From positions 151,993-215,992 of IMG/VR virus record IMGVR_UViG_3300033074_000233: DNA of 64,000 bases. The stretch is one strand, 5' to 3'. This document shows, in pieces, positions 1 to 64,000 of the stretch. The notes under the pieces were generated by a model. It saw only the letters and a program-made list of their open reading frames with translations, did not search any database and had not been told where the DNA came from. The stretch is from a virus (lineage: Duplodnaviria > Caudoviricetes). Within the stretch, counting starts at the first letter, position 1. Every line of letters starts with the position of its first letter. Position numbers and translations under genes: made by a program.

Positions 1-1
1 A

Positions 2-301
2 CGAAAAGTTGCTGAGGCTGAGGCTTGGACCCTTGAATACGAAGCCTGCGTTGCTAACGGAACAGTAGGCAGAAAGTTTATTAGGCGGCCAACTTCGGTA
101 GAACAAGAAAATGACTTTTACAAAAAGCGCATAGCCCAAGAACGCGAAGTGTACAGTCGGGTTCGTATCGTTGAGTTAACTCTGCCCTTGGAGAAAAAAT
201 TTGTTCTTGTCTACGGCAAGTCCCCTACGGACACAGAAGGAACTGGCCCATTTGAGTCTGTTGAAAAAGCATCTAACTGGTTCTTTCGCGGAGGAAGATA
301 A
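2..301 (+). CDS. partial hypothetical phage protein (3' end)
   Basis: Open frame from base 2 to TAA 299-301 (ends TGPFESVEKASNWFFRGGR); start lies outside the window. Confidence 0.7.
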   Translation, partial: RKVAEAEAWTLEYEACVANGTVGRKFIRRPTSVEQENDFYKKRIAQEREVYSRVRIVELTLPLEKKFVLVYGKSPTDTEGTGPFESVEKASNWFFRGGR

Positions 302-304
302 GCC

Positions 305-574
305 ATGAAACTTTGCAAGAACTGTAAGCACTGCGTACAAAGCCTAACATACGATAGTTGCCGAAAGGTACACGAGGAAATTGGAGAGGTATCCTTCGTT
401 GACGGAAAGAAAAGGTGGAAACCAGCCAGCGACGGCTGGAACTCCTTAGAATACGTCAGGAAATATTACTGCGGTGTAGAAGAAGCCAAATGGTTTGAAC
501 CTGTAGGGAGATTCTCCTTCTTTGCATCCCTTGGACAAATTCTCTTTGGTGGTGTTAGCGAGACTAAGCCATGA
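305..574 (+). CDS. hypothetical Cys-rich protein
   Basis: GGAAG RBS, CxxCxxC N-terminus, ATGA overlap with next gene. Confidence 0.6.
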   Translation: MKLCKNCKHCVQSLTYDSCRKVHEEIGEVSFVDGKKRWKPASDGWNSLEYVRKYYCGVEEAKWFEPVGRFSFFASLGQILFGGVSETKP

Positions 575-1416
575 CAACCCCGCACTGGTACGTAGATACC
601 TACATTCTGGAAGGCAAGCCTGAGGCCTTTGACAAGATTCGCAAGGCTCTTGAGAACTATCAGACGACATACACAAAGTACATTCCATTTTCCGAAAGAC
701 AAGAGGGTCTGGACTCAGTATTCAATCCGTATCAGTTGAACCTTGTGTATGGAACGCACGGATTTGTTCGCAATATGCAGAACACCTTTGGTAAAGGTTC
801 TATCAGTCCGTATATAACTGAATCCGAAATGGAGTGCACACATTACTATCCCAAGTTGCCTGCAGAGTGGCTGCTAAACGCAGGCTGCTTCTTTGTACCG
901 TTCGGAATGCTCGCTGCATCGGTTGCTACTTTTTGTGGTCATTCGGAAAAAATGTTTGTTCGTCCGAACTCTGGATTCAAGTCTTTTATTCCGACACAGA
1001 TTGATACCACGAGACAGTACAAAATTCAAGAGGGCGTCAAAGAAATAGCCGATAAGTATCAGGTAACTCCAGACACTTTATGTCTGGTTGCTTACCCTCG
1101 GGAACTTTCCTTTGAGATTAGATACGTTATCGTAGACCGTGAAGTTGTCTCCGCTTCTTACTACCGTCTTAACGGAAAACACTATTTAAAGGAATGCTTG
1201 GAAGTAGGACCTTATGAGGCCAAACGGCTAGCCGAAAGGATGGCAGCGCATGCCTGGCAACCAGATGTGGCCTATATGTGTGACATTGCACTGACATACC
1301 CTGGACTCTGTAAAATAGTAGAGTTGAACGCCTTCTGTTGTGCTGGTCTTTATGAATGCGACTACGACAAGGTTTTCAAGGCCGTTACCGAAGCCTATAT
1401 GCGGAGAGAGGCATGA
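571..1416 (+). CDS. ATP-grasp domain protein (R2K/DUF4343-like)
   Basis: Motifs FVRPNSGFKSF, EIRYVIVD and DIA...KIVELNAFCCAGLY typical of stand-alone phage ATP-grasp ligases. Confidence 0.75.
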   Translation: MTTPHWYVDTYILEGKPEAFDKIRKALENYQTTYTKYIPFSERQEGLDSVFNPYQLNLVYGTHGFVRNMQNTFGKGSISPYITESEMECTHYYPKLPAEWLLNAGCFFVPFGMLAASVATFCGHSEKMFVRPNSGFKSFIPTQIDTTRQYKIQEGVKEIADKYQVTPDTLCLVAYPRELSFEIRYVIVDREVVSASYYRLNGKHYLKECLEVGPYEAKRLAERMAAHAWQPDVAYMCDIALTYPGLCKIVELNAFCCAGLYECDYDKVFKAVTEAYMRREA

Positions 1417-1967
1417 ACTATCTGACCGATCCAGAAGGTTCCAACCACAAGGTTGATACTGACACCCACGTTTTCTTTTATGAGCAGGACTTTTACGTTC
1501 TCTCGAACTTCTCCTCGTTTGAGGTATTCTGGCCATACGTAAGGGATGACGATTACATTACTATGTGGCATAAGACCTCAGAGCATCTGTACCACTTCCT
1601 TAAGTTTTGGTTCCACATGAGTACCAAGCAACAAAAAGAAGTTGCCTTGAAGATATACCACGCAAGGTCAGCGCACGACGCCTTCAATATAGCACAGACT
1701 TACAAAGGTCTACGTCGTCCTGATTGGGACAGTGTAAAATTCGTCAACATGAAACAGATCCTAATTGAAAAGGTCAAGTGCCACGAATACGTGAGGCGTA
1801 AACTCCTTCAGACAGGTGATCGTATCCTTGTGGAAGATTCCTGGCGCGATGATGTTTGGGGCTGGGGTCCAAACAAAGACGGACAGAACATGCTTGGCAA
1901 ACTCTGGATGGAAGTACGCGAGGAAATTAGGCAGCAGGAGAGTCAGAATGGACAGCCAAAAGTTTAG
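1413..1967 (+). CDS. NADAR (YbiA-like) family N-glycosidase
   Basis: LSNF, SEHLYHFLKF, RPDWD..K, LLQTGDRILVEDSWRDDVWG.G..GQNMLGKLWMEVR; start at ATGA overlap 1413. Confidence 0.92.
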   Translation: MNYLTDPEGSNHKVDTDTHVFFYEQDFYVLSNFSSFEVFWPYVRDDDYITMWHKTSEHLYHFLKFWFHMSTKQQKEVALKIYHARSAHDAFNIAQTYKGLRRPDWDSVKFVNMKQILIEKVKCHEYVRRKLLQTGDRILVEDSWRDDVWGWGPNKDGQNMLGKLWMEVREEIRQQESQNGQPKV

Positions 1968-2223
1968 GTCATTGAGTGCTATTGCCTGGCCTGAGCCTTT
2001 CTTTATCAAAGCGTCTTACGAGATCAATTCGGACTTTTCTTTACGGCTAAGACCAAAAAGAAGAAGGTGGCTTAACAACGCGAGCCTTACCAAGAAGAAC
2101 GTCACGCGAAAGATTTGGCGCGCAGAAAGACAGGCAATGAAACAAGCACAGGTTGACCTCTGCGCTGCCGAAGACAAACGATTCCTAGATATGTTTCTTA
2201 AAGGTGATATACATGCCCATTGA
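1948..2223 (+). CDS. hypothetical basic protein
   Basis: GGAG RBS before ATG 1948. Confidence 0.5.
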   Translation: MDSQKFRSLSAIAWPEPFFIKASYEINSDFSLRLRPKRRRWLNNASLTKKNVTRKIWRAERQAMKQAQVDLCAAEDKRFLDMFLKGDIHAH

Positions 2224-2728
2224 ATGGTATTGGCCCAGACCTTCTTCGGGTCCTATTCCATGCACATGGAAATGCTATGACTCTCAAGGAAATCCTATAT
2301 ACATAAGTATCATACGAGGATAACAGTCATGTACACAGTAAAGACCCTAGGCTGTACCTGCCCACCGAGCGCGCAAACCTGTTCCTGTGTAAGACATGCA
2401 ATAATGTTGGACGGAAAAGAACTTATTGCTATGGGTCGAGAGCACGGACTCATCAATCAGATAGTAAACGCGGCCAATATGGGCTTAGAGACAATAGAGA
2501 AAGAAGTTAAGGCTCTGATTAAAGAACAAATGGAAGACGAATGAAACTTCTGTGGATATTCTTAACAGTTGTCGGGTGCTGGATAAGCAGTCACATTACG
2601 CCGTATGTCGTTGCGACGCAGGAATATCCAGCACATGTGGCTCATGCAGAAACACTGACAGTACGATCCCACGGACACAGTGAGCGTAATATACGGCGCT
2701 GGTCCAAGAAATTCAAGAGGAAAAAGTC

Positions 2729-3340
2729 ATGACCAATCTAACAAGTGAAACCAATGATGCCGACCCTACACCTGAGCCTGTCGTAGCACCACCTAACGAT
2801 TCGATCCCTGAGACGGAAGTAGAAAATGATTGGGAGAATACCTGGATTTGTACTAAGGAAAACGGAGACTGGACGCAACATGACGGAGATCGTTTTGAGA
2901 TTACCCCGTCAGGCGTAGCCCTTTTCTATCAAAAAGACCGACTTACGGGCGCCTCAAAAGATTACGAAGCCATTTTTCGCAAAGACCTCATTGATGTTGA
3001 GTGGTTATATGATAATGAAGTTGCACCTCGCCCGAAGCCTGAACCTACAAAGAAAGCCTTAGAGGTTGATATTAAACTGCCAGATATCAACAAATCATCA
3101 GTGCATCCAACAGACGCTGATGGTTTCTATTCCGTAACCGACTGTCTGCCTAAGAGATTGGCTGGCTTCTCGGGTATAGGTTATACAATGTTTGTCACGT
3201 TGAAGTATGTGGATGGAAGAACGGAAACTGGAATCTTTCTCTCGGACAAACTAGTGTTCCAGCGCAGTCGTTTTTCATGGGCTCCTAATCTTGCCTTTGC
3301 CAAGACCTTAGATGAGGTTGTTGGCTGGAAGTACAGGTGA
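2729..3340 (+). CDS. hypothetical protein
   Basis: 203-aa ORF, GAGG RBS, ATGA overlap. Confidence 0.65.
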   Translation: MTNLTSETNDADPTPEPVVAPPNDSIPETEVENDWENTWICTKENGDWTQHDGDRFEITPSGVALFYQKDRLTGASKDYEAIFRKDLIDVEWLYDNEVAPRPKPEPTKKALEVDIKLPDINKSSVHPTDADGFYSVTDCLPKRLAGFSGIGYTMFVTLKYVDGRTETGIFLSDKLVFQRSRFSWAPNLAFAKTLDEVVGWKYR

Positions 3341-3461
3341 TTTATGCCCTATGATATGTCACAACATTTAGTGGGCTGGTCCTGTGATAAAAACAACCTC
3401 AGTCGAAAGCAAGCCGAAGTGATGTATCAGAAACTTAGGGCTACGATACGTGGAAGGAAAA

Positions 3462-4016
3462 ATGAACCTGCCAAATCTAACTAAGGAACAAGGACTCTTG
3501 TGGGGCAAGTCCTTAGTCTCGGATTCCAAGATTCTGGAGCAAGTAAACGTCCGTAGACTAATGATTGAACTGGAAAAGTTTGTGTCTGAGGCCCTGTCCA
3601 AAAAGTTGTTTGTAGATTCCAAGTTGGATCAACTAGGTATCTTCCAGCGACCTAGTATGCAGGAACAACTAGCCGAGTACGAAGGCTACTTGGACTTGAC
3701 TATGCGTAAGGCCAAAGACGCAGGTTATATATCGGAGTTCACTCGCCACACAAAAGGGTTCGTGGAGTCCTTCATTCACAAGCGTGATGGCACAATCATT
3801 GTTATGTGGCACGACGGGTCCATACAGGAAATGTCCTCGTGGAAGTACAAGCCCCGACGTAAGGCACGTGTGTGGGCTAAACAAGCCAAGCGTTGCACTA
3901 TAGGTTTCGACACTACGGTCAAGCCTGTAGTTTCTGTAAATTACGTCGAACTGAATCTTGTTCTCACCAAGCAAGGCGCAGACTTTAGTCAAACCAAAGG
4001 AGTTGAACCATGTTAG
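3462..4016 (+). CDS. stand-alone tail sheath C-terminal domain-like protein
   Basis: [12 protein letters not shown]...LF and [23 protein letters not shown] match the T4 gp18-type sheath C-terminus (INVRRL...P.RSINYI.LNF.AT..GADF); only 184 aa. Confidence 0.75.
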
Positions 4017-4213
4017 TTCTTACAAGGCGTGTAGGCGAGAAAATCCGAATCGGCGACGACGTTGTTATCACACTGCTAGGTGTTCGAGGTAATCAATACA
4101 AGGTTGGCATTGAAGCGCCAAACCACATTAAGGTTAACCGTGAGGAGATCTGGGAGCGTATACAGGAGTCCAAGCGTTTGAATGAGGAAGAAGAAAGCGA
4201 CAACGCTGCATAA
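4010..4213 (+). CDS. csrA: carbon storage regulator CsrA/RsmA homologue
   Basis: [49 protein letters not shown]. Confidence 0.95.
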
Positions 4214-4239
4214 TCAATCACCTACAAAGGTAAATCAAA

Positions 4240-4566
4240 ATGAAAGCCTTAACACTGATCTTCGCTCTGGTATTCTCGGTAGCAGCAAATGCCGAGGGTG
4301 TGGTATTCAAGATAGTCTCTGACAACGGCTCCGTGTTTAACTTCCGGGATAGTACCTGTCCGAACTCAAACTTTTTTCGTGCCGTTGCTGTTGAACCGAA
4401 CGGAAAAATGCACTTGGGGTGTTACGTTGTTGATGACGAGGAAAGAGTCGTAGCCGTTGCCTGGCCAGGCGGCGTTGATGGTCTTAGGCAGTACAGTTTT
4501 GATAACGTCGAAGTAACCAAATACGGAGAACGCTACTTCGATCCTGCAACTATGGAGCGTCGATAA
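4240..4566 (+). CDS. secreted hypothetical protein
   Basis: Sec-type signal peptide ending ANA, two Cys. Confidence 0.65.
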   Translation: MKALTLIFALVFSVAANAEGVVFKIVSDNGSVFNFRDSTCPNSNFFRAVAVEPNGKMHLGCYVVDDEERVVAVAWPGGVDGLRQYSFDNVEVTKYGERYFDPATMERR

Positions 4567-5459
4567 ATGACTCCTGAGGAAGATAGATACAGAAGGTACA
4601 AGGAGTTCAATCGGGATCGCTGGTCTAGTGCGGAACTTTATGCAGGCATCTTTGTCGTAGGCCTTATTACTTGTGGTGCCCTTTGGTGGCAATACTACAA
4701 GTTCTGCGAGTGTCGCCAAGTAGGCCACGGTATCCTGTATTGCTTAGCCAGTTTGTTTTAGGGAGGTTGGCATGAACAGGAACAAACTGATTATCCAGTT
4801 GCAAAAAGAACTCAAGCAAATGAAATGGGCTGGTTGCTCAGGCGATCAAGCAATGGACGAACGCTGGGACGAAGCCATCGCTGCTGTCCAGAACCGTATC
4901 GAACAGTTACTTTCACTGGACGCATTAGATACCGTGCGCGAGACTCTGATACCTATAGGTAACATTATACCTCCGTGTACTAGCCCTGAGCACAATCCAC
5001 CAAGTCAACTGTACGTTCCTCCTGATACCAATTATACCCACACTTGTCCATCATGTGGTGCTAAATCTACTCTGGGTACACCTATAATGTTTCTTGGCAA
5101 ATCACTTGGTGGACTAGATGGCCCTTGATATAGAAAAGCCAACCTTCACGTACTTCGTCAAAGATAAACCTGAGTGGATCAAACTTGGTAAGTACGTCAA
5201 CTGGCTGTTGAAAGAGCAGATTACAGGTGCGCCCGGTGTCTCTGGTACCTTTGCCTTGAAGATGTGTCCTGGTCCTGATGGATGTTTTCTCAGTGCCGAC
5301 TTTTGGGCTTCACCTCTTGGTCAAGGTTATCAAACATCTATCACGGGTTATAAGGAACTGGACGTATGGCAGCGTTCTGTAAAGTATGCAGACGATTTAC
5401 GCAAGCAAGCAATAAAATACATAGCCAAGACTGCCAAGAAAACCAAGAGGAAAAAATGA
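4567..5459 (+). other. three small hypothetical CDSs (4567-4761 TM; 4772-5128 Zn-ribbon; 5118-5459)
   Basis: Tightly packed ORFs with RBSs or overlaps. Confidence 0.6.
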
Positions 5460-6622
5460 AACAAACTAGTGCTGTCACCACTTATGGTTCTGTGGAAATG
5501 CCCAATAGCATTAAAGACTTCCTAGATAGAGGAGGTGTTAGACGCCACACTCTATATAAAGAGCCTCACGACGAGGATGATATTCCAAACGCAAATCCAA
5601 AGAACAAAAAGATTGTTGTCCTGTATCACGATAAGTGCTGGGACGGAACAACGGCTGCTTGGTGTGCCTGGCTCAAGTTGAAACACTCTGCTGTTTATAT
5701 TCCAGTGAACTACAAGAAGCCTCTGCCTAATGTAGATTGGACGCGAGTGAAACAGGTTTACATTCTGGACTTCTCCTATAACCGTGAAGTCCTTGACGAA
5801 CTCTATGCAGTAGTCAATGGCAACCTCGTTGTCCTCGATCACCACAAGACGGCCGCGAAAGAATTGAAAGACAGGCACTACGCTTGCTTCGCAAAGAACC
5901 TTTCCGGTGCTGGCATGTCGTGGATGTATTTCCATGAGAAGTTTACGCTGCTTGGCTTGTCTCGGTGCTCTCACCAAGGCTGGGGATCGAGCAAGGCCTC
6001 AGGCACAATGCCGAAATTTGTTTACTTCGCCCAGGATTACGACTTGTGGAAGTTCAAGGATAAGGATACCAAAGCGTTCCGTGCTGCACAGGATATGTTT
6101 CCTCGCACGATAGACACAATACAGAAGATACACGACGCTCGGGTTAACGGAACGAACCCGATGAACATGGACCAATTGATTAAAAAGGGCAAGTTCATCC
6201 TCGAACAGAAAACGAAGATGGTCAATGAAGCAGCCTCTACCGCTTTCAGAATGACCTTCCCAATTCCAGGTGTGAATGAGTCTGAGACACTACTTGCAGA
6301 AGGCTATGGTGTAATCTCCTCAAATCCGAGCATTACCTCTGATCTTGGCAACGTACTTGCAAAGCGCGCAGCGAAAGAAGGTCTGGGTGGCTACTCCGTT
6401 GTGTTCAGCCTAAACGGCAAGTCTATGCAAAGTGGTGAGGTCTTTCTGTCGATTCGATCCGTTAAGCACGTTGACATTTCGGACTTCGCTCTTGCTTATG
6501 GTGGAGGCGGTCATGCACAGGCTTCTGGCTGTACCTGGAACTACGCTTTCTTCCTGCAGTTCCTGGGTCACCTGGGCATAAAGGCCCTGGACAAACAAGA
6601 TGAAAAGGTTAAGAGGAAGTAA
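5456..6622 (+). CDS. DHH/DHHA1 phosphoesterase (NrnB-like nano-RNase)
   Basis: YHDKCWDG, ILDFS, VLDHHKT, QDYDLWKF, S.RS, GGGGHAQASG. Confidence 0.92.
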   Translation: MKQTSAVTTYGSVEMPNSIKDFLDRGGVRRHTLYKEPHDEDDIPNANPKNKKIVVLYHDKCWDGTTAAWCAWLKLKHSAVYIPVNYKKPLPNVDWTRVKQVYILDFSYNREVLDELYAVVNGNLVVLDHHKTAAKELKDRHYACFAKNLSGAGMSWMYFHEKFTLLGLSRCSHQGWGSSKASGTMPKFVYFAQDYDLWKFKDKDTKAFRAAQDMFPRTIDTIQKIHDARVNGTNPMNMDQLIKKGKFILEQKTKMVNEAASTAFRMTFPIPGVNESETLLAEGYGVISSNPSITSDLGNVLAKRAAKEGLGGYSVVFSLNGKSMQSGEVFLSIRSVKHVDISDFALAYGGGGHAQASGCTWNYAFFLQFLGHLGIKALDKQDEKVKRK

Positions 6623-6956
6623 GATACTTCGCAAAGGCTTCTGCGTGTTCTGTGGCTACAACGTAGTTCACACTGACACAATAATGCCTTCAAAGGAAAG
6701 AGAAACGCAATGCCTTCATTGCGGCTATCAAGAAACGTATTCTGTAAATAAAGATGAGAAGGACACAGGTGAAGGCGAAACGACCCAACTGGAAATATAG
6801 TTTGTCTGTGTCCTTGTTCAAGATATGTGCGGTGTTACTACTGGCCTCGTTTGCAACACCCGACGATTGGTCAACTAGCCTACAGTGTGCTTTCTTGACT
6901 CTGTTTATTCCCGCTTTCGCTTTATACACCTATTACTACGACGAGGAGTCACGAAA

Positions 6957-7784
6957 ATGCAAATGACCAGTTTCGCCGAGCGCCTGATTGCGTTCAACGA
7001 TATGTACCGCCTTCCGATCAGTCTGTCGCCGACGCTGAGTTGGGCACATGCTAGTAAGCACCCTCGTGGTAACAACACCGAAATTCCCAGCAGCGTTCAG
7101 GTTCACGAAGACTGGGCTGTTCAGGTCAACAACTTCTTCAACATTCTGCGTGAGGAACTTGGCGAACTGGACGACCTCCAAGAAATGTTTGACTCGGAGT
7201 CCGAAGCGGACGAGTTCGACATTCTCACGGCCATTGCTGACTGGCTGAGCGACATTGCCGTATACTCAATGTCTGAGGCTACCAAGTACGGCGTAGCGGA
7301 CTACGTTCCGAACTTCATCTATACAGATCATGCCTCACTTGGAGTTGCCTACTCGGAACTCGACCAGATGGAAAGCGCGATCATGTCAGTAGGCGAAGGT
7401 CTGACGCAACTGGTTGACTATCACGAAACGATCCTTGTTGGTCAGCCGTCAGCAAAGAACATGGCCAAGTTCCTTACGGCTCTTATCGCACGTTGCTTCC
7501 ACGAGGCCGAGCACTTCGGCTTCAACCTGTATGACACTCTGGAAATCGTAATGGATTCCAATATGTCGAAACTGGGCGAAGACGGCAATCCGATCTATGA
7601 CGAGCGTGGCAAAGTCAAGAAAGGCCCAGGCTACTGGAAGCCTGAGCCGAAGATTCGTGAGTACATCACGTCCTTGTTTGAATTGGATGATTCCGAAGAC
7701 GAAGAACTGGAAGACGACGAGGAAGATGAAGACGAAGAAGATGACGACCTCGAAGTCGATGGTACTGAGGAGATTGAGAAATGA
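6957..7784 (+). CDS. MazG/dUTPase-like NTP pyrophosphohydrolase with acidic tail
   Basis: LREELGEL..ADWLSDI and VMDSNMSKLGEDGNPIYDERGKVKKGPGYWKPEP; Asp/Glu-rich C-terminus. Confidence 0.85.
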   Translation: MQMTSFAERLIAFNDMYRLPISLSPTLSWAHASKHPRGNNTEIPSSVQVHEDWAVQVNNFFNILREELGELDDLQEMFDSESEADEFDILTAIADWLSDIAVYSMSEATKYGVADYVPNFIYTDHASLGVAYSELDQMESAIMSVGEGLTQLVDYHETILVGQPSAKNMAKFLTALIARCFHEAEHFGFNLYDTLEIVMDSNMSKLGEDGNPIYDERGKVKKGPGYWKPEPKIREYITSLFELDDSEDEELEDDEEDEDEEDDDLEVDGTEEIEK

Positions 7785-8254
7785 AACTGCCTACTGGTCA
7801 GACAATAATGCCGCACCAGTTTAACGTAACCTTCAATGGAAATCCCGTTGAAGGTCTTACGGAATGGATTGACGATGTTTGCATCGACTACGTTGAACAG
7901 AAAATCGGCCTGTCTTTCCTGCTTGCTTATGACAAAGACCCCGATAACACACTGTCCCACCAGAAGTTAGTGGCTCTTATGTCTGTTCCAGAGACAACCA
8001 TGGAAGTGCATATCCTTACCCCGTCTAACGAGGAGGTATGTAAAGAAGTATTCCATAAATTGAAAATTGCAGAACTATACTACGGGTTGAACGCTTGCCT
8101 TGTATCCGGCGACAACTCAACTGTTCTTGACAACGAAGATGAGGAAGAACCAGACACTAGACCACGCAAAGTATCTATGTTCGACAACCAGGTGAATGTT
8201 TCTGCTTCCATCAAATTCGGAGTAACTAGCAATGGCAACGGGCAACTCTCCTGA
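7781..8254 (+). CDS. hypothetical protein, weak tail-tube-like pattern
   Basis: ATGA overlap; FNVTF...MEVHILTPSNEEV...LYYGLN is only loosely reminiscent of gp19-type tubes. Confidence 0.55.
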   Translation: MKLPTGQTIMPHQFNVTFNGNPVEGLTEWIDDVCIDYVEQKIGLSFLLAYDKDPDNTLSHQKLVALMSVPETTMEVHILTPSNEEVCKEVFHKLKIAELYYGLNACLVSGDNSTVLDNEDEEEPDTRPRKVSMFDNQVNVSASIKFGVTSNGNGQLS

Positions 8255-8819
8255 AGTATCCGGTACAGCGAACGTGCCCATGCACCTGCGTTTCAAGTGG
8301 TGGCGTGACCGTGTATCCTACAGCATCACCTCGCGTCTATCCCAGTTCTTTCTCAGACTCGCCTTTCGTTTTGGCGACCGTGAGAGCAAGCTGGTAAAAC
8401 ACGCAGAAGCCGAGATGCGCCGCGCTGGATTGTACGACGCTGACGCCGACTACGGTGGAATGCTACCACACGCGGTAATGCAACTGGTACGTATTCACTC
8501 CATGCAAGGTCACAGTGGCTTCTCACATGGCTACACTCTGGCCTTGTTCAACAAGGTAGTGAACTTCCAAGTGCTCACTCCGATCACGGATGACCCAGAA
8601 GAATGGAACGAATGCTCGATCATGATGGGTCGACCTAGCTGGCAGAACAAACGTCAGTCTTCTTGTTTCTCCGATGATGGTGGCAAGACGTATCGTGATA
8701 TTAACGAACGTCCCATACACACGGACGAAACTGGAGAAACTTATACCAAAAGTAGTGATGAGGCACCGTTGCATATATCTAAGCCACATAAGGGTAATGT
8801 GGATGGCCAGCCCGGTTGA
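8232..8819 (+). CDS. conserved phage hypothetical protein
   Basis: QGHSGFS, LTPITDDPEEW, QNKR.S..F.D motifs. Confidence 0.7.
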   Translation: MATGNSPEVSGTANVPMHLRFKWWRDRVSYSITSRLSQFFLRLAFRFGDRESKLVKHAEAEMRRAGLYDADADYGGMLPHAVMQLVRIHSMQGHSGFSHGYTLALFNKVVNFQVLTPITDDPEEWNECSIMMGRPSWQNKRQSSCFSDDGGKTYRDINERPIHTDETGETYTKSSDEAPLHISKPHKGNVDGQPG

Positions 8820-8987
8820 ACACAAACTTGAGGATGTAGAGGCTAGGTTGAAAGACCTACGTGGACACATACCTCCGAACCTTGAGTTTGCTATTCAGGA
8901 CTTGATAGCGGTAGCGCGCCATCAGCAAAACGAGATAGCCCAGTTGAAGCGCCGCGTCCCTGAGGATGACGGTCGTTAGGAATCTAT

Positions 8988-9208
8988 AACATTCACAACC
9001 ATCAGAAACCAAGTCAGCCAAGGGCTTGTCAAAACTGCGGGCAATTTTCTTGGCAGTGGATAGGTAACTGCTCGTTCTTTCCCGTAGTCCTGCAATTCGC
9101 TTGCACAATCTGGCTCTGACCCATGAGTGCGGAAATAGCGGTTGTGTTTGTTTACTGTGGACCCGCCGAGTCCCAGCGTGAGGTGTGTGGCTGACTTCAC
9201 CCCTCACG
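8988..9208 (+). ncRNA. candidate structured RNA / cis-regulatory leader upstream of denV
   Basis: Non-coding gap with multiple nested and pseudoknotted complementarities including G-U pairs; see findings. Confidence 0.5.
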
Positions 9209-9237
9209 GATAAGGCATATATTAGTGGAGGTCAAGT

Positions 9238-9675
9238 ATGACCAGAATAAACATTATAGACCCAGCCGAGTTGTACGATCAACACCTAATGGCCGAGCGC
9301 AAAGAGATACTCCAACTCTGCGGCTCCCTCAGACGTTCGCTCGCCAGTTCTCGTGGCGTAAACATTTCCCGCATTCCTTCTAAGTTCACCCTTAATCGTG
9401 GCCATGTCCTTTTCTTCTATGACAAGGGGTATTACCTTCACCAGCGTTTTCGTGCTGTGACGAAGGAAATGATTAAGCGTGGCTTCAATCCCGATCAAAG
9501 CATCCTGTTCCCAGCTACCTTGTGGCCTAGCCATCTCTATAACGACTGGTCTCCCTCTAACGAGGATGAGGCCATTATTCGTTTCCGCATCGCCCATAAA
9601 CTGGCCATGAAGCCTAACTGGTATAAAAAGACACCAGTAAAAACACACGTTATTGCGTGGGCAAGGGCTCAGTAA
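9238..9675 (+). CDS. denV: pyrimidine dimer DNA glycosylase / endonuclease V
   Basis: MTRIN..DP.EL.DQHLMAE..E, FTLN.GHVLFFYDKG.YL, K.AMKP.WY; GGAGG RBS. Confidence 0.95.
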   Translation: MTRINIIDPAELYDQHLMAERKEILQLCGSLRRSLASSRGVNISRIPSKFTLNRGHVLFFYDKGYYLHQRFRAVTKEMIKRGFNPDQSILFPATLWPSHLYNDWSPSNEDEAIIRFRIAHKLAMKPNWYKKTPVKTHVIAWARAQ

Positions 9676-9703
9676 TTAGACCTCTCAAAAACAGCGCCTT
9701 TTA

Positions 9704-9848
9704 AGCAAACTTTTGATTCTATTGACTACCTACACCAACGCTCTAAAATGGCCGTTTTTACGCGAGAAAAACGCTTGTTTTTAGTGCTTTTTTATGCTAT
9801 ACTGTAGATGCTAGAAAACGTCGAAAATACGGCTATCAAAAGTTTGCT
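9704..9848. repeat. 14-bp perfect inverted repeat flanking a promoter (cassette 1)
   Basis: AGCAAACTTTTGAT 9704-9717 and ATCAAAAGTTTGCT 9835-9848. Confidence 0.9.
9775..9803 (+). promoter_or_regulatory. sigma70-type early promoter
   Basis: TTGTTT-17 bp-TATACT with extended -10 TG; a second TTGACT-16-TAAAAT at 9722-9749. Confidence 0.75.
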
Positions 9849-9888
9849 AGATTCACAGCCCACTAGATCATACGTTAGGAGATACAAC

Positions 9889-10827
9889 ATGGTTAACCTC
9901 AAACTGGTACAGGTTACGGATGACGTGGACTTCGTGTCTACGGAATTGCTGGAGGCTTGTGAGGAGGGCGAAGTGTCGTATATCGTCCAGGCCCACACAA
10001 CCGGTGAAGTCCTTGTATGGTGTGCTGCTGGTCCAGAAGGCGAACTGCTTGAAGTGGACGAGGAAGACGCGGTACCGTATATCGCCAAAGCCCTGTTCCC
10101 GAACTAATTACAACCCAAACCCTACGTTAGGAGATAGACATGAACCGTGTACAATCATTCATCCTTGGCGCAGTCCTCACGGGTTTCGTTGCGTTGGCTT
10201 TCACTGCACACGAAGTCAATGAGGAAACGCATCGCCTGATGGTATTCAAGGAAGTAGGCACGATGCTTCTGCAAGGCCAGAATGAAACGGAAATCATTAT
10301 GAATGTGAAGTCCACGACGGACCTCAACGAAGTACGCGCAGCCTTCAACTACTACAAGGAGTCAACGAAATGAAAACCCTCTGGATGGTGAAGCATAAGG
10401 CTTCTGGTACCTTCGAGACCCAACCGAAAGCAACGGCGAAAGCCGCGTGGGAAGAGTTCTGGTTCAAGATGGAACGCCTGAACCTGCACAAGAAAGCGGC
10501 CGAGCAAGACTACGACGCCGTTGAAGTAACGGTAGCGGAAACTGGTTCTACTTGCAACAACAACGAGTGGTGAATATCATGGTAAACGCTGGCAAACTCG
10601 ATTCCTTCATGCAGCACTATGCACAGGCTCTGCACAAGGCCGTAGCCGAACACAACGCGGAATACGGATATCCGGTTGAGCACGTTCCCGTTGTTGTGAA
10701 AAAGATGAAACTGGCTATCGAAAATGGTTCATACAACCATGACGGTCGCGGATTCAAGGGCGCATGTAAGGCGCTCGGTATCAAGTACACCAAGAAAGCA
10801 ATCGAAGAATACCTGGAGAGGAAGTAA
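9889..10827 (+). other. four small early genes (9889-10107, 10140-10373, 10370-10573, about 10579-10827)
   Basis: Strong GGAG RBSs and overlaps directly after the promoter. Confidence 0.65.
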
Positions 10828-10829
10828 CC

Positions 10830-11471
10830 ATGGCTCGTACAAAAACCCAGTTCGACCGCGTTATGGAAGACCTGTCATCAAAAGTTCGCGCTGCTCTCGG
10901 CGTGTTGATCGGCACCAACACAGCCGTATACGTTGCACCTGCTGACGTAGCCGAGCACATTCTTTCTCCATACAATGGCTTGTCAGAAGACGAACGTGAG
11001 GAAGTGGTCAAGCGCGTAGGTGCGTTGCTTTCCACAATGTCGCGCAAGGGCAACTGCGACATTTACCGCACCGATCACAAGATTCAACCCAAGGCTATCA
11101 ATCGCAAAGCGCAGTACGGCTATCGTATCGGTCCTGTGCTCACTCCTATTCGCACTACCGAGGTGCGACTTCAGGAGAAGATGACGGCTGACATGGTTGC
11201 ATCGGCTACTGAGGATCCGATTGCTTTCCTGCTGTCGATCAAAGCCCAGTTGCCGTTGTTGAAACTGAACGCTCTGATGGTTGAGATTTGCGGTGAGATT
11301 CAGAACCGTGTCATGGAACAACACGTCGCCATGTCCCAGTTGGACAAGCGCATGAAAGAACTGTCAGAAGACTTCAAGAGTTTGTCAGGAGTAGCCAATG
11401 AAGAAGAAGAGGAGCCGATTCAAGAGCAAGAGTCAATACAAGGACGAGGCAAGAAGAAAGCAAGAGGCTGA
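10830..11471 (+). CDS. putative winged-helix DNA-binding protein with coiled-coil tail
   Basis: VAPADVAEHI...VKRVGALLSTMSRKG..IYR pattern. Confidence 0.5.
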   Translation: MARTKTQFDRVMEDLSSKVRAALGVLIGTNTAVYVAPADVAEHILSPYNGLSEDEREEVVKRVGALLSTMSRKGNCDIYRTDHKIQPKAINRKAQYGYRIGPVLTPIRTTEVRLQEKMTADMVASATEDPIAFLLSIKAQLPLLKLNALMVEICGEIQNRVMEQHVAMSQLDKRMKELSEDFKSLSGVANEEEEEPIQEQESIQGRGKKKARG

Positions 11472-11799
11472 GGCGCTGGCCCGACAGACACAACGTCGCC
11501 TAGATCGCCTTGTTCCTGACAAAGAGGTCAAGACCAAGACGTTCGATGTGTACAAGCCCAAGGCTGTATGGCGTCCTGAACCTCAGAGCATAAAGTCAAA
11601 GCGTAAGGGCGTTGAGCCTGTGCGTAAGCACGCCAAGACTGTAAAGTATGAGGGTGAGATGGCGCAGCGCGAAAGCGCAGCCCAAGAGGAAGTAGAAGCC
11701 AAGAAAAAGCGTATTGCGCCTATGTACAACAAGGGGGCATACATGCTGATAACTGACGGAACTGATCCAAAAGAAATTGGCCGCAAGAACCCACTTTAG
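11398..11799 (+). CDS. basic conserved phage protein
   Basis: C-terminal IAPMYNKGAYMLI motif recalled from myovirus hypotheticals. Confidence 0.6.
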   Translation: MKKKRSRFKSKSQYKDEARRKQEAEALARQTQRRLDRLVPDKEVKTKTFDVYKPKAVWRPEPQSIKSKRKGVEPVRKHAKTVKYEGEMAQRESAAQEEVEAKKKRIAPMYNKGAYMLITDGTDPKEIGRKNPL

Positions 11800-11815
11800 A
11801 TAAGAGGTAATAGAC

Positions 11816-12364
11816 ATGACTACCGAAACCAAAGTAAACTTCAACATCACCAACTGGGCTGACGAGTTCTGGTCGTTTACCGAACGCAGGGACAAGCAGG
11901 GCGAGCCGCTTCCGATCACCGAAGCCCAGCGCGTGGGCTTCTGTCTGAACGATGCAATCGGCATGATTGAAGGTATCCCGGAAGACTTCGGTTACGCGAT
12001 TGCCGAAAAACGTGCAAAGTCCTGTGGCCTGAAGTGTACGCCCGGCTTCCTTGTTTGCATTGCGTCGATTGCGAACACTCCGGGCGAGATCGTTATGTTT
12101 ATCCATGCGTTTCGCCACGAGCAGGACGCAAGCAACGCTGTCGGTGAGGCCACCGAACTCCTGAAGCGTGGCTACAACGCGGCTGACTTCTTTCACCTCA
12201 CCAAGAACGTCACGCCCAGCAAGGACCACATGCACAAGATGTGGGACGCGCAGAAGGGTGGTCCGCAGTCTCGCGTTGACAACTGGCTGGACTTCCTCGC
12301 TACGGAGCCGCGCTTCATCAAGGCTATTCGTGACGGCTACTGCGAAATGCCGGAGTTGTTGTGA
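11816..12364 (+). CDS. hypothetical protein
   Basis: GAGG RBS, strongly biased codons. Confidence 0.7.
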   Translation: MTTETKVNFNITNWADEFWSFTERRDKQGEPLPITEAQRVGFCLNDAIGMIEGIPEDFGYAIAEKRAKSCGLKCTPGFLVCIASIANTPGEIVMFIHAFRHEQDASNAVGEATELLKRGYNAADFFHLTKNVTPSKDHMHKMWDAQKGGPQSRVDNWLDFLATEPRFIKAIRDGYCEMPELL

Positions 12365-12365
12365 T

Positions 12366-12563
12366 ATGAAAAAGCAAACGAACTACCAAGTGATAGCGAC
12401 CAAGAGTCTTAAAGACTTGCACTTGGAGGTAGAGATCGCTATGAAAGAAGGCTGGGAATGCACGGGCGGTGTCTGTGCTGTTGATACCTCACCGAAGTCC
12501 TTTCCCAGTGTTGATTTGTCCTATCACCAAGCGATGGTGATGTATTCGGATTACGGAGACTGA
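12366..12563 (+). CDS. DUF1737-like protein
   Basis: YQVI...EV..AMKEGWECTGGV...YHQAMV. Confidence 0.65.
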   Translation: MKKQTNYQVIATKSLKDLHLEVEIAMKEGWECTGGVCAVDTSPKSFPSVDLSYHQAMVMYSDYGD

Positions 12564-12565
12564 CC

Positions 12566-14478
12566 ATGAAACGCAACCTCGCAGTAAGCGCCGTGTGCCT
12601 TCTGGACACGATTGACGTAAACGTCAACAACCTCAACCTGACTGATGCCGAGTTCCGCGAGTTCGTTTGCAACAGCATGATCGCCGTGCGCAACGAGTTC
12701 GAGGCCGCTGCTATGCAGGCAAACGGTTTGACCAGAAAAGATTTGCCTGAGCGCCTGTACGCTCTCAGCAACCTCACGTAAGGAGAACAAGATGGACCAT
12801 CATACTTTCTGGGCATATGTTTCGGTAGGTGCCGCAAGTATTTCGGTGCTCAGTGTAGTTTGGATGATAGTGAAGGCTTATTACTATAACAGGCCTGCTA
12901 TCTATAAGTGGAACGCTGAAAAGAAAAAATGGGAGTAAAAGAAATGCTGAATCACATTCACGCTCAGGTTTTCATCGAGACCTTCCTGTACACCTTCTTC
13001 AAGCGAAAGATGAACTTGGCTATCGGCCAAAGTAGCAGCGACATTTACATCGTGGATCAGGTGAACACCCTTCGTAACGAAGGTCGTAAGGATGCTTTCA
13101 CCAATTTCAGTTTCACGATTGGTGCAAACTTCCGACAGGACGAACAGAAGTTTGCACGGGAAATCGTGGACATGCTCATGACGGCACTGAACGATAACTT
13201 CGATGAGGCCAATATTGGGATTGACTGGACTGACTGGACAGGTCATGAAGGTTTTTACCAGCACGGTTTTCCCGAGTGTCGTCTTTGCGTAAACGTGTAC
13301 TGAGGAGAACAACATGGCTGAGCACAAAATCTACTGCCGCGTTATCGGTACCAACAGCATCACCGGTACTATCGCTGTAGCCAGCAAAATGATCGACTGC
13401 TCTACAGGTGGTTCCATTGAACAGGGCGACTACATCGTCATCAAGTGCAACAAGGTTGATGAGGACTACGCCTCTATTCAACTGGACCTGTTGAACGCTC
13501 TGGAATACTTCAACCTGAATAGTATCCAGATTCAGGACATGCGTGGAAAGATTCTCCACGTGAAGAACAACCCGGCGCCCCGTGTGGTGTTCCATGAAGG
13601 GCCCGGCTGAAACGGAAGACGCGCTCTCCAAGGACTTGGTAGAGCGTGTAGTACAAAACATGGATACTCTTAGTGCCCACGAAAGACTGGAAGTGATGAA
13701 AGCCTTCTGTCCTAAGTGTGGCGCAAAGTTTCTATATCACAAAGGCAGGAAAGAAACCTGCTATCACAATCCTTCTGACTGAGGGCATCATGGAAATCGT
13801 AACCTGGACGCAGTTGCGCGAAGCAATCGTGGAGCGTTCCATCAACGAGCGCGAAGAAAGAAATCAACTTGAGGCAATGGAGGGCTGGAAAGACGACGGC
13901 TACTCTGTGGAGTGGACTGCCAAGCGCATGGGCTACTGTGATGCTATCGAAGAAGAAAAGATCTTCTATATCTACTGGCGTGACGGTAGGAAGCAGCAAG
14001 TAGTAGGCCATGACATTGCTGATGCCTTCTCCAAAGCAGGCTATGGCGGTGGGGCGATCAACGCCATAGACTTCTACAAACAAGGCGTAGACAACTACGA
14101 GTGGAACTCTGAACAACGTACTTGGTTGGAGGTAGAGCCGTGAGCAACTGTAAGTATATCATCATGGAAGAATACTACACCGGAATCACGACGTTGGATT
14201 CCTTCCCTTTCATCTTCCCTAGTGTTATTAGCCACGATCTAGAGGCCCATCGTCGAGGCTATCCTGAACGTAAGGTGATTGCTGCTGGCTTCTGTTGTCC
14301 TGCAGATATGGCGATAAATCCAATCGTCATTGATGGTGTGGAACATCGTAAAGAGGAAGACAAACTCACAGGCCGTATTCACACCTTACGTTGGATATGC
14401 TGGGGTCGGTCGGACTCTCTTGGTATAGCAACACGCGGTGATGTGGACGCACAGATACTTAACAAGTTCTTTCGGTAA
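12566..14478 (+). other. run of small hypothetical CDSs (12566-12781, 12929-13303, 13314-13610, 13790-14143, 14140-14478)
   Basis: RBSs and overlaps; 14140-14478 is paralogous to 23284-23547. Confidence 0.6.
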
Positions 14479-14490
14479 CACGGAGACACT

Positions 14491-15159
14491 ATGAACGAAC
14501 TACAAACCACAAGTACAAACTCGGGAATTGAGGTTGAGGTAGTTATCAATGACAACCTTCCCTCGGTAGACGTTGTACCGATTGACGAACGAGTAGAAGC
14601 CCACTGGAAAACGGAGTCTGGCCTGTATGCAGTCGCCTACCGACAGCCTATGGGCCACCTGTGTGGATACGTGAGCGTTCCTTGCTTTCATCCGTTGTAC
14701 GGAGTGTTCGCAAGTGACAAGACAATCTATCTTCCACGCAGGCCTGAACCTGTCGTGGGTTCGTTCTGGATTCGGTTGATCGCTTGGTTCAAGAGTTTGT
14801 TCGCCGAGCGTATTCCGCAGTCGCCTGAAGAAGCGTTCGACGTACACGGTGGAATCACTTGGTCCGAAGGTTCACAGACGCACCCTGTCGCGTCTGACCG
14901 CGTCTGGTGGTTCGGATTCGACTGTGCCCATTATTGCGACGCGCCTGACCTGACTATGGTGTCTCCGAACATGGCCCAGTTGATGGGACGAATATACCGA
15001 CAAGGTACCGTGCGAACGCTGGACTTCGTTCTGCATGACCAGCAGACCTGGGAACAGGCTATGCAAGGTGAAATGCGCGTAGTGTTCCGCGACGGCCAGA
15101 TGTACAACGTCCAGTCGCTCGCAGACATTCGTGCTCGCCTCGCTGCCGAACTGGTGTAA
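14491..15159 (+). CDS. phage hypothetical (HGGITW..WWFGFDCAH) fused to a NAMPT/NadV C-terminal remnant
   Basis: LCGYV, VHGGITWS, WWFGFDCAH, then LHDQQTWEQ..GEMRVVFRDG..SLADIRARL. Confidence 0.7.
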   Translation: MNELQTTSTNSGIEVEVVINDNLPSVDVVPIDERVEAHWKTESGLYAVAYRQPMGHLCGYVSVPCFHPLYGVFASDKTIYLPRRPEPVVGSFWIRLIAWFKSLFAERIPQSPEEAFDVHGGITWSEGSQTHPVASDRVWWFGFDCAHYCDAPDLTMVSPNMAQLMGRIYRQGTVRTLDFVLHDQQTWEQAMQGEMRVVFRDGQMYNVQSLADIRARLAAELV

Positions 15160-15166
15160 GTAAAAC

Positions 15167-15197
15167 GACAGGGCCTGGACTATGTCTGGGCCCTGTC
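15167..15197 (+). terminator. strong stem-loop (terminator-like, no U tract)
   Basis: GACAGGGCCTGGAC-TAT-GTCTGGGCCCTGTC. Confidence 0.55.
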
Positions 15198-15826
15198 CCA
15201 CTTGGGAGAAAGGAAATGTTTGTACACTACGTCTTAATTCTTACCTTGTTGTCCTCAACTTCTCAGACAGGCAATTCTATATCTCAGATGGAGTTTGATT
15301 CTAGACAGTCCTGTTTGACCGCACGGGCTTTTTGGATAGAGCAAGTATTCATTGCAAAGAAAAGCGGATCGTACTATGGTTATCCCGTTGCTGTGTGCGT
15401 TCCTAAGTAAGGAGAACGAAAATGGATAGGCCATTTAGAGAACATGAACTCAACCTGATTAAAGGCTTGTTGCCTGCACACTTCTACCACTCAATCGTTA
15501 GGATGAACAAGCACCCAGAGGAAATAGCACAACTGAAAAAGCGTATAGAGGAACTGGAGAACCCTGTTGTCTTTCGCTTCCGTGAGCATAGGGGTTCGCT
15601 AGAGGATTCTCTTGCCACGGAAAAGGTCCTTACTTCCAATAGCAAGGACGTCTTGATAGACTGCATTAAGGAGATACTAAATACCTATCCTATTGATGTA
15701 GACGAGGCGAAAGTGACGATTGAGCCTTACACTAAAGGCGGACGCACCTTTGGGTGGAAGGATACCTACATAGTGTCCTTACGTTTCTACGGTGTCATAG
15801 GCTTCACGAACTACATGCCCGTGTAG

Positions 15827-15966
15827 AGCAAACTTTTGACTGCTCTCAGGGCACCCTAGAAAGGAGCTGGGTTTGCATCGTAAAAGGCCCTGTTTGCAGA
15901 GGGTCTCAGGACGTGCTATAATGACAGCGCAAGACTACACGCTAGAATCATCATCAAAAGTTTGCT
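15827..15966. repeat. 13-bp perfect inverted repeat flanking a promoter (cassette 2)
   Basis: AGCAAACTTTTGA 15827-15839 and TCAAAAGTTTGCT 15954-15966, same sequence as cassette 1. Confidence 0.9.
15894..15922 (+). promoter_or_regulatory. sigma70-type early promoter
   Basis: TTGCAG-17 bp-TATAAT with extended -10 TG. Confidence 0.85.
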
Positions 15967-15980
15967 GAAGGAGAATAGAC

Positions 15981-16256
15981 ATGCTTATAAGAAGGCAAAG
16001 TCGGATGAGTGGTAAGTGGCATGAATGCGAAATGCCTATTACCAACACGCAGGCTGAGGACTACCTCAGCGGCGCACTGATTCAGGATGCTTTTCCGAAT
16101 CTCTCGGATAGCCAGCGCGAGTTTATACTCACTGGCATTACGCCTATCGAATGGGCCAAGACGTTTGGCAAACCCGTAGAACAAGGTGCCGACGAGTACA
16201 AGCCCTGCGAGGCACCCGTTCTTAACTTCACATCCGTAACTACTGGTCGGAGTTGA
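15981..16256 (+). CDS. conserved phage hypothetical
   Basis: LIQDAFPNLS..QREFILTGITP.EW motif; AAGGAG RBS. Confidence 0.7.
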   Translation: MLIRRQSRMSGKWHECEMPITNTQAEDYLSGALIQDAFPNLSDSQREFILTGITPIEWAKTFGKPVEQGADEYKPCEAPVLNFTSVTTGRS

Positions 16257-16258
16257 AC

Positions 16259-16546
16259 ATGGCCAAGACAAAAATCGAGTACAACGAGCTGGTCCTCAAG
16301 GTTGACGAAGACGACCGCATCCTGTTCGCGGAGTTCACGTCCAGCAACCTGTCCGTCCTGGCTTACGACATTACCAACAAGCAGGTCATCGCGGTGTTCA
16401 AGAACAACCCGGACAAACGGTACTTCTACAACGACGTACCGGCCAAGACCTTCTTCGAGGTCATGAGTGCCAAGAGCGTTGGCTCGGCGTTCAGCAAGTT
16501 GATAGTGAAAGGCGATTTTGCTTTTTATGACGAGGCCAACAAGTAA
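16259..16546 (+). CDS. KTSC domain protein
   Basis: SSNLSVLAYD....V.FKN..RYFYNDVP..F..MSA.SVGSAF. Confidence 0.88.
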   Translation: MAKTKIEYNELVLKVDEDDRILFAEFTSSNLSVLAYDITNKQVIAVFKNNPDKRYFYNDVPAKTFFEVMSAKSVGSAFSKLIVKGDFAFYDEANK

Positions 16547-16556
16547 GGAGTAAGCC

Positions 16557-19500
16557 ATGAACGAAGAAACTCGCAGGCTCTGGAACAATGCGAATGAGGC
16601 AATCAAACGCTACGCTAGGGCAGAGTACCACAGCCGTGCCGAGGCGGAAGCCGAGCAGGACATGGTCCGAGCGAAAGCCGAGTTCGAGGAACACCTGAAC
16701 CGTTTGTGCAACAACCAGTCAACGTCAGAACCGGAGTCGCCGCATTGGGCGGCTCCCTCAGATTAAAGGAGTAGGCAATGAAAGATGAAGTAGTACGGAT
16801 GCTCGCGGTATTCTTCGCACACGTCCGATGTGACCTGCACTGTTTCAAGAGTTTGCTGATTCATGCTCCTCATGATGTTGAAACCAAGTTGGTTATCCGT
16901 GAGGGCAAGGACTGGAAGTCGTCCAAAGTCCTGTTGATCCTTTCAGTGCAAGGCTCGCTGTTGAAAGGCGATCTGAAAATCTGGAAGTGCTTCTACAACC
17001 CACACAACGTAAACGAGTTCGACAATCCGATAGACTGGCACAAGCATAGAACCTACAAAGTACCCAAGTAAACGGAGTAATAGACATGACTACAAGAAAA
17101 AAGCCTAAGAAAGACTTGTTAAGTCTTCTGGACCAGTACGTGGATACGCGCATTAAGTTGGCAAAGGCTAAAGAACAAGGTCTCAGTGGTCTGGAAGAAA
17201 GACAAGCCAACGAGGCAAGAGAAAGGCTTGAGGCCTATGTGAAAGAAAACGGTTGGAAACTTAAGGAGTAATAGACATGATTAAGTTCCTGAATCCGCAC
17301 GATGCCGTGATCCTCAGTGAGTTGATCGCGCACGGTGAAAACACTTTCGGCGCTGCTGACTTCTGGACCAAGCGCGGTATGCTCGGTCCGTTGATCCGCA
17401 ATGCGCTGCTGATGCCGCATGTCGAGGTGACGATCAGCACTCGCATCGGTGGTCGTCACGATCATCTGGAAAGCGGTAACGTGTACTTGCCGAAGGAGAT
17501 CGACTTCGTTTGGCATGCCATTGATCGTAATGAAGGTGAAGCCTCGTTGTGCAAAGCAACCTTCAACGACTGGTTGAAGTTTGACGAAGAAGACGCCCGC
17601 AAGGAAAAGCGCCGCATGATGAACGGTGGCTGGGTCAATCATGGCAGCGACAACGCACCTGACTGGGGTTCGCACACATGAAAAACCAAGTCTTGGACGA
17701 AGAAATTTTGTCGGACGATTACCCGGTGTACGCAGACTACTGGTACGTTGCGGATGGTAAGCCCGTAAGAAGCGATTGGCACGGTATCACAGTTCGCCAG
17801 TTGAAGCACTACTTGAAAGCCGAGGAAATAAGGCGCTGCGACATAGTTGGACGTACAGCAAGTGCCGGTTCTCCTCCTACGAGGTTGCCATGAAAAAAGA
17901 ACTGGTCGCTGAGACACTCGGACATTGCCAGTACGCCCTGAGCGTTCACAGAGTTAAACGTGATGCCTCCGGTCGTAGGGCTTTCCAGCACCACATGTAC
18001 TACGATGTGATCGTTAATGGTGACATAAAACACTCGGGCTTGTCGGCTGAGGACACTATAGTCCATCTGACGGCTACGATCAATAGTTTGACCAACGCAA
18101 TGGGCAAAGCAGGAGTTAAAGTACCATGAAAAAGATTAAGCCGAAAGCCGCCTTGAAGAAGGGCGAAGCGAAAGCAAAGAAGAAAGCGGGCTTCACGATC
18201 AGCGCACAAGAGAAAGCCTGCGCTGAGGTAGTTGGAGATTTGTGGGAAATGATTGAAGACGACGACGGTGATGGTGTCAACTGGGGTGACGTTGAAGCAT
18301 GTATGAAAAATCGAGGAGTATCCAAAGAATTTTTGCGAGAAATCATCAATAGACGGGCTATTGAAGAAATGTCTCGCAGAGATAAGGCTATTGCCTCACT
18401 GAAAGCAGCGTATAACAAGTTGCCCAAGCACCTCAAAGAAATCCTTGACAACATGGACAGCGACGATATGTGCGAAGCAATTTGTAACGGGGAGAGTTAA
18501 GTTATGAACAGGGACGAGGTAATTCAGAGCATTCGTGACACAGGGCGGATTCCTGCAAAGGAAATCTGTCCGTTTCGCGTTGAATGCGCCATCGCTCAAG
18601 GCGGCGTTTGCGAACATATGGGGCACCAGCACACTGTTCCATACTCTTGTGGTGCAGCGCGTTCGTTCCCAGAGATTCTCAGGAGAGAGAAATGAAGGCA
18701 GAGACTCAAGAAGAAAAGATACAAGCAGCGCGAGACTACATGGCCCGACCTTTCACTCCTAAGGAACGGGGTGAACTCGAAGGCCTGATTCCCGATCACG
18801 TGATTACGCTGCTGGAAAAGCCTTCAGGAGAAGGTCGTAAGTGGATCGGTGACAACATGCGTATGGCAGATGAGCGCGTCGGTCGTATATCCTGGCTTGT
18901 CGTAGGCATTGTGGTCATTGGTTTCGCAACGAGCATAGCATTGCCTCTTATCTTTGGCCACAGGTTGGACCTTTCCAACTACGGCAATATGCTTGTGGCC
19001 ACAATGATTGCCTTCATGCAATATGCCATGGAATCTCGGTACTACCAGAACAGGTACCTACGTCTTCTTGCTGCTCTTAACGGCTATCTGTTCGTTATGT
19101 CACAGCGTAGAGGCGACTGGCTGGACCTTCGTCTGGACGCAAACCGTGACAGACAGTTGGACTTTGTTCAGGAGATTGACGCTGCCTTCAAAGTGTTTGC
19201 TGATAAGGTAAATGCTTTGCCTGACTCAGAGACTACTCTCATGTTGAAAGAGGAAATGAAATCAATTTACGATACGACTGCAAATCCTCCAGCAACTCCT
19301 GAACCTGAAATCCGTATCATCAAAACTGACCAGCAAGAAGCCGAACTCAAGGCTTAGGAGACCAGCATGAAAAAGCCAACAGGTATTCGCTTGGTGTCGA
19401 TTGCCAGAGCGCGCAAACTGAAACGTAAAGGTGTTCCCGTTTGGTGGAGTGTCCAGCACAGTTCGTTTGTGTGGGGTCCGACCACGTTTGATAATTTCAC

Positions 19501-21915
19501 GCGCTTGGTAGTTAAAGGCGCGCGTCAACAACTGTTCAACGTCTTGAAACACTACGTTCCTGTTTGCACCAACAACATAAAGGACTACTACGCACGATGG
19601 GCAGTTGAAGAAGCCATTGACGACTGCGCCCTTGAAACATGGATGTACGATGAATACAAATGGCGTCAAAAGGGATGGGTCAAATGAACATACCGTCGTT
19701 TCCCAAAAGCCGCATCGACCGTTTCGAGCGTGAGTACTGGTCGCAAGTGAAAGGCAGTATGCGATACGGTCAAGCGTTCCATTCGTACTTGGGGCTGGAG
19801 AAACTTTCCATAGACAAGTACACGGACGGCAAGTTCTCCGACGAGAAAATCTGGCTGGATCGACTGTACAACGCGGACGACGCAATAGCCAAGAAAATGA
19901 TTGAAGGTCGTACTGACTACGACAACTGAGGATAACAACATGGCCCCAGCAACAACAGTAGCAGTAAAAGCCGCGTATCTGGTATATGCGGTTACGTTTG
20001 GCACCGATACACGCACACCGAATCTTACCTACTTCAAGCAGCCCAGCATGGAAGTATGTCAGGAATCTGTGAAGGCTGCGAAAGTTGAAGTAGCAAAGAG
20101 TGGTGATGCGGAGACTACGGTTTCCGTGTTCTGTTCCGAAACGCGCGGCTCGAACTGAGGATACCATTGTGGAAATCCACATTAAAGAACTGACACCCCA
20201 GATGAAGTTTGTGATAAGACAGCAACTCCTGACTATTAAGGAAGTAGTAGACTACGCGAGGACGCATGACGTTGAGGAGATGGACGTTGACGCGCTGGAA
20301 GCCCTGTGTGACAAAGTAGAGTCCTCGACCAAGTATCTTTCTGGTTTTCTGGACGCTCTTGCCGAGGTGAGTGCTGACCTACAAAAGGACCCAGTATACA
20401 TCGAGGGCTCTAACGCAGTAGATGCGGCGCTTGATCTGGCCGAAGAAATGATACACGGTTAAACACAAACTAAAGGTGATGAAAATGGACAATGTAAAAG
20501 TAATGACCTCGAACTATATTGGCAACATCGTCAACAACGAGATTCAGGTGACCTTTCCTGGTATGGGAAACTTCAACTCGTTTGTGCTTGGCCTGTGCGC
20601 ACACGTCCTCATGTTTACCAGCAAGACTTCTCCGTTGTACGTTGATCCACAAATCAACGAGGAAAACTTCCACGTAGAGCCGACGAAACGGGCTTACGAG
20701 CGTCTCGGCCTCGGCGTCAAGACTACTGAATGTGGTTGGTCCAACGTGTGGATCAATCATGCGTTGCTGATTCAGAAGTTTGTAGAATCCTCGGCTCAGC
20801 GTCAGTTGTACCTCGATCATGAAAGCCGTATTGCTGCAAAGCAGGCGCTGACCTGTTTCGGTGCTTGGCGGAAATCCAACATAGAGGCTATCCAACGTAA
20901 GCGTGGTGAACGGTTTGGTAGCGCAACCGGCTGGCAGACGAATAATCCGCTGGAGTTCATCTACGCGCTTGAGGACAAGCACTACGAAATGTGGGAGTTC
21001 GACAACAAGATTTTCAACGGACGTATGGCTCTCCGCATCACGGACCGTGAGGATCGCCAGTATGTTTCGTACTACGACGGCATCAACGATTTCGTTAAGC
21101 GCGAACGTCGCAACGGTCGTTTCTTCAAGAGTATTGTTCACATAAACCGATACAACATGGAAACGGGAGTTGGAGGTCACGCTGTTAGTGCCAGAACTCT
21201 GGAACACGCTTTCAATGAGGAGAAAGCCAAGGACAAGTACTGGTTGGAAAACGAGACCGAGACGTTTGAGGATTGCTTCTGCAACTATCACCGCGAGGAA
21301 GTGTGATATGAAAGTTTCTATCTATGTAAAGCGTGATAGGGAAAGCGTAGATGTTGGTAGGAAGTCTACGCACAAGTGTATCTTTAAGGCTCTGGACCTT
21401 CCGTTCATTCCACGTATCGGAGATCAGGTAGTAGTACGTGAGGGCTTCTGCACTGAGACTGTTGAGGAAGTAATCTACTCAATACATTCAAACCATATAC
21501 AGATATACGTGGCTGGCTATGACAGAGACAACGAGTATCCTGAGGTGACCTAATGGCAGTCATAATCAACAAGCGTCGGGTAGAAGGATACTGGAATACT
21601 AAGGACAACAAGTACCCGTATTATCCGAGGCCCGTTCGACACAACAAGAAGTGGAAGAAGTCCGAGTTCGTTGCTCGTCTCAAGGTTGTGCAGAACGACC
21701 TCGATGGAAAGACCAGTCAGGGATTCATGAAGGGCTGGAGCACCTGTCGAGTATGCCAAGCCAAGTGCGGCAGTAGTGAGTTTGCTCGTGGCAAGTACGA
21801 CTGGCCTGACGGTCTTGTCCACTACATCACCAAACACGGAGTGAAGCCCTCGGATGACTTCATCGAGTTCATCAACGCGGAATACCTCAAGATAACCAAA
21901 GGAGAATTACAATGA
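16557..21915 (+). other. about 15 small or medium hypothetical early genes (incl. 17277-17681, 18126-18500, TM protein 18693-19357, 20476-21306, 21553-21915)
   Basis: Continuous + strand ORF tiling with RBSs and ATGA overlaps. Confidence 0.6.
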
Positions 21916-22748
21916 TTACGCTTCGTGGAATCAATCTCGACAAACTCAACAGCATCACCAAGTATCCCAGTATCCCGACGTACCACACGCTCGGTGATCG
22001 TGGTATCCTGCAGCAGGACCACATCGACTTCTCCTCTTTTGACAAGGTTGAAGCAACTGAGAAAGTTGATGGTACCAACTCGCGCATCATCATGCTCATC
22101 AACCCGTCCTTGCCTCAGGGCTTCCAGTTCGTGCTGGGTTCCCGTGAGGAACTATTGTACGCACGCGGTGACCTGATTGGCAATCCGAGTATGGGCATTG
22201 TAGACGCCCTACGCAACACGGCAGAAAGCATCGGTCGCCAGATGCTGGAAGACTTCGAGGAAATTGACTTCGACCGAGAAAACTTCTACACGTTCTACTT
22301 TGAGACCTACGGCGGCAAGGTCGGCGCCAATGCCAAGAACTACACCCGTGAAGGCAAGGTCGGTCATCGCCTGTTCGACATTGTGAACACCAGCGTAACC
22401 GAGTTCCTTTCCCTTCAGGAGAAAGAGGGCTCACACATCGCGCGCTGGAGAGAAGAGGAACAAGGCCAGAAGTTCCTGGATAGCGTGTCGATGGACTCCG
22501 TTGCCGATCATCTTGGCCTTGAGCGAGTTCCGGTTACTACGGTGAATACCCAGTATCTTCCGAACACCCTTGTAGAAGGCGGTGAGTTTCTCAAGGCCTT
22601 CGCTCAGACTACGCAGGTTGCCCTTGACGACACTGGTATGCTCAAGCCTGAAGGCATAGTCGTGCGTTCGACGGACCGTAGCAAGATTGCCAAGATTCGC
22701 TACGAAGATTACGAGCGTACCCTCAAGTTTCTCTCCAAGAAGGGCTGA
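21912..22748 (+). CDS. RNA ligase (Rnl2-like nucleotidyltransferase)
   Basis: Motif I EKVDGTN, GSR, FDI, EGIVVR, AKIRYEDY. Confidence 0.85.
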   Translation: MITLRGINLDKLNSITKYPSIPTYHTLGDRGILQQDHIDFSSFDKVEATEKVDGTNSRIIMLINPSLPQGFQFVLGSREELLYARGDLIGNPSMGIVDALRNTAESIGRQMLEDFEEIDFDRENFYTFYFETYGGKVGANAKNYTREGKVGHRLFDIVNTSVTEFLSLQEKEGSHIARWREEEQGQKFLDSVSMDSVADHLGLERVPVTTVNTQYLPNTLVEGGEFLKAFAQTTQVALDDTGMLKPEGIVVRSTDRSKIAKIRYEDYERTLKFLSKKG

Positions 22749-22752
22749 TGAC

Positions 22753-24573
22753 ATGGAAATCCAAAGACTGCGTAACCTTACCACAGGCATCCTGCACACC
22801 GAAATCGGTCACATCTACGAGGACATTGAACTGCTCACGGGTGAGAAAGGCATCATGACCCACATGCTGCCCAATGCAATGCGGGCTATGGAGCTCATTC
22901 TTCGCGCCCGACTGAAAGACGACCGCTTTTTCCATAAGACTTGGGACAAGGAGCACAAGGGTGAAGTTGATATGCAGCCGTTCGCTGCCCACGAGAAGGC
23001 CGTGTTTTGGGATAACTACAGGGCTCTTCCGTCTCTCTTAGAAGGAAAGAAAGTAATAGAGGTCCTGGTGGATGAAGCGAAGTCGTCATGAAATGGTACT
23101 GCACCGATCTGGACGAAAACGGGTTCTTCAAACTACACGTTGAAACCAAGTACGCTTCCGCTTGGAAACGAATGCGTATGACGCCAAGGTTCTGGTTTGA
23201 AGTGAGCGCGTTGAAAGCACGGCTGAAACCGTCACGCGGTGGGCTGTATATCATTCAATTTTGCGGAGTGTGAGGAGAGTAACATGAAATACATCACTAC
23301 GAAAACCGAAGAAGGCAAAGAAGAAATCTTCCTTTTTCCAAAGGACGTTAATCACGATTGCATGATGGAAATGCTTGGCTTCATCAAGAACCAAACAGGC
23401 GGGCAGTGGGAGCGCGTTTACCGCGAGGCTATTTCGGCTGGCTTCGTTGATGGTAACATGAAGTGTCACGGCCACAGCGAAACCCTCAAGTTGAAATCCC
23501 GACCAACCGAGGATACTGCGTTGCTCAAGAAGCAGTTAGGAGGCTGATATGAAACTGGTACATCAGGATCATACCAAGTGTCCGAGTTGTGGTCACACCC
23601 ACAGCGAGTTGTACTTCGAGTTTGACTACGTTGATCGGTACAAGTCCGGTCCACGTAAAGGTCAGGTCAAGACAGCCCGACAAGAGAAAGCGGTATTCCG
23701 TAGTGGTCAACCGTTCGATGAAATCCTGTCGGATGCCGGTAACACAGCCATACCACTTGTCGTCAAGGACGAGGACTCGTTCAACTATCACAAGAAGGTT
23801 TTAGCCTGTCCAAACTGCCGAGTGGTATTCGTTGCTGGCAAGTGCAATGATCCAGTCCTGTTCACTGAGGGGTTCCGATGACATGACTAAGAAACTGAGC
23901 GACGTAAAACGTATTGAGATAAGTCAGGAATACACCGCAGTACGAGTCACGACCTATAAGCAAATTCTCGCGCTTGGTTGGGAAACGGCCCGGCGCTTGA
24001 ACATCTACGATCCCGTAGACGGTGAGGTGTATTTCGTGGACAACATCTACAACTGGATTCAGGCCAATCCACGATTCCATAGCAGACAAATATTGGAAGT
24101 GGAAGTAGCCAGCACTGACAACATAAAAATCGTTTACAACACCTAGAAGGAGAACCGAAATGAGCACAGTAACTGCCACGTTTGCCGAAGAACTTTGGGC
24201 TGAGGCCAGAGACGTTCGCCTCAAGGCCGAGACGGAGCGTAACGAAACCAAGAAGCGTCTCCTGCAGATGCTTATGTCCGAGACCCGAAAGCAGGCCAAG
24301 CATGCCACTAAGAAGGGCGAGGACAAATGCGAAATCCACTTTCCTACCGTGTATGAGCAAGAACCCTTGCACAAGGATGTTGTTGTCACGTCCTTCAGAA
24401 AGGAACTCCTAGCCCTAGGCTTCAACAAGCGCGAAGTCGTCTGGGCCTTCCATGAGGTGAATAGCAGCGACAATGAAAAGGGCAAGCACCTCATACTACG
24501 TCTGGCCTGGGATGAGCCGCTTGACTCCCGCTCGGTCAGCGAACTTTTGAATCCTCCAGTAGAAAAGGCCTGA
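22753..24573 (+). other. hypothetical CDSs (22753-23091, 23088-23273, 23284-23547, Zn-finger 23549-23881, 23883-24146, 24160-24573)
   Basis: ORF tiling with RBSs. Confidence 0.6.
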
Positions 24574-24581
24574 AAAGCATT

Positions 24582-24591
24582 CTGTAAAGTA
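24582..24591 (+). promoter_or_regulatory. putative phage-specific promoter CTGTAAAGTA
   Basis: Same 10-mer at 5377, 11639, 29762, 40746 (+) and 48398-48407 (-). Confidence 0.6.
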
Positions 24592-24625
24592 CAGTTGCGT
24601 TTCTACTTTTCGAGGGATAAGGTCT

Positions 24626-25099
24626 GTGGACGACTATATATCAAGGCTCAGAAAGTCAATCCTGATTGGCACGGTTACAACGAACGATTCCTTTGACGCT
24701 AGGACCCACATCAAGGTTCTGACCAAGATAGGTGACGAAGTAATCTCCAAGTATTCCCCTAACCTGCAGGTCCATGTCAAGGCAGAAGTGGCCATGCAGA
24801 TAGAGGACGAGAAAGGAAACATCACCGATGTTATGTGTGAATACCTAATCCTGTCTGTCGGAAGTCGGGCAGCCAAGATTGTGTATGACGGTCAGATCAA
24901 TGAGTGCTACATTCACTTCACGGTAAGCACCACGCCGTCGTGGGTTCGTTTCTACTACGGACACATGGTCACGATCTTCTGCCCTGACATTCCAATGTCC
25001 AACGTGATTCTCGGTGCTGTCTTTGAAGGTAAGGACACAGACAAAGACGAGGAAGATACCAAGCCAGCAGAACGTCCTAAACTTACTTTGGTGAAATGA
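24626..25099 (+). CDS. divergent SspB-like ClpXP adaptor
   Basis: LILSVGSRA...F...P..V......V.IF pattern, acidic linker and C-terminal RPKLTLVK (cf. SspB RPALRVVK). Confidence 0.65.
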   Translation: MDDYISRLRKSILIGTVTTNDSFDARTHIKVLTKIGDEVISKYSPNLQVHVKAEVAMQIEDEKGNITDVMCEYLILSVGSRAAKIVYDGQINECYIHFTVSTTPSWVRFYYGHMVTIFCPDIPMSNVILGAVFEGKDTDKDEEDTKPAERPKLTLVK

Positions 25100-25306
25100 A
25101 ATGGAAGATTCCGACTTCGCAAAAGCAATAAGACAGGCAGACCTCAGGCTGCGCGACATTATACAGCACAGGTTAGCAGGTCGTCAGGCACTCGCCGAGC
25201 CTAGACTAACTGACGAGGATATTGAAGCCTTAATTATTTTTATCGCAAGCAGGGGCTTTGTTCAAAAAGTTTAATGCGTAAGCAATCCTAAAACAGGAGA
25301 AACGCT

Positions 25307-27247
25307 ATGCCCGTCAATCAAACTACAACTTATCCTCCAACACGACCAGTCTGGGTAATCGGACTGGAGTATCTTGAACTGTCCCTGCTCAACTGGTTCG
25401 TTACCACGCATATGATTCCACAAATGACTCGGGCGGTTGCTGAAGCCGAGGTGGGACGGGGTCTTACACGCGAGCGCATTGAAGAACTGTTGGCTACAGG
25501 ACAAATGCTGTTCCGTAGGAATACAACTCCAAAACTTCAACAGTATTACACCTTCTTCACCAAGAATATGGTGAAGGCCGTTCGGAACCACTCCGACAAA
25601 ATCATGTTCGCTGATTCCAGTATGTTCTCTGGACTTACTAACTTGGAATTTGAGGCTCACGCATTTGACGGTGCGGATTATTTTTATAGAGCAGCGCAGC
25701 ATAGGCAGTGTGTATACATCACGTTCCAAACTGCGTACAACCCGGCTCACGGTTTTGCCCAAGAGAGCGAGCGTTACGAATACTACGTCGTGGAAAGAAA
25801 CAATACCGGATATATTCTTGGTTCCTCACGTTTTCCATCCCCACCCAATAGAAACGTACATGGGCTAGGTCCGTCAGTATCCTACACTGACTCCTGGATT
25901 TCTAATCCTCATAGTGTTCGTCTGCCCGAGCACGTTATCAATAGTTTGTCCTACCAGAACAGGACATCCGAGTCTTACGCTATTGTCTCGCCTATAAACA
26001 ATAGGTTTGTAGACAAAGCCTCCTATATTCTGGATTGGCTCTCAAGCGACAGCGCGCCAAAGAACCTGAACAAACTTAACTACTTCGATGCGCTCCGTAA
26101 GGCTGGAGAGTGGCATGAGGAGAGAACTCGCAGGCGTAATGCGGCTATGCGTTCGCCAGTTCGTCCTGGGGTGACCGTTACGGAAGTTGATGTGTCTAGG
26201 CGTGTACTGGACTTGAGTAATAGAACCGATATGGACATCTTCATGGCTGGGCGCATAGCTGGAAGGACTAATACCTTTAGAGCCATGTTTGACCTTGAGC
26301 GTGGTCAAATGGTTTATCCAACAAAGAAAGAGACTCAAGTTACTGAGGTTACAGAAGCCGATTACACGTTGATTTGGGAACGTGATGGATGGAGAGTATT
26401 TGCTCTGGAATCTCAAGCGGCCTTCGTCAAAGAGTCAGAGTTGATGAGTCACTGTATTGGTGAGTCTCCTCGTTATTGGAGGATGAAGGAAGAGGACCCG
26501 CACCATTATATCGCAATGACTCTAAGATCTCCTGCCGAACAGGGCTTCGGTAAAGCAACGGCGACGTTCGACTACTATCCGGCACGAGGCTTTACGCAAC
26601 TAAAAGGGTACGACAACAGGAGTCTAACGATTGGTGCATCGGATATGTTCGTTAGGTTCCTTGATGATATTGCGCGCTTTGGTGTTGAGTACACCTCACC
26701 GTTGTTTACGAAGAACGAGGATGAATATGCCAACAGCACGCCCTTTCCGATGATCTACGCAGCGAAGTGGTTTGATTATGGGAACCTAGCCACGGCCTTT
26801 CATGGCGATGCTCGTGTTGTTAAAAACTACTTGGACAGAAATGTACATATTCCCTCAGCGATTGATACGCTATTAAATCCTATTACCAAGTCTAACATTG
26901 AGCAGATGCGTAAAGAGTACATCAATGGCGAGGAAGTTCAGATAAGGTTCTTGGAAGAGCCACGTGGCGGTTTGACTTGGGTAGGTGTTGATGAAGTTGC
27001 ACCGTTACACCAGATACAGGCCTTGGATAGACTGTTAAGAGCACGTGAGGGATCTAGAGTGGGAAATCCAGAGTATGGTGTGCCGATACAGGACCTTATT
27101 GCTCAGGACCCGAACCCGTGCAACGAAGTTGAGATTCCTGTTAGTCCTTCTGTAGTAACCGTTGAAACCGGTCAAGCCACAACTATTCACCTTCCTGAGG
27201 TCCCGGAAGGCACCACATTCCGTATCTACCGTAATCGAGGAAACTAA
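25307..27247 (+). CDS. PcfJ-domain protein
   Basis: ESELMSHCIG...QLKGYDNR. Confidence 0.7.
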   Translation: MPVNQTTTYPPTRPVWVIGLEYLELSLLNWFVTTHMIPQMTRAVAEAEVGRGLTRERIEELLATGQMLFRRNTTPKLQQYYTFFTKNMVKAVRNHSDKIMFADSSMFSGLTNLEFEAHAFDGADYFYRAAQHRQCVYITFQTAYNPAHGFAQESERYEYYVVERNNTGYILGSSRFPSPPNRNVHGLGPSVSYTDSWISNPHSVRLPEHVINSLSYQNRTSESYAIVSPINNRFVDKASYILDWLSSDSAPKNLNKLNYFDALRKAGEWHEERTRRRNAAMRSPVRPGVTVTEVDVSRRVLDLSNRTDMDIFMAGRIAGRTNTFRAMFDLERGQMVYPTKKETQVTEVTEADYTLIWERDGWRVFALESQAAFVKESELMSHCIGESPRYWRMKEEDPHHYIAMTLRSPAEQGFGKATATFDYYPARGFTQLKGYDNRSLTIGASDMFVRFLDDIARFGVEYTSPLFTKNEDEYANSTPFPMIYAAKWFDYGNLATAFHGDARVVKNYLDRNVHIPSAIDTLLNPITKSNIEQMRKEYINGEEVQIRFLEEPRGGLTWVGVDEVAPLHQIQALDRLLRAREGSRVGNPEYGVPIQDLIAQDPNPCNEVEIPVSPSVVTVETGQATTIHLPEVPEGTTFRIYRNRGN

Positions 27248-27251
27248 GTCA

Positions 27252-27719
27252 ATGGATTGTCCGACTGTACCCAGAAAGAGGGCCCCAAAGATGCCGCGCA
27301 TGAAAGTTAAAGGTGTACCTGGAAGTAGAAACAAAGAAGAATTGCTTCGGGCAAAAGAGGTAGGCTGCTTTAAGTGTCTCGAAACCTACTCTCCGAAGGA
27401 TATCAAGGAATGGATTGACAGAGGTGAGACTGCTCTTTGCCCTATGTCTAAGTGCGGAGTTGATTCGGTCATTGCGCGTAACGCCAACGATTCGGCTATG
27501 GCCTTCGAGACCCGCCTGAAAAAATTGAAGGAAGAACGATTTGACGGCGTGTATGACAAGTCCAGAGAAGACGGTACTGCTATTGTGATCGACGCTGGTA
27601 TGAGTGATCGTGGTGAGTACGTTACCGTGAAGATGTTTGGCTCAGACCGCATTGTCACGCACTACGAATCCGATCCTGACGGAGCCTTCCAACGTATTGA
27701 AGCACTTTCGAGGCACTGA
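27252..27719 (+). CDS. Zn-binding hypothetical protein
   Basis: GCFKC...IKEWID.GETALCP..CGVDSVI. Confidence 0.7.
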   Translation: MDCPTVPRKRAPKMPRMKVKGVPGSRNKEELLRAKEVGCFKCLETYSPKDIKEWIDRGETALCPMSKCGVDSVIARNANDSAMAFETRLKKLKEERFDGVYDKSREDGTAIVIDAGMSDRGEYVTVKMFGSDRIVTHYESDPDGAFQRIEALSRH

Positions 27720-28210
27720 TATGGCAATCACACCAAAATCCGTAACAATACGGAGTCCACATTACCTCAAGCCTGTAGAGGTCGAGTTTAAGGGCCTTTC
27801 CTTCTACAAGAAAAAAGATGATGGTCCGTTCTATATTTCAGGAGGACGTGACGCTCATGCCTTAGTGCTTGGGTTCAACGTACATCGTGAGGTCCATTAC
27901 AGTGGAGATACAGGCGAAGAAATTTCGGATACTTTCCAGATCAAGTACACTCTGTTGTGTGAGAAGGATTCAGCATGAAGCCCCCATTCAATGAAGTTCC
28001 GTCTTACTGGTGGGACATGGAAGATCATAACGGTAAGCCACACATTATTGTTGAGAGCAACGATGATCGCTTTCCTGTAGTGGGTAGGTTTCAGTATGAT
28101 CCAGACTCAAAAGAGGCAGCTGAGCCTGCTATAAAAGACGCGGACAAACTTATTGAGGACTTGAAAGCAGGACGAGTTGATCCGCGCAAACTTTACAAGG
28201 ATCTTACCAA

Positions 28211-29077
28211 ATGAAAATCAAAGTAACACCCAACTGGAAGAATCACATTCGACTTGAGTTCTCGTCAGGCAATCCAGACAACGATCATCCTGAGTCGGGT
28301 ATCACGATTGCCTTCTGGAGGTGGTATATCCAGATCAACTGCTGGATGCCATTCAAACCGATTGAAAAGAAAGTGAAAGCCACGTTCTGGGACGCTGCTA
28401 CCATAGAGCGTATGGGTCGGGACTGGTATATCAACTACATCGAGCGCCGTTACGGTTTCTATGTGTGTGACGGTCACTTCAACGTGAACTACGGTCGGTA
28501 TACGCATGATAGCAGCACAGAACAACGCTGGTCCATGTTTCTTCCTTGGACTCAGTGGCGTCACGTTCGCCACACTATGTACAACATAGACGGCTCCGTG
28601 TTCTTCGAGGAACTTGAAGGCAAGAAGGGTCAGAAGAAAGACTGGATGGAATGGCACAAAGCCAGAGATAATCTTCCTAAGGTCTGCTTCCGTTTCGCTG
28701 ACTACGACGGTGAGATAATTGAGGTCGAGACCTTTGCGGAAGAGCGTCAATGGAAGTTCGGTACCGGATGGTTCAAGTGGCTGTCTTGGTTCCGCAAGGA
28801 CCTCGTAAAGCGTTCACTTGACCTTGACTTCACCAAGGAGGTGGGCAAGCGCAAGGGTTCATGGAAAGGCGGTACCCTTGGTCACAGCGTGGACCTTGGT
28901 CCAAACGAACTGTATGAAACGGCCTTCAAACGGTACTGCAAAGAACATAACCTGACTTACTTGCAAATGATTCCTGCAGTCAGTGACCTATCAAGGAAGA
29001 AGTGGCGCAAGCAAGAGTCGAACCTTGAGGCATGTGCTGCCGATGGTGGTGCATCAGCACAGGTGAAGAAAGCATGA
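28211..29077 (+). CDS. Trp-rich conserved phage hypothetical
   Basis: 288-aa ORF, EVG.RKGSWKGGT motif. Confidence 0.7.
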   Translation: MKIKVTPNWKNHIRLEFSSGNPDNDHPESGITIAFWRWYIQINCWMPFKPIEKKVKATFWDAATIERMGRDWYINYIERRYGFYVCDGHFNVNYGRYTHDSSTEQRWSMFLPWTQWRHVRHTMYNIDGSVFFEELEGKKGQKKDWMEWHKARDNLPKVCFRFADYDGEIIEVETFAEERQWKFGTGWFKWLSWFRKDLVKRSLDLDFTKEVGKRKGSWKGGTLGHSVDLGPNELYETAFKRYCKEHNLTYLQMIPAVSDLSRKKWRKQESNLEACAADGGASAQVKKA

Positions 29078-29529
29078 TACCTAAGTATGGGTCTGTAGAA
29101 GCCCGCAATCCTCGGATCAAGTACGATCATGCTACTGGATCGAAAATGCTCGTTCACAAATGTGGCTGCAACGAGGACGGCTGTCAACTGTGTCATTGGG
29201 ACCGATTCAAGATTCCAGCACACAAGAATAGAGAAGAACGTCGGAGAGCCAAGCATGAGGCCAAGAGCACCGGTAAAGTGTAGTGAGTGTAAGACGCAAA
29301 CTTATGATTGCGTTCTACTGCCTGCCTCTACGTGGTATTTCATCTTCGATCACGACTCCTCGAAGGAGAACATGCTACCTGGATGGGGCTGGCCGATTCA
29401 GAAGGTAACCCGTGAAGTCTGGGAAATGGCCCGGGCCAAGCGCGATACCTACTCACCTGTATACGGCAAGATATTCAAGTGCTGGATACCGTACTGTAAG
29501 GACTGCATGATGCCAAAGAGGAAAGTCGC

Positions 29530-29772
29530 ATGTTAGCACAAGCCGAGATCGAAACGCTGGAGCAGGCCCTGAACACCGAGCCAACTACGAACTTCCTCGT
29601 GTTGCTCCGTGAGGAGGCCAAGCAATATGGATGGACGAAACTCGAAAGAGAGACAGGCATAAGCCGTCAAGGCATGCACCAGGCCTTGAGTGAGAGGGGC
29701 AATCCTCAGTTTGCGACTGTCCACGCAATACTGAAGGCCCTGGGAGTAAAGATCACTGTTACTGTAAAGTAG
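29530..29772 (+). CDS. HI1420-type addiction-module antidote HTH protein (orphan)
   Basis: AKQYGWTKLERETGISRQGMHQALSERGNPQFATVHAILKALG. Confidence 0.85.
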   Translation: MLAQAEIETLEQALNTEPTTNFLVLLREEAKQYGWTKLERETGISRQGMHQALSERGNPQFATVHAILKALGVKITVTVK

Positions 29773-29824
29773 TGTCGTTAGCGTCAAAGTAAGTAACCAT
29801 CAAAGCAACTAGAGGTAAGAGGTC

Positions 29825-31441
29825 ATGTCGCAAGCAACAACCACGTCCAGCCAGAAACTGGGCAACTACACCGATGCACAATACCACCGATTGGTCGAGG
29901 CCATGCAGACCGCGTTCCTTGACAACATCGAAGGCCAGCCGCTTTTTACGGTCGATATTGAGGACCTGTGGGAAGTCTATCTGGAGTCGTTCGCTCTGGA
30001 GAACCGTCAGTACCACAACTGCTCGGCTTGCCGGCACTTCATCCAGCGTTTCGGTCATCTGGTAACCATTGACGCCGAGGGTCACCAGACGCCTGTAATG
30101 TGGGACGTGAGCGAAGATCATCCGTATGCCCAGGTGTTTGAGCGTCTGCGGTCGCACGTTCGCCGTGCTCGCGTTACTGGCATTCACCTGTCGTCGGAGA
30201 AAGTGTGGGGCACCCCTAAGACTGGTGTGTGGACTCACTTCGCCGTTGTACCGCCTTCGACCCGTCTGCACAAGGACGTGTTGCTGACTGCCGGCCAGAC
30301 GATGGCTGAGAAGCGCGAAGACTACAAGAACGTCAAGCGCGCACTGTCGGAGTTCGGTCTTCCTCTTCTGGAGAAAGCACTCGGCCTGTTGAAGTCCGAG
30401 TCGATGTATCGCTCCGAGAAGGTGATCGGTCCCGTACAGTGGTTGCATGACCTGCATGTAGCGCGTGAAGCAGCAGGCAAGAACAAGGCTGTGCGTCGCA
30501 ACGTGACCTGGCTGGCAATCGCCAACGCACCGAAAGGCTTCCTGCATACTCGTGCAGGCATGGCTGGTACGCTGCTTGACGATCTGGCTTCTGGTATGGA
30601 CTTCGCACAGGTGTCCAAGCGTTTCGCTGACAAGATGCACCCGCTGTCGTACCAACGTCCGCAAGTAGCACCGTCAGCTGGCAACATCAAGGTTGCTGAG
30701 GAGATCGTTGCGAAATTGGGTCTGGCTCCGGCACTGCAACGCCGCTTCGCTCGTCTGGAAGAAGTCAAGACCACGTGGGTTCCGCCTACCGTTGTCAAGA
30801 CTGCCAAGAACGATGGTGGTGTGTTCGGTCACCTGACTCCGAAAGGTCATGTTGAAGAAAAGGAACTGCGCGTTACCAAGTCTACCAGCATGACGTGGGA
30901 CAAGTTCACCCGCACCATTCTGCCTGACGTACTGGAAATGCAGGTGTACCTGGGTTCTGGCGCGCATCACTTCGGTGCTATCGTGACCGCAGTGAATCCG
31001 GAAGCACCACCGCTGTTGCAGTGGGACTACGAAGATGCTCGCAACCCGTTCTCGTGGTACCTGTGGAATGGCGGTTCTACGGCACGTCAGTGGACCCTTG
31101 AGAGTGGCGCGTTCCACAAGATCAATGCCGTGTGCAACGATCCTGCTCACTGGAATGAGGAACGTGCTCCGAAGAACCAGCCGAAGGGCATCTTCCTGAT
31201 CATCGACGGTGCGCGTGAAACCCGTAACGCAGGTATCGCGCTGTTCCCGGAGATCATGCGTTCTGAACTGCACGGCATCCGTTCGACCATCGAGTCCTTC
31301 TCCAGCAAGGGCAAGTTGGAAGGAATGGAAGAAGGTTCCGCTTGCGGCCTGATCCTGCAACAAGGTGGCTCGCTCAATGTTCGTCTGCGTGTGCGTACCA
31401 AAGCACTCGTTGCCGATTACACCATCGACCGTATCGACTGA
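29825..31441 (+). CDS. large conserved hypothetical protein
   Basis: 538 aa, RQYHNCSACRHFI Zn motif, PLSYQRP; strongly biased codons. Confidence 0.75.
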   Translation: MSQATTTSSQKLGNYTDAQYHRLVEAMQTAFLDNIEGQPLFTVDIEDLWEVYLESFALENRQYHNCSACRHFIQRFGHLVTIDAEGHQTPVMWDVSEDHPYAQVFERLRSHVRRARVTGIHLSSEKVWGTPKTGVWTHFAVVPPSTRLHKDVLLTAGQTMAEKREDYKNVKRALSEFGLPLLEKALGLLKSESMYRSEKVIGPVQWLHDLHVAREAAGKNKAVRRNVTWLAIANAPKGFLHTRAGMAGTLLDDLASGMDFAQVSKRFADKMHPLSYQRPQVAPSAGNIKVAEEIVAKLGLAPALQRRFARLEEVKTTWVPPTVVKTAKNDGGVFGHLTPKGHVEEKELRVTKSTSMTWDKFTRTILPDVLEMQVYLGSGAHHFGAIVTAVNPEAPPLLQWDYEDARNPFSWYLWNGGSTARQWTLESGAFHKINAVCNDPAHWNEERAPKNQPKGIFLIIDGARETRNAGIALFPEIMRSELHGIRSTIESFSSKGKLEGMEEGSACGLILQQGGSLNVRLRVRTKALVADYTIDRID

Positions 31442-31448
31442 GGAAAAC

Positions 31449-31649
31449 ATGAATCACCTTAAACTAGGCCGGCGCTTTGCCATCATCGTGTTCTGGATTA
31501 TGACCGTAGGTGTCTTGTACAACTTGGTTACAGGCTGTGCTAACTGCTGGGCTATTGGTTGGTTCGGTGCTGTGCTTTACGGGGCCGTACTAATTGTCGT
31601 GCTTTACGGTGCTGCGGTTGCAACACCCAAACTCTGGAGTCTCAAATGA
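31449..31649 (+). CDS. small two-TM membrane protein
   Basis: Two hydrophobic segments, GAGG RBS. Confidence 0.65.
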   Translation: MNHLKLGRRFAIIVFWIMTVGVLYNLVTGCANCWAIGWFGAVLYGAVLIVVLYGAAVATPKLWSLK

Positions 31650-32353
31650 AAAAGTTCCTTATCGCTATTGCTGTTTCTTCGATGCTTCTTGCAGGCTGCG
31701 CCCGTGTTGCATCCAACGTCTACGTCCTTACCACGTCAGACTGCGGCGCAAACTGGGAAAAACTTGACGTTGGTAATGCTGTGCCGAAACACACAGGTCA
31801 GCCTTGCGGATACAACGTGGCGCTTCCCAACTGGCCTATGGCGGGTGAGACACAGTTCAAGACGCAGTTCGACAAAAAGGTCTTGAGCAAAGCCAAACTG
31901 TCCTACAGTTATGCCATCACCGATCCTGTAGCGTTTATCAACGAGGCTCGTTACCTCGGCAAGATGGGAGGTTCACTTGAACTCTCAGCCGACGAGGTAG
32001 GCAGTCGATACGAAATGGCCGAGAATATCATCATCGACAAGATGCTTCGTGAGGTGACTACAAGTCTTACACGGACCCTCGATATTGTTGATGCAAACCC
32101 AGCCGAAGTAGAGGACGCTATCATGGCTAAAGCCGCTGAGGCTCTTGCTAAGAAAGGCATTACCTTGAATGACTTGGCTCTGGTCATTGAGAATGATGAA
32201 CAGACGCGACTGGCCATTGATGCAGCAACCGCAGTTCGGGTATATGAGGCCGCGGGCATCAAGGAAGTTGGTGAGCGTGTAATGATCGCAAGATCGGGTG
32301 CCAATAACATTGTCATAGAGACAAGCCGAGAGTCGGTTTCTGAATCCAAATGA
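31646..32353 (+). CDS. SPFH/band-7-like lipoprotein
   Basis: Lipobox LAGC; YSYAITDP.AF...LREVT...LAKKGITL pattern. Confidence 0.65.
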   Translation: MKKFLIAIAVSSMLLAGCARVASNVYVLTTSDCGANWEKLDVGNAVPKHTGQPCGYNVALPNWPMAGETQFKTQFDKKVLSKAKLSYSYAITDPVAFINEARYLGKMGGSLELSADEVGSRYEMAENIIIDKMLREVTTSLTRTLDIVDANPAEVEDAIMAKAAEALAKKGITLNDLALVIENDEQTRLAIDAATAVRVYEAAGIKEVGERVMIARSGANNIVIETSRESVSESK

Positions 32354-32545
32354 CCGAAGTAAAGTGGGTAACGGTGAAGGTCAAGCCAAGGCTGGTACGA
32401 CGCCGTTACTCACGTTTCCTCAACCGTAGGCACTACACGCCTCCGTCAACGGATAAGTGTATCGACATAACTCCTCAGTCAATGAAGGACGAAATCATTG
32501 AGGAGCATATGAAACTCCTAATAGACGAAATAGAGAGGACTCGAA

Positions 32546-33547
32546 ATGACTAACACAACAGTACCACGCCGCACCTCGATCAGCAACGACGAAGAACATC
32601 AGGCCGCTTGCATGGAGTTGGCTGCTCGCCGCTGTATGGATTCTTCCTCCGAAGAGGTCACACACCTGGAGCAACTCATAGAGGCCTATGAGGCACCAGT
32701 TATTCCTGAGAACTGGACCGCTTGCAAGGAGATTCCAGAAGAAAACGGTTTGCAAACGTGGGACCGCCAGAAACTCATCGCGGAAAACGGCGCGTTCCTT
32801 GAGAGCACGTTCCTATATGCGTCGTATCTGGACGAGTGCTTCGCCAAGAAAGAGCGCGAGGCCCGCAGCATCATTGCTCAGTACATCCAATTCTCGAACA
32901 TTGAGGAGCCGGATTCTTTCGGCGTAATAAAGTCCTTCTTCGAGAAGCACTACGACCGTGCGGCCCGTTACCACAACTGGCACCACACCTGCTGCATGAT
33001 CGTCAACGTGTCGGACGCCTATGCCTACACCAAAGAACGTGATCGTCAGGAGTGGGACTTGAAAGAGTACCGTTCGCTGATTCTGGCTGCGGCTATGCAC
33101 GACATTGGTCACACGGGTGGCCACGAGAGTGACACTATCAACGTGGCCCGCGCTATTGCACTGGCCTCGGACTTCATTCGCTATGCTCGCCTCGATACGC
33201 AAGTAGATAAGGCGCTTGTCATAAGTTTGATACGGGTGACTGAGTTCCCGTTCGTGTTCGAGCCCAAGACCGAACTGGAGAAAATCATTCGGGACGCGGA
33301 CTTGTTGCAGAGCCTTGAGCCTACTTGGTTCTACATGATCTACCACTGCCTGCTTGCGGAGATTCGTGTCAAGCGGACCTCGTTGAAGTTCACCGAGTTC
33401 TGCAAAATGCAACACGACTTCATGCACAACGCCCAGTTCTACTCGGTGTGGTGGAATGAGAAGAAGTTTGGTGAGTTCGGTGGCATTGCACTGGAACGTG
33501 CGGTGATGATGAAAGAGCGAGCCGAGAAAATCGTAAATCCTTTCTGA
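32546..33547 (+). CDS. HD-domain phosphohydrolase with HigA-like N-terminal peptide
   Basis: YHNWHHT, AAMHDIGH, IIRDADL. Confidence 0.85.
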   Translation: MTNTTVPRRTSISNDEEHQAACMELAARRCMDSSSEEVTHLEQLIEAYEAPVIPENWTACKEIPEENGLQTWDRQKLIAENGAFLESTFLYASYLDECFAKKEREARSIIAQYIQFSNIEEPDSFGVIKSFFEKHYDRAARYHNWHHTCCMIVNVSDAYAYTKERDRQEWDLKEYRSLILAAAMHDIGHTGGHESDTINVARAIALASDFIRYARLDTQVDKALVISLIRVTEFPFVFEPKTELEKIIRDADLLQSLEPTWFYMIYHCLLAEIRVKRTSLKFTEFCKMQHDFMHNAQFYSVWWNEKKFGEFGGIALERAVMMKERAEKIVNPF

Positions 33548-33888
33548 GGAATAGACAATGACTGAGATAATTAAGTTGTACGTACCATCAGGGCCTGTAG
33601 AAATTAAGACTCCGATTCGCGTAAACTTCACGCGCATAGAAGACGCAAACGGAAAAACTCTTTGTGGTCATTCCACTGAAAGCCGTTTAGGTATCATGGA
33701 AGAAATATGTCGCCGTGTTAATGCCTACAAAGAACTTCCGTCGGTTGAAGACCTCAGGAAACTTGCAGGCCATTATCACGATGGTCCGTATCGTTCTGGC
33801 GCAGTTGTATCGGCTCTTGAACTGGCTATTAAAGAAATCCTTGAGGCAGACGCGGCCTTCAAGCGCGAAGTTGATGGAGTATGGAACA

Positions 33889-34878
33889 ATGAAAATTGAC
33901 ACATTAGAAGATGGCACAATCGTTCTCCGCGAAGTGTACAACTCGATTGTTCTGGAGACCGAAGAGGGCAATCGCCTTGCAGTGTGTATGCGCGACGCTG
34001 GGTTCGAGATTGGTGTCGGCGACAGTATCACCAAGGATCACTACACTTGGTATGCTGCTGGCAACGGATGCGTGGACCCGCTTGGGTCCTCTACGTCAGG
34101 TCATGTAGAGCGTAAGTCCTCTAAGGAGTTTGCGGCCTCAATCGCAGGCATGGTAATTCCTGAGCCACTGGCCAGTCTTCCGTACGAGAGCAGCCCAGCG
34201 ATAAGCAAGATGCTGCAAAGCAAGACGGAGGGCTTTTTCGACAAGGACAAGTATCCCGTGCCCGAGGACTTCGTTTGTCCTGAGGTGCCTGCACTTGGTT
34301 CACGCTGGGAGATTGATGCGGTTTACGATCCGAGCAAAGGCCCGCGTAACGCCTACACCGTTCTGTTTGTCACCAACCTTGACCACTTGAGCAGCAAGTA
34401 TCCGCCTCAAGTTGTTTATCGTGGTGACAATGGTCGTGTCTGGAGTCGCTCTCTTGGCCAGTGGCCAGGTCGTCTACGCAGACTGCCTGAGTCAGAATCT
34501 GAGGTAGAGCGTCCGTTCTCTGAGGCGGATCAGCAAGAGTTGAATGCTGTTGCAGACGCGGCTATTTCCTACGGCCGGGAAAATCCGATTCGTGTAGCAG
34601 ACGGCTGCGATCCTGAGTTCATGGAGTCACTCGCTCGTGGCGATCATCTGCGCGGTATTGGCTTGTCCGAGGAAGGCATTGCCAGGGCGCTGGAGATTTC
34701 CCGCAAGTTTCCATTCAAGGGATCAGCGCCGGAAGACCGTCTGGACCTGGGCATGTGTACAGAACTTGTTGAGGTAATTCAGTATCCGCATGACGGTCTT
34801 ACCGAGTGTGGTGATAGAGCGGTTGCTATAGTCGATGGAAAGCCTCTGTGTGAGTTCCATGCAAGGAAAAAGACATGA
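33889..34878 (+). CDS. mosaic protein with internal DUF1653-like domain
   Basis: GSRW...YTVLFVTN...VVYRGDNGRVWSR. Confidence 0.55.
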   Translation: MKIDTLEDGTIVLREVYNSIVLETEEGNRLAVCMRDAGFEIGVGDSITKDHYTWYAAGNGCVDPLGSSTSGHVERKSSKEFAASIAGMVIPEPLASLPYESSPAISKMLQSKTEGFFDKDKYPVPEDFVCPEVPALGSRWEIDAVYDPSKGPRNAYTVLFVTNLDHLSSKYPPQVVYRGDNGRVWSRSLGQWPGRLRRLPESESEVERPFSEADQQELNAVADAAISYGRENPIRVADGCDPEFMESLARGDHLRGIGLSEEGIARALEISRKFPFKGSAPEDRLDLGMCTELVEVIQYPHDGLTECGDRAVAIVDGKPLCEFHARKKT

Positions 34879-35179
34879 AGCCACAGTTGAACACCTATTA
34901 CCAGCTGCAGGTCTTTAGAAACGGTATTCTCTGGAAGGGACGGGCTTCAATAGGGGACTTAGCCTGGGAAGGTATCCTTACCTACCCCAGTACGGCTATT
35001 AAGTTCAATGTGTTGAATACAAGTAAGGAAAAGGAGGAGTACAAGGTAGATTGGATTTACGACGTGCCTCGTAACCGATCGTTTCGTGAATCACTTACGG
35101 TAAGTATCGACACAGGAGAAACCGCTTGCTTCACGTTTGACCTAGAAGGTCTTAACTGCAATATTCTGGAGAAGGAAGG

Positions 35180-35370
35180 ATGATAGGGAGAGCCTTCGTT
35201 CACGGAGTGTGGTATAGAGTGACCACCTCCGTAAGAGGGAAATTCAAAATAGACAAGAAAACGAAAACGACTCCTGGGAGTATTTCGACACGGTAAAGAG
35301 TGAAGGCAAAACTCCACAGGAAGTAATGCAGGACTACTTTAAGCAGAAGGAGAAAACCAATGAAGCGTAG
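35180..35370 (+). pseudogene. small gene frameshifted at an A run
   Basis: MIGRAF...KKTK stops early; adding one A near 35264-35267 continues as NDSWEYFDTVKSEGK up to the next gene. Confidence 0.5.
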
Positions 35371-35825
35371 ATCATTCTTGGCAGGGTTGCTCGCTCTGCC
35401 CTTCGCACCTCTTGCTTTCGGCAAAGAGGAAGTTCAACTCAGCAGACAGCACCAGAAGGCTATCCTGTTCGGGGGGGCGTTATGGAACGGTGAACCTGCC
35501 TGTGGGTGCAGGCAAAACGAAGTATGCTTTCGTTATTGGCGAGACAGCCCAAGAAGCGCGCCAGTACATTGAACGGGCTAAAGCCCATCCCGAGGCGACC
35601 CCTATCCGATACTTCACTGTGTCCCTGAGTAGTCGTATGGCTTATACCCAGTTAATGGGCCACAAAAACTGTCACATCATTGTCGCAGGTAAAGTGGGCA
35701 GGACCTACGAAACTCATGTAAACCTGCAGAAGGTGAAAGAGGAAGCGCGACATAGGAATACCAACTGGTACTATCCGCCTGAGAACTCTGTCATGCTCAA
35801 ACTACATGAAGGGACAACAGTATGA
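35360..35825 (+). pseudogene. Tat-signal-like protein with P-loop-like segment, frameshifted at G7
   Basis: Removing one G from 35471-35477 joins MKRRSFLAG...AILFGG to RYGTVNLPVGAGKT... Confidence 0.55.
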
Positions 35826-36014
35826 AAGCCACGAAGCACACAGTAACGATAACCGTAGAGGTGTTGAGCCTTGACACGGTTCCGGGTCTCTTGCAGGAAT
35901 GCTCGGAACAGATGCGTAAGGAATACGTCAACGGCGAGTTGAGTGCCGACGACGGCGACAAGATAAAGTGGGAAGTCAAATCAGTTCCAGTCGAATTTTA
36001 ACAGGAGAAACACC

Positions 36015-36404
36015 ATGGATTACTTCGTACCCGCAGTAGTTTCAACTATCCTTCTAGTAGTAGCCCTAGGCTTTCTGGTAAAGGTCTGGATGGAAAAAAG
36101 GTCCAACGAAAACTACTACAAGGAATGCCTCAGGGAGAAAGACGAATATAGAAGGGATATTGTAAAGAAGCATGATACGCAAATGATGGAACTGAGGGAT
36201 GAATACAGAGAGAAAGTTGCAATCGTTCGTGTCGGAGACAAGGAACACTTGCCCTTGCCAACAGATGCTGACCTTGCCTTCGTTGAGAAGGAGTTGACAC
36301 GCAAAGGCTTCGATCCTGAAAAGGTACTTGTGGTTCCTTGGCACCTCACGTTTGACACTATCCACAGTCTGGCTAGCGCGAGGAAGAACAAAGATGCAAC
36401 GTAG
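36015..36404 (+). CDS. membrane-anchored protein with portal-like segment
   Basis: N-terminal TM, coiled coil, then VRVGD...PTDADL..VEKEL...FDPE..LVVPW. Confidence 0.5.
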   Translation: MDYFVPAVVSTILLVVALGFLVKVWMEKRSNENYYKECLREKDEYRRDIVKKHDTQMMELRDEYREKVAIVRVGDKEHLPLPTDADLAFVEKELTRKGFDPEKVLVVPWHLTFDTIHSLASARKNKDAT

Positions 36405-36654
36405 ATCATTCATTGCTGGCCTGCTTACGCTTCCGTTTGCAGGCTCGGCAGTCAAAGCAACCGCAGCACCCCTCGCTTACGCTGGCTGTTACAACAAACT
36501 CCAGATGTTTGGTGTATCGGTAGTCAAGACACCAACCGATCCAGCCTGTGTTATCGAGAAGTCCACAGAGGAATATCTACGCGAACTTCAGGAGAAAGGG
36601 ATTCCTGTTCCAAACAGTATGTACCTCAATGCTTGTGGCTTTCCGGGACTTTGA
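36394..36654 (+). CDS. Tat-signal-like small protein
   Basis: MQRRSFIAGLLTLPFAGSAVKA. Confidence 0.6.
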   Translation: MQRRSFIAGLLTLPFAGSAVKATAAPLAYAGCYNKLQMFGVSVVKTPTDPACVIEKSTEEYLRELQEKGIPVPNSMYLNACGFPGL

Positions 36655-36856
36655 CTATGGGCCTCGTCATTCTGGAACTCGAACTGGATTACGTGCCTGT
36701 AAGTCGTGAGGTCTTTAAGTCCAAAATTCCTAAGAACGGCGAGGACTATTACGTTCTTGAGGGTCAGAATCAAAGATACTACACTGACAGTCGCGGAATA
36801 ACTGACGGTGTGTTCGACTACGTAACCAACAAATACTGGCTGAGAAAACCCTTAGC

Positions 36857-37135
36857 ATGACTTCCACACACATAGTAGATTACCACGTTGTTACCAACGT
36901 AACTATAGATGCCTTGATTGCTGACGTGAAGGTGGCTATAGGTCGAGGCTGGCAACCCATTGGAGGCATGACTTCCTCTTCCCACCCAACCGGAGGCTAC
37001 CTTGAACTAAGTCCTGTTGGCTATGGTGTAAAGGGAATTCTTCTGTTCTCACAGGCTCTTGTAAAGTATGCGCCTAAGTTGGATACTGAACGTATGAGTA
37101 CCGGCACTTATGATTCTTCCAAAGCAGTTCCGTAA
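36857..37135 (+). CDS. DUF1737-like protein (paralogue of 12366-12563)
   Basis: YHVV...DV.VAIGRGWQPIGG...FSQALVK. Confidence 0.65.
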   Translation: MTSTHIVDYHVVTNVTIDALIADVKVAIGRGWQPIGGMTSSSHPTGGYLELSPVGYGVKGILLFSQALVKYAPKLDTERMSTGTYDSSKAVP

Positions 37136-37679
37136 CAATGACGTTATACCAGACGAAGCCATGAAGGGTAAGGGTACTTGTCACTACAAAGGCAAGTTCT
37201 TACCCTTTAGGCAGGTCTACGATCACATTGCCAAGAAACACGAGGTCGTGGACTACGGAATTGCATACAGTCGCTATTTCGGGGTCTATATGTGGGACCT
37301 GCTAAAGGCCTGCACCGTCCCAGTGAAATATGCGACCGTAGGCTTCGTTTGTAGCAAGTGTATACCCGACCCAAAAGTAGCGTTCCGCATCACCATGGAC
37401 ATGATTGATAAGGCCGGATTCACTGGCTACAACATGATGGTCCTGGAAGACGATCCACTTATAGAGGAGCATTTCTTCGATAAGCAGTCTACCAGCGTGG
37501 TTTGCTACGACTTCATCCACGTTATGACAGATCGCAAGCCCAAGAAAGCGATGGCAGATCATCTTGTAAAGTATGCGTCACACATAATCGTCTTCTGGGA
37601 CAACGAGGACAAGAGGTGTGAGTACATAGTTCGCAAGGCCAAAGAAGCAAACAAAAAGGTAAAGGAGTTCTTCATATGA
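37110..37679 (+). CDS. degenerate SLOG/YspA-like protein
   Basis: C-terminal LVKYASHIIVFWD...YIVRKAKE..K.V. Confidence 0.5.
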   Translation: MILPKQFRNNDVIPDEAMKGKGTCHYKGKFLPFRQVYDHIAKKHEVVDYGIAYSRYFGVYMWDLLKACTVPVKYATVGFVCSKCIPDPKVAFRITMDMIDKAGFTGYNMMVLEDDPLIEEHFFDKQSTSVVCYDFIHVMTDRKPKKAMADHLVKYASHIIVFWDNEDKRCEYIVRKAKEANKKVKEFFI

Positions 37680-39318
37680 GCAACGACAATCCGCTAGCCA
37701 AGATAGACACCAATGCGTTGCGTGACCGTGTGGCCGCGCAAGTAACCAACTCCTTCGGTATGTTGATTCCCGAGGAACAGTTTTCCGCAATGGTCGATGC
37801 ACAGATCAAGGCCTTCTTCGAGACCCCAACAACCCTAACCTTTGAGCGAGGCGGCGGCTACAACAGCGACACATATACACTCAAGGGTGCCCAAGTTACG
37901 ATGTTCCAGATGATGGTCTGGAATCTTGTGCGTCCTATGGTACAAGCAAAACTTCAGGAGTACATGAACCAGGGCGAAGGCAAGAAAGCCCTTGACGGAT
38001 TCCTGAAAGACCTATTCGAGGCAAAAGAGTTCAACGACCAACAAGTCATGGGTGTACAGCGCCTTATGGTAGCCATGACTGCTGGTTTGTTCCAGCAGAT
38101 TGGACAGACAGCGGTCATGAACTTCCAGTCCTCGTTGGCTAACGCGGCAATGAACTCACAGATGCCGCAGTTGGCAAATGAAATCTGGAGAATACCATCA
38201 TGATCGAGCCCTGCGTAGAAACCATTGTATGGAATAGCGTAGGAGAGTTGAAGCCACCACAAAGGAAACCAGTAGTTGTATGTGTTGACAACGACTACGG
38301 ACGTTCCATTTTTAAGGCTGAATGTCGCACAGACATAAATGGATTCGACTGGTGGACTGCAACCAACGGCATTGGAAGTTGCTTAGTAAAAGACGACCAC
38401 GCTTGGGCTATTGTGACTGGACCAAGATCACAGGAGAAAACTACATGAATACCAAAAAGGAATACCTAGAAGTAAAGGCAACATTTTCCACGTCATTCAT
38501 GTCCGTGTTCGGTATGGCTGTTGAGAAGGCCTTACTGAAACTTCCTGAAGAATGGGGTTCCTCAGGTGACTCGGAAACCGATTTTATCTGGAAGATGCTT
38601 ATTCAGGCCATGAAGAAGAACGGCCAGTGCAGTATGTACTCCCAAGAGGAGGGATCAGAACTGGTCAAGGTTACCTACGATGTGAACTACACGGAAGAAG
38701 GTGAACAGGCACCAGAGTTTACCGCACACTGGCGTAGAGAGAAAACCATCAAGGACAAAGAACGCGAGGAACTTGAGCGCAAGCAAGACATTCGACAGAT
38801 GGGTAAGTTAGCGGAAAAGCACAGGCTTAGCATCCACATGTTCGACACGCCGGAGACTTACGGTCGCTTCGGTACTGTGCAGCACACGGCTGTCTCAGGT
38901 CCGCCAAGCCAGACCGGCACCTACCTGTTGTGGATTGATCCCAACGAAACGGGAACAGAAAATGCTGGGTCGTTTTACTACGACGCCGAAAAGAACGCGT
39001 GGTACGATCACGCTCCCAACAGTACCGACTCAGACACCGTCATGATACCAATTACGTGTCCTGCCTTCACCGCGTACATGGGTCCGATTCCACCTAAGGT
39101 AGGGTAAGCACATGGCTACGGACTTTCAGCGTGGCGCTCGGGCCATGTTTGATTGCTTGATGGAGCGTGCCGCCAACAACTTCCACGCTAATCCTGTAAT
39201 TAAGGAAGCGTGTGAAAAGGAAAACGCAATCATAGAAAAATGGGCTGCTGATGCACTCGAAACGGTTGACCCAGTAGGCGTGATCTTCAACAACGAACCC
39301 ATTATTCCAGTGGTCTAA
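37676..39318 (+). other. hypothetical CDSs (37676-38203, 38200-38448, 38445-39107, 39112-39318)
   Basis: ATGA-coupled ORFs with RBSs. Confidence 0.6.
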
Positions 39319-39428
39319 TAATGACTCCTGAAGAACACATTGAGAAATACGGACATGAAGCCCATTGCAGCATCATGTTCCCAGCAGCCCCTTGTTTTTG
39401 TGACTGTAAAACCGGAGTGGAGAGAAGA

Positions 39429-40328
39429 ATGGATAACCATACGTACCAATACCACCAACTGCTAGAGCATATCCTTGCCAAGGGAACCTGGAAGGGTAAC
39501 CGGACAGGCGTCAGGACGCTTTTCGTTCCGGGCTATCACTTGCGTTTTGATTTGTCTAAAGGCTTTCCTATGGTTAATACCAAGAAGGTTCCTTTCAAAT
39601 CCGTGGTCGGCGAGTTGCTCTGCTTCTTGAAAGGATCAGACAACGCGAAAGACTTTCGTGACCACAAGTGCAACGTGTGGAATGCCAATGCAAATGATCC
39701 CGGTAGGCCGGACGCGCCGAATGCCTGGATTAAAAGTCCGTACCGCCGAGGTGAAGACGATCTCGGCCGTATCTATGGCATTCAGTGGCGTCATTGGGCA
39801 GGTCACGAAAAGGATTACGACCAAGTCCAGAAACTGCTGGATACTCTGGAAAAGAATCCACTTGATCGACGCATGATTGTCAACGCGTGGAACGTAGAGG
39901 ACATTTACGAAGGCAAGATGGCATTGCCGCCTTGTCATGTCATGCACCAAGTTCTGTACGAACCTGAGACCAACAAACTGCACATGACCATGTACCAGCG
40001 GTCGTGCGACGTGTTCCTTGGCATTCCGTTCAACATCGCGTCCTATGCGGCCCTGCTGACCTTGTATGCCCGAAGTGCTGGTATGGAACCGGGAGAACTG
40101 AGCCTATTCTTGGCTGACGTTCACATCTACGAGAACCATATGGATCAGGTTGCCGAGCAACTGTCTCGCACACCTTATCCGAATCCGGGCTTCGTTTGCA
40201 GCGTTCAAGACAAGAAGGTCTGTGGTCAGGACCTGCTTGCACAGATTTACAACCTTGACGTAGTAAACGATTTCAAGGTTGTGGACTATGAATGCCATCC
40301 TGCTATCAAGGCAGACATGGCTGTATAA
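39429..40328 (+). CDS. thyA: thymidylate synthase
   Basis: NRTG, GELL.FL.G, DLGRIYG.QWR, DRRMIVNAWN, MALPPCH, YQRSCDVFLGIPFNIASY, DVHIYENH, MAV end; alternative in-frame start 39321. Confidence 0.97.
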   Translation: MDNHTYQYHQLLEHILAKGTWKGNRTGVRTLFVPGYHLRFDLSKGFPMVNTKKVPFKSVVGELLCFLKGSDNAKDFRDHKCNVWNANANDPGRPDAPNAWIKSPYRRGEDDLGRIYGIQWRHWAGHEKDYDQVQKLLDTLEKNPLDRRMIVNAWNVEDIYEGKMALPPCHVMHQVLYEPETNKLHMTMYQRSCDVFLGIPFNIASYAALLTLYARSAGMEPGELSLFLADVHIYENHMDQVAEQLSRTPYPNPGFVCSVQDKKVCGQDLLAQIYNLDVVNDFKVVDYECHPAIKADMAV

Positions 40329-40720
40329 CTAGAGGTGAAACATGAAAAAGTATTACGACTGGCCACTTAAAACAAGGCTGTGGTTCTTTGTGCGTGACCT
40401 GTTCAAGCCACGTTACGCACTGATCGTTGAACTAGAAAACATGCCGAACCTGGAGTGGATGTTCAACAAGGATGTGCCTCCTTACAAGACGGTACCTGTA
40501 ATCATGCGGGTTCCGTACAAGCGGCCATTCCTCATGCCATACAACTTCTTCGTCAACAACATCAAAAAGGACTTCGGTCCCACGACGCTGATTTTCTTTG
40601 CCACACGAATCACTCTGTACGACCTGTCCCGTAGCCTAGGCTCGGCCATGTCTCATAACGTGGCCAATGCGATTATATATGACCCTGAGCCTAAGCAAAC
40701 GCAACCTGAAGAGGTACAAT

Positions 40721-40755
40721 ACTAATTTAATGAGGACAGCGTATACTGTAAAGTA
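40721..40755 (+). promoter_or_regulatory. tandem putative phage promoter motifs ACTAATTTAAT and CTGTAAAGTA
   Basis: ACTAATTTAAT also intergenic on - strand at 59081-59091. Confidence 0.5.
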
Positions 40756-41023
40756 GCGTTACAACAAACACAATAAAGGAGTCAGTGTTATGGCTAGACT
40801 GACCGGAGAAGACTTTGAATGGCGCTCCAAGGCCTACTCAAAGATTAAGACCATTCACGCACAAGGCCACAAGACCACGCACTTGAGGCTTATCGAAACT
40901 GAGGTAGGTGCAAATACAATGCACCTGCTTCAAATTCTTGATGGAGTCCTAGAGGAATTGATTGAACAAGGCCTTATTACTGAGGTTGTTAGTGGCACAG
41001 TTTACTTTTCTCAAGGAGGCTGA

Positions 41024-41479
41024 TTGGTGTCGAAGCAAAACGCGATCCTTAAACCGCAGAGTCCGAAATTGATTCAGTTCTGCAAACAAACCTTCAAGCA
41101 ACACCAGATATACAAAAGTTGGTTCTACTTTGCCGACAAAAAGGTCAAGATAGTTTTGGATGATCTTGGCGAGAGTGACCTGTATCCAGCAGGTGAAGTG
41201 CAGATAGCCAAGTTAGAGGTTGTTCCAGACTCAAGAGGTAATGGGCTAGCGTCGATTGCACTAAAGGCCCTAACTAAAGGTGCTGACATTTACGAGGTTC
41301 ACTTGTCATTACACCCGGCTGCCTTTTGTGACAGAGACAATGCGTTGACCCAGAGACAGTTAGAGAGTTTCTACCGACGCTACGGATTTCGTGCCGAACG
41401 AGGATACGCAAAGCACGAACCTGGGCACGGTAGACAGATCACCAGCATGATTAGAAAGCCAGAAGGACTAAAACGATGA
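41024..41479 (+). CDS. GNAT acetyltransferase
   Basis: V.PDSRGNGLAS..L, L..FYRRYGF. Confidence 0.85.
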   Translation: MVSKQNAILKPQSPKLIQFCKQTFKQHQIYKSWFYFADKKVKIVLDDLGESDLYPAGEVQIAKLEVVPDSRGNGLASIALKALTKGADIYEVHLSLHPAAFCDRDNALTQRQLESFYRRYGFRAERGYAKHEPGHGRQITSMIRKPEGLKR

Positions 41480-42832
41480 ACGCCAAAGATAAAGCGGTTT
41501 ACAAACTTGTTCGTGCTGCCTTCCGTATACTGGATGACAGCGAAAACAACGACGACAGCATTGTCATTGATTGTGACATAGCAGGAGGCGACCTTCGTCG
41601 AATGGGTCAGGCTCTCGATGAACTGGGCATTGAAAGCCTCGAAGACGTTGACCGAGTATTCGGTGAAAAGATTCACACACCAGAGTGCGCCAAGAATACA
41701 ATGTCCCTTTTGAAGTGTAACTGTGACGGAGAGTTTGGAGTTCCAACATGACACTATGCGCCTGTCTCGGTCCACTGAACGGTGAGCCGCACGGCCCTTG
41801 CGCTATGAGGTCACGTGGACTGAAAACAAAAGCAGATGAGCCACTTACTGACCAAGAGAAAGAAAAAATCAACAAGGCACTTGGACGTGTCTTCGGAATA
41901 ACACACTACACAGTAGAGAGGATCAGAGATGAGCACATTCAAGATAGGTGAGGTGGCGTTTCTCGTGGGCATTGAAGGACCTGATGCACACTTAAACGGA
42001 CTTGAGGTGACAGTTACCTCAGGCCTATATCGAACAACGGGCCTTGAACGAATTACAGGTAAAGTTATTACGGCCATGGTCTATGACATAGCCGGAGCCG
42101 AGCCTATTAACCGCGTTACACCCGATCACCTGCGTAAGCGTCCAGAGAAAGGCGATGAAACGTCTTGGGAAACAGTAGAAGCAATTTCCGGGTGGAAGCC
42201 CAGCACAGTAGAGGTTCCAAATGGCGAAGATCAAAGAGTTGAAGTTCCAAGTGTCGATCACTGCCAACTTGGGCAATTATGAGTCCGTGAAAATTGAAGT
42301 AGGCGAGTCTGTTGACCTCGAACCTGGGGACAACGCCGCCAAAGAAATGGCCCGTTTGGTGAAGCGCGTAAAAGCGGTAGCCAACGAAGAGGCAGAAACA
42401 CTACGAACGGAACTCGGGAACGAAAAAGGATCGAGTTCCAAAAAGAAATAAAGGAAGCCCGCCATGAACAACAATAAAGAGCAAGACGATAGGTTGGAAG
42501 AATACAGTAACATTGCCTTTGAGGTCAAGAAGGCCAACGGCAAGAAGAAGGACTACTACATAGTGATACGGCACGACAGAGCCGTTCATTGCGTAGCAAG
42601 GGTGTATGCAATCGGTGTGGCCTTCTACGAAACGGACCATGAGAAGTTTCAGGAACACCTTAAGAAGGCCGCGTATGAACCTGATACAGCCATCCACACA
42701 TTAGGAACAGACGCAAAGAAAGACGACGAATACACAGGTCGAGTATATCTTCCGTCACATATTGATGCCTACGAACACCACCGTGTAGTACGCGACGTGA
42801 CGGGTTTCATTCTATAAATAAAGGCTCACAGT

Positions 42833-43573
42833 ATGAGTACCCACGAAAAGCGCAAAATGGTTACGGTCTACGACATTCTGATCTTCCTTAAAGACTTCAA
42901 AGGCGATGACACAATCGTAGCCCTAGGAAACCTATATGGTCTGACAGAGGCTGTAGCTGAAGGACTGCTGGATGCCACGGAGGACCTCTCCTATATTGAC
43001 GAACATGACTGCCTAACTGAGAAAGGCGTTAAGTATCTGGAGGACTGCTCGAAGGTTCCTGCTGAGTATGGGGTGCTTACACTAGTACGTGGTCTTCCAG
43101 GCTCAGGTAAAACGGAACTTGGCAAGAGACTGGTTGAGGCCTCGAGGTCTACAGTCCATGTAGTCCATCTTGAATCTGACCAGTTCATGGTGGATGAGAA
43201 CGGCCAGTACAAGTTCCAGCCAGACAAGGTCAAAGCAGTCAACGTGGAATGCGTTGCACAGGCTGAGAAGTGGTTGCGTCAGGGTTATGACGTTGTAGTG
43301 ACCAACGTGTTTGCCCAGTATTGGGAAGTGAAGCCGTACTACGATGTTGCTGCGGAACTCGGTATCAAAACGATCCTGATTACTATGCAGTCGCAATTCC
43401 ACAGTGAGCACCGATCCTCACGTACCCGCCATCAAATGGTAGAGAAGTGGGACGACATTTTCCTGCCACGCAGTTGGAACTCGCACAACAAGGACAAGCC
43501 TGTTGAAGTGCCTGGTCCTACGGCTATCGACGACCTAATGAGAGAGGCAGTGAACATGCCTCTGGAGGATTGA
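42833..43573 (+). CDS. AAA_33/PNK-like P-loop kinase
   Basis: LVRGLPGSGKT, HLESDQF, VVVTNVF..WE..PY. Confidence 0.85.
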   Translation: MSTHEKRKMVTVYDILIFLKDFKGDDTIVALGNLYGLTEAVAEGLLDATEDLSYIDEHDCLTEKGVKYLEDCSKVPAEYGVLTLVRGLPGSGKTELGKRLVEASRSTVHVVHLESDQFMVDENGQYKFQPDKVKAVNVECVAQAEKWLRQGYDVVVTNVFAQYWEVKPYYDVAAELGIKTILITMQSQFHSEHRSSRTRHQMVEKWDDIFLPRSWNSHNKDKPVEVPGPTAIDDLMREAVNMPLED

Positions 43574-43888
43574 ATGAGTATGCCACATACCTGTAAGTGT
43601 GGGACGTGTGACCACGAAATGGGTGGTCCTCTAGTATTCAATCCTAACTCACCTTTGCTCTCGGACGAAAAACCTGATCCAGTAAAGTGTGCCGTGCGTG
43701 GATGCCGCAACTTTAGCGATGGCGGAACTTTTCATGGCGAGATTTGTTCGGCCTGCTTTGACATGCTTGTGTCCGGAGAAGTACACAAGTCCAGCCATAC
43801 GTTCATAGGCGGACTGTATCGTGAGGCGCTTGAACGTAGAAACAGCATCAATTCACAAGGCAAGCCTGTTCCCGAAGAGGACGATTAA

Positions 43889-44812
43889 ATGAAAGAAGGT
43901 CATTTGCAAGTAGCCAACGCCGTTGCCGACATGCTCGCCCGTGCCAAGAACGACGATCCAGAAGCCGCAAAGATTCGGTTGAAGCGTGAGCAAGAGGCCA
44001 AAGACGAACGCCTGAAGGCAGTTATTGCTTCGGCTAAGGCCGATCCAAAGGCTACGCTTGCCTTCAAGGTTTCGTGTGCTGACGAACTACACACGGCCTG
44101 GTACCGTGATAGTTTCCTTGCCAAGTTGCTGAACAGTGAGCAGATTGACGCGGTCTCGACAAAAGTCCTCATCTGGTGCAACACGATTACTCAAGGCATC
44201 ACAGTTCCGGATGAGCCTCACCTGCTTACGGAACTGTTCGTGGACATGCAGAACGCCGTCATGTACTCGGACGCCTGTCTGCTTGAGGAACTGAGCAAGA
44301 TTGTAGAGACCAAAGAAATCCTGCCAACGATGTTCGCGGACGTACTGGTATCCGAACTGGATAAGAACTGCTATCGGTACGCCCTAATCAACTCGGGCAC
44401 TTGGTCTCACCTGCTTAGCAATCCGAAGATACACCACAACTTTGATCCGGTAAGTAAGCACGAACTCCTGCTTACAGGTATGCTTGGTCTGTATGGACCA
44501 CAGACCAACGTAATTTTCAATGGACCCGCGAAGAACGAGGCTGAGTCCAAAAAGTGTGTCGTATATACGGATGCTTTCCGCCATCCTCAGGCCAGATCGT
44601 TCAAGTACAGTAGTCCGTCAGACGTATTCCTGTTTAAGACAGGCCTCAAGTATGACGGCGACATTACCTTTGAACAGGAAGACAACATCACCTACGGAGG
44701 CACGGACAATCCAATTAAGGGCCTGAAACTCGTTGTCAAACTCGACGAGTACGTCATGACCTCAGTTTATAATTGTGCAATCCGGGTTAAGGAGTTCTCC
44801 AATGCAACCTGA
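43889..44812 (+). CDS. divergent major capsid protein-like paralogue
   Basis: FDPVSKHELLLTGMLG and TDAFRHP resemble recalled RSL1/Lu11-type MCP motifs; lies outside any head operon. Confidence 0.6.
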   Translation: MKEGHLQVANAVADMLARAKNDDPEAAKIRLKREQEAKDERLKAVIASAKADPKATLAFKVSCADELHTAWYRDSFLAKLLNSEQIDAVSTKVLIWCNTITQGITVPDEPHLLTELFVDMQNAVMYSDACLLEELSKIVETKEILPTMFADVLVSELDKNCYRYALINSGTWSHLLSNPKIHHNFDPVSKHELLLTGMLGLYGPQTNVIFNGPAKNEAESKKCVVYTDAFRHPQARSFKYSSPSDVFLFKTGLKYDGDITFEQEDNITYGGTDNPIKGLKLVVKLDEYVMTSVYNCAIRVKEFSNAT

Positions 44813-45044
44813 GCGTAAGGTGTTTCACATTGATACGGGTCCTGAGCCTATTACTGAGGCACAGTGTTCTGCGCTGATAAAGGCCTTCCATCGAGAGAAC
44901 CCAAAGTTCATCGAGGAGATTACTCGGCTCAAGGACATGCCTGATTCCGAAATTGATTTCAGCGACATTCCTGAATCGAAGCCAGGCGATTGGGATAACG
45001 CAACACGACCTGGTGCTCTTGACGTACAGAGGAAGCCAAAATGA
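44802..45044 (+). CDS. chimeric micro-protein: T4-portal-like peptide plus BrnA-antitoxin-like N-terminal segment
   Basis: PERKVFHIDTG followed by LKDMPDSEIDFSDIPE....W.NA.R.G. Confidence 0.55.
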   Translation: MQPERKVFHIDTGPEPITEAQCSALIKAFHRENPKFIEEITRLKDMPDSEIDFSDIPESKPGDWDNATRPGALDVQRKPK

Positions 45045-46572
45045 ATGAGCGTGATTTTGTCTACTGGCTGAACGGCCACGTAGAGTTGAATCCAATGCAG
45101 GATCACCCTACACCAGCACAGTGGAAGATGATTAAGGAACACCTGGCTCTGGTGATGACCAAAGTCACGCCTGACTTAATAGGTAAGCCTCATGATTTTC
45201 ACCCTGGCTCTAAGTTTCCACCTGCAGTTGAACCTCCTTTCATTGTCACCTGCGACTCCACTAGAAAACTCTGCTGAGGCCTGTATGACCGAACACAACG
45301 ATAATTCCGTAGACCAAATGTTTCAATCCTGGAAGTTCTGGGTATTCATGTTCAACGGTCTGCACATGATTACCACGTATGGCCGTACGGAAACAGAAGC
45401 CCGTGCGAATCTACAGATCATCGCCAACGACAACCCTGAGGTCAATCTGATTCCTGCAGAAGCCAACGTGATGTTTGATGTGGAGTCTCCGTTCGACCTC
45501 GACATTAAGGTTACGGATGATGAGACCTTGAAGAAACTGTGCGTACTGGTCACGCATACCATCGTCAAGAACGACCAGTGCAACATCCAGTTCCGTAACA
45601 TCGCGGCCCAGGCTGATACCGTAGCAACTGCGGAGATCGCAGGCGAAGGCGAGACCAAGCACTAATGACACTCTACTACGAGTCGCACATCACCATTGAA
45701 CCCGTGTTTGATGCCAGCCTAGAACGTGCGTCAGCGTTAGCCAAGGAACACGGCTTCAAGATTGCCGAACTCCTAATGAAGAAACGTGCTGAGGACACTC
45801 CTGAGCGTTCACAGCACGACACCTTCATGACAGGCCATAGCACTGAGTACGTGGACCTAAAGGTCAGGATGATAAACCTGATCGTTGCACTAAAGGAAAA
45901 CGGATTCACGCTCTGGCGATACAAGATAGAAGGCGTTGTAATGGATAGTCGCACCGAAGACGTACTTCGGTTACTATAAGTTGAGGACTCCAGAATGTCA
46001 CACCTAGTTAGGCTTATAGGAGGACGAGGTGACAGCGAATACCTTAAGGTAGCCTCAGATAGTGCTGGTAGGCCCCTACCAGAAGTTCGCTACATACCCT
46101 CGCGTCCAGCCACGCTATTTGAGCGAATGCGAATGCGAACAGGTCAGGATGGTGTGATACAGAATACTTTCGACCACTACATACTGTCGATATGGCACTG
46201 CGGTGGCAAAGAGTTCTATGTATACCGTCATGAATCCTTAGGAGAGCAAGACGTATTTCCAAAGTTGTTAGAAGGTTACACGCCATACCATAAACGAAAT
46301 CACGATTACAACGGGAGACCAAAGATATGAAAGGTGGTACTTACGCAGAGGCTTTGAGGGCAGGTTTCAGTTCAGAACAAGCGGGGTTCTTTGGCCGCAT
46401 GAGCGGCGAGACAAAGGACGAGGCAGAGGAAAGAGTTGTAAAGGCCCTAGATGGAATCATCGACAAGAAGATAGCGATTACCTTGATACACCACAGAATG
46501 GTAGCAGGTAGCGTGGGCTACATACTTGGCTTCATTTCCTGCGTGGTGCTGTTTGCAGTCGTGGGGAGCTAA
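45041..46572 (+). other. final hypothetical CDSs of the + block (45041-45277, 45285-45665, 45665-45979, 45995-46330, 46327-46572)
   Basis: ORF tiling with RBSs. Confidence 0.6.
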
Positions 46573-46618
46573 AAAGGCGCAAACTTGTGATTTGTTAGTA
46601 CAGACACGCAAAACGCAG

Positions 46619-46644
46619 AAAGGGCCCCAAAAGGGCCCTTTTTT
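46619..46644. terminator. intrinsic terminator at the convergent strand switch
   Basis: AAAGGGCCC-CAAAA-GGGCCCTTTTTT. Confidence 0.85.
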
Positions 46645-46663
46645 ACGCTTAAAATTGGCTGGT

Positions 46664-46888
46664 TTATGGGAGAATCGTGAGACTCTTACCTGAGAAATAA
46701 GTACGAAATATCACGATCAGGAGAGGAAGGCCCATTGATGCTGCCTGGTACATATCAGTAGGCATCAGACCTTCAAACGAGGACAAGTCCTTTTGCAGGA
46801 GAGTCAGAACCTCAAGTGCAAGCGCAGACCAAATGATCTTGGACTGGTACACGGGCTTGCTAGTGGCTACAGGTGCAATATCAGTCAT
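46664..46888 (-). CDS. holin-like two-TM protein
   Basis: KPVYQSKIIW N-terminus, two hydrophobic segments. Confidence 0.5.
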   Translation of the reverse strand: MTDIAPVATSKPVYQSKIIWSALALEVLTLLQKDLSSFEGLMPTDMYQAASMGLPLLIVIFRTYFSGKSLTILP

Positions 46889-47424
46889 ACAATTCTCCGA
46901 AGTGGCTTAGTGCTTATGACCAACCTATTCAGGTTAGCCGCTTTCTCACTCCATACCTCAATCGGGTAATTACCTGCTTTCGTTATCCGCCGAAAAGATT
47001 CCTTCTCGGCATCAAACGCATACACATAGCAGCCAATAGCCAAGGCTGCTGGTATGATCTTCACTTCCCAAAAATATCGTCCTGCTTTGGTTTGTTTCTT
47101 GTCACTGTAGATTACGCCTGCTTCCTTCAAGGCGTATTCCAGAAAGATGCGCTCGGGAATCCGTTTACGCTTTATCGTGGGGTCACGCTGTACTGCTACT
47201 TGGGCCCATCCAACTACACCTGCTAAGGTTGTCTTACGGAAGAATCCGAAGTAGCGTTGAACAGCAAGCAAGTCCACACCTTGGTACATCATGTACGTTC
47301 TGGACCTACTATGCTGCACGGTAATGCCTGATATAGAGCCTATTGCGCGATAGGCTTTCCATTCGCGGAACGGCTTACCTATTGATTTCCAGCGTCTGAG
47401 TTCTTCTTCTGATATGACGCGCAT
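46885..47424 (-). CDS. GNAT-like protein
   Basis: IYSDKKQTKAGRYFW motif recalled from jumbo-phage GNAT-like proteins. Confidence 0.5.
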   Translation of the reverse strand: MRVISEEELRRWKSIGKPFREWKAYRAIGSISGITVQHSRSRTYMMYQGVDLLAVQRYFGFFRKTTLAGVVGWAQVAVQRDPTIKRKRIPERIFLEYALKEAGVIYSDKKQTKAGRYFWEVKIIPAALAIGCYVYAFDAEKESFRRITKAGNYPIEVWSEKAANLNRLVISTKPLRRIV

Positions 47425-47429
47425 GGTTC

Positions 47430-47936
47430 TCAGGCCTCACGAACTACGTCCCGGAACAACAGCGCGTCAGTCTTGGGCTTCTCTGCCCATATGTACTTCG
47501 GTCTATTCTTGGACTTCTCCCAGCGCATTGTCGAGTGACAGATAACTACTGGGACTTCCTTTACACCAAGAGCGCGCAGGGCACGGGCACGATGACGACC
47601 TTCGTGGCCTGTTACCTGCCAGTTCTTGGCAGATTGACTCATTCCTACGTCTTCATCCTTCTTGACGTCGTTGTCCACTTTCAGGTAAGGAATGGACTCA
47701 AGAGGAATCTTGTCACGCAACAGCAGGCTTACCGTGCGCTCTTTGGCCGCATCAAACCCGTTACGGGCAAGGGCCAAGAAATCATCAATGTCCATGTATA
47801 CAAGGCGCTCACGGCTCATGCCATTGTCATAGCGCGCTTTAACTAAAGCGTCCTCGCTAAAGTACTGGTCGGCCTCGTGAACTTTTGCCTTAGCCGATTT
47901 CTTACTACTCTTTGGCTTGGTCTTAATGATTATCAT
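47430..47936 (-). CDS. ParB/sulfiredoxin-like domain protein
   Basis: VTGHEGRHRARALRALG...VPV. Confidence 0.75.
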   Translation of the reverse strand: MIIIKTKPKSSKKSAKAKVHEADQYFSEDALVKARYDNGMSRERLVYMDIDDFLALARNGFDAAKERTVSLLLRDKIPLESIPYLKVDNDVKKDEDVGMSQSAKNWQVTGHEGRHRARALRALGVKEVPVVICHSTMRWEKSKNRPKYIWAEKPKTDALLFRDVVREA

Positions 47937-47945
47937 GGACGTTCC

Positions 47946-48371
47946 TTAATCGTCAGCGATCATGTCTAGGAAAATTACGCGAGGCTGTATCTTTGCAATG
48001 CGGCAGATAGACAGGCGGGTGTTACCAGCAAACAGCATCACCTTTTGATTACCTTGCTTGTCGATGTACGCAACAAGTATTGGCAGAGGACACTTATTGT
48101 TTATCAGAAGCGCATCCAGCAAGAAGGCAAAGTTGGCTAGAGGCTTCTGATAGGCTTGTAACAGACTTGCCAAATGGCCGTAAGACTTCATTCTCCAACT
48201 ATCCGTGTTCTCCAACTTGGCCCACATCGACTGAACCAAGAGTTTGGGCGAGTGTTGTTCGTTATAGGCCGTGCGAAGGTCTTCCATGGATAGGCCTATC
48301 TTGCGGCCTAGTTGCTGAAACTCCTCAGCCTCATCGTTGAAGTGAGACTTGTACCACTTGATCGTAGCCAT
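47946..48371 (-). CDS. ParB-like domain protein
   Basis: PLPILV...LFAGNTRL. Confidence 0.6.
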   Translation of the reverse strand: MATIKWYKSHFNDEAEEFQQLGRKIGLSMEDLRTAYNEQHSPKLLVQSMWAKLENTDSWRMKSYGHLASLLQAYQKPLANFAFLLDALLINNKCPLPILVAYIDKQGNQKVMLFAGNTRLSICRIAKIQPRVIFLDMIADD

Positions 48372-48412
48372 GAACAGACCTCTCTATCTTGACACACTAC
48401 TTTACAGAATTA

Positions 48413-48919
48413 TTATCTCGGGTCTACAAAGTCGATTACGTCATTTACGTCCGTTATGGCCAACATTTGAACCTTCAAGGCCCGACCACTAGCAATGTGC
48501 ATGTTTACAACCATGTTCATAGTCAGAGTGAACGACGTTGCCTCTGTTGCGTTTGCTAACAGATATTCTTCATCATCAAACGTGGTAATTGCAAAAGGCC
48601 AAGCATTCATGGCCGTAATAACATCAGAGAAGGCTTTAATTTTTGTCCAGTTTCCTTGGGCGTTTGCGCTTAAAGAAAAGCGTACACCGTTGAATACCGC
48701 ACCTTGTTCTATCAAATCCTGCGTTCTTCGGTCAATTTTTTCTATCAACTTTTGCTTTTCAGCGGCAATAGAAGTTGACACCACTGTCGGCTCATTTCCA
48801 GACTGAACCCAAGCAATATAATCTATGTAGTCAGAATCAATTTGACTTTGACAAGGTGATATTACTTTGTTGTCAGAGTTACGAATTACCGTTCCTTCTT
48901 GTGTGTTTAGTGTGTACAT
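48413..48919 (-). CDS. tail-fibre associated protein (DUF4376-like)
   Basis: DY.DYIAWV.SGNEP N-terminus; located after the fibre gene. Confidence 0.6.
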   Translation of the reverse strand: MYTLNTQEGTVIRNSDNKVISPCQSQIDSDYIDYIAWVQSGNEPTVVSTSIAAEKQKLIEKIDRRTQDLIEQGAVFNGVRFSLSANAQGNWTKIKAFSDVITAMNAWPFAITTFDDEEYLLANATEATSFTLTMNMVVNMHIASGRALKVQMLAITDVNDVIDFVDPR

Positions 48920-48921
48920 GA

Positions 48922-51720
48922 TTATAAGTCCGATTCAATATATTGGGAAATTAGGGCTATTCCTATTACACTAGAAGTTCCACCAACACTCATCCAAGCG
49001 CGAGGTGCAAGTAAAGTAGTTGTTGTAGGAAGGTTTGTGGTAATAGTACCTGTCGCTTTATTGCTTGTGTTCAATTCATTAACCTCATAGGATACAGACT
49101 GAGTTGTACCCGGAGGTGAAAAAAGTGCAAGTTCATAGGTCTTTGTTCTATCTACTGTAGGTACAGGAAAAGAAGCACCTAAGTCAATTTTGTTAATTGC
49201 ACCAGCAGCCCTGTACATAATTTGTATGTTTGTATCTGCTGAGTCCCAGCCAAGACCAATTATGTTTGTAATAGTTGACGGTTCAACATCTGTTGGCGCG
49301 GTTGTTACTGATGCCATGCCAACAAAACATCTATTTGTTGCCGTTGCAACACCAGTTGAAGGTGCCCAACGAGTTATGTAATGGAAACCGCCGAGCCCTG
49401 CTGCTGTTCCTCCAATAGTCCACTGCGCGGAGGTATATCTCCATCCAGCAACGGCTGTTGTTGCGGCTGTTGTTACTAAATATTCAACACGTTTTTGATA
49501 GGTGTATATGTTAGTAGTTGCGACGTTTGCGGTTGTCGCTGTACCTGTTGCGGTTAACGCACCTGTTCCCAAGAGTGAAATAGTAACTGCGTTTCCAACA
49601 GCATTCCACAAAGCAACTTTATTTCGTGCTGTATGTGGTTGTAATGCCGTATCTAAACCAGAAGGGCCAACTATTGCTAACATATCTCTGCCAGCAATTT
49701 CTCGGCCAAATAATTTAACACCGGCTGAGGGCGTAGAGGGTGAAGCGTTTATACTTAACAGAAGATCAGAGCCATCTATTAGGACGTTACCTGCGCCACC
49801 TAAAGCCCCTGCGTTATTGTACTGTATTTGTTGGTTTGAACCAGCAGGTGATGCTGAAACTGCTAAATCACCAGAACCTAAAAGAGTTGTTCCATTGACG
49901 GTCTTAATGTCTGTACCGGACACAACAGCCGATATTGCAGTACCATTACCTTTTAGTATACCCGTGATCGAGGTAGTCAAGGTAATTGCAGGAGTTGTTG
50001 TTGCAGTAGCCACAGTTCCTGCAAATCCGTTAGCACTTACAACGGATACTGAGGTTACGGTACCACCACCAGCAATCGCCGACCATGTACCATCACCTTT
50101 TAGGTACTTGGCTGAATCCCCAGATACAGTTGCAGGCACAAGACCCTTGACGCCACCAGCACCTGAATCTGCACCGAATACGTTAAGCAGAGCGGTGGCT
50201 TGGGTTGCGGTTAGGTCTTCTACGTTACCTGTGCCTGCAGTAGTTCTGCCCTTGAAGGTAGCGGTCGCTACCGTCGCTTGCATGGCATTAGTGACTACGT
50301 TAGCAGCAATCGTAGTAGCGAACGATCCTGTTCCGCTACCAGTTACGTTACCCGTAAGGGTTATTGTCTGATCGCCGGTGTTAGTACCACTGGAAGTGCC
50401 TGAGTGTGAACCGGATATAGAACTTGTACCTGTTACAGCCAGTGTGGGCGTAGCCGATCCAGAAAGAACAACCGAGTTAACTGACGTAGGCGTAATAGCG
50501 CCCAGCGTAAGAGTTATAGTTGGGTTAGTGGTTGTGCCACCAATAGCACCCGATACACCATTAGCGGTGGTGACAGTGATGGCAGAAACTTTTGCACCTA
50601 AGTCTGTATTGTCAGCAATAGTCCCGTCACGATCTTGGAAAGTATACGTTCTTGCTGCGGTGTTGGTGTTGGTTAAGAAGGAAGTAAACGTGTTGGCCGC
50701 GTTCTTGAAGTTGTGCTTAAACAACGTCATTCCAACATAGCCGCCAGTAGCATCCTTATTTGCTGTGGCTTCTGCACCAGATACTTGGCTTACGGTAATA
50801 CCCGTTAGAGCAGCACCTGAACCTGTGGGTGCTAGATAATCAGTACCTGCAGTGGCCGCAGAAATAGCCGTGCCGTTGCCCTTGAGGATACCTGTTATTG
50901 AGGTCGTAATTGTAATGGCTGGCGTTGTGCTAGCGGTTGCTACTGTGCCAGCAAATCCGTTTGCGCTTACTACTGATACCGAAGTAACAGTGCCGCCACC
51001 TCCAATAGAAGACCAGGTTCCGTCACCTTTTAGATACTTTGCAGCGTCACCTGAAACAGTGGCAGGTACTAAGCCCTTAACTCCGCCGGCTCCTGCATCC
51101 GCACCAAAGACATTCAATAGTGCAGTAGCCTGTGTAGCCGTTAGGTCTTCGACGTTACCTGTGCCTGCAGTAGTACGTCCTTTAAACGTGGCTGTTGCTA
51201 CGGTGGCCTGCATAGCGTTTGTTACTACGTTGCTTGCTATCGTCGTAGCAAACGAACCCGTGCCAGAGCCTGTGACGTTACCTGTAAGGGTTATGGTTTG
51301 ATCACCAGTATTTGTACCACTTGAAGTTCCAGAATGAGAACCAGAAATGGATGACGTGCCTGTAACGGACAGCGTTGGTGTGGCTGATCCTGATATCACC
51401 ACGCTGTTCACACTCGTAGGTGTAATAGCACCAAGCGTTAGTGTTATGGCAGGAGTCGTTGTGTTGGTTGCTACCGAGCCGGACACGCCATTAGCCGTAG
51501 TCACGGAAACCGTAGTCACCGTACCCGCGTTAAAGGTCGTGCCTCCTTGCTGGATTAGAACCTTACCCGTATCAGTGTCATACCTCATCATACCGTTTAC
51601 TAACGGAGGTGCGGACGCTGTTGAGCCTCCAGGTATTACTAAAGCACCCGTACCACCAATAGTGAGGACTCCGTTATTGGTATTAGGAGTGATTGTGTCT
51701 GTATCATTATCAAAATCCAT
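48922..51720 (-). CDS. tail fibre protein with ~216-aa internal duplication
   Basis: Thr/Gly-rich, SGTNTGDQTITLTG, KYLKGDGTW, GTVTSVSV repeats. Confidence 0.85.
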   Translation of the reverse strand: MDFDNDTDTITPNTNNGVLTIGGTGALVIPGGSTASAPPLVNGMMRYDTDTGKVLIQQGGTTFNAGTVTTVSVTTANGVSGSVATNTTTPAITLTLGAITPTSVNSVVISGSATPTLSVTGTSSISGSHSGTSSGTNTGDQTITLTGNVTGSGTGSFATTIASNVVTNAMQATVATATFKGRTTAGTGNVEDLTATQATALLNVFGADAGAGGVKGLVPATVSGDAAKYLKGDGTWSSIGGGGTVTSVSVVSANGFAGTVATASTTPAITITTSITGILKGNGTAISAATAGTDYLAPTGSGAALTGITVSQVSGAEATANKDATGGYVGMTLFKHNFKNAANTFTSFLTNTNTAARTYTFQDRDGTIADNTDLGAKVSAITVTTANGVSGAIGGTTTNPTITLTLGAITPTSVNSVVLSGSATPTLAVTGTSSISGSHSGTSSGTNTGDQTITLTGNVTGSGTGSFATTIAANVVTNAMQATVATATFKGRTTAGTGNVEDLTATQATALLNVFGADSGAGGVKGLVPATVSGDSAKYLKGDGTWSAIAGGGTVTSVSVVSANGFAGTVATATTTPAITLTTSITGILKGNGTAISAVVSGTDIKTVNGTTLLGSGDLAVSASPAGSNQQIQYNNAGALGGAGNVLIDGSDLLLSINASPSTPSAGVKLFGREIAGRDMLAIVGPSGLDTALQPHTARNKVALWNAVGNAVTISLLGTGALTATGTATTANVATTNIYTYQKRVEYLVTTAATTAVAGWRYTSAQWTIGGTAAGLGGFHYITRWAPSTGVATATNRCFVGMASVTTAPTDVEPSTITNIIGLGWDSADTNIQIMYRAAGAINKIDLGASFPVPTVDRTKTYELALFSPPGTTQSVSYEVNELNTSNKATGTITTNLPTTTTLLAPRAWMSVGGTSSVIGIALISQYIESDL

Positions 51721-51733
51721 AGCACACCCCGAA

Positions 51734-53605
51734 TTAGTTTGTTACTTCTGCGGTTGTAACAACCGCAACCCAACGGATTGTCTTTGCGTTCTGCCCTGTT
51801 ACTGTGATTCGTAAATCACCATCAGTCGTGTTTGCCGTTAAAGCAGCATCCCATGCAGCCGTGTTTTCACCGAGAACAGTTTTCACCGGAACACCTACAA
51901 AAACAATGGATGCGGCTGTACCTTCTTTTCTGACAACGCCTTCAAACTTATAGCCTGCACCTTCTGTACCTGCATCAGTTCTGCGCGCCGTTACCAGTAT
52001 GGAGAATGTCCAAACAGAACTGTTAGACACTACCAAACGCTGCGTTGCTGCTACTCCGTCCAAGTATAGCGGCGTCGCGGTGTTATTAGTAGTTATGTTT
52101 CTAAGTACATAGGTACCTTGTTGGGCGTCCCCATTAGTTGCAAATCTACCGTTTGCTCTGGCTCTTTGGCCCCAAATCTTTGCGTCCGAGCCATTGCCTT
52201 CACCGTGACCGCCAACAGAGGTTGCACTAGCGCCACTACCTATTGCTGTAGCGTTTGCACCTGTGGTAACAAGAGCAGTCGGAGTAGAGGGATTCTCCTT
52301 GTACAACTGTATCGGCAGATCAGCAAGCGCGGCTATAGACAGAACACCTGTACCTGTCGTTGACTTCAGGACACCTGTAGCAAGAGCCGAGGTACCTGCA
52401 GAATAGTCTGTGCCTGAGGTTGCTGCGGACAGAGCCGTACCGTTCCCCTTAACCAATCCAGTTACGGATGTAGTAAGAGTAATTGCTGGCGTTGCTCCAC
52501 CACTGGACGAACCCGCAAAGCCGTTAGCACTTACTATGGATACCGCGGTAACAGTACCTGCGTTACCTGCAACATAGGTTCCAGCACCGGTTAGGAACTT
52601 GGTCGCATCACCCGCTGTAGGTGCAGGCACTAGACCTTTAGTTCCACCAGCCCCTGAGTCCCCGACCATTATGTTAAGTAGGGCTGTGGCTTGAGTAGAG
52701 GTCAAGTCTTCTACGTTTCCAACGCCAGCAGTAGTACGACCCTTGAACGTAGCCGTTGCTACTGTTGCCAGCATACCATTGGTGACTGCGTTGTTTGCAA
52801 TCGTTGTCGCAAAACTTCCAGTTCCTGATCCAGTCACGTTACCTGTCAGGGTTATGGTCTGGTCACCCGTATTGGTTCCGCTAACGGAAGTAGTTCCCGT
52901 AACGGTTAAAGTTGGAGTTGATAATCCCGTCAGTACAACAGTGTTAAAACTCGGGGCAACTATGTTTCCGATAGTTTGAAGAACACCAGCGTTGTTTATG
53001 TTTAATACTGGAGATGGAACCAGAGATCCATCTGGTGTAAGGCTAACAGTAAAGCGTCCTGGTGCAGACGTATCTGACACAGTACCAGTACCGTCTACAC
53101 CAATACTAACATTTCCAAATATCTTATAATTGGTTCCGGCCCAACCTGTTCCATAAACAGTAAATACGTTTTGTCCATTCGTTACGTTAGCGTGACTTGA
53201 AGTATTGGAATTAGACCTAGCGCCTACTATCAACGGCTCTAGCACCGTGGAATGTCTATGGAGAATTGTCTGGGCGAAATTAGTACCGTCAATGTCAGAG
53301 ACTTTAAAGGTTGATTCAAACGTAGTTCCATTTACGTCGATTCCACTTGACTCTGTTCCGGGATCGCCCAGTATGGCCGAGGAGAAGGTAACGCTACTGT
53401 TAATATTAGCCTTAGTATTAAGTTGACTCAGGGTAACAAAATCAGTCAAACCTACACCATCAGCACCCTTAAGTTTTGTCAAAGTAACGCCATCATTGGC
53501 ATACACTTCAACCACACCAGCATTATTCTTTATCCTTGGACCGTCAATACCCAACTCAAGGTCAGGACCGACGCCGACTATACCGTAATGTTTGCTATCG
53601 GTCAT
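51734..53605 (-). CDS. tail fibre/structural protein sharing the same repeat module
   Basis: GTNTGDQTITLTGNVTGSGTGSFATTIA...; C-terminal RWVAVV motif. Confidence 0.8.
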   Translation of the reverse strand: MTDSKHYGIVGVGPDLELGIDGPRIKNNAGVVEVYANDGVTLTKLKGADGVGLTDFVTLSQLNTKANINSSVTFSSAILGDPGTESSGIDVNGTTFESTFKVSDIDGTNFAQTILHRHSTVLEPLIVGARSNSNTSSHANVTNGQNVFTVYGTGWAGTNYKIFGNVSIGVDGTGTVSDTSAPGRFTVSLTPDGSLVPSPVLNINNAGVLQTIGNIVAPSFNTVVLTGLSTPTLTVTGTTSVSGTNTGDQTITLTGNVTGSGTGSFATTIANNAVTNGMLATVATATFKGRTTAGVGNVEDLTSTQATALLNIMVGDSGAGGTKGLVPAPTAGDATKFLTGAGTYVAGNAGTVTAVSIVSANGFAGSSSGGATPAITLTTSVTGLVKGNGTALSAATSGTDYSAGTSALATGVLKSTTGTGVLSIAALADLPIQLYKENPSTPTALVTTGANATAIGSGASATSVGGHGEGNGSDAKIWGQRARANGRFATNGDAQQGTYVLRNITTNNTATPLYLDGVAATQRLVVSNSSVWTFSILVTARRTDAGTEGAGYKFEGVVRKEGTAASIVFVGVPVKTVLGENTAAWDAALTANTTDGDLRITVTGQNAKTIRWVAVVTTAEVTN

Positions 53606-53621
53606 GTCCTACTCCGATCTG

Positions 53622-54434
53622 TTAAGCGGTCGTGTACAGAACTTCAATAGTTGCTGTGCCCTGAGTTGCCCCGTTAGCCGTGTACGTAGCCGTTACTTGC
53701 GTAGCGACTCCGTAGTTATAGTAGCAGTCGATCACATAAGTACCCACATTATTAAGATTGCTTTCACCCTGGAGTGCTAGTCTGTTGGTTGAACCTGCAT
53801 CTCCAACAGTAACACGGGACCTAGGTGAACCATTAAAGGCCTGAGTGACGTTTATAACTACCTGATAAGGACGGGCGTTAATAGGAACAGATGCTCCGAT
53901 GTTTACCGTTCCAGCAGAACCGAAGGCTAGGTTTACACGCTCAGACTTAACAAACTTCGTCGGAGCGGTGTACGGGCCAACGTCAACCCAGGCGCTAGTG
54001 TCACCATCCCACAGGTAGATATGGTCGGCGAGGAACGTGAGAGTACCACCAGTCAAGGCTGTAGTAACAACGATACGCATACCGTTGTATGGGATGATCT
54101 CAACCCAGGAAGCGCCTTCACCACGATACAGGTAACCTGCCGTATAAATACCACCAGTGGTGGTACACATATAGATAGCACCTACTACAACAGCCGGGGG
54201 TGCTGTACCATCAATTTGGTCCGTAGCAGATACGTCATAGCGACGCTCAACCCAGCCTTTGGTAGCAGCGGCGTTATCAGAGGTAGGGTCCGCGACCAGC
54301 ATTTCTGTATAGGCGGTGTTCGTGTTGTTACGCAGGCTAACGGCTGTACCGTCACTGATAACGCGAAGACCCTCTACACCCAATTCAACGTCTGTGCTAA
54401 CGCCGCTAAGACCGTAGTTCTTTGTGTTGCTCAT
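53622..54434 (-). CDS. virion structural protein
   Basis: N-terminus (KNYGL.GV..DVELG) shared with 51734-53605; ADPT..AATKGWV. Confidence 0.7.
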   Translation of the reverse strand: MSNTKNYGLSGVSTDVELGVEGLRVISDGTAVSLRNNTNTAYTEMLVADPTSDNAAATKGWVERRYDVSATDQIDGTAPPAVVVGAIYMCTTTGGIYTAGYLYRGEGASWVEIIPYNGMRIVVTTALTGGTLTFLADHIYLWDGDTSAWVDVGPYTAPTKFVKSERVNLAFGSAGTVNIGASVPINARPYQVVINVTQAFNGSPRSRVTVGDAGSTNRLALQGESNLNNVGTYVIDCYYNYGVATQVTATYTANGATQGTATIEVLYTTA

Positions 54435-54445
54435 TGCTTATGTCC

Positions 54446-55246
54446 TCAGATGGAATTGGAAATGAAGTCAAGGCGACGATACCTGAAGCGTAGAATGCTT
54501 CCTACGTTCAAGGCTGTTATCGTTAGAACAATGTCGTTACCTACGATTGAGGCTGAGTATGTCAGGCCACTAATCACTGGTGGGGAAGAAGGTAGATATT
54601 GGAGATCAACGTTGGCAACAGTGCCATCGTGAACAACCATCATACGACCTGATTCATACGTTCCGATAACCTCGATTGTGTAGTCGAGGAATACCGCTCG
54701 CGTTGTTGTTTTGTTGCCTACCACTTCATTGATGGTAGTGTTATCCGAGAAGTCCACTTGAACTTCAGGACCAGACACGCCATGGATATTGGTGATCGAC
54801 CAGATGCCTCCTGACTTGTAGTACACTTGTCCAGTAGCAACTTCCTCGTAGTACATTCCATTGCTGCCGAGGGTATTAAGTGGGATACCATTACCCCGTA
54901 TCCACTGCGTAACATTTGGCGTAACAGTAACGGTGCCGTCAGTACCAACTAGGGCTGCGACCGCGTCGCCTTGGAAGTCCAGAGACTTGGCATAACCTAG
55001 AGACACGCCCTGGTTCTTCAACTCGATTGATCCTACTGGTACGTCAGGATCAGGAATGATTGTTACCCAGCCATCACGCTTGGCTTTAACCATTCCCTCA
55101 GTGAGGAAGTGTATGGTCTGCGCTTCTACGCCATACCTAACAAAGACGTTGTAGCGTGTGTACTGCGCTGCCGAGAACTCCAAGGTCTTTGGAACGTCAC
55201 CTCGGCAGGTATGCTGAATTGTCCACGTACCTTGAGGAACATTCAT
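54446..55246 (-). CDS. virion structural protein
   Basis: G.G.P.N.LG.NG.YY...TG.VY.K..G.W fibre-type motif. Confidence 0.65.
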   Translation of the reverse strand: MNVPQGTWTIQHTCRGDVPKTLEFSAAQYTRYNVFVRYGVEAQTIHFLTEGMVKAKRDGWVTIIPDPDVPVGSIELKNQGVSLGYAKSLDFQGDAVAALVGTDGTVTVTPNVTQWIRGNGIPLNTLGSNGMYYEEVATGQVYYKSGGIWSITNIHGVSGPEVQVDFSDNTTINEVVGNKTTTRAVFLDYTIEVIGTYESGRMMVVHDGTVANVDLQYLPSSPPVISGLTYSASIVGNDIVLTITALNVGSILRFRYRRLDFISNSI

Positions 55247-55254
55247 TTTTCACC

Positions 55255-55764
55255 TCAATATGCAGGAACCGGTACGAACTGGAATCTACGAATAATGTCG
55301 TGGGCCCAGGTATCTTTGGCTATGCAGTAGACCTCAGTAAGGTCCTTGATCGTATCGTGGTTCTTCAGGTTCATTGCATCTTGCATCGTGCGCTCGATAA
55401 GCAACTGACCAGTAAGACGGTCCATGCCAGTAGCCTTATCGTAGTCGGCGAGGCCGGCAACATAGGACAGCAGGATTGCCTTGGCCTTGGTTTGACCGGC
55501 CCAAGCATTGAACAGTGCAAAGCCCACGATTTCGTCATCAATATAGGCCAAGACAATGAACAGGACATGATCGTCCTGCGCGGTGTCAATAACGGAGTCC
55601 AGTTCGTCAAGAAGGGCTACGTCATTCTCGTTCAACAGGTTAAGACAGGCTTTCCAACTGTCCTCAGGAAGACTCTTAAACGGAGAGACCACAACGAGTT
55701 TGGGTTCCCACTTCAAGTCTTCCGTTTTGGTTGCAACGACTTTTAGGTTCTTCATGGTAGTCAT
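55255..55764 (-). CDS. GNAT-like protein
   Basis: LAYIDDEIVGFA, LSYVA, L.GQLL. Confidence 0.6.
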   Translation of the reverse strand: MTTMKNLKVVATKTEDLKWEPKLVVVSPFKSLPEDSWKACLNLLNENDVALLDELDSVIDTAQDDHVLFIVLAYIDDEIVGFALFNAWAGQTKAKAILLSYVAGLADYDKATGMDRLTGQLLIERTMQDAMNLKNHDTIKDLTEVYCIAKDTWAHDIIRRFQFVPVPAY

Positions 55765-57956
55765 ACCTTTTTACCTTTGATAGCAGCCTTATCCTTCGCG
55801 CTGATATTCGGGATGTTAGCGGGAACACGCAGGCCAAGATCGAGGAAGAACTTGTGCATCACACGCGGCGAAATATACGAGCGAATTGCGGTTGCGCTTG
55901 TTACCTTGTTACCAGTGTGGTGCTTCAGGAAGTCACCAACCTTTTCCATTTTCTCGTTGAACCATTTCTCTGCTTCCTTCTGAGAAACCTTACCTTTCTT
56001 GAACGGCTGCTTGGAGAGAATCTCAGCGGCAATCTTGTTTGCTGCCATGTAACGGAACGTGTAGAGTTTGACGTTCGGATCGCCTGCAACGCGCTTGGCG
56101 TAATTCAGTACGTCCTGAGTAGGAATGGTCTTGCCATTACCGTCTATCCACACTTGTTCAGTTGGACCTTTACCCTCAATCTGTTTCTCCAGAACCTCGA
56201 TCACTTTCTTGTTGGTCTGGTTAATCGGATTAAGTTGGAAGTCCATGGCAGTAGTGCCCTTGCCCTTGTAGTCAAGCATGTAGCCCTTACCGTGAGGCTT
56301 AACGTGCTTAACAAGCAGGGTAGTTACACCATACGTGTCGATTACTTCACCTGTCGTCTTCTCAGTGGCTTTGTTGCCCTTTGTACCTGGGCGAGCGCCC
56401 AGCAGGTAGATCATTTCCAGTTCAGCAGCACGAAGTTGGTCGCGGCCCGTACCGTGCATGAGATCGGCAATCCACTTCTTGCGAATAGGGCCTAGATTCT
56501 CTTTGGTACGTTCCATCGTTTCGTACTTATCACCCTGACGTTTGTTCAGGACGTAGTTCTCGGTGTAGCGACGGCCCGGCTTCTTATCCGTAGGCTTGGC
56601 CGAGAGACATACATAGGCGTTGTCTTCTGCCGAGTTGTACTTGGGGTTCATCTTCACTTCGCCCCAGAGTTTCTCTTGGAGCACATTTCCAGCAGCCGTA
56701 TAGAAGCGGCCGTTTTCGTCAATGTTACCTACGAAGCCCTTGGGATAACCGTGCGAGATTTTCGCTTTGGCGATACTGTCCAGGAACTTGTTGTAGTCGA
56801 TATAGGACTTGCCACTCTTACGGACAGCAGCCCGCAGGAAGTTGCTCGGTGCTGCAAGGAAGTCACGTTGGGCCCGCTTGAACTCCTTGAAAGCATCAGG
56901 TGCTTTCTTCTTGAACACGGCTTTTTGTTCAGCGGTCAACTGGATCAGTTTCTTCTTCAGGTATTTCTGCGAAAGCGTCTGCATAGTTTCGCGGGCTTTC
57001 GCTTGGCCTGAGCCTGTATCAGTAACCTTACCGCCGGCATCGCTCTTGGAGAACAGGGCAAGCAACTCCGGGTCTTTCAGGTTACCCGCATTCTTGAGGA
57101 GTTTCTTGCCGGCTACTTCGCTGTTGGTACGGAAGTATTTACCGACCGTAAGCAACTGCATCAATTCGTGTGCAGGAATGGTGTTATCAGCGGTGAACTT
57201 ATCTTTGGCCTTGAGCAGCATGTTGCCTACTACAGGGGCGAGAGCAGCGACTTTGGCATCGTACTTGGATACGTTGCGCGAGGCATTCAGCAAGGCCACG
57301 AAGTCATCGTTGGGTATCTTGAACTGAGCCAGAAACTTCTTGAGGTTCACACCCCACTTAAGGGCATTGGCCTTAAGCGTGGCAGGAATCTTGATCTTGG
57401 CGTTGTCGGTGTTGACGTAGTAAAGCATCAGGTACAGCGACTTAATTACATCCTGAAGTACCTGCTCATCTACCTTCGCTACGACTGGGTTACTTTTAAT
57501 GCTGACCAACTTCTTCATACCTGATCCCTCGTAGCCCTGTTGTGTTGCTTTCAGAAACTCTTTTACAGTAACGCGGTGCATATCATCATACAACCGCTTA
57601 CCATTTTCTAACGAAAAGTATCCGTCCCCTGGATGATAGGTTCCCTCGTATGCCGAATCTTTGTTATTGTCGAACACAATTTTGTTGTGTGCATCAACAA
57701 GGATAACGTGCATCGGACGTTGCAGGTGATTGCTTCCTAGCATCACGATAACATCGTCCATCTTATGCCTATGCTTAATCGCCTGTGTTGTCTGGGCGTA
57801 GCACAGTTGAGGATTCTTCCATCCTGTGAATCCACGAAGTTTTACTTTGGCACGTGCTGGGTTGTATGTGTACCCCATTGCATATAGTTTGGATCGAACG
57901 GTTTCATTGTAAGGAACCATTCCGTCTTCGTCTGGAATCAGTACGTTCTGGTTCAC
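55761..57956 (-). CDS. type IB topoisomerase-like protein with N-terminal extension
   Basis: GARPG, TYGVTTL..KHV, YKGKG, TFRY, H..., TAIRSYISP; GTG start overlaps the upstream TGA; internal ATG at 57518. Confidence 0.8.
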   Translation of the reverse strand: MNQNVLIPDEDGMVPYNETVRSKLYAMGYTYNPARAKVKLRGFTGWKNPQLCYAQTTQAIKHRHKMDDVIVMLGSNHLQRPMHVILVDAHNKIVFDNNKDSAYEGTYHPGDGYFSLENGKRLYDDMHRVTVKEFLKATQQGYEGSGMKKLVSIKSNPVVAKVDEQVLQDVIKSLYLMLYYVNTDNAKIKIPATLKANALKWGVNLKKFLAQFKIPNDDFVALLNASRNVSKYDAKVAALAPVVGNMLLKAKDKFTADNTIPAHELMQLLTVGKYFRTNSEVAGKKLLKNAGNLKDPELLALFSKSDAGGKVTDTGSGQAKARETMQTLSQKYLKKKLIQLTAEQKAVFKKKAPDAFKEFKRAQRDFLAAPSNFLRAAVRKSGKSYIDYNKFLDSIAKAKISHGYPKGFVGNIDENGRFYTAAGNVLQEKLWGEVKMNPKYNSAEDNAYVCLSAKPTDKKPGRRYTENYVLNKRQGDKYETMERTKENLGPIRKKWIADLMHGTGRDQLRAAELEMIYLLGARPGTKGNKATEKTTGEVIDTYGVTTLLVKHVKPHGKGYMLDYKGKGTTAMDFQLNPINQTNKKVIEVLEKQIEGKGPTEQVWIDGNGKTIPTQDVLNYAKRVAGDPNVKLYTFRYMAANKIAAEILSKQPFKKGKVSQKEAEKWFNEKMEKVGDFLKHHTGNKVTSATAIRSYISPRVMHKFFLDLGLRVPANIPNISAKDKAAIKGKKV

Positions 57957-58333
57957 GGCACCCACTTCTCAGGAAGCATCGTTTTCTGCAGGTCAACAAG
58001 CAACAGGCCTTTGTCGATGTTGTACACGACGGTGCCCAGTTGCGAAGACGCGGCCATGAAGCGAGTGGCCATACCAGTTACCATGAGATTCTTGCGAATG
58101 TCCTTGGCTGTATATCCAAGCGTGTGCAGGACGCGCTCGAACATCATACCTTGTGTGCGCAGGTCATAAGCAGGATCGCACGAAATGGAATAGACCGTTT
58201 CACCACCGTCTTTGGTTGCAAACTGCGGAAGAGGAACACGGCCAACAATGAACTTGAGGTTACGTGCGATACGGCATACATCTAGGTCAGAATCAAAACC
58301 TGCCGTTTCACTTTTTGGATTTAGGCTTTGCAT
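57953..58333 (-). CDS. hypothetical virion protein
   Basis: GGAG RBS, SETA motif near N-terminus. Confidence 0.6.
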   Translation of the reverse strand: MQSLNPKSETAGFDSDLDVCRIARNLKFIVGRVPLPQFATKDGGETVYSISCDPAYDLRTQGMMFERVLHTLGYTAKDIRKNLMVTGMATRFMAASSQLGTVVYNIDKGLLLVDLQKTMLPEKWVP

Positions 58334-59051
58334 GTTTTCTCCCCTTCATAATGGCGCTGAGCCAGTTCTTAACTGGAATTTTTGCGGACTTAACTGAGGC
58401 TGCCATGTTATCAACATACCAGTCAAGCAACTCCTCGTCGGTCATGTTATCAAAGTCTTTCTTGGTCGCGGCCCAGATAGCGGTCTTGCCTACGTGGATA
58501 CCAAGCGTGTGAGACAACAGGCCAGAAGCAAAACTACCAATCGCTGCTCCTAGCGTGTGCATACCACCAGCAAGAGCCAGATCACCAATTACAATGCCAG
58601 AGTGAATCGAAATGGCTTTCAAGGCTGACTTATGGTGATCGTCCAGTTGTTCACCTTTAGCCATAGCGCGAATGCCGTCCATTGCATGATGCCATTCCTT
58701 GACCTCAGACTTAATGGACTTCTTGAAGCCCTCTTTCTTACGCTTCATCAATTCGGCTAGTTGGGCACGTTCTTCTGAATCAGGTTGGTGTTGACCGTCC
58801 TCAAAGAACTTCTTCTGGTCAGCGTGGAAGTTTTTGATAATGTCCGTCAACTTCTTTGGCTTTGCAGGTGCTTCGGCTGCTTTCTTGCCCGGAGCATTCT
58901 TTGGCTTCTTGGGCGAGTTCTTGTACTTGGAATCAGGATGGTCTTTGAGATATTGGTCTTGCTCAGGACGAGAAAGGCTATCCCAGAAGGAATCCTTTTT
59001 CAATTTCGTCATGGGTTTTACGGTTCGAGCCACTGTTTTGAGTGCGCGCAT
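58308..59051 (-). CDS. putative internal head protein
   Basis: WDSLSRPEQDQYLKDHPDSKY motif recalled from jumbo-phage proteins; C-terminal Gly/hydrophobic segment. Confidence 0.6.
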   Translation of the reverse strand: MRALKTVARTVKPMTKLKKDSFWDSLSRPEQDQYLKDHPDSKYKNSPKKPKNAPGKKAAEAPAKPKKLTDIIKNFHADQKKFFEDGQHQPDSEERAQLAELMKRKKEGFKKSIKSEVKEWHHAMDGIRAMAKGEQLDDHHKSALKAISIHSGIVIGDLALAGGMHTLGAAIGSFASGLLSHTLGIHVGKTAIWAATKKDFDNMTDEELLDWYVDNMAASVKSAKIPVKNWLSAIMKGRKHAKPKSKK

Positions 59052-59104
59052 ACCTGTGTCTCTACTGTTTAACTGACAAGATTAAATTAGTGACATGGCC
59101 AAGA

Positions 59105-59572
59105 TCAGTCAGTTTTCTCGACCAAGGCGTAGTCATGTATAGGACGAATTTCCTTGTTGAAGTACACAATGGCATTCATCCTCAGACGGCGAAACTTGTC
59201 CCAATCCTCAGGAAGAACATCCTTGTACCAGTACCAACGTAGTAATTCCTGGCCACTGAAACTGATCCACAGACTCATGGTCTTTTCATCGTAGGCTGCG
59301 TGTTCAATTCCCTTGCCTTGGAACTCGGCGTATTTAAGGCCGGGCACGTTGAAAGGATTATCTGTGGAGAAAATCTTCATTGCCATTTTAGGTGGCTTGT
59401 TGATTTTCCTCTCGGCACCTCGATAAGGAGCGTGCTTTGGTTTCTCCTTTGCAACGGCCTTAGGAGCAGCCGTTTCCGCAAAGGAGTCCTGTTCAACGAA
59501 CCCAGCCAGAATACAAAGCCGGGCCACAATCATACTTTCAATTCTTGAGTACATACTGGCTAAGCGATTCAT
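59105..59572 (-). CDS. KTSC domain protein
   Basis: IEHAAYD....LWISF...YWYKDV....W..F...YFNKEIR. Confidence 0.7.
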   Translation of the reverse strand: MNRLASMYSRIESMIVARLCILAGFVEQDSFAETAAPKAVAKEKPKHAPYRGAERKINKPPKMAMKIFSTDNPFNVPGLKYAEFQGKGIEHAAYDEKTMSLWISFSGQELLRWYWYKDVLPEDWDKFRRLRMNAIVYFNKEIRPIHDYALVEKTD

Positions 59573-59584
59573 TGGTTACGCTCC

Positions 59585-62272
59585 TTATTCTTCATCTTCA
59601 TAACTGTCTCCAAGTTTCGGATAACCTGGGAGGTTTCTTTTACGCGCCTGCTTCGTCGCTGCATTTCTTACGTCGTAATCCTCATCTTCCTTGATAAGGT
59701 TCAGAATTACTTCATCCGGTGTGTTGTTATTTCCAGCTACGGCTTCCCGAACGCGCCAGGAATTACTCTCGGCAAGTTCAATGAGTGTTTCCACATCAAG
59801 AAGGGCGGGGTCCTGAACATTCTTTATGGCTTCTGCTTGAACATGCTGATCCTTATCCTTAAGAGCCAGTTTAACAATGTACTCAGGAACCTTGACTTTG
59901 CAGAAACTTTGATGGAAAATAGCTCGGCGTACTTCATAGTCCTTATGCTTAAAGGCCTGTTCAATGATGGCAAGAGTTCTATTATTGTCACTGGCCGCGT
60001 ACTTTGCTACGGCTCCGTGCTTAGACTTAACCGCTTTCATCAGGAAGGCCTCCGACAAAGGCGCCGCGGCATATTGAACCACAGCCTTCTGTACTTCATA
60101 GGCCTTATCCGAAATAGCCTTCATCAGAATCTTTTCCGACAACACAATCTCAAGTTTTGTGGCTTGTTTAATCGCATTATGTCTTAAGGCTGCCGAGGAA
60201 TCGCTGAACAACCTAGGGAAAACAGTATTCAGAAAGACCTTAGAATCAAAGGTGAGTTCATTTAGAATTGCCAAAGTTGTATGCGATACTCTAGTGTTCT
60301 CTTTATCCTTACCTATGATCAGGTCAAGTAACCTAGTTATGAAAGCATCGTCCGCAAAGTAGGAAGCAGGCAGACGCGCAAAGAACTCACCCATGTAGTC
60401 GTGACCTGATATATCATCCAGCCAATCTGGGTTTTCTTTTGAGACTGCTTCCAAGCGATCAATGGTATCAAGAACACACTTTGTAGTAAGTTCTACCGAG
60501 CGTGTATGTAGGCTGTGGAAAGGGATGCTGTTTATAGGAATCTGACCCATCAACATTTCTAGGCGATCTGCTCCCAGTGTTTTCCACATACGAAGCATAA
60601 GGTTGGTAGCAACTGTTCCGCCCACAGCAACTAAGGCAAGCAACAGTTCCTCACTCATTTTCGTTTCGTCGTAGTAGTATTCTACCGTGTACCTTGCCAA
60701 TTTCTGCTTGTAGTCTTTGTCCTTTACCTGATTTAGAATGCTGACACGGTCTTCATCCGTAATGTCCGTGCGTTCTCTATATATTTGGTAAACGTGGTTC
60801 GTTTCGATCCGACCAAAAGGACGGGTAACAATAGCGGCCTTCCAGTACTTTTTAGGCAACATTGGGTTCTGTAGAAAGCCTTCAAGGATTGCTTTAAGTC
60901 CACTATTTGATTTGGCTTTGTACTTGGCCAGAGCCTCCTCATAGGTCTTGCCCAGAAGCGTTGGATCAAGGCGCAGTTTTTTCGCGGCCGTGAGAACTGC
61001 GTAGTCGTCAAACTTCTCGAAGTTGTTTATTACCTTTAACCAAACAGCATCGTTGGCACTTCTACTGTTGATAATCTTGTCGATCATTCCATGATAATTG
61101 TCGTTGCTGTATTTGGCGCTCATAACCGGCATAGACTCGTTTTCTAGGTCAAGTAGTTCAACGAGTTTGTGTGGCGACACCGAAGACCTGTTTAGAGCCA
61201 CACGGATAGCGATAGGATTCTTGGAATTTAGAGCGCCCTCGAAATCGAAATCTTTGCCTACTCGTAGTTGGTCTATGCGAGTGTTGCTTAGGCTATTACC
61301 AAGTCCCAACAAATCCTGAAGACTGCCTATGTATTGTATTGTTTTTTCCACATCATCTGTATAAATATCTCTAGGAGCTTCTTTAGGAGACAAGCAGTAC
61401 ACGCCACCTTTGGTATCCACACCCAGGAAACTGTTTACGTCCTCTACCCAGCGGTCTATAGCCTTCTCAAAATGAGGAAGTGTGGCATCTTTTGGATAGG
61501 TCTGAGGCTCACGAATAAACATGAATCGAGAATGATCTGCCTTATCCAGAAAGGAATAAATGCGGACACGACCAATAGGATGGTTGATATTCTTGTCATC
61601 CGCCTTAACAAGATAAGCCACGAGAGTACCATATTTCAGGTCTTTAAGGACGTATTCCTTGTTACAGCCATCCTTTACGTTCATACAGGATATCCAACCC
61701 CTATAGGTAGACATACCCATGAGGTCATACGGATGCCGCGAAATTACGGCAAGCATCGTTGACTTCGAGGTCTTGGAACTATGACGCTGCGGGTCCGCGT
61801 CAAACAGTTTCTTTAGATCAGGAGTATCCGAAAGAAGTCTGCCAATCTTTATCTTGCGCTTACCTCCGGACTTCTTGTCTACGGCAATGCCTGCAATGTA
61901 GTCATCTACAACGTAGCCTTTGTCCTCAACAACCCTAAGGATTGCGTCTGGAACAACGGAAGCGCGCTTAGTCTTGGGAACTTCTTCCTCACGAATAGGA
62001 AGATAGATACGAAAACGACCAACGTTTCCTGTGTACTTACGGAAAATCTTCTCGTATTTTGCCCTATCAAACTGACCGTGGCCGCCCCACTGTCTATATT
62101 CAGAAAGTGGAATAGCGGCCGTCTCAGGTGTTTTAACCAGCGTATTCAACTGGAAGTCCAGATCATCCAGGTCCTCAGAAGAAAGGTTGTCGAAATCGCC
62201 GTCACCTTTGTTCTTCATTACGGTCGAGGGCGTTGTCAGCATACGTGACGGCCGAACTACAATGTTACGCAT
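59585..62272 (-). CDS. large protein with SRHPYD..MS..RGW.SCM domain and C-terminal HEAT/leucine-rich repeats
   Basis: D.DYEVR.A-type repeats (KDYEVRRA, WRVREAVAGNNNTP, DYDVRNAA). Confidence 0.75.
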   Translation of the reverse strand: MRNIVVRPSRMLTTPSTVMKNKGDGDFDNLSSEDLDDLDFQLNTLVKTPETAAIPLSEYRQWGGHGQFDRAKYEKIFRKYTGNVGRFRIYLPIREEEVPKTKRASVVPDAILRVVEDKGYVVDDYIAGIAVDKKSGGKRKIKIGRLLSDTPDLKKLFDADPQRHSSKTSKSTMLAVISRHPYDLMGMSTYRGWISCMNVKDGCNKEYVLKDLKYGTLVAYLVKADDKNINHPIGRVRIYSFLDKADHSRFMFIREPQTYPKDATLPHFEKAIDRWVEDVNSFLGVDTKGGVYCLSPKEAPRDIYTDDVEKTIQYIGSLQDLLGLGNSLSNTRIDQLRVGKDFDFEGALNSKNPIAIRVALNRSSVSPHKLVELLDLENESMPVMSAKYSNDNYHGMIDKIINSRSANDAVWLKVINNFEKFDDYAVLTAAKKLRLDPTLLGKTYEEALAKYKAKSNSGLKAILEGFLQNPMLPKKYWKAAIVTRPFGRIETNHVYQIYRERTDITDEDRVSILNQVKDKDYKQKLARYTVEYYYDETKMSEELLLALVAVGGTVATNLMLRMWKTLGADRLEMLMGQIPINSIPFHSLHTRSVELTTKCVLDTIDRLEAVSKENPDWLDDISGHDYMGEFFARLPASYFADDAFITRLLDLIIGKDKENTRVSHTTLAILNELTFDSKVFLNTVFPRLFSDSSAALRHNAIKQATKLEIVLSEKILMKAISDKAYEVQKAVVQYAAAPLSEAFLMKAVKSKHGAVAKYAASDNNRTLAIIEQAFKHKDYEVRRAIFHQSFCKVKVPEYIVKLALKDKDQHVQAEAIKNVQDPALLDVETLIELAESNSWRVREAVAGNNNTPDEVILNLIKEDEDYDVRNAATKQARKRNLPGYPKLGDSYEDEE

Positions 62273-62287
62273 GACTTGTCCTCTTAT

Positions 62288-63799
62288 TTAAGTGGGCACA
62301 AATTCCCATTTCTTTTTACCACTGTCGTATATACGTTTTAGGCCCGCATTCTCACACATTTCTCTTTCCGTTAGGTTTTCATCGTAGTCGGTACCAAGAA
62401 TTTTCTGTAGCCTTGCTTTGCGGAAAAAAGACTTATGGCGTCTACGTCCACCACTAATAACCTTGTAGTCTGGCTTAACATCTTTCACAAAAGAAAAGCC
62501 GAGTGTTTCGTACAAAGAACCCTCAAACATATCGTTGTCCGAATAGGAAACAACACGTTCTGGACTTAGGTCTCTCACAAAATTAGTAAAGAGCCTTGAA
62601 GCTCCTCCTGCAACTGAGCAAGCGGAGGCGAATCGCAGAAGCTCCCATTCACCCTGTACTCTTTGGCTACCTCTCTCCGACCTGATGTTAGTGAACAACA
62701 TACAAGCAACTAATGTGAATCCATCAAAGAGTCCATAAGCTAATCCAGAGACTTTATTAGGATAGCCTTGTATATGGTATTTAGTGAAGAAATCCTTTAT
62801 CGTGTTGGATTCTAATTTTGTAGTTTTCTTGAGATCTAACTTTCTGGCTTGTAGCCTATTTTTTGAAAGGCCAAGTATATGACGTAAAGTGTGCTTAACA
62901 ACCTTACGCTTTAAATTCCAGTCATCCTCATGGACGTATAATACTCGGTAACCTTTATCTTTGGCCAAGTCCTGCTTCCACTTGTGGTAGTTAGGATACT
63001 TGTATTCGGAACTATGCCAGTATATACCGTTGTACTCAATGGCCAACTTGTGACTTGGAACTACTATGTCTAGTTCTAGGTTTTGCGCATCCAGAATAAG
63101 GCGGTTACTTGTGTTGCACTTAACCAACTTTGCTATCCAACGCGCGAGTTCATCTTCGCCCTGGGACACAAGAGTAAGAGGCTTATTGCACTTTGGACAG
63201 CCCGAGTTGTCCGCGCGCGTAAGAGAATCAGGAATTGTTTTCCATTTGAAATTACACGTTGTACACTTGAATTTAACTCTAACCCTAGAGCCCTTATAGG
63301 CGTCAAGCATTACTACGTTTGAGGGCAGCAAAGATTTTACGTCTTTAAGGTCTCTTAGTTGTCCTGCACCTGATGCTTTCCATTCAGCCAGACACTCTTT
63401 ACACGGATACTTGTTTTTGTTATTAACAAAGGCATTTGGTATTATGTCGAACTTGGTCTTGTGCTTAGAACAGGCTAGTGTAACTGGTGCATAAGAACCT
63501 TTATAATCCGTAACCTTTTTGTAGGGTAGAGTTGACAGGTAGTCCTCGAAACGAGATTTGGCCTCTACTATATTTGGGGTTTCTTTCTTATCTTCTTTAA
63601 GGCAAGTAGGACAAGGATACGTCCTCACTGCTACCTTACCTAAATGTCCTGAAAAGGACCCATGCTTTTTACATACAAAAGTAGCAAGCCTAGTTTTAGT
63701 GTCAAGTTTTTTAACTTGCACCTTTCCATTACTCTTTAATTCGATACGTTCAAGTCTGTAGTCTATCCAGTCTTGACCTCGAAGCCTAGGCTTACCCAT
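62288..63799 (-). mobile_element. free-standing homing endonuclease (Zn-ribbon repeats + Vsr/Hef-like nuclease + GNAT-like C-terminus)
   Basis: C..HG.F, YPCP.C, ELDI....LAIEYNGIYWH, HEDDW, WELLRFA..V.GGASRL, SYSD, IYDSG; visibly AT-richer than neighbours. Confidence 0.8.
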
Positions 63800-63811
63800 T
63801 GTATTACCCTA

Positions 63812-64000
63812 TTACTTAACCAACAAGGAGTCACTGGCCGCTATGCTATAAGCAGGTGTGGCAACAATACTTGTCTCGAATCCTTTAATGCCGTGTACGT
63901 TGCGGAAAACAAGTTTGCCGTCCTTCTCGTAGAAATCCAGCGCCTGTTTTGGGTGCAGGTGTTCACACTTGCCGAGAGCCGCACCACAGTAAGATCAGGT
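63812..64000 (-). CDS. 3' end of probable prohead protease (partial; in-frame TGA at 63995-63997)
   Basis: T*SYCG....CEH...GIKGFETSIVATPAY..A, i.e. a Zn knuckle plus FE.S.V..PA protease motif. Confidence 0.55.

Follow-up and report, generated by a model that had tools for sequence, protein, structure and literature searches.

Genome context and overview of the genes

The window analysed here is the final 64 kb of a jumbo phage genome of 215,992 bp, the distant kin of which are phiRSL1, Motura and BCSR5. On its plus strand lie a 307-aa protein paralogous to, but diverged from, the major capsid protein of the same phage (MCP; 43889–44812, hereafter c2) and a 184-aa product that joins both end segments of the tail-sheath C-terminal domain to an unrelated middle of ∼100 aa (3462–4016, hereafter c1). 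Counting a second sheath-C fragment (genome 119044–119388) and a portal-segment gene (genome 87304–87786), homology searches show that the phage carries at least four separate accessory genes made from pieces of its own virion-protein families. As judged by these comparisons, homology holds for all four, and selection at the protein level for the two inside the window. The head module itself runs in the order protease, ATPase, virion protein, MCP, sheath, with the real MCP at genome 68493–69578 on the minus strand. Several endonuclease insertions and fractured genes are also present in the genome.

A sequence-only reading of the window had listed six truncated look-alikes of structural proteins, dispersed outside the structural block, as possible decoys. 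Two of these, c1 and c2, are supported, and homology could not be established for the remaining four (7781–8254, 44802–45044, 36216–36362 and 35360–35825). The confirmed genes do lie in accessory regions, but the set is smaller than was claimed, does not form a unit, and its members are not co-conserved. For these two genes, neutral evolution, which the same reading had proposed to check, is contradicted by dN/dS values of 0.16 for c2 and 0.15 for c1, indicating purifying selection similar to that on neighboring genes.

The major capsid protein paralogue

The recognition of 43889–44812 as MCP-like was confirmed, as residues 32–234 of c2 align with residues 68–295 of the phage's own MCP at 25% identity (BLASTP, E 2e-13), and a tblastn search of the phage collection with c2 matched only the MCPs of Motura, phiRSL1, BCSR5 and PhiXhv phages. 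Three of the four members of the c2 family match the major head protein family phrog_2522 (best E 2.4e-5). In a structural model of intermediate quality (pLDDT 66, Foldseek E > 0.5, VIA Z < 8), residues 142–296 align with HK97-fold MCPs at Z 5–6.8 by VIA structure alignment. The best-conserved MCP motifs are retained, and the motifs DPVSKHELLLTG and VYTDAFRHPQ are identical in the two proteins. Because synonymous sites in the codons of these motifs differ, the identity is not due to recent gene conversion.

The complete HK97 MCP fold, with N-terminal arm and E-loop segment, is not found in c2. The alignment gives no counterpart to MCP residues 1–50, an N-terminus of ∼50 aa, and the ∼45-residue segment ahead of the spine helix, at the position of the E-loop, is also missing. 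Opposite MCP residues ∼120–180 the alignment contains gaps of ∼17, 6 and 26 columns, and in the model only seven residues separate the helices of residues 1–102 from the long helix at 110–139. An insertion of 18 aa follows the LTGxLG motif.

Nor is c2 placed in the head module; it lies 127 kb from the head genes with nucleotide-metabolism genes as neighbors, following a thymidylate synthase gene and an AAA_33 kinase-like gene (Pfam; 42833–43573, plus strand). The AAA_33 gene is a conserved upstream neighbor, the order AAA_33 then c2 being kept in relatives L017–L022 at c2 identities as low as 29%, and the L017 contigs carry a c2 homologue. Between c2 and its syntenic counterpart in the L020 lineage identity is 29%, against 47–72% for the neighboring genes and 85% for MCP, and c2 is thus diverging far faster than either. 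The c2 family as a whole is strongly diverged, with the shared motifs decayed in P0008. A c2-type gene was not found in phiRSL1, Motura or BCSR5 by tblastn, where each phiRSL1-group record gave a single place, the MCP itself.

Complex prediction of MCP with c2 gave a score of 0.40 against 0.00 for the best control, which lends weak support to an association and may reflect memory of solved capsid lattices. Of 80 solved complexes, 58 reached the mark used, as did two of 110 mismatched pairs, and scores of 0.60 or below that passed it came from only seven of the 80 solved complexes and from both of the passing mismatches. Contact agreement from run to run was at least 29%, and partner pLDDT at least 72.

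The sheath-derived gene and its CsrA-like neighbor

The product of 3462–4016 had been read as a sheath C-terminal domain, and this stands in part. The two ends of the domain have weak but significant matches, with residues 17–45 and 147–177 of c1 corresponding collinearly to residues 755–783 (E 0.004) and 838–868 (E 1e-4) of the phage's own 876-aa sheath (BLASTP), but the Pfam family Phage_sheath_1C (PF17482), which matches residues 758–860 of that sheath, has no match in c1 at E ≤ 0.1. The tail sheath family phrog_23 matches c1 at E 0.007, and an HMM of the sheath C-terminus built from seven sequences placed c1 third among 3,724 six-frame ORFs of the genome (E 4.7e-4, with noise from E > 2). 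Comparison of c1 with the sheath by hhalign was weak (E 0.0018, probability 15%).

Homologues P0002 and P0003 share 87–89% identity with c1, and P0004 is a deletion variant. Relative L025, from the sample that also yielded the L017 contigs, has lost the first two thirds of c1 and keeps just the last 50 codons, inside which lies the motif TTCTGTAAATTA. In the window this promoter-like motif (3933–3944, plus strand) is a copy of the recurrent motif TCTGTAAA(G/T)T found by motif scan, and it stands within the 3' end of c1, 77 nt upstream of a CsrA-like regulator gene (4010–4213, plus strand; PF02599; phrog_9500, E 1e-26). The start of the CsrA-like gene overlaps the stop of c1, and every relative seen has the two genes side by side. 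A promoter-like motif serving the CsrA-like gene could explain part of the conservation of the c1 3' end.

Related pieces elsewhere in the genome and in other phages

The second sheath-C fragment (genome 119044–119388; phrog_23 and phrog_10581, E about 1e-9) shares 41–43% identity with cyanophage sheaths against 29% with the phage's own sheath, and is therefore not a recent local copy. The two partial copies of the sheath C-terminus also differ from each other. The portal-segment gene (genome 87304–87786) encodes 160 aa, opening with a 64-residue portal segment (portal family phrog_16240, E 2.5e-9) and bearing a Cys/His-rich tail. The same segment occurs in gp209 of phage BcepSaruman (NC_049850.1, 118317–118781; 154 aa), which differs from the 160-aa protein in having two tandem copies and lacking the Cys/His-rich tail; gp209, which together with the PHROG family phrog_11049 is the closest counterpart of the 160-aa protein, is named "portal protein" in RefSeq and sits among a run of small hypothetical genes. 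A metagenomic protein, P0010, carries a partial-MCP unit of ∼145 aa twice in tandem (internal z 32, with each half at z 17 against the MCP of the phage studied here). These tandem-repeat proteins of other phages are analogies rather than tests.

Listed pieces without firm support

Two ORFs had been called portal-like. The peptide at 36216–36362 falls in a 129-aa ORF (36015–36404, plus strand) with a hydrophobic, membrane-helix-like N-terminus, and the portal call is not confirmed there, with shuffle p values of 0.06–0.36. The 80-aa ORF at 44802–45044 (plus strand) is borderline, as its start, RKVFHIDTG, is weakly like the conserved portal segment and aligns locally with BcepSaruman gp209 (z 4.2, p 0.002 in a shuffle test), but p is about 0.05–0.06 when it is compared with the segment in the portal of this phage or with the 160-aa copy of that segment. 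Neither ORF matches a portal PHROG or Pfam family, and neither was detected by two portal-segment HMMs at E ≤ 10–20, so that membership of the portal family, by phrog_16240 or its conserved segment, is not seen for either. The second half of the 80-aa ORF matches phrog_30665, which has no assigned function, and this ORF is missing in relative L017.

The supposed P-loop fragment at 35360–35825 (plus strand) consists of two overlapping ORFs in different frames, one (35360–35572) with a signal-peptide-like N-terminus containing RRSFL and the other (35412–35825) containing GAGKT. Apart from that peptide there is no recognizable NTPase domain, no Pfam (E ≤ 0.1) or PHROG (0.01) family, and nothing in common with the phage's terminase, whichever half is compared. 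For the 157-aa putative tube-like ORF at 7781–8254 (plus strand), what is left is a low-confidence fold lead: the nearest structures to its ESM Atlas model (pLDDT 0.50) include tail-tube families of gp19/TTP type (TTP_2) at TM ∼0.5. A single-sequence AlphaFold2 model reached pLDDT 35, and the sequence gave no PHROG or Pfam match and nothing past a 13-residue match with a tube HMM and hhalign.

Promoter-like motifs and timing of expression

A copy of CACTAATTTAAT precedes both the operon of c2 and that of the portal-segment gene; otherwise, this motif stands 34–60 nt upstream of the first gene in runs of virion genes (portal, sheath and others). Ahead of c2 stands a composite promoter-like element (40720–40758, plus strand), TACTAATTTAAT followed by CTGTAAAGTA, situated 70 nt upstream of the first gene in the run 40790–46572 that includes c2. 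The same composite element precedes the equivalent operon in the distant relative L021. The placement of CACTAATTTAAT hints that the c2 and portal-segment operons may be expressed late rather than early, and accommodates a late role in assembly at least as well as it does that of an early decoy.

Possible functions and closest known systems

Candidate functions for these products are that they may be decoys, assembly modulators or minor parts of the virion. Each is inferred to keep the contact segment that is best conserved in its parent while missing the parts that would be needed to join the lattice, the ring or the tube-bound sheath, a combination that most likely makes for an interface mimic, which would bind the usual partners of the retained segment and titrate or cap them. 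That the pieces are interface mimics, most likely acting in conflict, with a host sensor, a rival phage or a tailocin as the target, is the explanation we tentatively prefer, at somewhat less than an even chance. Conflict is judged the most likely sub-case, with fine-tuning of the phage's own assembly a close second. The points that fit a conflict role are circumstantial, namely the accessory regions, purifying selection, patchiness, fast divergence of c2 and the tandem repeats in other phages. PADLOC shows no link of c1 or c2 to defence systems. A published screen reports that Avs sensors recognize conserved core folds (bioRxiv 10.64898/2026.01.04.697583), so that activation of such a sensor by a copied fold would be no less easy to envisage than a block.

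Precedents exist for parts of this explanation. Ccm of SaPIbov5 is a capsid-protein homologue that redirects the assembly of helper-phage capsids (PMC8569155; PMC5052747). It is related to an MCP yet encoded apart from the usual head module, and its effect on MCP assembly is exerted by way of MCP-like contacts; for poisoned or redirected assembly it offers the best precedent. Ccm is, however, encoded by a satellite and acts on a helper phage, whereas c2 is encoded by the phage itself alongside an intact MCP. DSAD1, made by a phage, inhibits the tail-tube sensor DSR2 (PMC10981675; PMC11087589; PMC11263360), and in keeping silent a sensor that a virion protein would otherwise set off it offers a functional model of the decoy idea; in the abstracts of these reports it is not described as a copy of the tube protein, whereas the candidates here are virion-protein copies. 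The T7 portal Gp8 acts on RelA and SpoT (PMC13483052), showing a portal surface with a second job against host physiology, from which a purpose for an isolated portal segment can be imagined, but that case concerns a whole portal ring and nothing connects RelA or SpoT with the portal segment of the 160-aa protein.

Alternative explanations

The strongest alternative, unlikely but deserving of serious weight, is that c2, perhaps together with the sheath and portal pieces, belongs to the phage's own virion as a minor part or helps to assemble it, being made late along with the structural genes. In this case c2 could be a capsid protein of the vertex or another special site, similar to T4 gp24, and the sheath-C fragments could cap or chaperone sheath subunits. 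The vertex protein gp24 is a paralogue of the T4 MCP gp23, its gene adjoins gene 23, and it is a full member of the lattice. Like gp24, c2 is a second HK97-fold gene diverged from the MCP of its genome, and PDB 1yue (T4 gp24) is among the structural matches of the c2 model. The CACTAATTTAAT motif upstream of the c2 operon (window 40720), shared with the portal, sheath and other virion runs, would suit a virion part, as would the composite element ahead of the equivalent operon in the distant relative, the retention of the most conserved MCP motifs, and, as weak support, the co-fold score of 0.40 against 0.00. Unlike gp24, however, c2 has no E-loop segment of the kind used by lattice members, is separated by 127 kb from the MCP gene and the head genes, beside genes of nucleotide metabolism, and evolves far faster than MCP (29% against 85% identity to the same relative). 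It is also missing in related phages, with phiRSL1, Motura and BCSR5 building similar virions without it, and c1 is dispensable in one relative.

It is quite improbable that the fold alone has been kept for a new enzymatic, regulatory or membrane job unrelated to the contacts of the parent, in which c2 might partner its AAA_33 kinase-like neighbor and c1 the CsrA-like regulator. Conservation of both pairs, with overlapping or abutting frames, would agree with such partnerships, as would the strong divergence of the c2 family and the decay of its shared motifs in P0008, but what is best conserved in c2 and c1 coincides exactly with the best-conserved segments of their parents, and Pfam, PHROGs and PADLOC give no catalytic or other family signal for either. 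Least likely, with a probability that we regard as low, is that the pieces are by-products of homing-endonuclease traffic and illegitimate recombination, partial gene copies moved to new sites and kept only through overlapping signals of neighboring genes, for example the start region and promoter-like motif of the CsrA-like gene within c1, since despite the endonuclease insertions and fractured genes, the retention in L025 of only those c1 codons that hold TTCTGTAAATTA, and the loss of the 80-aa ORF in L017, dN/dS is 0.15–0.16 across whole genes, c2 stays open and syntenic even at 29% identity, no endonuclease gene was seen beside c1 or c2 or among the three checked neighbors of the two fragments outside the window, and the second sheath fragment did not arise by recent local copying.

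Significance

Conserved virion proteins, among them capsid, portal and tail tube, trigger many bacterial defences. Should phages counter these defences with cut-down copies of the very same proteins, the copies would constitute a new and easily searchable class of counter-defence, and would also reveal the recognition sites of the sensors. We consider it rather unlikely, on present indications, that jumbo phages carry such an undescribed accessory class, built from whichever segment of a capsid, portal or sheath protein is conserved best, in some cases as tandem copies, and acting as non-activating mimics or sponges for host immune sensors or rival elements whose recognition is directed at just these segments. 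Should the copies rather serve to adjust how the phage itself is assembled, large virions would gain specialized parts through duplicated pieces of core genes. Either way, there are four concrete genes here and two related proteins in other phages, and searching profiles of a genome's own virion proteins against that same genome offers a recipe for finding more.

Results

Apart from its true virion genes, the phage carries genes that are homologous to parts of those virion proteins and that, in the case of the two in the window, have been maintained by selection. The record is a single contig of 215,992 bp with a repeat of ~20 bases at its two ends, and the window is its final 64 kb; two stretches of the window, compared with the phage collection by megablast, gave no match and no close relative. 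The virion genes proper lie on the minus strand (genome coordinates are those of the whole record) and comprise the portal at genome 2343–4238 (phrog_16240, E 2e-165), the large terminase in two pieces at 7332–8429 and 4490–6100 with an endonuclease gene between them, the tube at 54976–55482 (41% identity to the phiRSL1 tube), the sheath at 55495–58125 (phrog_23, E 5e-83) and the major capsid protein (MCP) at 68493–69578, which is 45–46% identical to the MCPs of Motura and phiRSL1. The Pfam sheath C-terminal domain covers sheath residues 758–860, and the whole protein shares 35–39% identity with the sheaths of phiRSL1, BcepSauron/Saruman, BCSR5 and Lu11. Gene order around the MCP is as in Motura and phiRSL1, namely ATPase, virion protein, MCP and sheath. 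A plus-strand open frame at genome 68427–69515 (locus L004) shadows the MCP gene, and longest-ORF gene calling takes the wrong strand there.

Several further features of the genome were observed alongside these genes. Both the large terminase and the DNA polymerase are split into two genes (genome 4490–8429 and 17342–21877; loci L001 and L002). Five further sites in the genome carry sequence 31–54% identical to the initial ~54 residues of the terminase C-half, which on sequence comparison resemble the C-terminal part of a split intein. The Motura head-maturation protease matches in three pieces (genome 1509–1291, 417–4 and 215992–215816) that span the contig ends and cover residues 54–107 twice; a gene for a 503-aa HNH/homing endonuclease (window 62288–63799) lies just downstream. 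Two minus-strand proteins of 932 aa (window 48922–51720) and 623 aa (51734–53605) have blocks in common at 63–66% identity, with two copies in the larger, and are highly variable between relatives, as tail-fibre genes are. A 734-aa minus-strand protein (window 55761–57965), 27–37% identical to the annotated topoisomerase IB of PaBG, phiRSL1 and Motura, is encoded within a block that otherwise looks structural.

The gene at window 43889–44812 had been taken in the sequence-only reading for a paralogue of the MCP, and this was confirmed by BLASTP against the phage's own MCP (E 2e-13, 25% identity), with residues 32–234 aligning to MCP residues 68–295. The motifs DPVSKHELLLTG and VYTDAFRHPQ are identical in both proteins and their codons differ at synonymous sites, so the motifs have been kept by protein-level selection, not recent copying, and recent gene conversion was rejected. 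The possibility that this gene encodes the phage's real MCP was also rejected, as that role belongs to genome 68493–69578, with its 45% identity to the phiRSL1 MCP. In the phage collection the capsid-like protein matches MCPs only, at one place per record, so phages of the phiRSL1 group are without a second copy. An exhaustive search returned a small family, consisting of P0006 (80% identity), P0007 (61%) and P0008 (~30%), followed by true MCPs; the metagenomic protein P0010, found by the same query, consists of a ~145-aa partial-MCP unit duplicated in tandem. A related-locus search of viral and metagenome contigs found no relative of the capsid-like gene, nor of the genes at window 3462–4016 and 7781–8254. 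The dN/dS of the capsid-like gene against its 80% homologue is 0.16, compared with 0.12 for the neighbouring AAA_33 kinase-like gene (window 42833–43573), and its position 3' of that gene is kept in all relatives seen. Identity to the lineage of relative L020 is 29% for the capsid-like protein, 47–72% for neighbouring genes and 85% for the MCP.

In the family alignment, MCP residues 1–50 are without a counterpart, ~45 residues of gaps stand opposite MCP residues ~120–180, and an 18-residue insertion follows the LTGxLG motif. The AlphaFold model (pLDDT 66) has five N-terminal helices that run almost straight into a long helix at 110–139, and by HK97 topology the missing piece would be the E-loop. 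Model residues 142–296 align to lambda gpE, LME-1, Bxb1, T4 gp23, gp24 and encapsulin with Z of 4–6.8, values that are middling yet agree with the sequence evidence; Foldseek found no match to the model at E ≤ 0.001, and its highest-ranked rows belong almost entirely to phage capsid proteins. Co-folding with the MCP scored 0.40, against 0.00 for the best control, with contact agreement of at least 29% and partner pLDDT of at least 72. Among solved complexes, 58 of 80 attained the mark, only seven of the 80 doing so at or below 0.60; among mismatches, 2 of 110 attained it, both at or below 0.60. The co-fold points only weakly to predicted binding, and its score may stem from memorised capsid structures.

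That the gene at window 3462–4016 encodes a sheath C-terminal domain is supported more weakly, by two collinear BLASTP matches to the phage's own sheath (residues 17–45 with sheath 755–783, and 147–177 with 838–868) and by a profile built from seven sheath C-terminal domains. When all 3,724 genome ORFs were searched with this profile, the sheath came first, followed by a 114-aa ORF at genome 119044–119388 (E 6e-11) and, in third place, by this gene (E 4.7e-4), the remainder having E > 2; the third-ranked gene keeps both ends of the domain and the 114-aa ORF its middle. The hhalign comparison with the sheath was weak, Pfam gave no match, and the ESM Atlas model (pLDDT 0.40, no feature matches) was too poor for use. 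The gene has a dN/dS of 0.15 and overlaps the start of a CsrA-like gene (window 4010–4213; phrog_9500, E 1e-26), a pairing kept in all relatives seen. In one relative, its first two thirds are absent and the last 50 codons are fused to a different, unrelated N-terminus; this remnant holds TTCTGTAAATTA, one instance of a promoter-like motif recurring 5' of many plus-strand genes.

A genome self-search recovered that second sheath fragment together with a 160-aa gene at genome 87304–87786, the first 64 residues of which copy portal residues 273–337 (45-residue core at portal 282–326 with 51% identity, E 3e-13; portal PHROG E 2.5e-9). Its product matches true portals in the phage collection, and in BcepSaruman and BcepSauron there is an extra match, the 154-aa gene gp209, which lies amid small hypothetical genes, contains the portal segment twice in tandem and also matches phrog_11049, a family with no assigned function. 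A sequence search of the PDB turned up no solved structure related to the portal by which the copied segment might be placed in the portal fold. The portal-segment protein (locus L005:11304-11786, minus) ends in a Cys/His-rich tail, C-x4-C ... C-x2-H, which may bind zinc judging from its residue pattern; Pfam gave faint hints only.

The remaining look-alikes proposed earlier fared less well. No portal signal was found at window 36216–36362 by Pfam, PHROG, portal-segment HMMs or shuffle tests, and a P-loop fragment at 35360–35825 gained no support. Portal likeness is borderline for the ORF at 44802–45044, whose start (RKVFHIDTG...) scores z 4.2 against gp209 and p ~0.05 against the phage's own portal segment, and which is missing in relative L017. 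For the proposed tube-like protein at 7781–8254, tail-tube families are among the structural neighbours of a low-confidence ESM Atlas model; the tube HMM and hhalign gave no support for tube identity, and AF2 without an alignment reached pLDDT 35. PADLOC reported nothing for any candidate. Separately, a 70-aa ORF at 35360–35572, starting MKRRSFLAG..., resembles a twin-arginine signal peptide, and a second ORF overlaps it in another frame.

The 12-mer CACTAATTTAAT occurs 20 times (≤2 mismatches), mostly 34–60 nt 5' of the first gene of minus-strand runs, and its conservation extends to relatives L020 and L021. It marks the portal and sheath runs, several other runs without assigned function and two endonuclease genes, and also heads a three-gene operon whose last gene is the portal-segment gene. 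At window 40720 a copy followed by CTGTAAAGTA precedes the run at 40790–46572 that contains the capsid-like gene, and the same composite precedes the equivalent operon in L021, a distant relative. A second recurrent promoter-like motif, TCTGTAAAGTA, lies mostly 5' of plus-strand genes. Window sites of the two motifs are 40720, 59092 (minus), 3933, 5376, 6741, 24581, 29763, 37060, 40747 and 48408 (minus). Sigma-70 and terminator scans around the sheath-like and capsid-like genes were at chance level. From its placement, CACTAATTTAAT is a putative late promoter, and if so, production of the capsid-like protein would coincide with that of the virion proteins and would not be early.

Discussion

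The sequence-only reading had proposed a dispersed set of truncated look-alikes, expressed early as decoys for phage-sensing defences or as assembly poisons. The look-alike genes are separate and differently distributed, and form no coordinated set. No paper found in the literature search describes copies of virion proteins as decoys; the nearest precedents are DSAD1, which blocks a sensor (PMC10981675), the satellite-encoded Ccm (PMC8569155), T4 gp24 and the T7 portal in its additional function (PMC13483052). Rapid divergence, a patchy distribution and the tandem-repeat proteins of other phages lean toward a role in conflict, and the promoter motif and weak co-fold lean toward a function in the assembly of this phage itself. 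In each look-alike the segment retained is the one best conserved in its parent, and the parts for lattice, ring or full domain are missing, which suggests that these proteins would act through their parents' contacts, as mimics.

Follow-up and report, generated by a model that had tools for sequence, protein, structure and literature searches.

What occupies the 258 nt of non-coding DNA (8980-9237) between the small gene orf58 and the pyrimidine-dimer glycosylase gene denV of this uncultured giant phage? The gap is taken to begin at 8980 because orf58 ends just before it. An initial annotation, made from the letters of the window (the whole stretch of 64,000 nt analysed here, part of a 216-kb record), proposed a densely paired, doubly pseudoknotted element that acts as a phage structured RNA of a class that could not be assigned. 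The strings and pairings that it quoted are present in the DNA, and the downstream gene is indeed denV (Table 1). Its description of the gap as one of a few large ones is half right: the gap is among the larger ones, but a crude ORF map of the record contains about 30 gaps of more than 200 nt. The comparative evidence indicates that 8994-9216 is a selectively maintained, + strand structured RNA and a new family, outside Rfam 15, of narrow distribution. The probability that it is a real functional RNA is put at roughly 0.85. The core of the initial proposal is thus upheld by sequence conservation, five covarying helices, the lack of a conserved reading frame and the lack of a match in Rfam 15, whereas much of the detailed fold is not.

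The amount of pairing in the gap was presented in that proposal as special, with a partner available for nearly every base, but any 50%-GC sequence of this length would be expected to show as much. Folding of the 258-nt gap yields a minimum free energy (MFE) of -77.7 kcal/mol versus -74.8 +/- 5.1 kcal/mol for dinucleotide shuffles; the z-score is -0.57 for the + strand and -1.17 for the - strand. The element alone has a + strand z-score of -0.95, and values of about -1 are obtained in five of the six lineages, so that + strand scores of -0.6 to -1.0 stay within chance and folding is no better than in shuffled controls. The shuffle test has little power for pseudoknotted RNA, and MFE used in this way would have wrongly discarded what appears to be a genuine structured RNA.

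A blastn search with 8400-9800 against 50,697 phage records gives no match, denV loci in the public phage, IMG/VR and JGI collections are at most 56% identical and none is syntenic, and a Tad3 peptide scan of sequence collections yields nothing. About 90 loci in IMG/VR, JGI metagenomes and GTDB genomes contain conserved DNA motifs of the element, but all are chance matches and none is matched by a covariance model (CM). A large protein collection contains denV homologues at 84%, 74% and 66% identity, and the contigs of these homologues, with further members of their 90% clusters, constitute the set of relatives. Five further lineages of uncultured phages share the order Tad3 - orf58 - ~260-nt gap - denV (carrier loci L022-L027 and L115-L119). 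The most distant syntenic relative, L028 (denV 66%), has the order Tad3 - orf64 - denV with a 25-nt spacer and lacks the element, which means that denV does not need it. That spacer was considered as a deletion scar, but it aligns to the element no better than shuffles do, which leaves gain and loss of the element indistinguishable.

Conservation of the gap is confined to a sharply bounded segment. The gap can be aligned with the relatives over its entire length, and a sliding window against L022 shows an identity plateau of 82-88% exactly over 8994-9216, compared with 55-72% in the flanks. Measured over this segment as a whole, identity amounts to 86-89%, against the same 55-72% for the flanking genes. 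Overall, the element is 88% identical to that of L022, whereas Tad3 and orf58 are each 62% identical, denV is 72% identical at the DNA level and its third codon positions are 51% identical. The reverse pattern is found in L115 and L116, in which identity to the window is 95-97% for the flanks (orf58 and denV) but only 68% for the element. In these contigs (L115 1541-1776 and L116 677-912) a divergent version replaces the 5' half of the element, with the fold kept and P1 and P3 fully compensated. This mosaic allele points to recombination in or around the element and to more divergent carriers that must exist outside the present sample. It also suggests that the element is a module in its own right, with a history separate from that of the neighboring genes.

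The element is present in a single copy in the 216-kb record, as judged by blastn at word size 7 and by both CMs. A 13-mer that it shares with another site in the genome is at chance level. Repeat or MITE-like mobile elements and diversity-generating retroelement (DGR) template repeats were considered and dropped, there being no further copies in the record.

Table 1. Coordinates of the structured RNA element, its parts and the genes around it in the window
Feature	Position	Strand	Remarks
ATP-grasp R2K protein	571-1416	+	upstream of Tad3
NADAR-domain protein	1356-1967	+	PF08719, 1.7e-27
DHH/DHHA1-like phosphoesterase	5366-6622	+	relatives in Caulobacter, Ralstonia and Vibrio jumbo phages
Tad3-family protein (type I Thoeris inhibitor)	8232-8819	+	PF25185, E 6.7e-33
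orf58	8803-8979	+	small gene upstream of the element; hexamer coding score +0.68
Whole conserved structured RNA element	8994-9216	+	CM match 8985-9216; CM R1/R2 280/260 bits
P1	8994-9000 / 9140-9146	+	7 pairs, 100% of cells paired
5' strand of proposed pseudoknot	9011-9020	+	perfect 10-nt complement of P7 loop 9188-9197
P2' (tentative)	9019-9029 / 9092-9103	+	encloses P3-P4; from RNAalifold on the MAFFT alignment
P3	9035-9041 / 9081-9087	+	both partners changed in 4 of 7 pairs
P4 hairpin	9052-9057 / 9067-9072 (9052-9072)	+	9-nt loop with conserved GGA; 100% paired
P5 arm (tentative)	9101-9132	+	apical part 9110-9126 variable
U-rich linker between P1 and P6	9147-9154	+	0 of 8 positions vary
P6 hairpin	9155-9176	+	3+4 bp, one bulge, 7-nt loop
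P7 hairpin	9177-9208	+	7+3 bp, apical 10-nt loop 9188-9197
Single-stranded 3' tail (GAUAAGGC)	9209-9216	+	1 of 8 positions varies
denV (pyrimidine-dimer glycosylase)	9238-9675	+	PF03013 1.5e-15, phrog_1183 3.5e-40

Evidence for the fold comes from compensatory change. A CM built from four sequences recovers all carriers at 183-285 bits, and covariation was assessed in eight distinct rows aligned to the CM, all from one orthologous locus. Standard pairs fill 98.5-99.4% of the cells of the supported helices. Eleven pairs are changed on both sides, compared with 4.7-4.9 +/- 1.2-1.3 in shuffles (0 of 500 reach 11, phylogeny being ignored in this test) and 0-2 in controls in which the pairing is slid. 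A structure-blind control, MAFFT followed by RNAalifold on the seven full-length distinct sequences, arrives at these helices again and counts 13 pairs in which both partners have changed. These comparisons indicate that P1, P3, P4, P6 and P7 are maintained by compensatory changes, with at least 11 independent double substitutions by our count. The compensatory changes in homologues that the initial annotation had proposed to look for therefore exist.

Individual helices differ in how this support is distributed. P1 has one A-U/G-C double change and, in addition, two changes of the wobble-preserving type. The stem positions of P3 are 86% variable, yet 98% of its cells remain paired. P4 has one double change, G.U to U.G in L115. 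Two pairs are changed on both sides in P6, which is 100% paired, and three in P7, which has two wobble changes in addition and varies at 41% of its stem positions while none of the 10 positions of its apical loop varies. Both 3' hairpins, 9155-9176 and 9177-9208, had been proposed from the single sequence. P2' and P5 are tentative: the two double changes in P2' are both confined to L115, and P5 has only wobble-type changes (C-G to U-G), its inner pairs differing between the two alignments. The result is an aptamer-like fold in which covariation backs five helices and the junctions and loops are invariant. This substitution pattern shows selection acting on a specific multi-helix fold and on the identity of particular unpaired nucleotides.

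The same alignment assigns a strand. Supported helices contain 23 G.U or U.G cells and 0 A.C cells, a combination that only RNA of the + strand fits, the sense strand of the neighboring genes. The earlier argument that G-U pairs favor this strand is confirmed.

Several other proposed pairings fall away. The core of the proposed outer helix, 8994-9000/9140-9146, is P1, but its extension 8988-8991/9149-9152 is unsupported. The nested helix 9002-9011/9111-9119 and the hairpin at 9091-9105 find no comparative support among the six lineages. The hairpin 9017-9030/9040-9054 is unsupported as well: a substitution in L115 breaks 9017-9022/9049-9054, while the partner change keeps P4. Tested jointly, these unsupported pairings are 81.5% paired, which is the shuffle level, with 0 double changes and with outright breaks. 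One of the two proposed pseudoknots, 9034-9041/9081-9088, does correspond to a covarying helix at 9035-9041/9081-9087, but this is P3, which is simply nested once the hairpin 9017-9030/9040-9054 is dropped. The competing, switch-like pairings likewise lack comparative support.

The second pseudoknot, between the apical loop of P7 and 9011-9020, fares better. The complement is perfect and is always kept: both strands are paired in 100% of cells in seven distinct sequences, and the only two changes (C>U and A>G) both yield G.U. Among 300 dinucleotide-shuffled versions of the gap, 1.7% contain an inverted repeat of such length, and direct arithmetic places the chance of a perfect match to a given 10-nt loop within ~200 nt at roughly 2e-4. 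On this evidence the pseudoknot is probable rather than proven, because it contains no double compensatory change. As far as the alignments indicate, the element holds at most one pseudoknot and not two.

Known families and classes do not account for the element. Rfam 15 (4227 covariance models) gives no match at the gap or elsewhere in the window at gathering thresholds. At E <= 10, only two snoRNA-model noise matches appear in 8900-9300, and the divergent alleles give one FSE noise match in L115 and none in L117. This check, too, had been suggested initially, and the absence of a family match extends to the permissive threshold. ARAGORN reports 0 tRNA or tmRNA genes in the window, and the Rfam tRNA model has no match at the gap. 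Resemblances to SRP RNA, cobalamin riboswitches and CsrA sponges, consisting of short shared words and GGA motifs, have no Rfam support. Literature on Tad3 and Thoeris, on phage structured RNAs and on phage non-coding RNAs in anti-defense yielded nothing that describes the element. As a separate observation, the marine phage contig L002, in which denV is 54% identical, has a tRNA(CAU) directly upstream of denV at 2904-2978 (and L001 likewise), which scores 44.5 bits with the Rfam tRNA model and is missed by ARAGORN.

Gene context suggests how the element is transcribed. Genes from ~6957 to 9675 are densely packed and all on the + strand, and Tad3 lies two places upstream of the element, adjoining orf58 in all relatives, including L028. 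The orf58 counterpart is called as a gene of 58-64 aa in all relatives; family searches with orf58 return none, and its protein atlas matches are hypothetical proteins only. Together with Tad3, the ATP-grasp, NADAR and DHH-like genes look like an accessory, counter-defense-type early region. The stop codon of orf58 lies 14 nt 5' of P1. A consensus scan finds no sigma-70-like promoter before the element, and a terminator scan finds no U-tract terminator at P6 or P7, since P7 is followed by GGAUAAGGC and not by a U run. The only terminator-scan site within the element is a weak, internal 6-bp site at 9024-9042. Lacking a promoter and terminator of its own, the element is presumably transcribed by read-through from orf58 and would be an intercistronic part of an operon mRNA, directly before denV, the last cistron of its transcription unit.

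Judging from this arrangement, the element probably controls or accompanies the adjoining UV-repair gene. The reading favored here, as a cis-acting leader of denV, falls a little short of an even chance. Its position, its operon strand, its constant spacing and the lack of transcription signals of its own all point this way: the denV ATG follows the end of the conserved tail (9216) by 21 nt in six of six lineages. In the proposed mechanism, the element would be made on the sense transcript of an accessory operon, Tad3 - orf58 - element - denV. Docking of the P7 loop on 9011-9020 would tie the two 3' hairpins to the core closed by P1, giving a compact pseudoknotted fold whose invariant single-stranded surfaces may be binding sites for a protein or for a small molecule. 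The output would then be exerted in cis on denV, with its start at a fixed distance downstream: once the transcript is processed, the element could cap or stabilize the 5' end of this last cistron, and it could also, or instead, gate the loading of ribosomes.

Four results weaken control in cis. In every lineage, the denV Shine-Dalgarno (SD) sequence and AUG have the same predicted unpaired probability whether or not the element is included. In L022, conservation extends neither to the 21-nt spacer, which is only 50% identical, nor to the SD, which differs. P7 is not followed by a U-tract, and L028 keeps denV without the element. In line with the first and third of these, the search for a riboswitch expression platform finds no intrinsic terminator (no GC-rich hairpin with a U run at P6 or P7) and no alternative helix that sequesters the SD, which leaves room for a Rho- or RNase-dependent platform. 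A stimulator of stop-codon read-through or frameshifting on orf58 was considered separately and rejected: the downstream frame is not conserved, and spacer length and frame differ in L022.

A second strategy would be for the element to be excised from the polycistronic transcript and to act in trans as a stable non-coding RNA of ~215-230 nt. Such an RNA might titrate a protein as a sponge or decoy, perhaps one that belongs to a host defense, or might multimerize through the P7 loop and its complementary strand. Two of the features that weaken the leader favor this reading: denV manages without the element in L028, and no pairing connects the element with the denV SD. The element is also a discrete module with sharp conservation borders, its L115 allele has been exchanged independently of the flanks, P1 closes its 5' end and the P7 hairpin protects its 3' end, and many of the unpaired nucleotides in its large, complex structure never vary. 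Tad3, NADAR and the DHH-like phosphoesterase as accessory-region neighbors are likewise suggestive. However, neither a promoter nor a terminator of its own has been found, and the element is confined to one locus, always 21 nt before denV. Action in trans is the main rival of the leader but rather unlikely.

Small ribozymes are common between phage genes, and the intercistronic position would suit an RNA from a class not yet described that cleaves itself, or is catalytic in some other way, and so cuts the operon message between orf58 and denV. A multi-helix junction, a long-range tertiary pairing and invariant junction nucleotides are what such an RNA might display. However, no Rfam ribozyme model matches the element at E <= 10, a cleavage site is not recognizable, and new ribozyme classes are rare, making catalysis improbable.

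There is also only a slim chance that the gap is functionless, recently exchanged or hitch-hiking DNA in which the pairings are fortuitous. The unremarkable MFE z-scores, the clear evidence for mosaic exchange at the locus and the small number of lineages known would all fit. Fortuitous pairing does not account for at least 11 independent double substitutions in five helices when slid controls give 0-2, and recent transfer does not predict stems that vary at 40-86% of positions around loops that are invariant.

A role at the DNA level, as a site for protein binding or recombination or as a denV promoter lying within its 3' end (TTCACC-16-TATATT at 9196-9223), is less credible still and is judged very improbable. 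In its favor, the promoter-like site scores 9/12, every lineage retains the key -10 positions (TA...T), and a dimeric protein might recognize the 10-nt inverted repeat. Yet promoter-like sites are no commoner in this region than in shuffles, the predicted start would fall within the SD, and no iterons or repeats are found in the single-copy element. Moreover, 23 G.U pairs and single changes that preserve G.U are sensible only in + strand RNA.

Last, it is extremely doubtful that the minus-strand ORF (74 aa, 8976-9200, or 116 aa, 8857-9207) is a real small gene: although an open frame of 75-131 codons runs through the element in every lineage, these stretches come from different reading frames owing to 1-nt indels, a search of 5.8 billion proteins gives 0 homologues, neither Pfam nor PHROG has a match, hexamer scores are -0.16 and -0.30 versus +0.5 to +0.7 for the neighbor genes, and those genes are all on the + strand. 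The initial annotation had named evidence for this ORF as a point against the RNA, and it turns out not to be a gene. The stop-free minus-strand stretch extends over 8857-9231 in the window and homologous places, and in L115 it spans the whole element; such open stretches are probably a by-product of + strand composition.

RNAs that bind something specific usually show covarying helices together with invariant surfaces. Giant phage genomes are rich in genes without an assigned function, and their non-coding RNAs are, to our knowledge, almost unexplored. Against this background, a bolder interpretation is that the element founds a class of giant-phage RNA not described before, one that binds a ligand or a protein, either as a riboswitch-like sensor or as a counter-defense decoy or sponge beside Tad3. 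For the latter, the invariant loop and linker surfaces would bind a host immune protein or signal. This is unlikely on present evidence, although a sensor, a ribozyme or RNA-based counter-defense would open a new class. A leader or stabilizer of denV would be a useful, ordinary addition to phage cis-regulatory RNAs. Alleles of the element are exchanged as a unit among related phages, in an operon with a Thoeris inhibitor and a UV-repair enzyme.

Orphan structured RNAs provide the nearest comparison in kind. GOLLD, ROOL and raiA are larger examples. A survey of phages lists 10,006 candidate structured RNAs (csRNAs), for which a distance of <=25 nt from a downstream start codon is the criterion for “possibly cis-regulatory” (PMC10690425; Fremin, Bhatt & Kyrpides 2023). 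As the set is described there, the element resembles its members in being intergenic and conserved, with covarying helices, an unassigned function and a start codon within 25 nt, and by that description alone it belongs in kind with these orphan csRNAs (PMC10690425). Unlike the csRNA set as described, it is known from about six lineages at one locus and has no match in Rfam 15.

The csRNAs listed include gp32/gp20 (PMC10690425). Like the T4 gene 32 pseudoknot operator, a translational operator, the element is structured, probably pseudoknotted and directly 5' of a gene in a polycistronic message, but operators of that type span tens of nucleotides and overlap the ribosome-binding site, whereas the element spans ~220 nt and leaves the SD outside its conserved part. 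The T4 species 1 and 2 RNAs (rnaC and rnaD) are stable RNAs of unassigned function that are processed from a longer transcript, and they lie ~6 kb from T4 denV. Unlike them, the element has no adjoining tRNA genes, and CM R2, run with filters off on 62-76 kb of T4, stays below 7 bits everywhere, revealing no similarity to rnaC or rnaD or to other DNA in the neighborhood of T4 denV.

Other parallels are architectural. In cobalamin riboswitches, a large aptamer is joined to a 3' regulatory hairpin by a kissing loop that docks the hairpin loop onto the core. The element is similar in its size (~200 nt), its multi-helix junction closed by P1 and the predicted loop pairing between the core and a 3' hairpin before a gene. 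It differs in that no Rfam Cobalamin or AdoCbl model matches and P7 neither is a terminator nor holds the SD. Unlike riboswitches in general, it offers no clue to a ligand, and all carriers share one orthologous locus.

HK022 put and Bacillus EAR are cis-acting RNAs of processive antitermination. As with put and EAR, the element is folded, lies inside an operon on the sense strand and lacks a promoter of its own. Were the analogy to hold, the element would act on RNA polymerase during transcription, shortly before a terminator, which here would be the T-run hairpin at 9752-9780. Unlike these RNAs, the element has no sequence or model match to them (EAR is in Rfam and gives no hit) and is followed by one gene before the next promoter.

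The DNA 3' of denV contains a non-coding cassette of its own at 9722-9839, in which a promoter-like site, TTGACT-16-TAAAAT, precedes the hairpin with its T run, and a promoter of the next gene comes after these. TGcTATACT stands 6 nt upstream of an ATG at 9808 in this cassette, and the gene that starts there probably has a leaderless mRNA. The cassette is conserved as strongly as the RNA element: identity to L022 is 90-93% over 9750-9839, and even L028 reaches 91% over 9772-9815.
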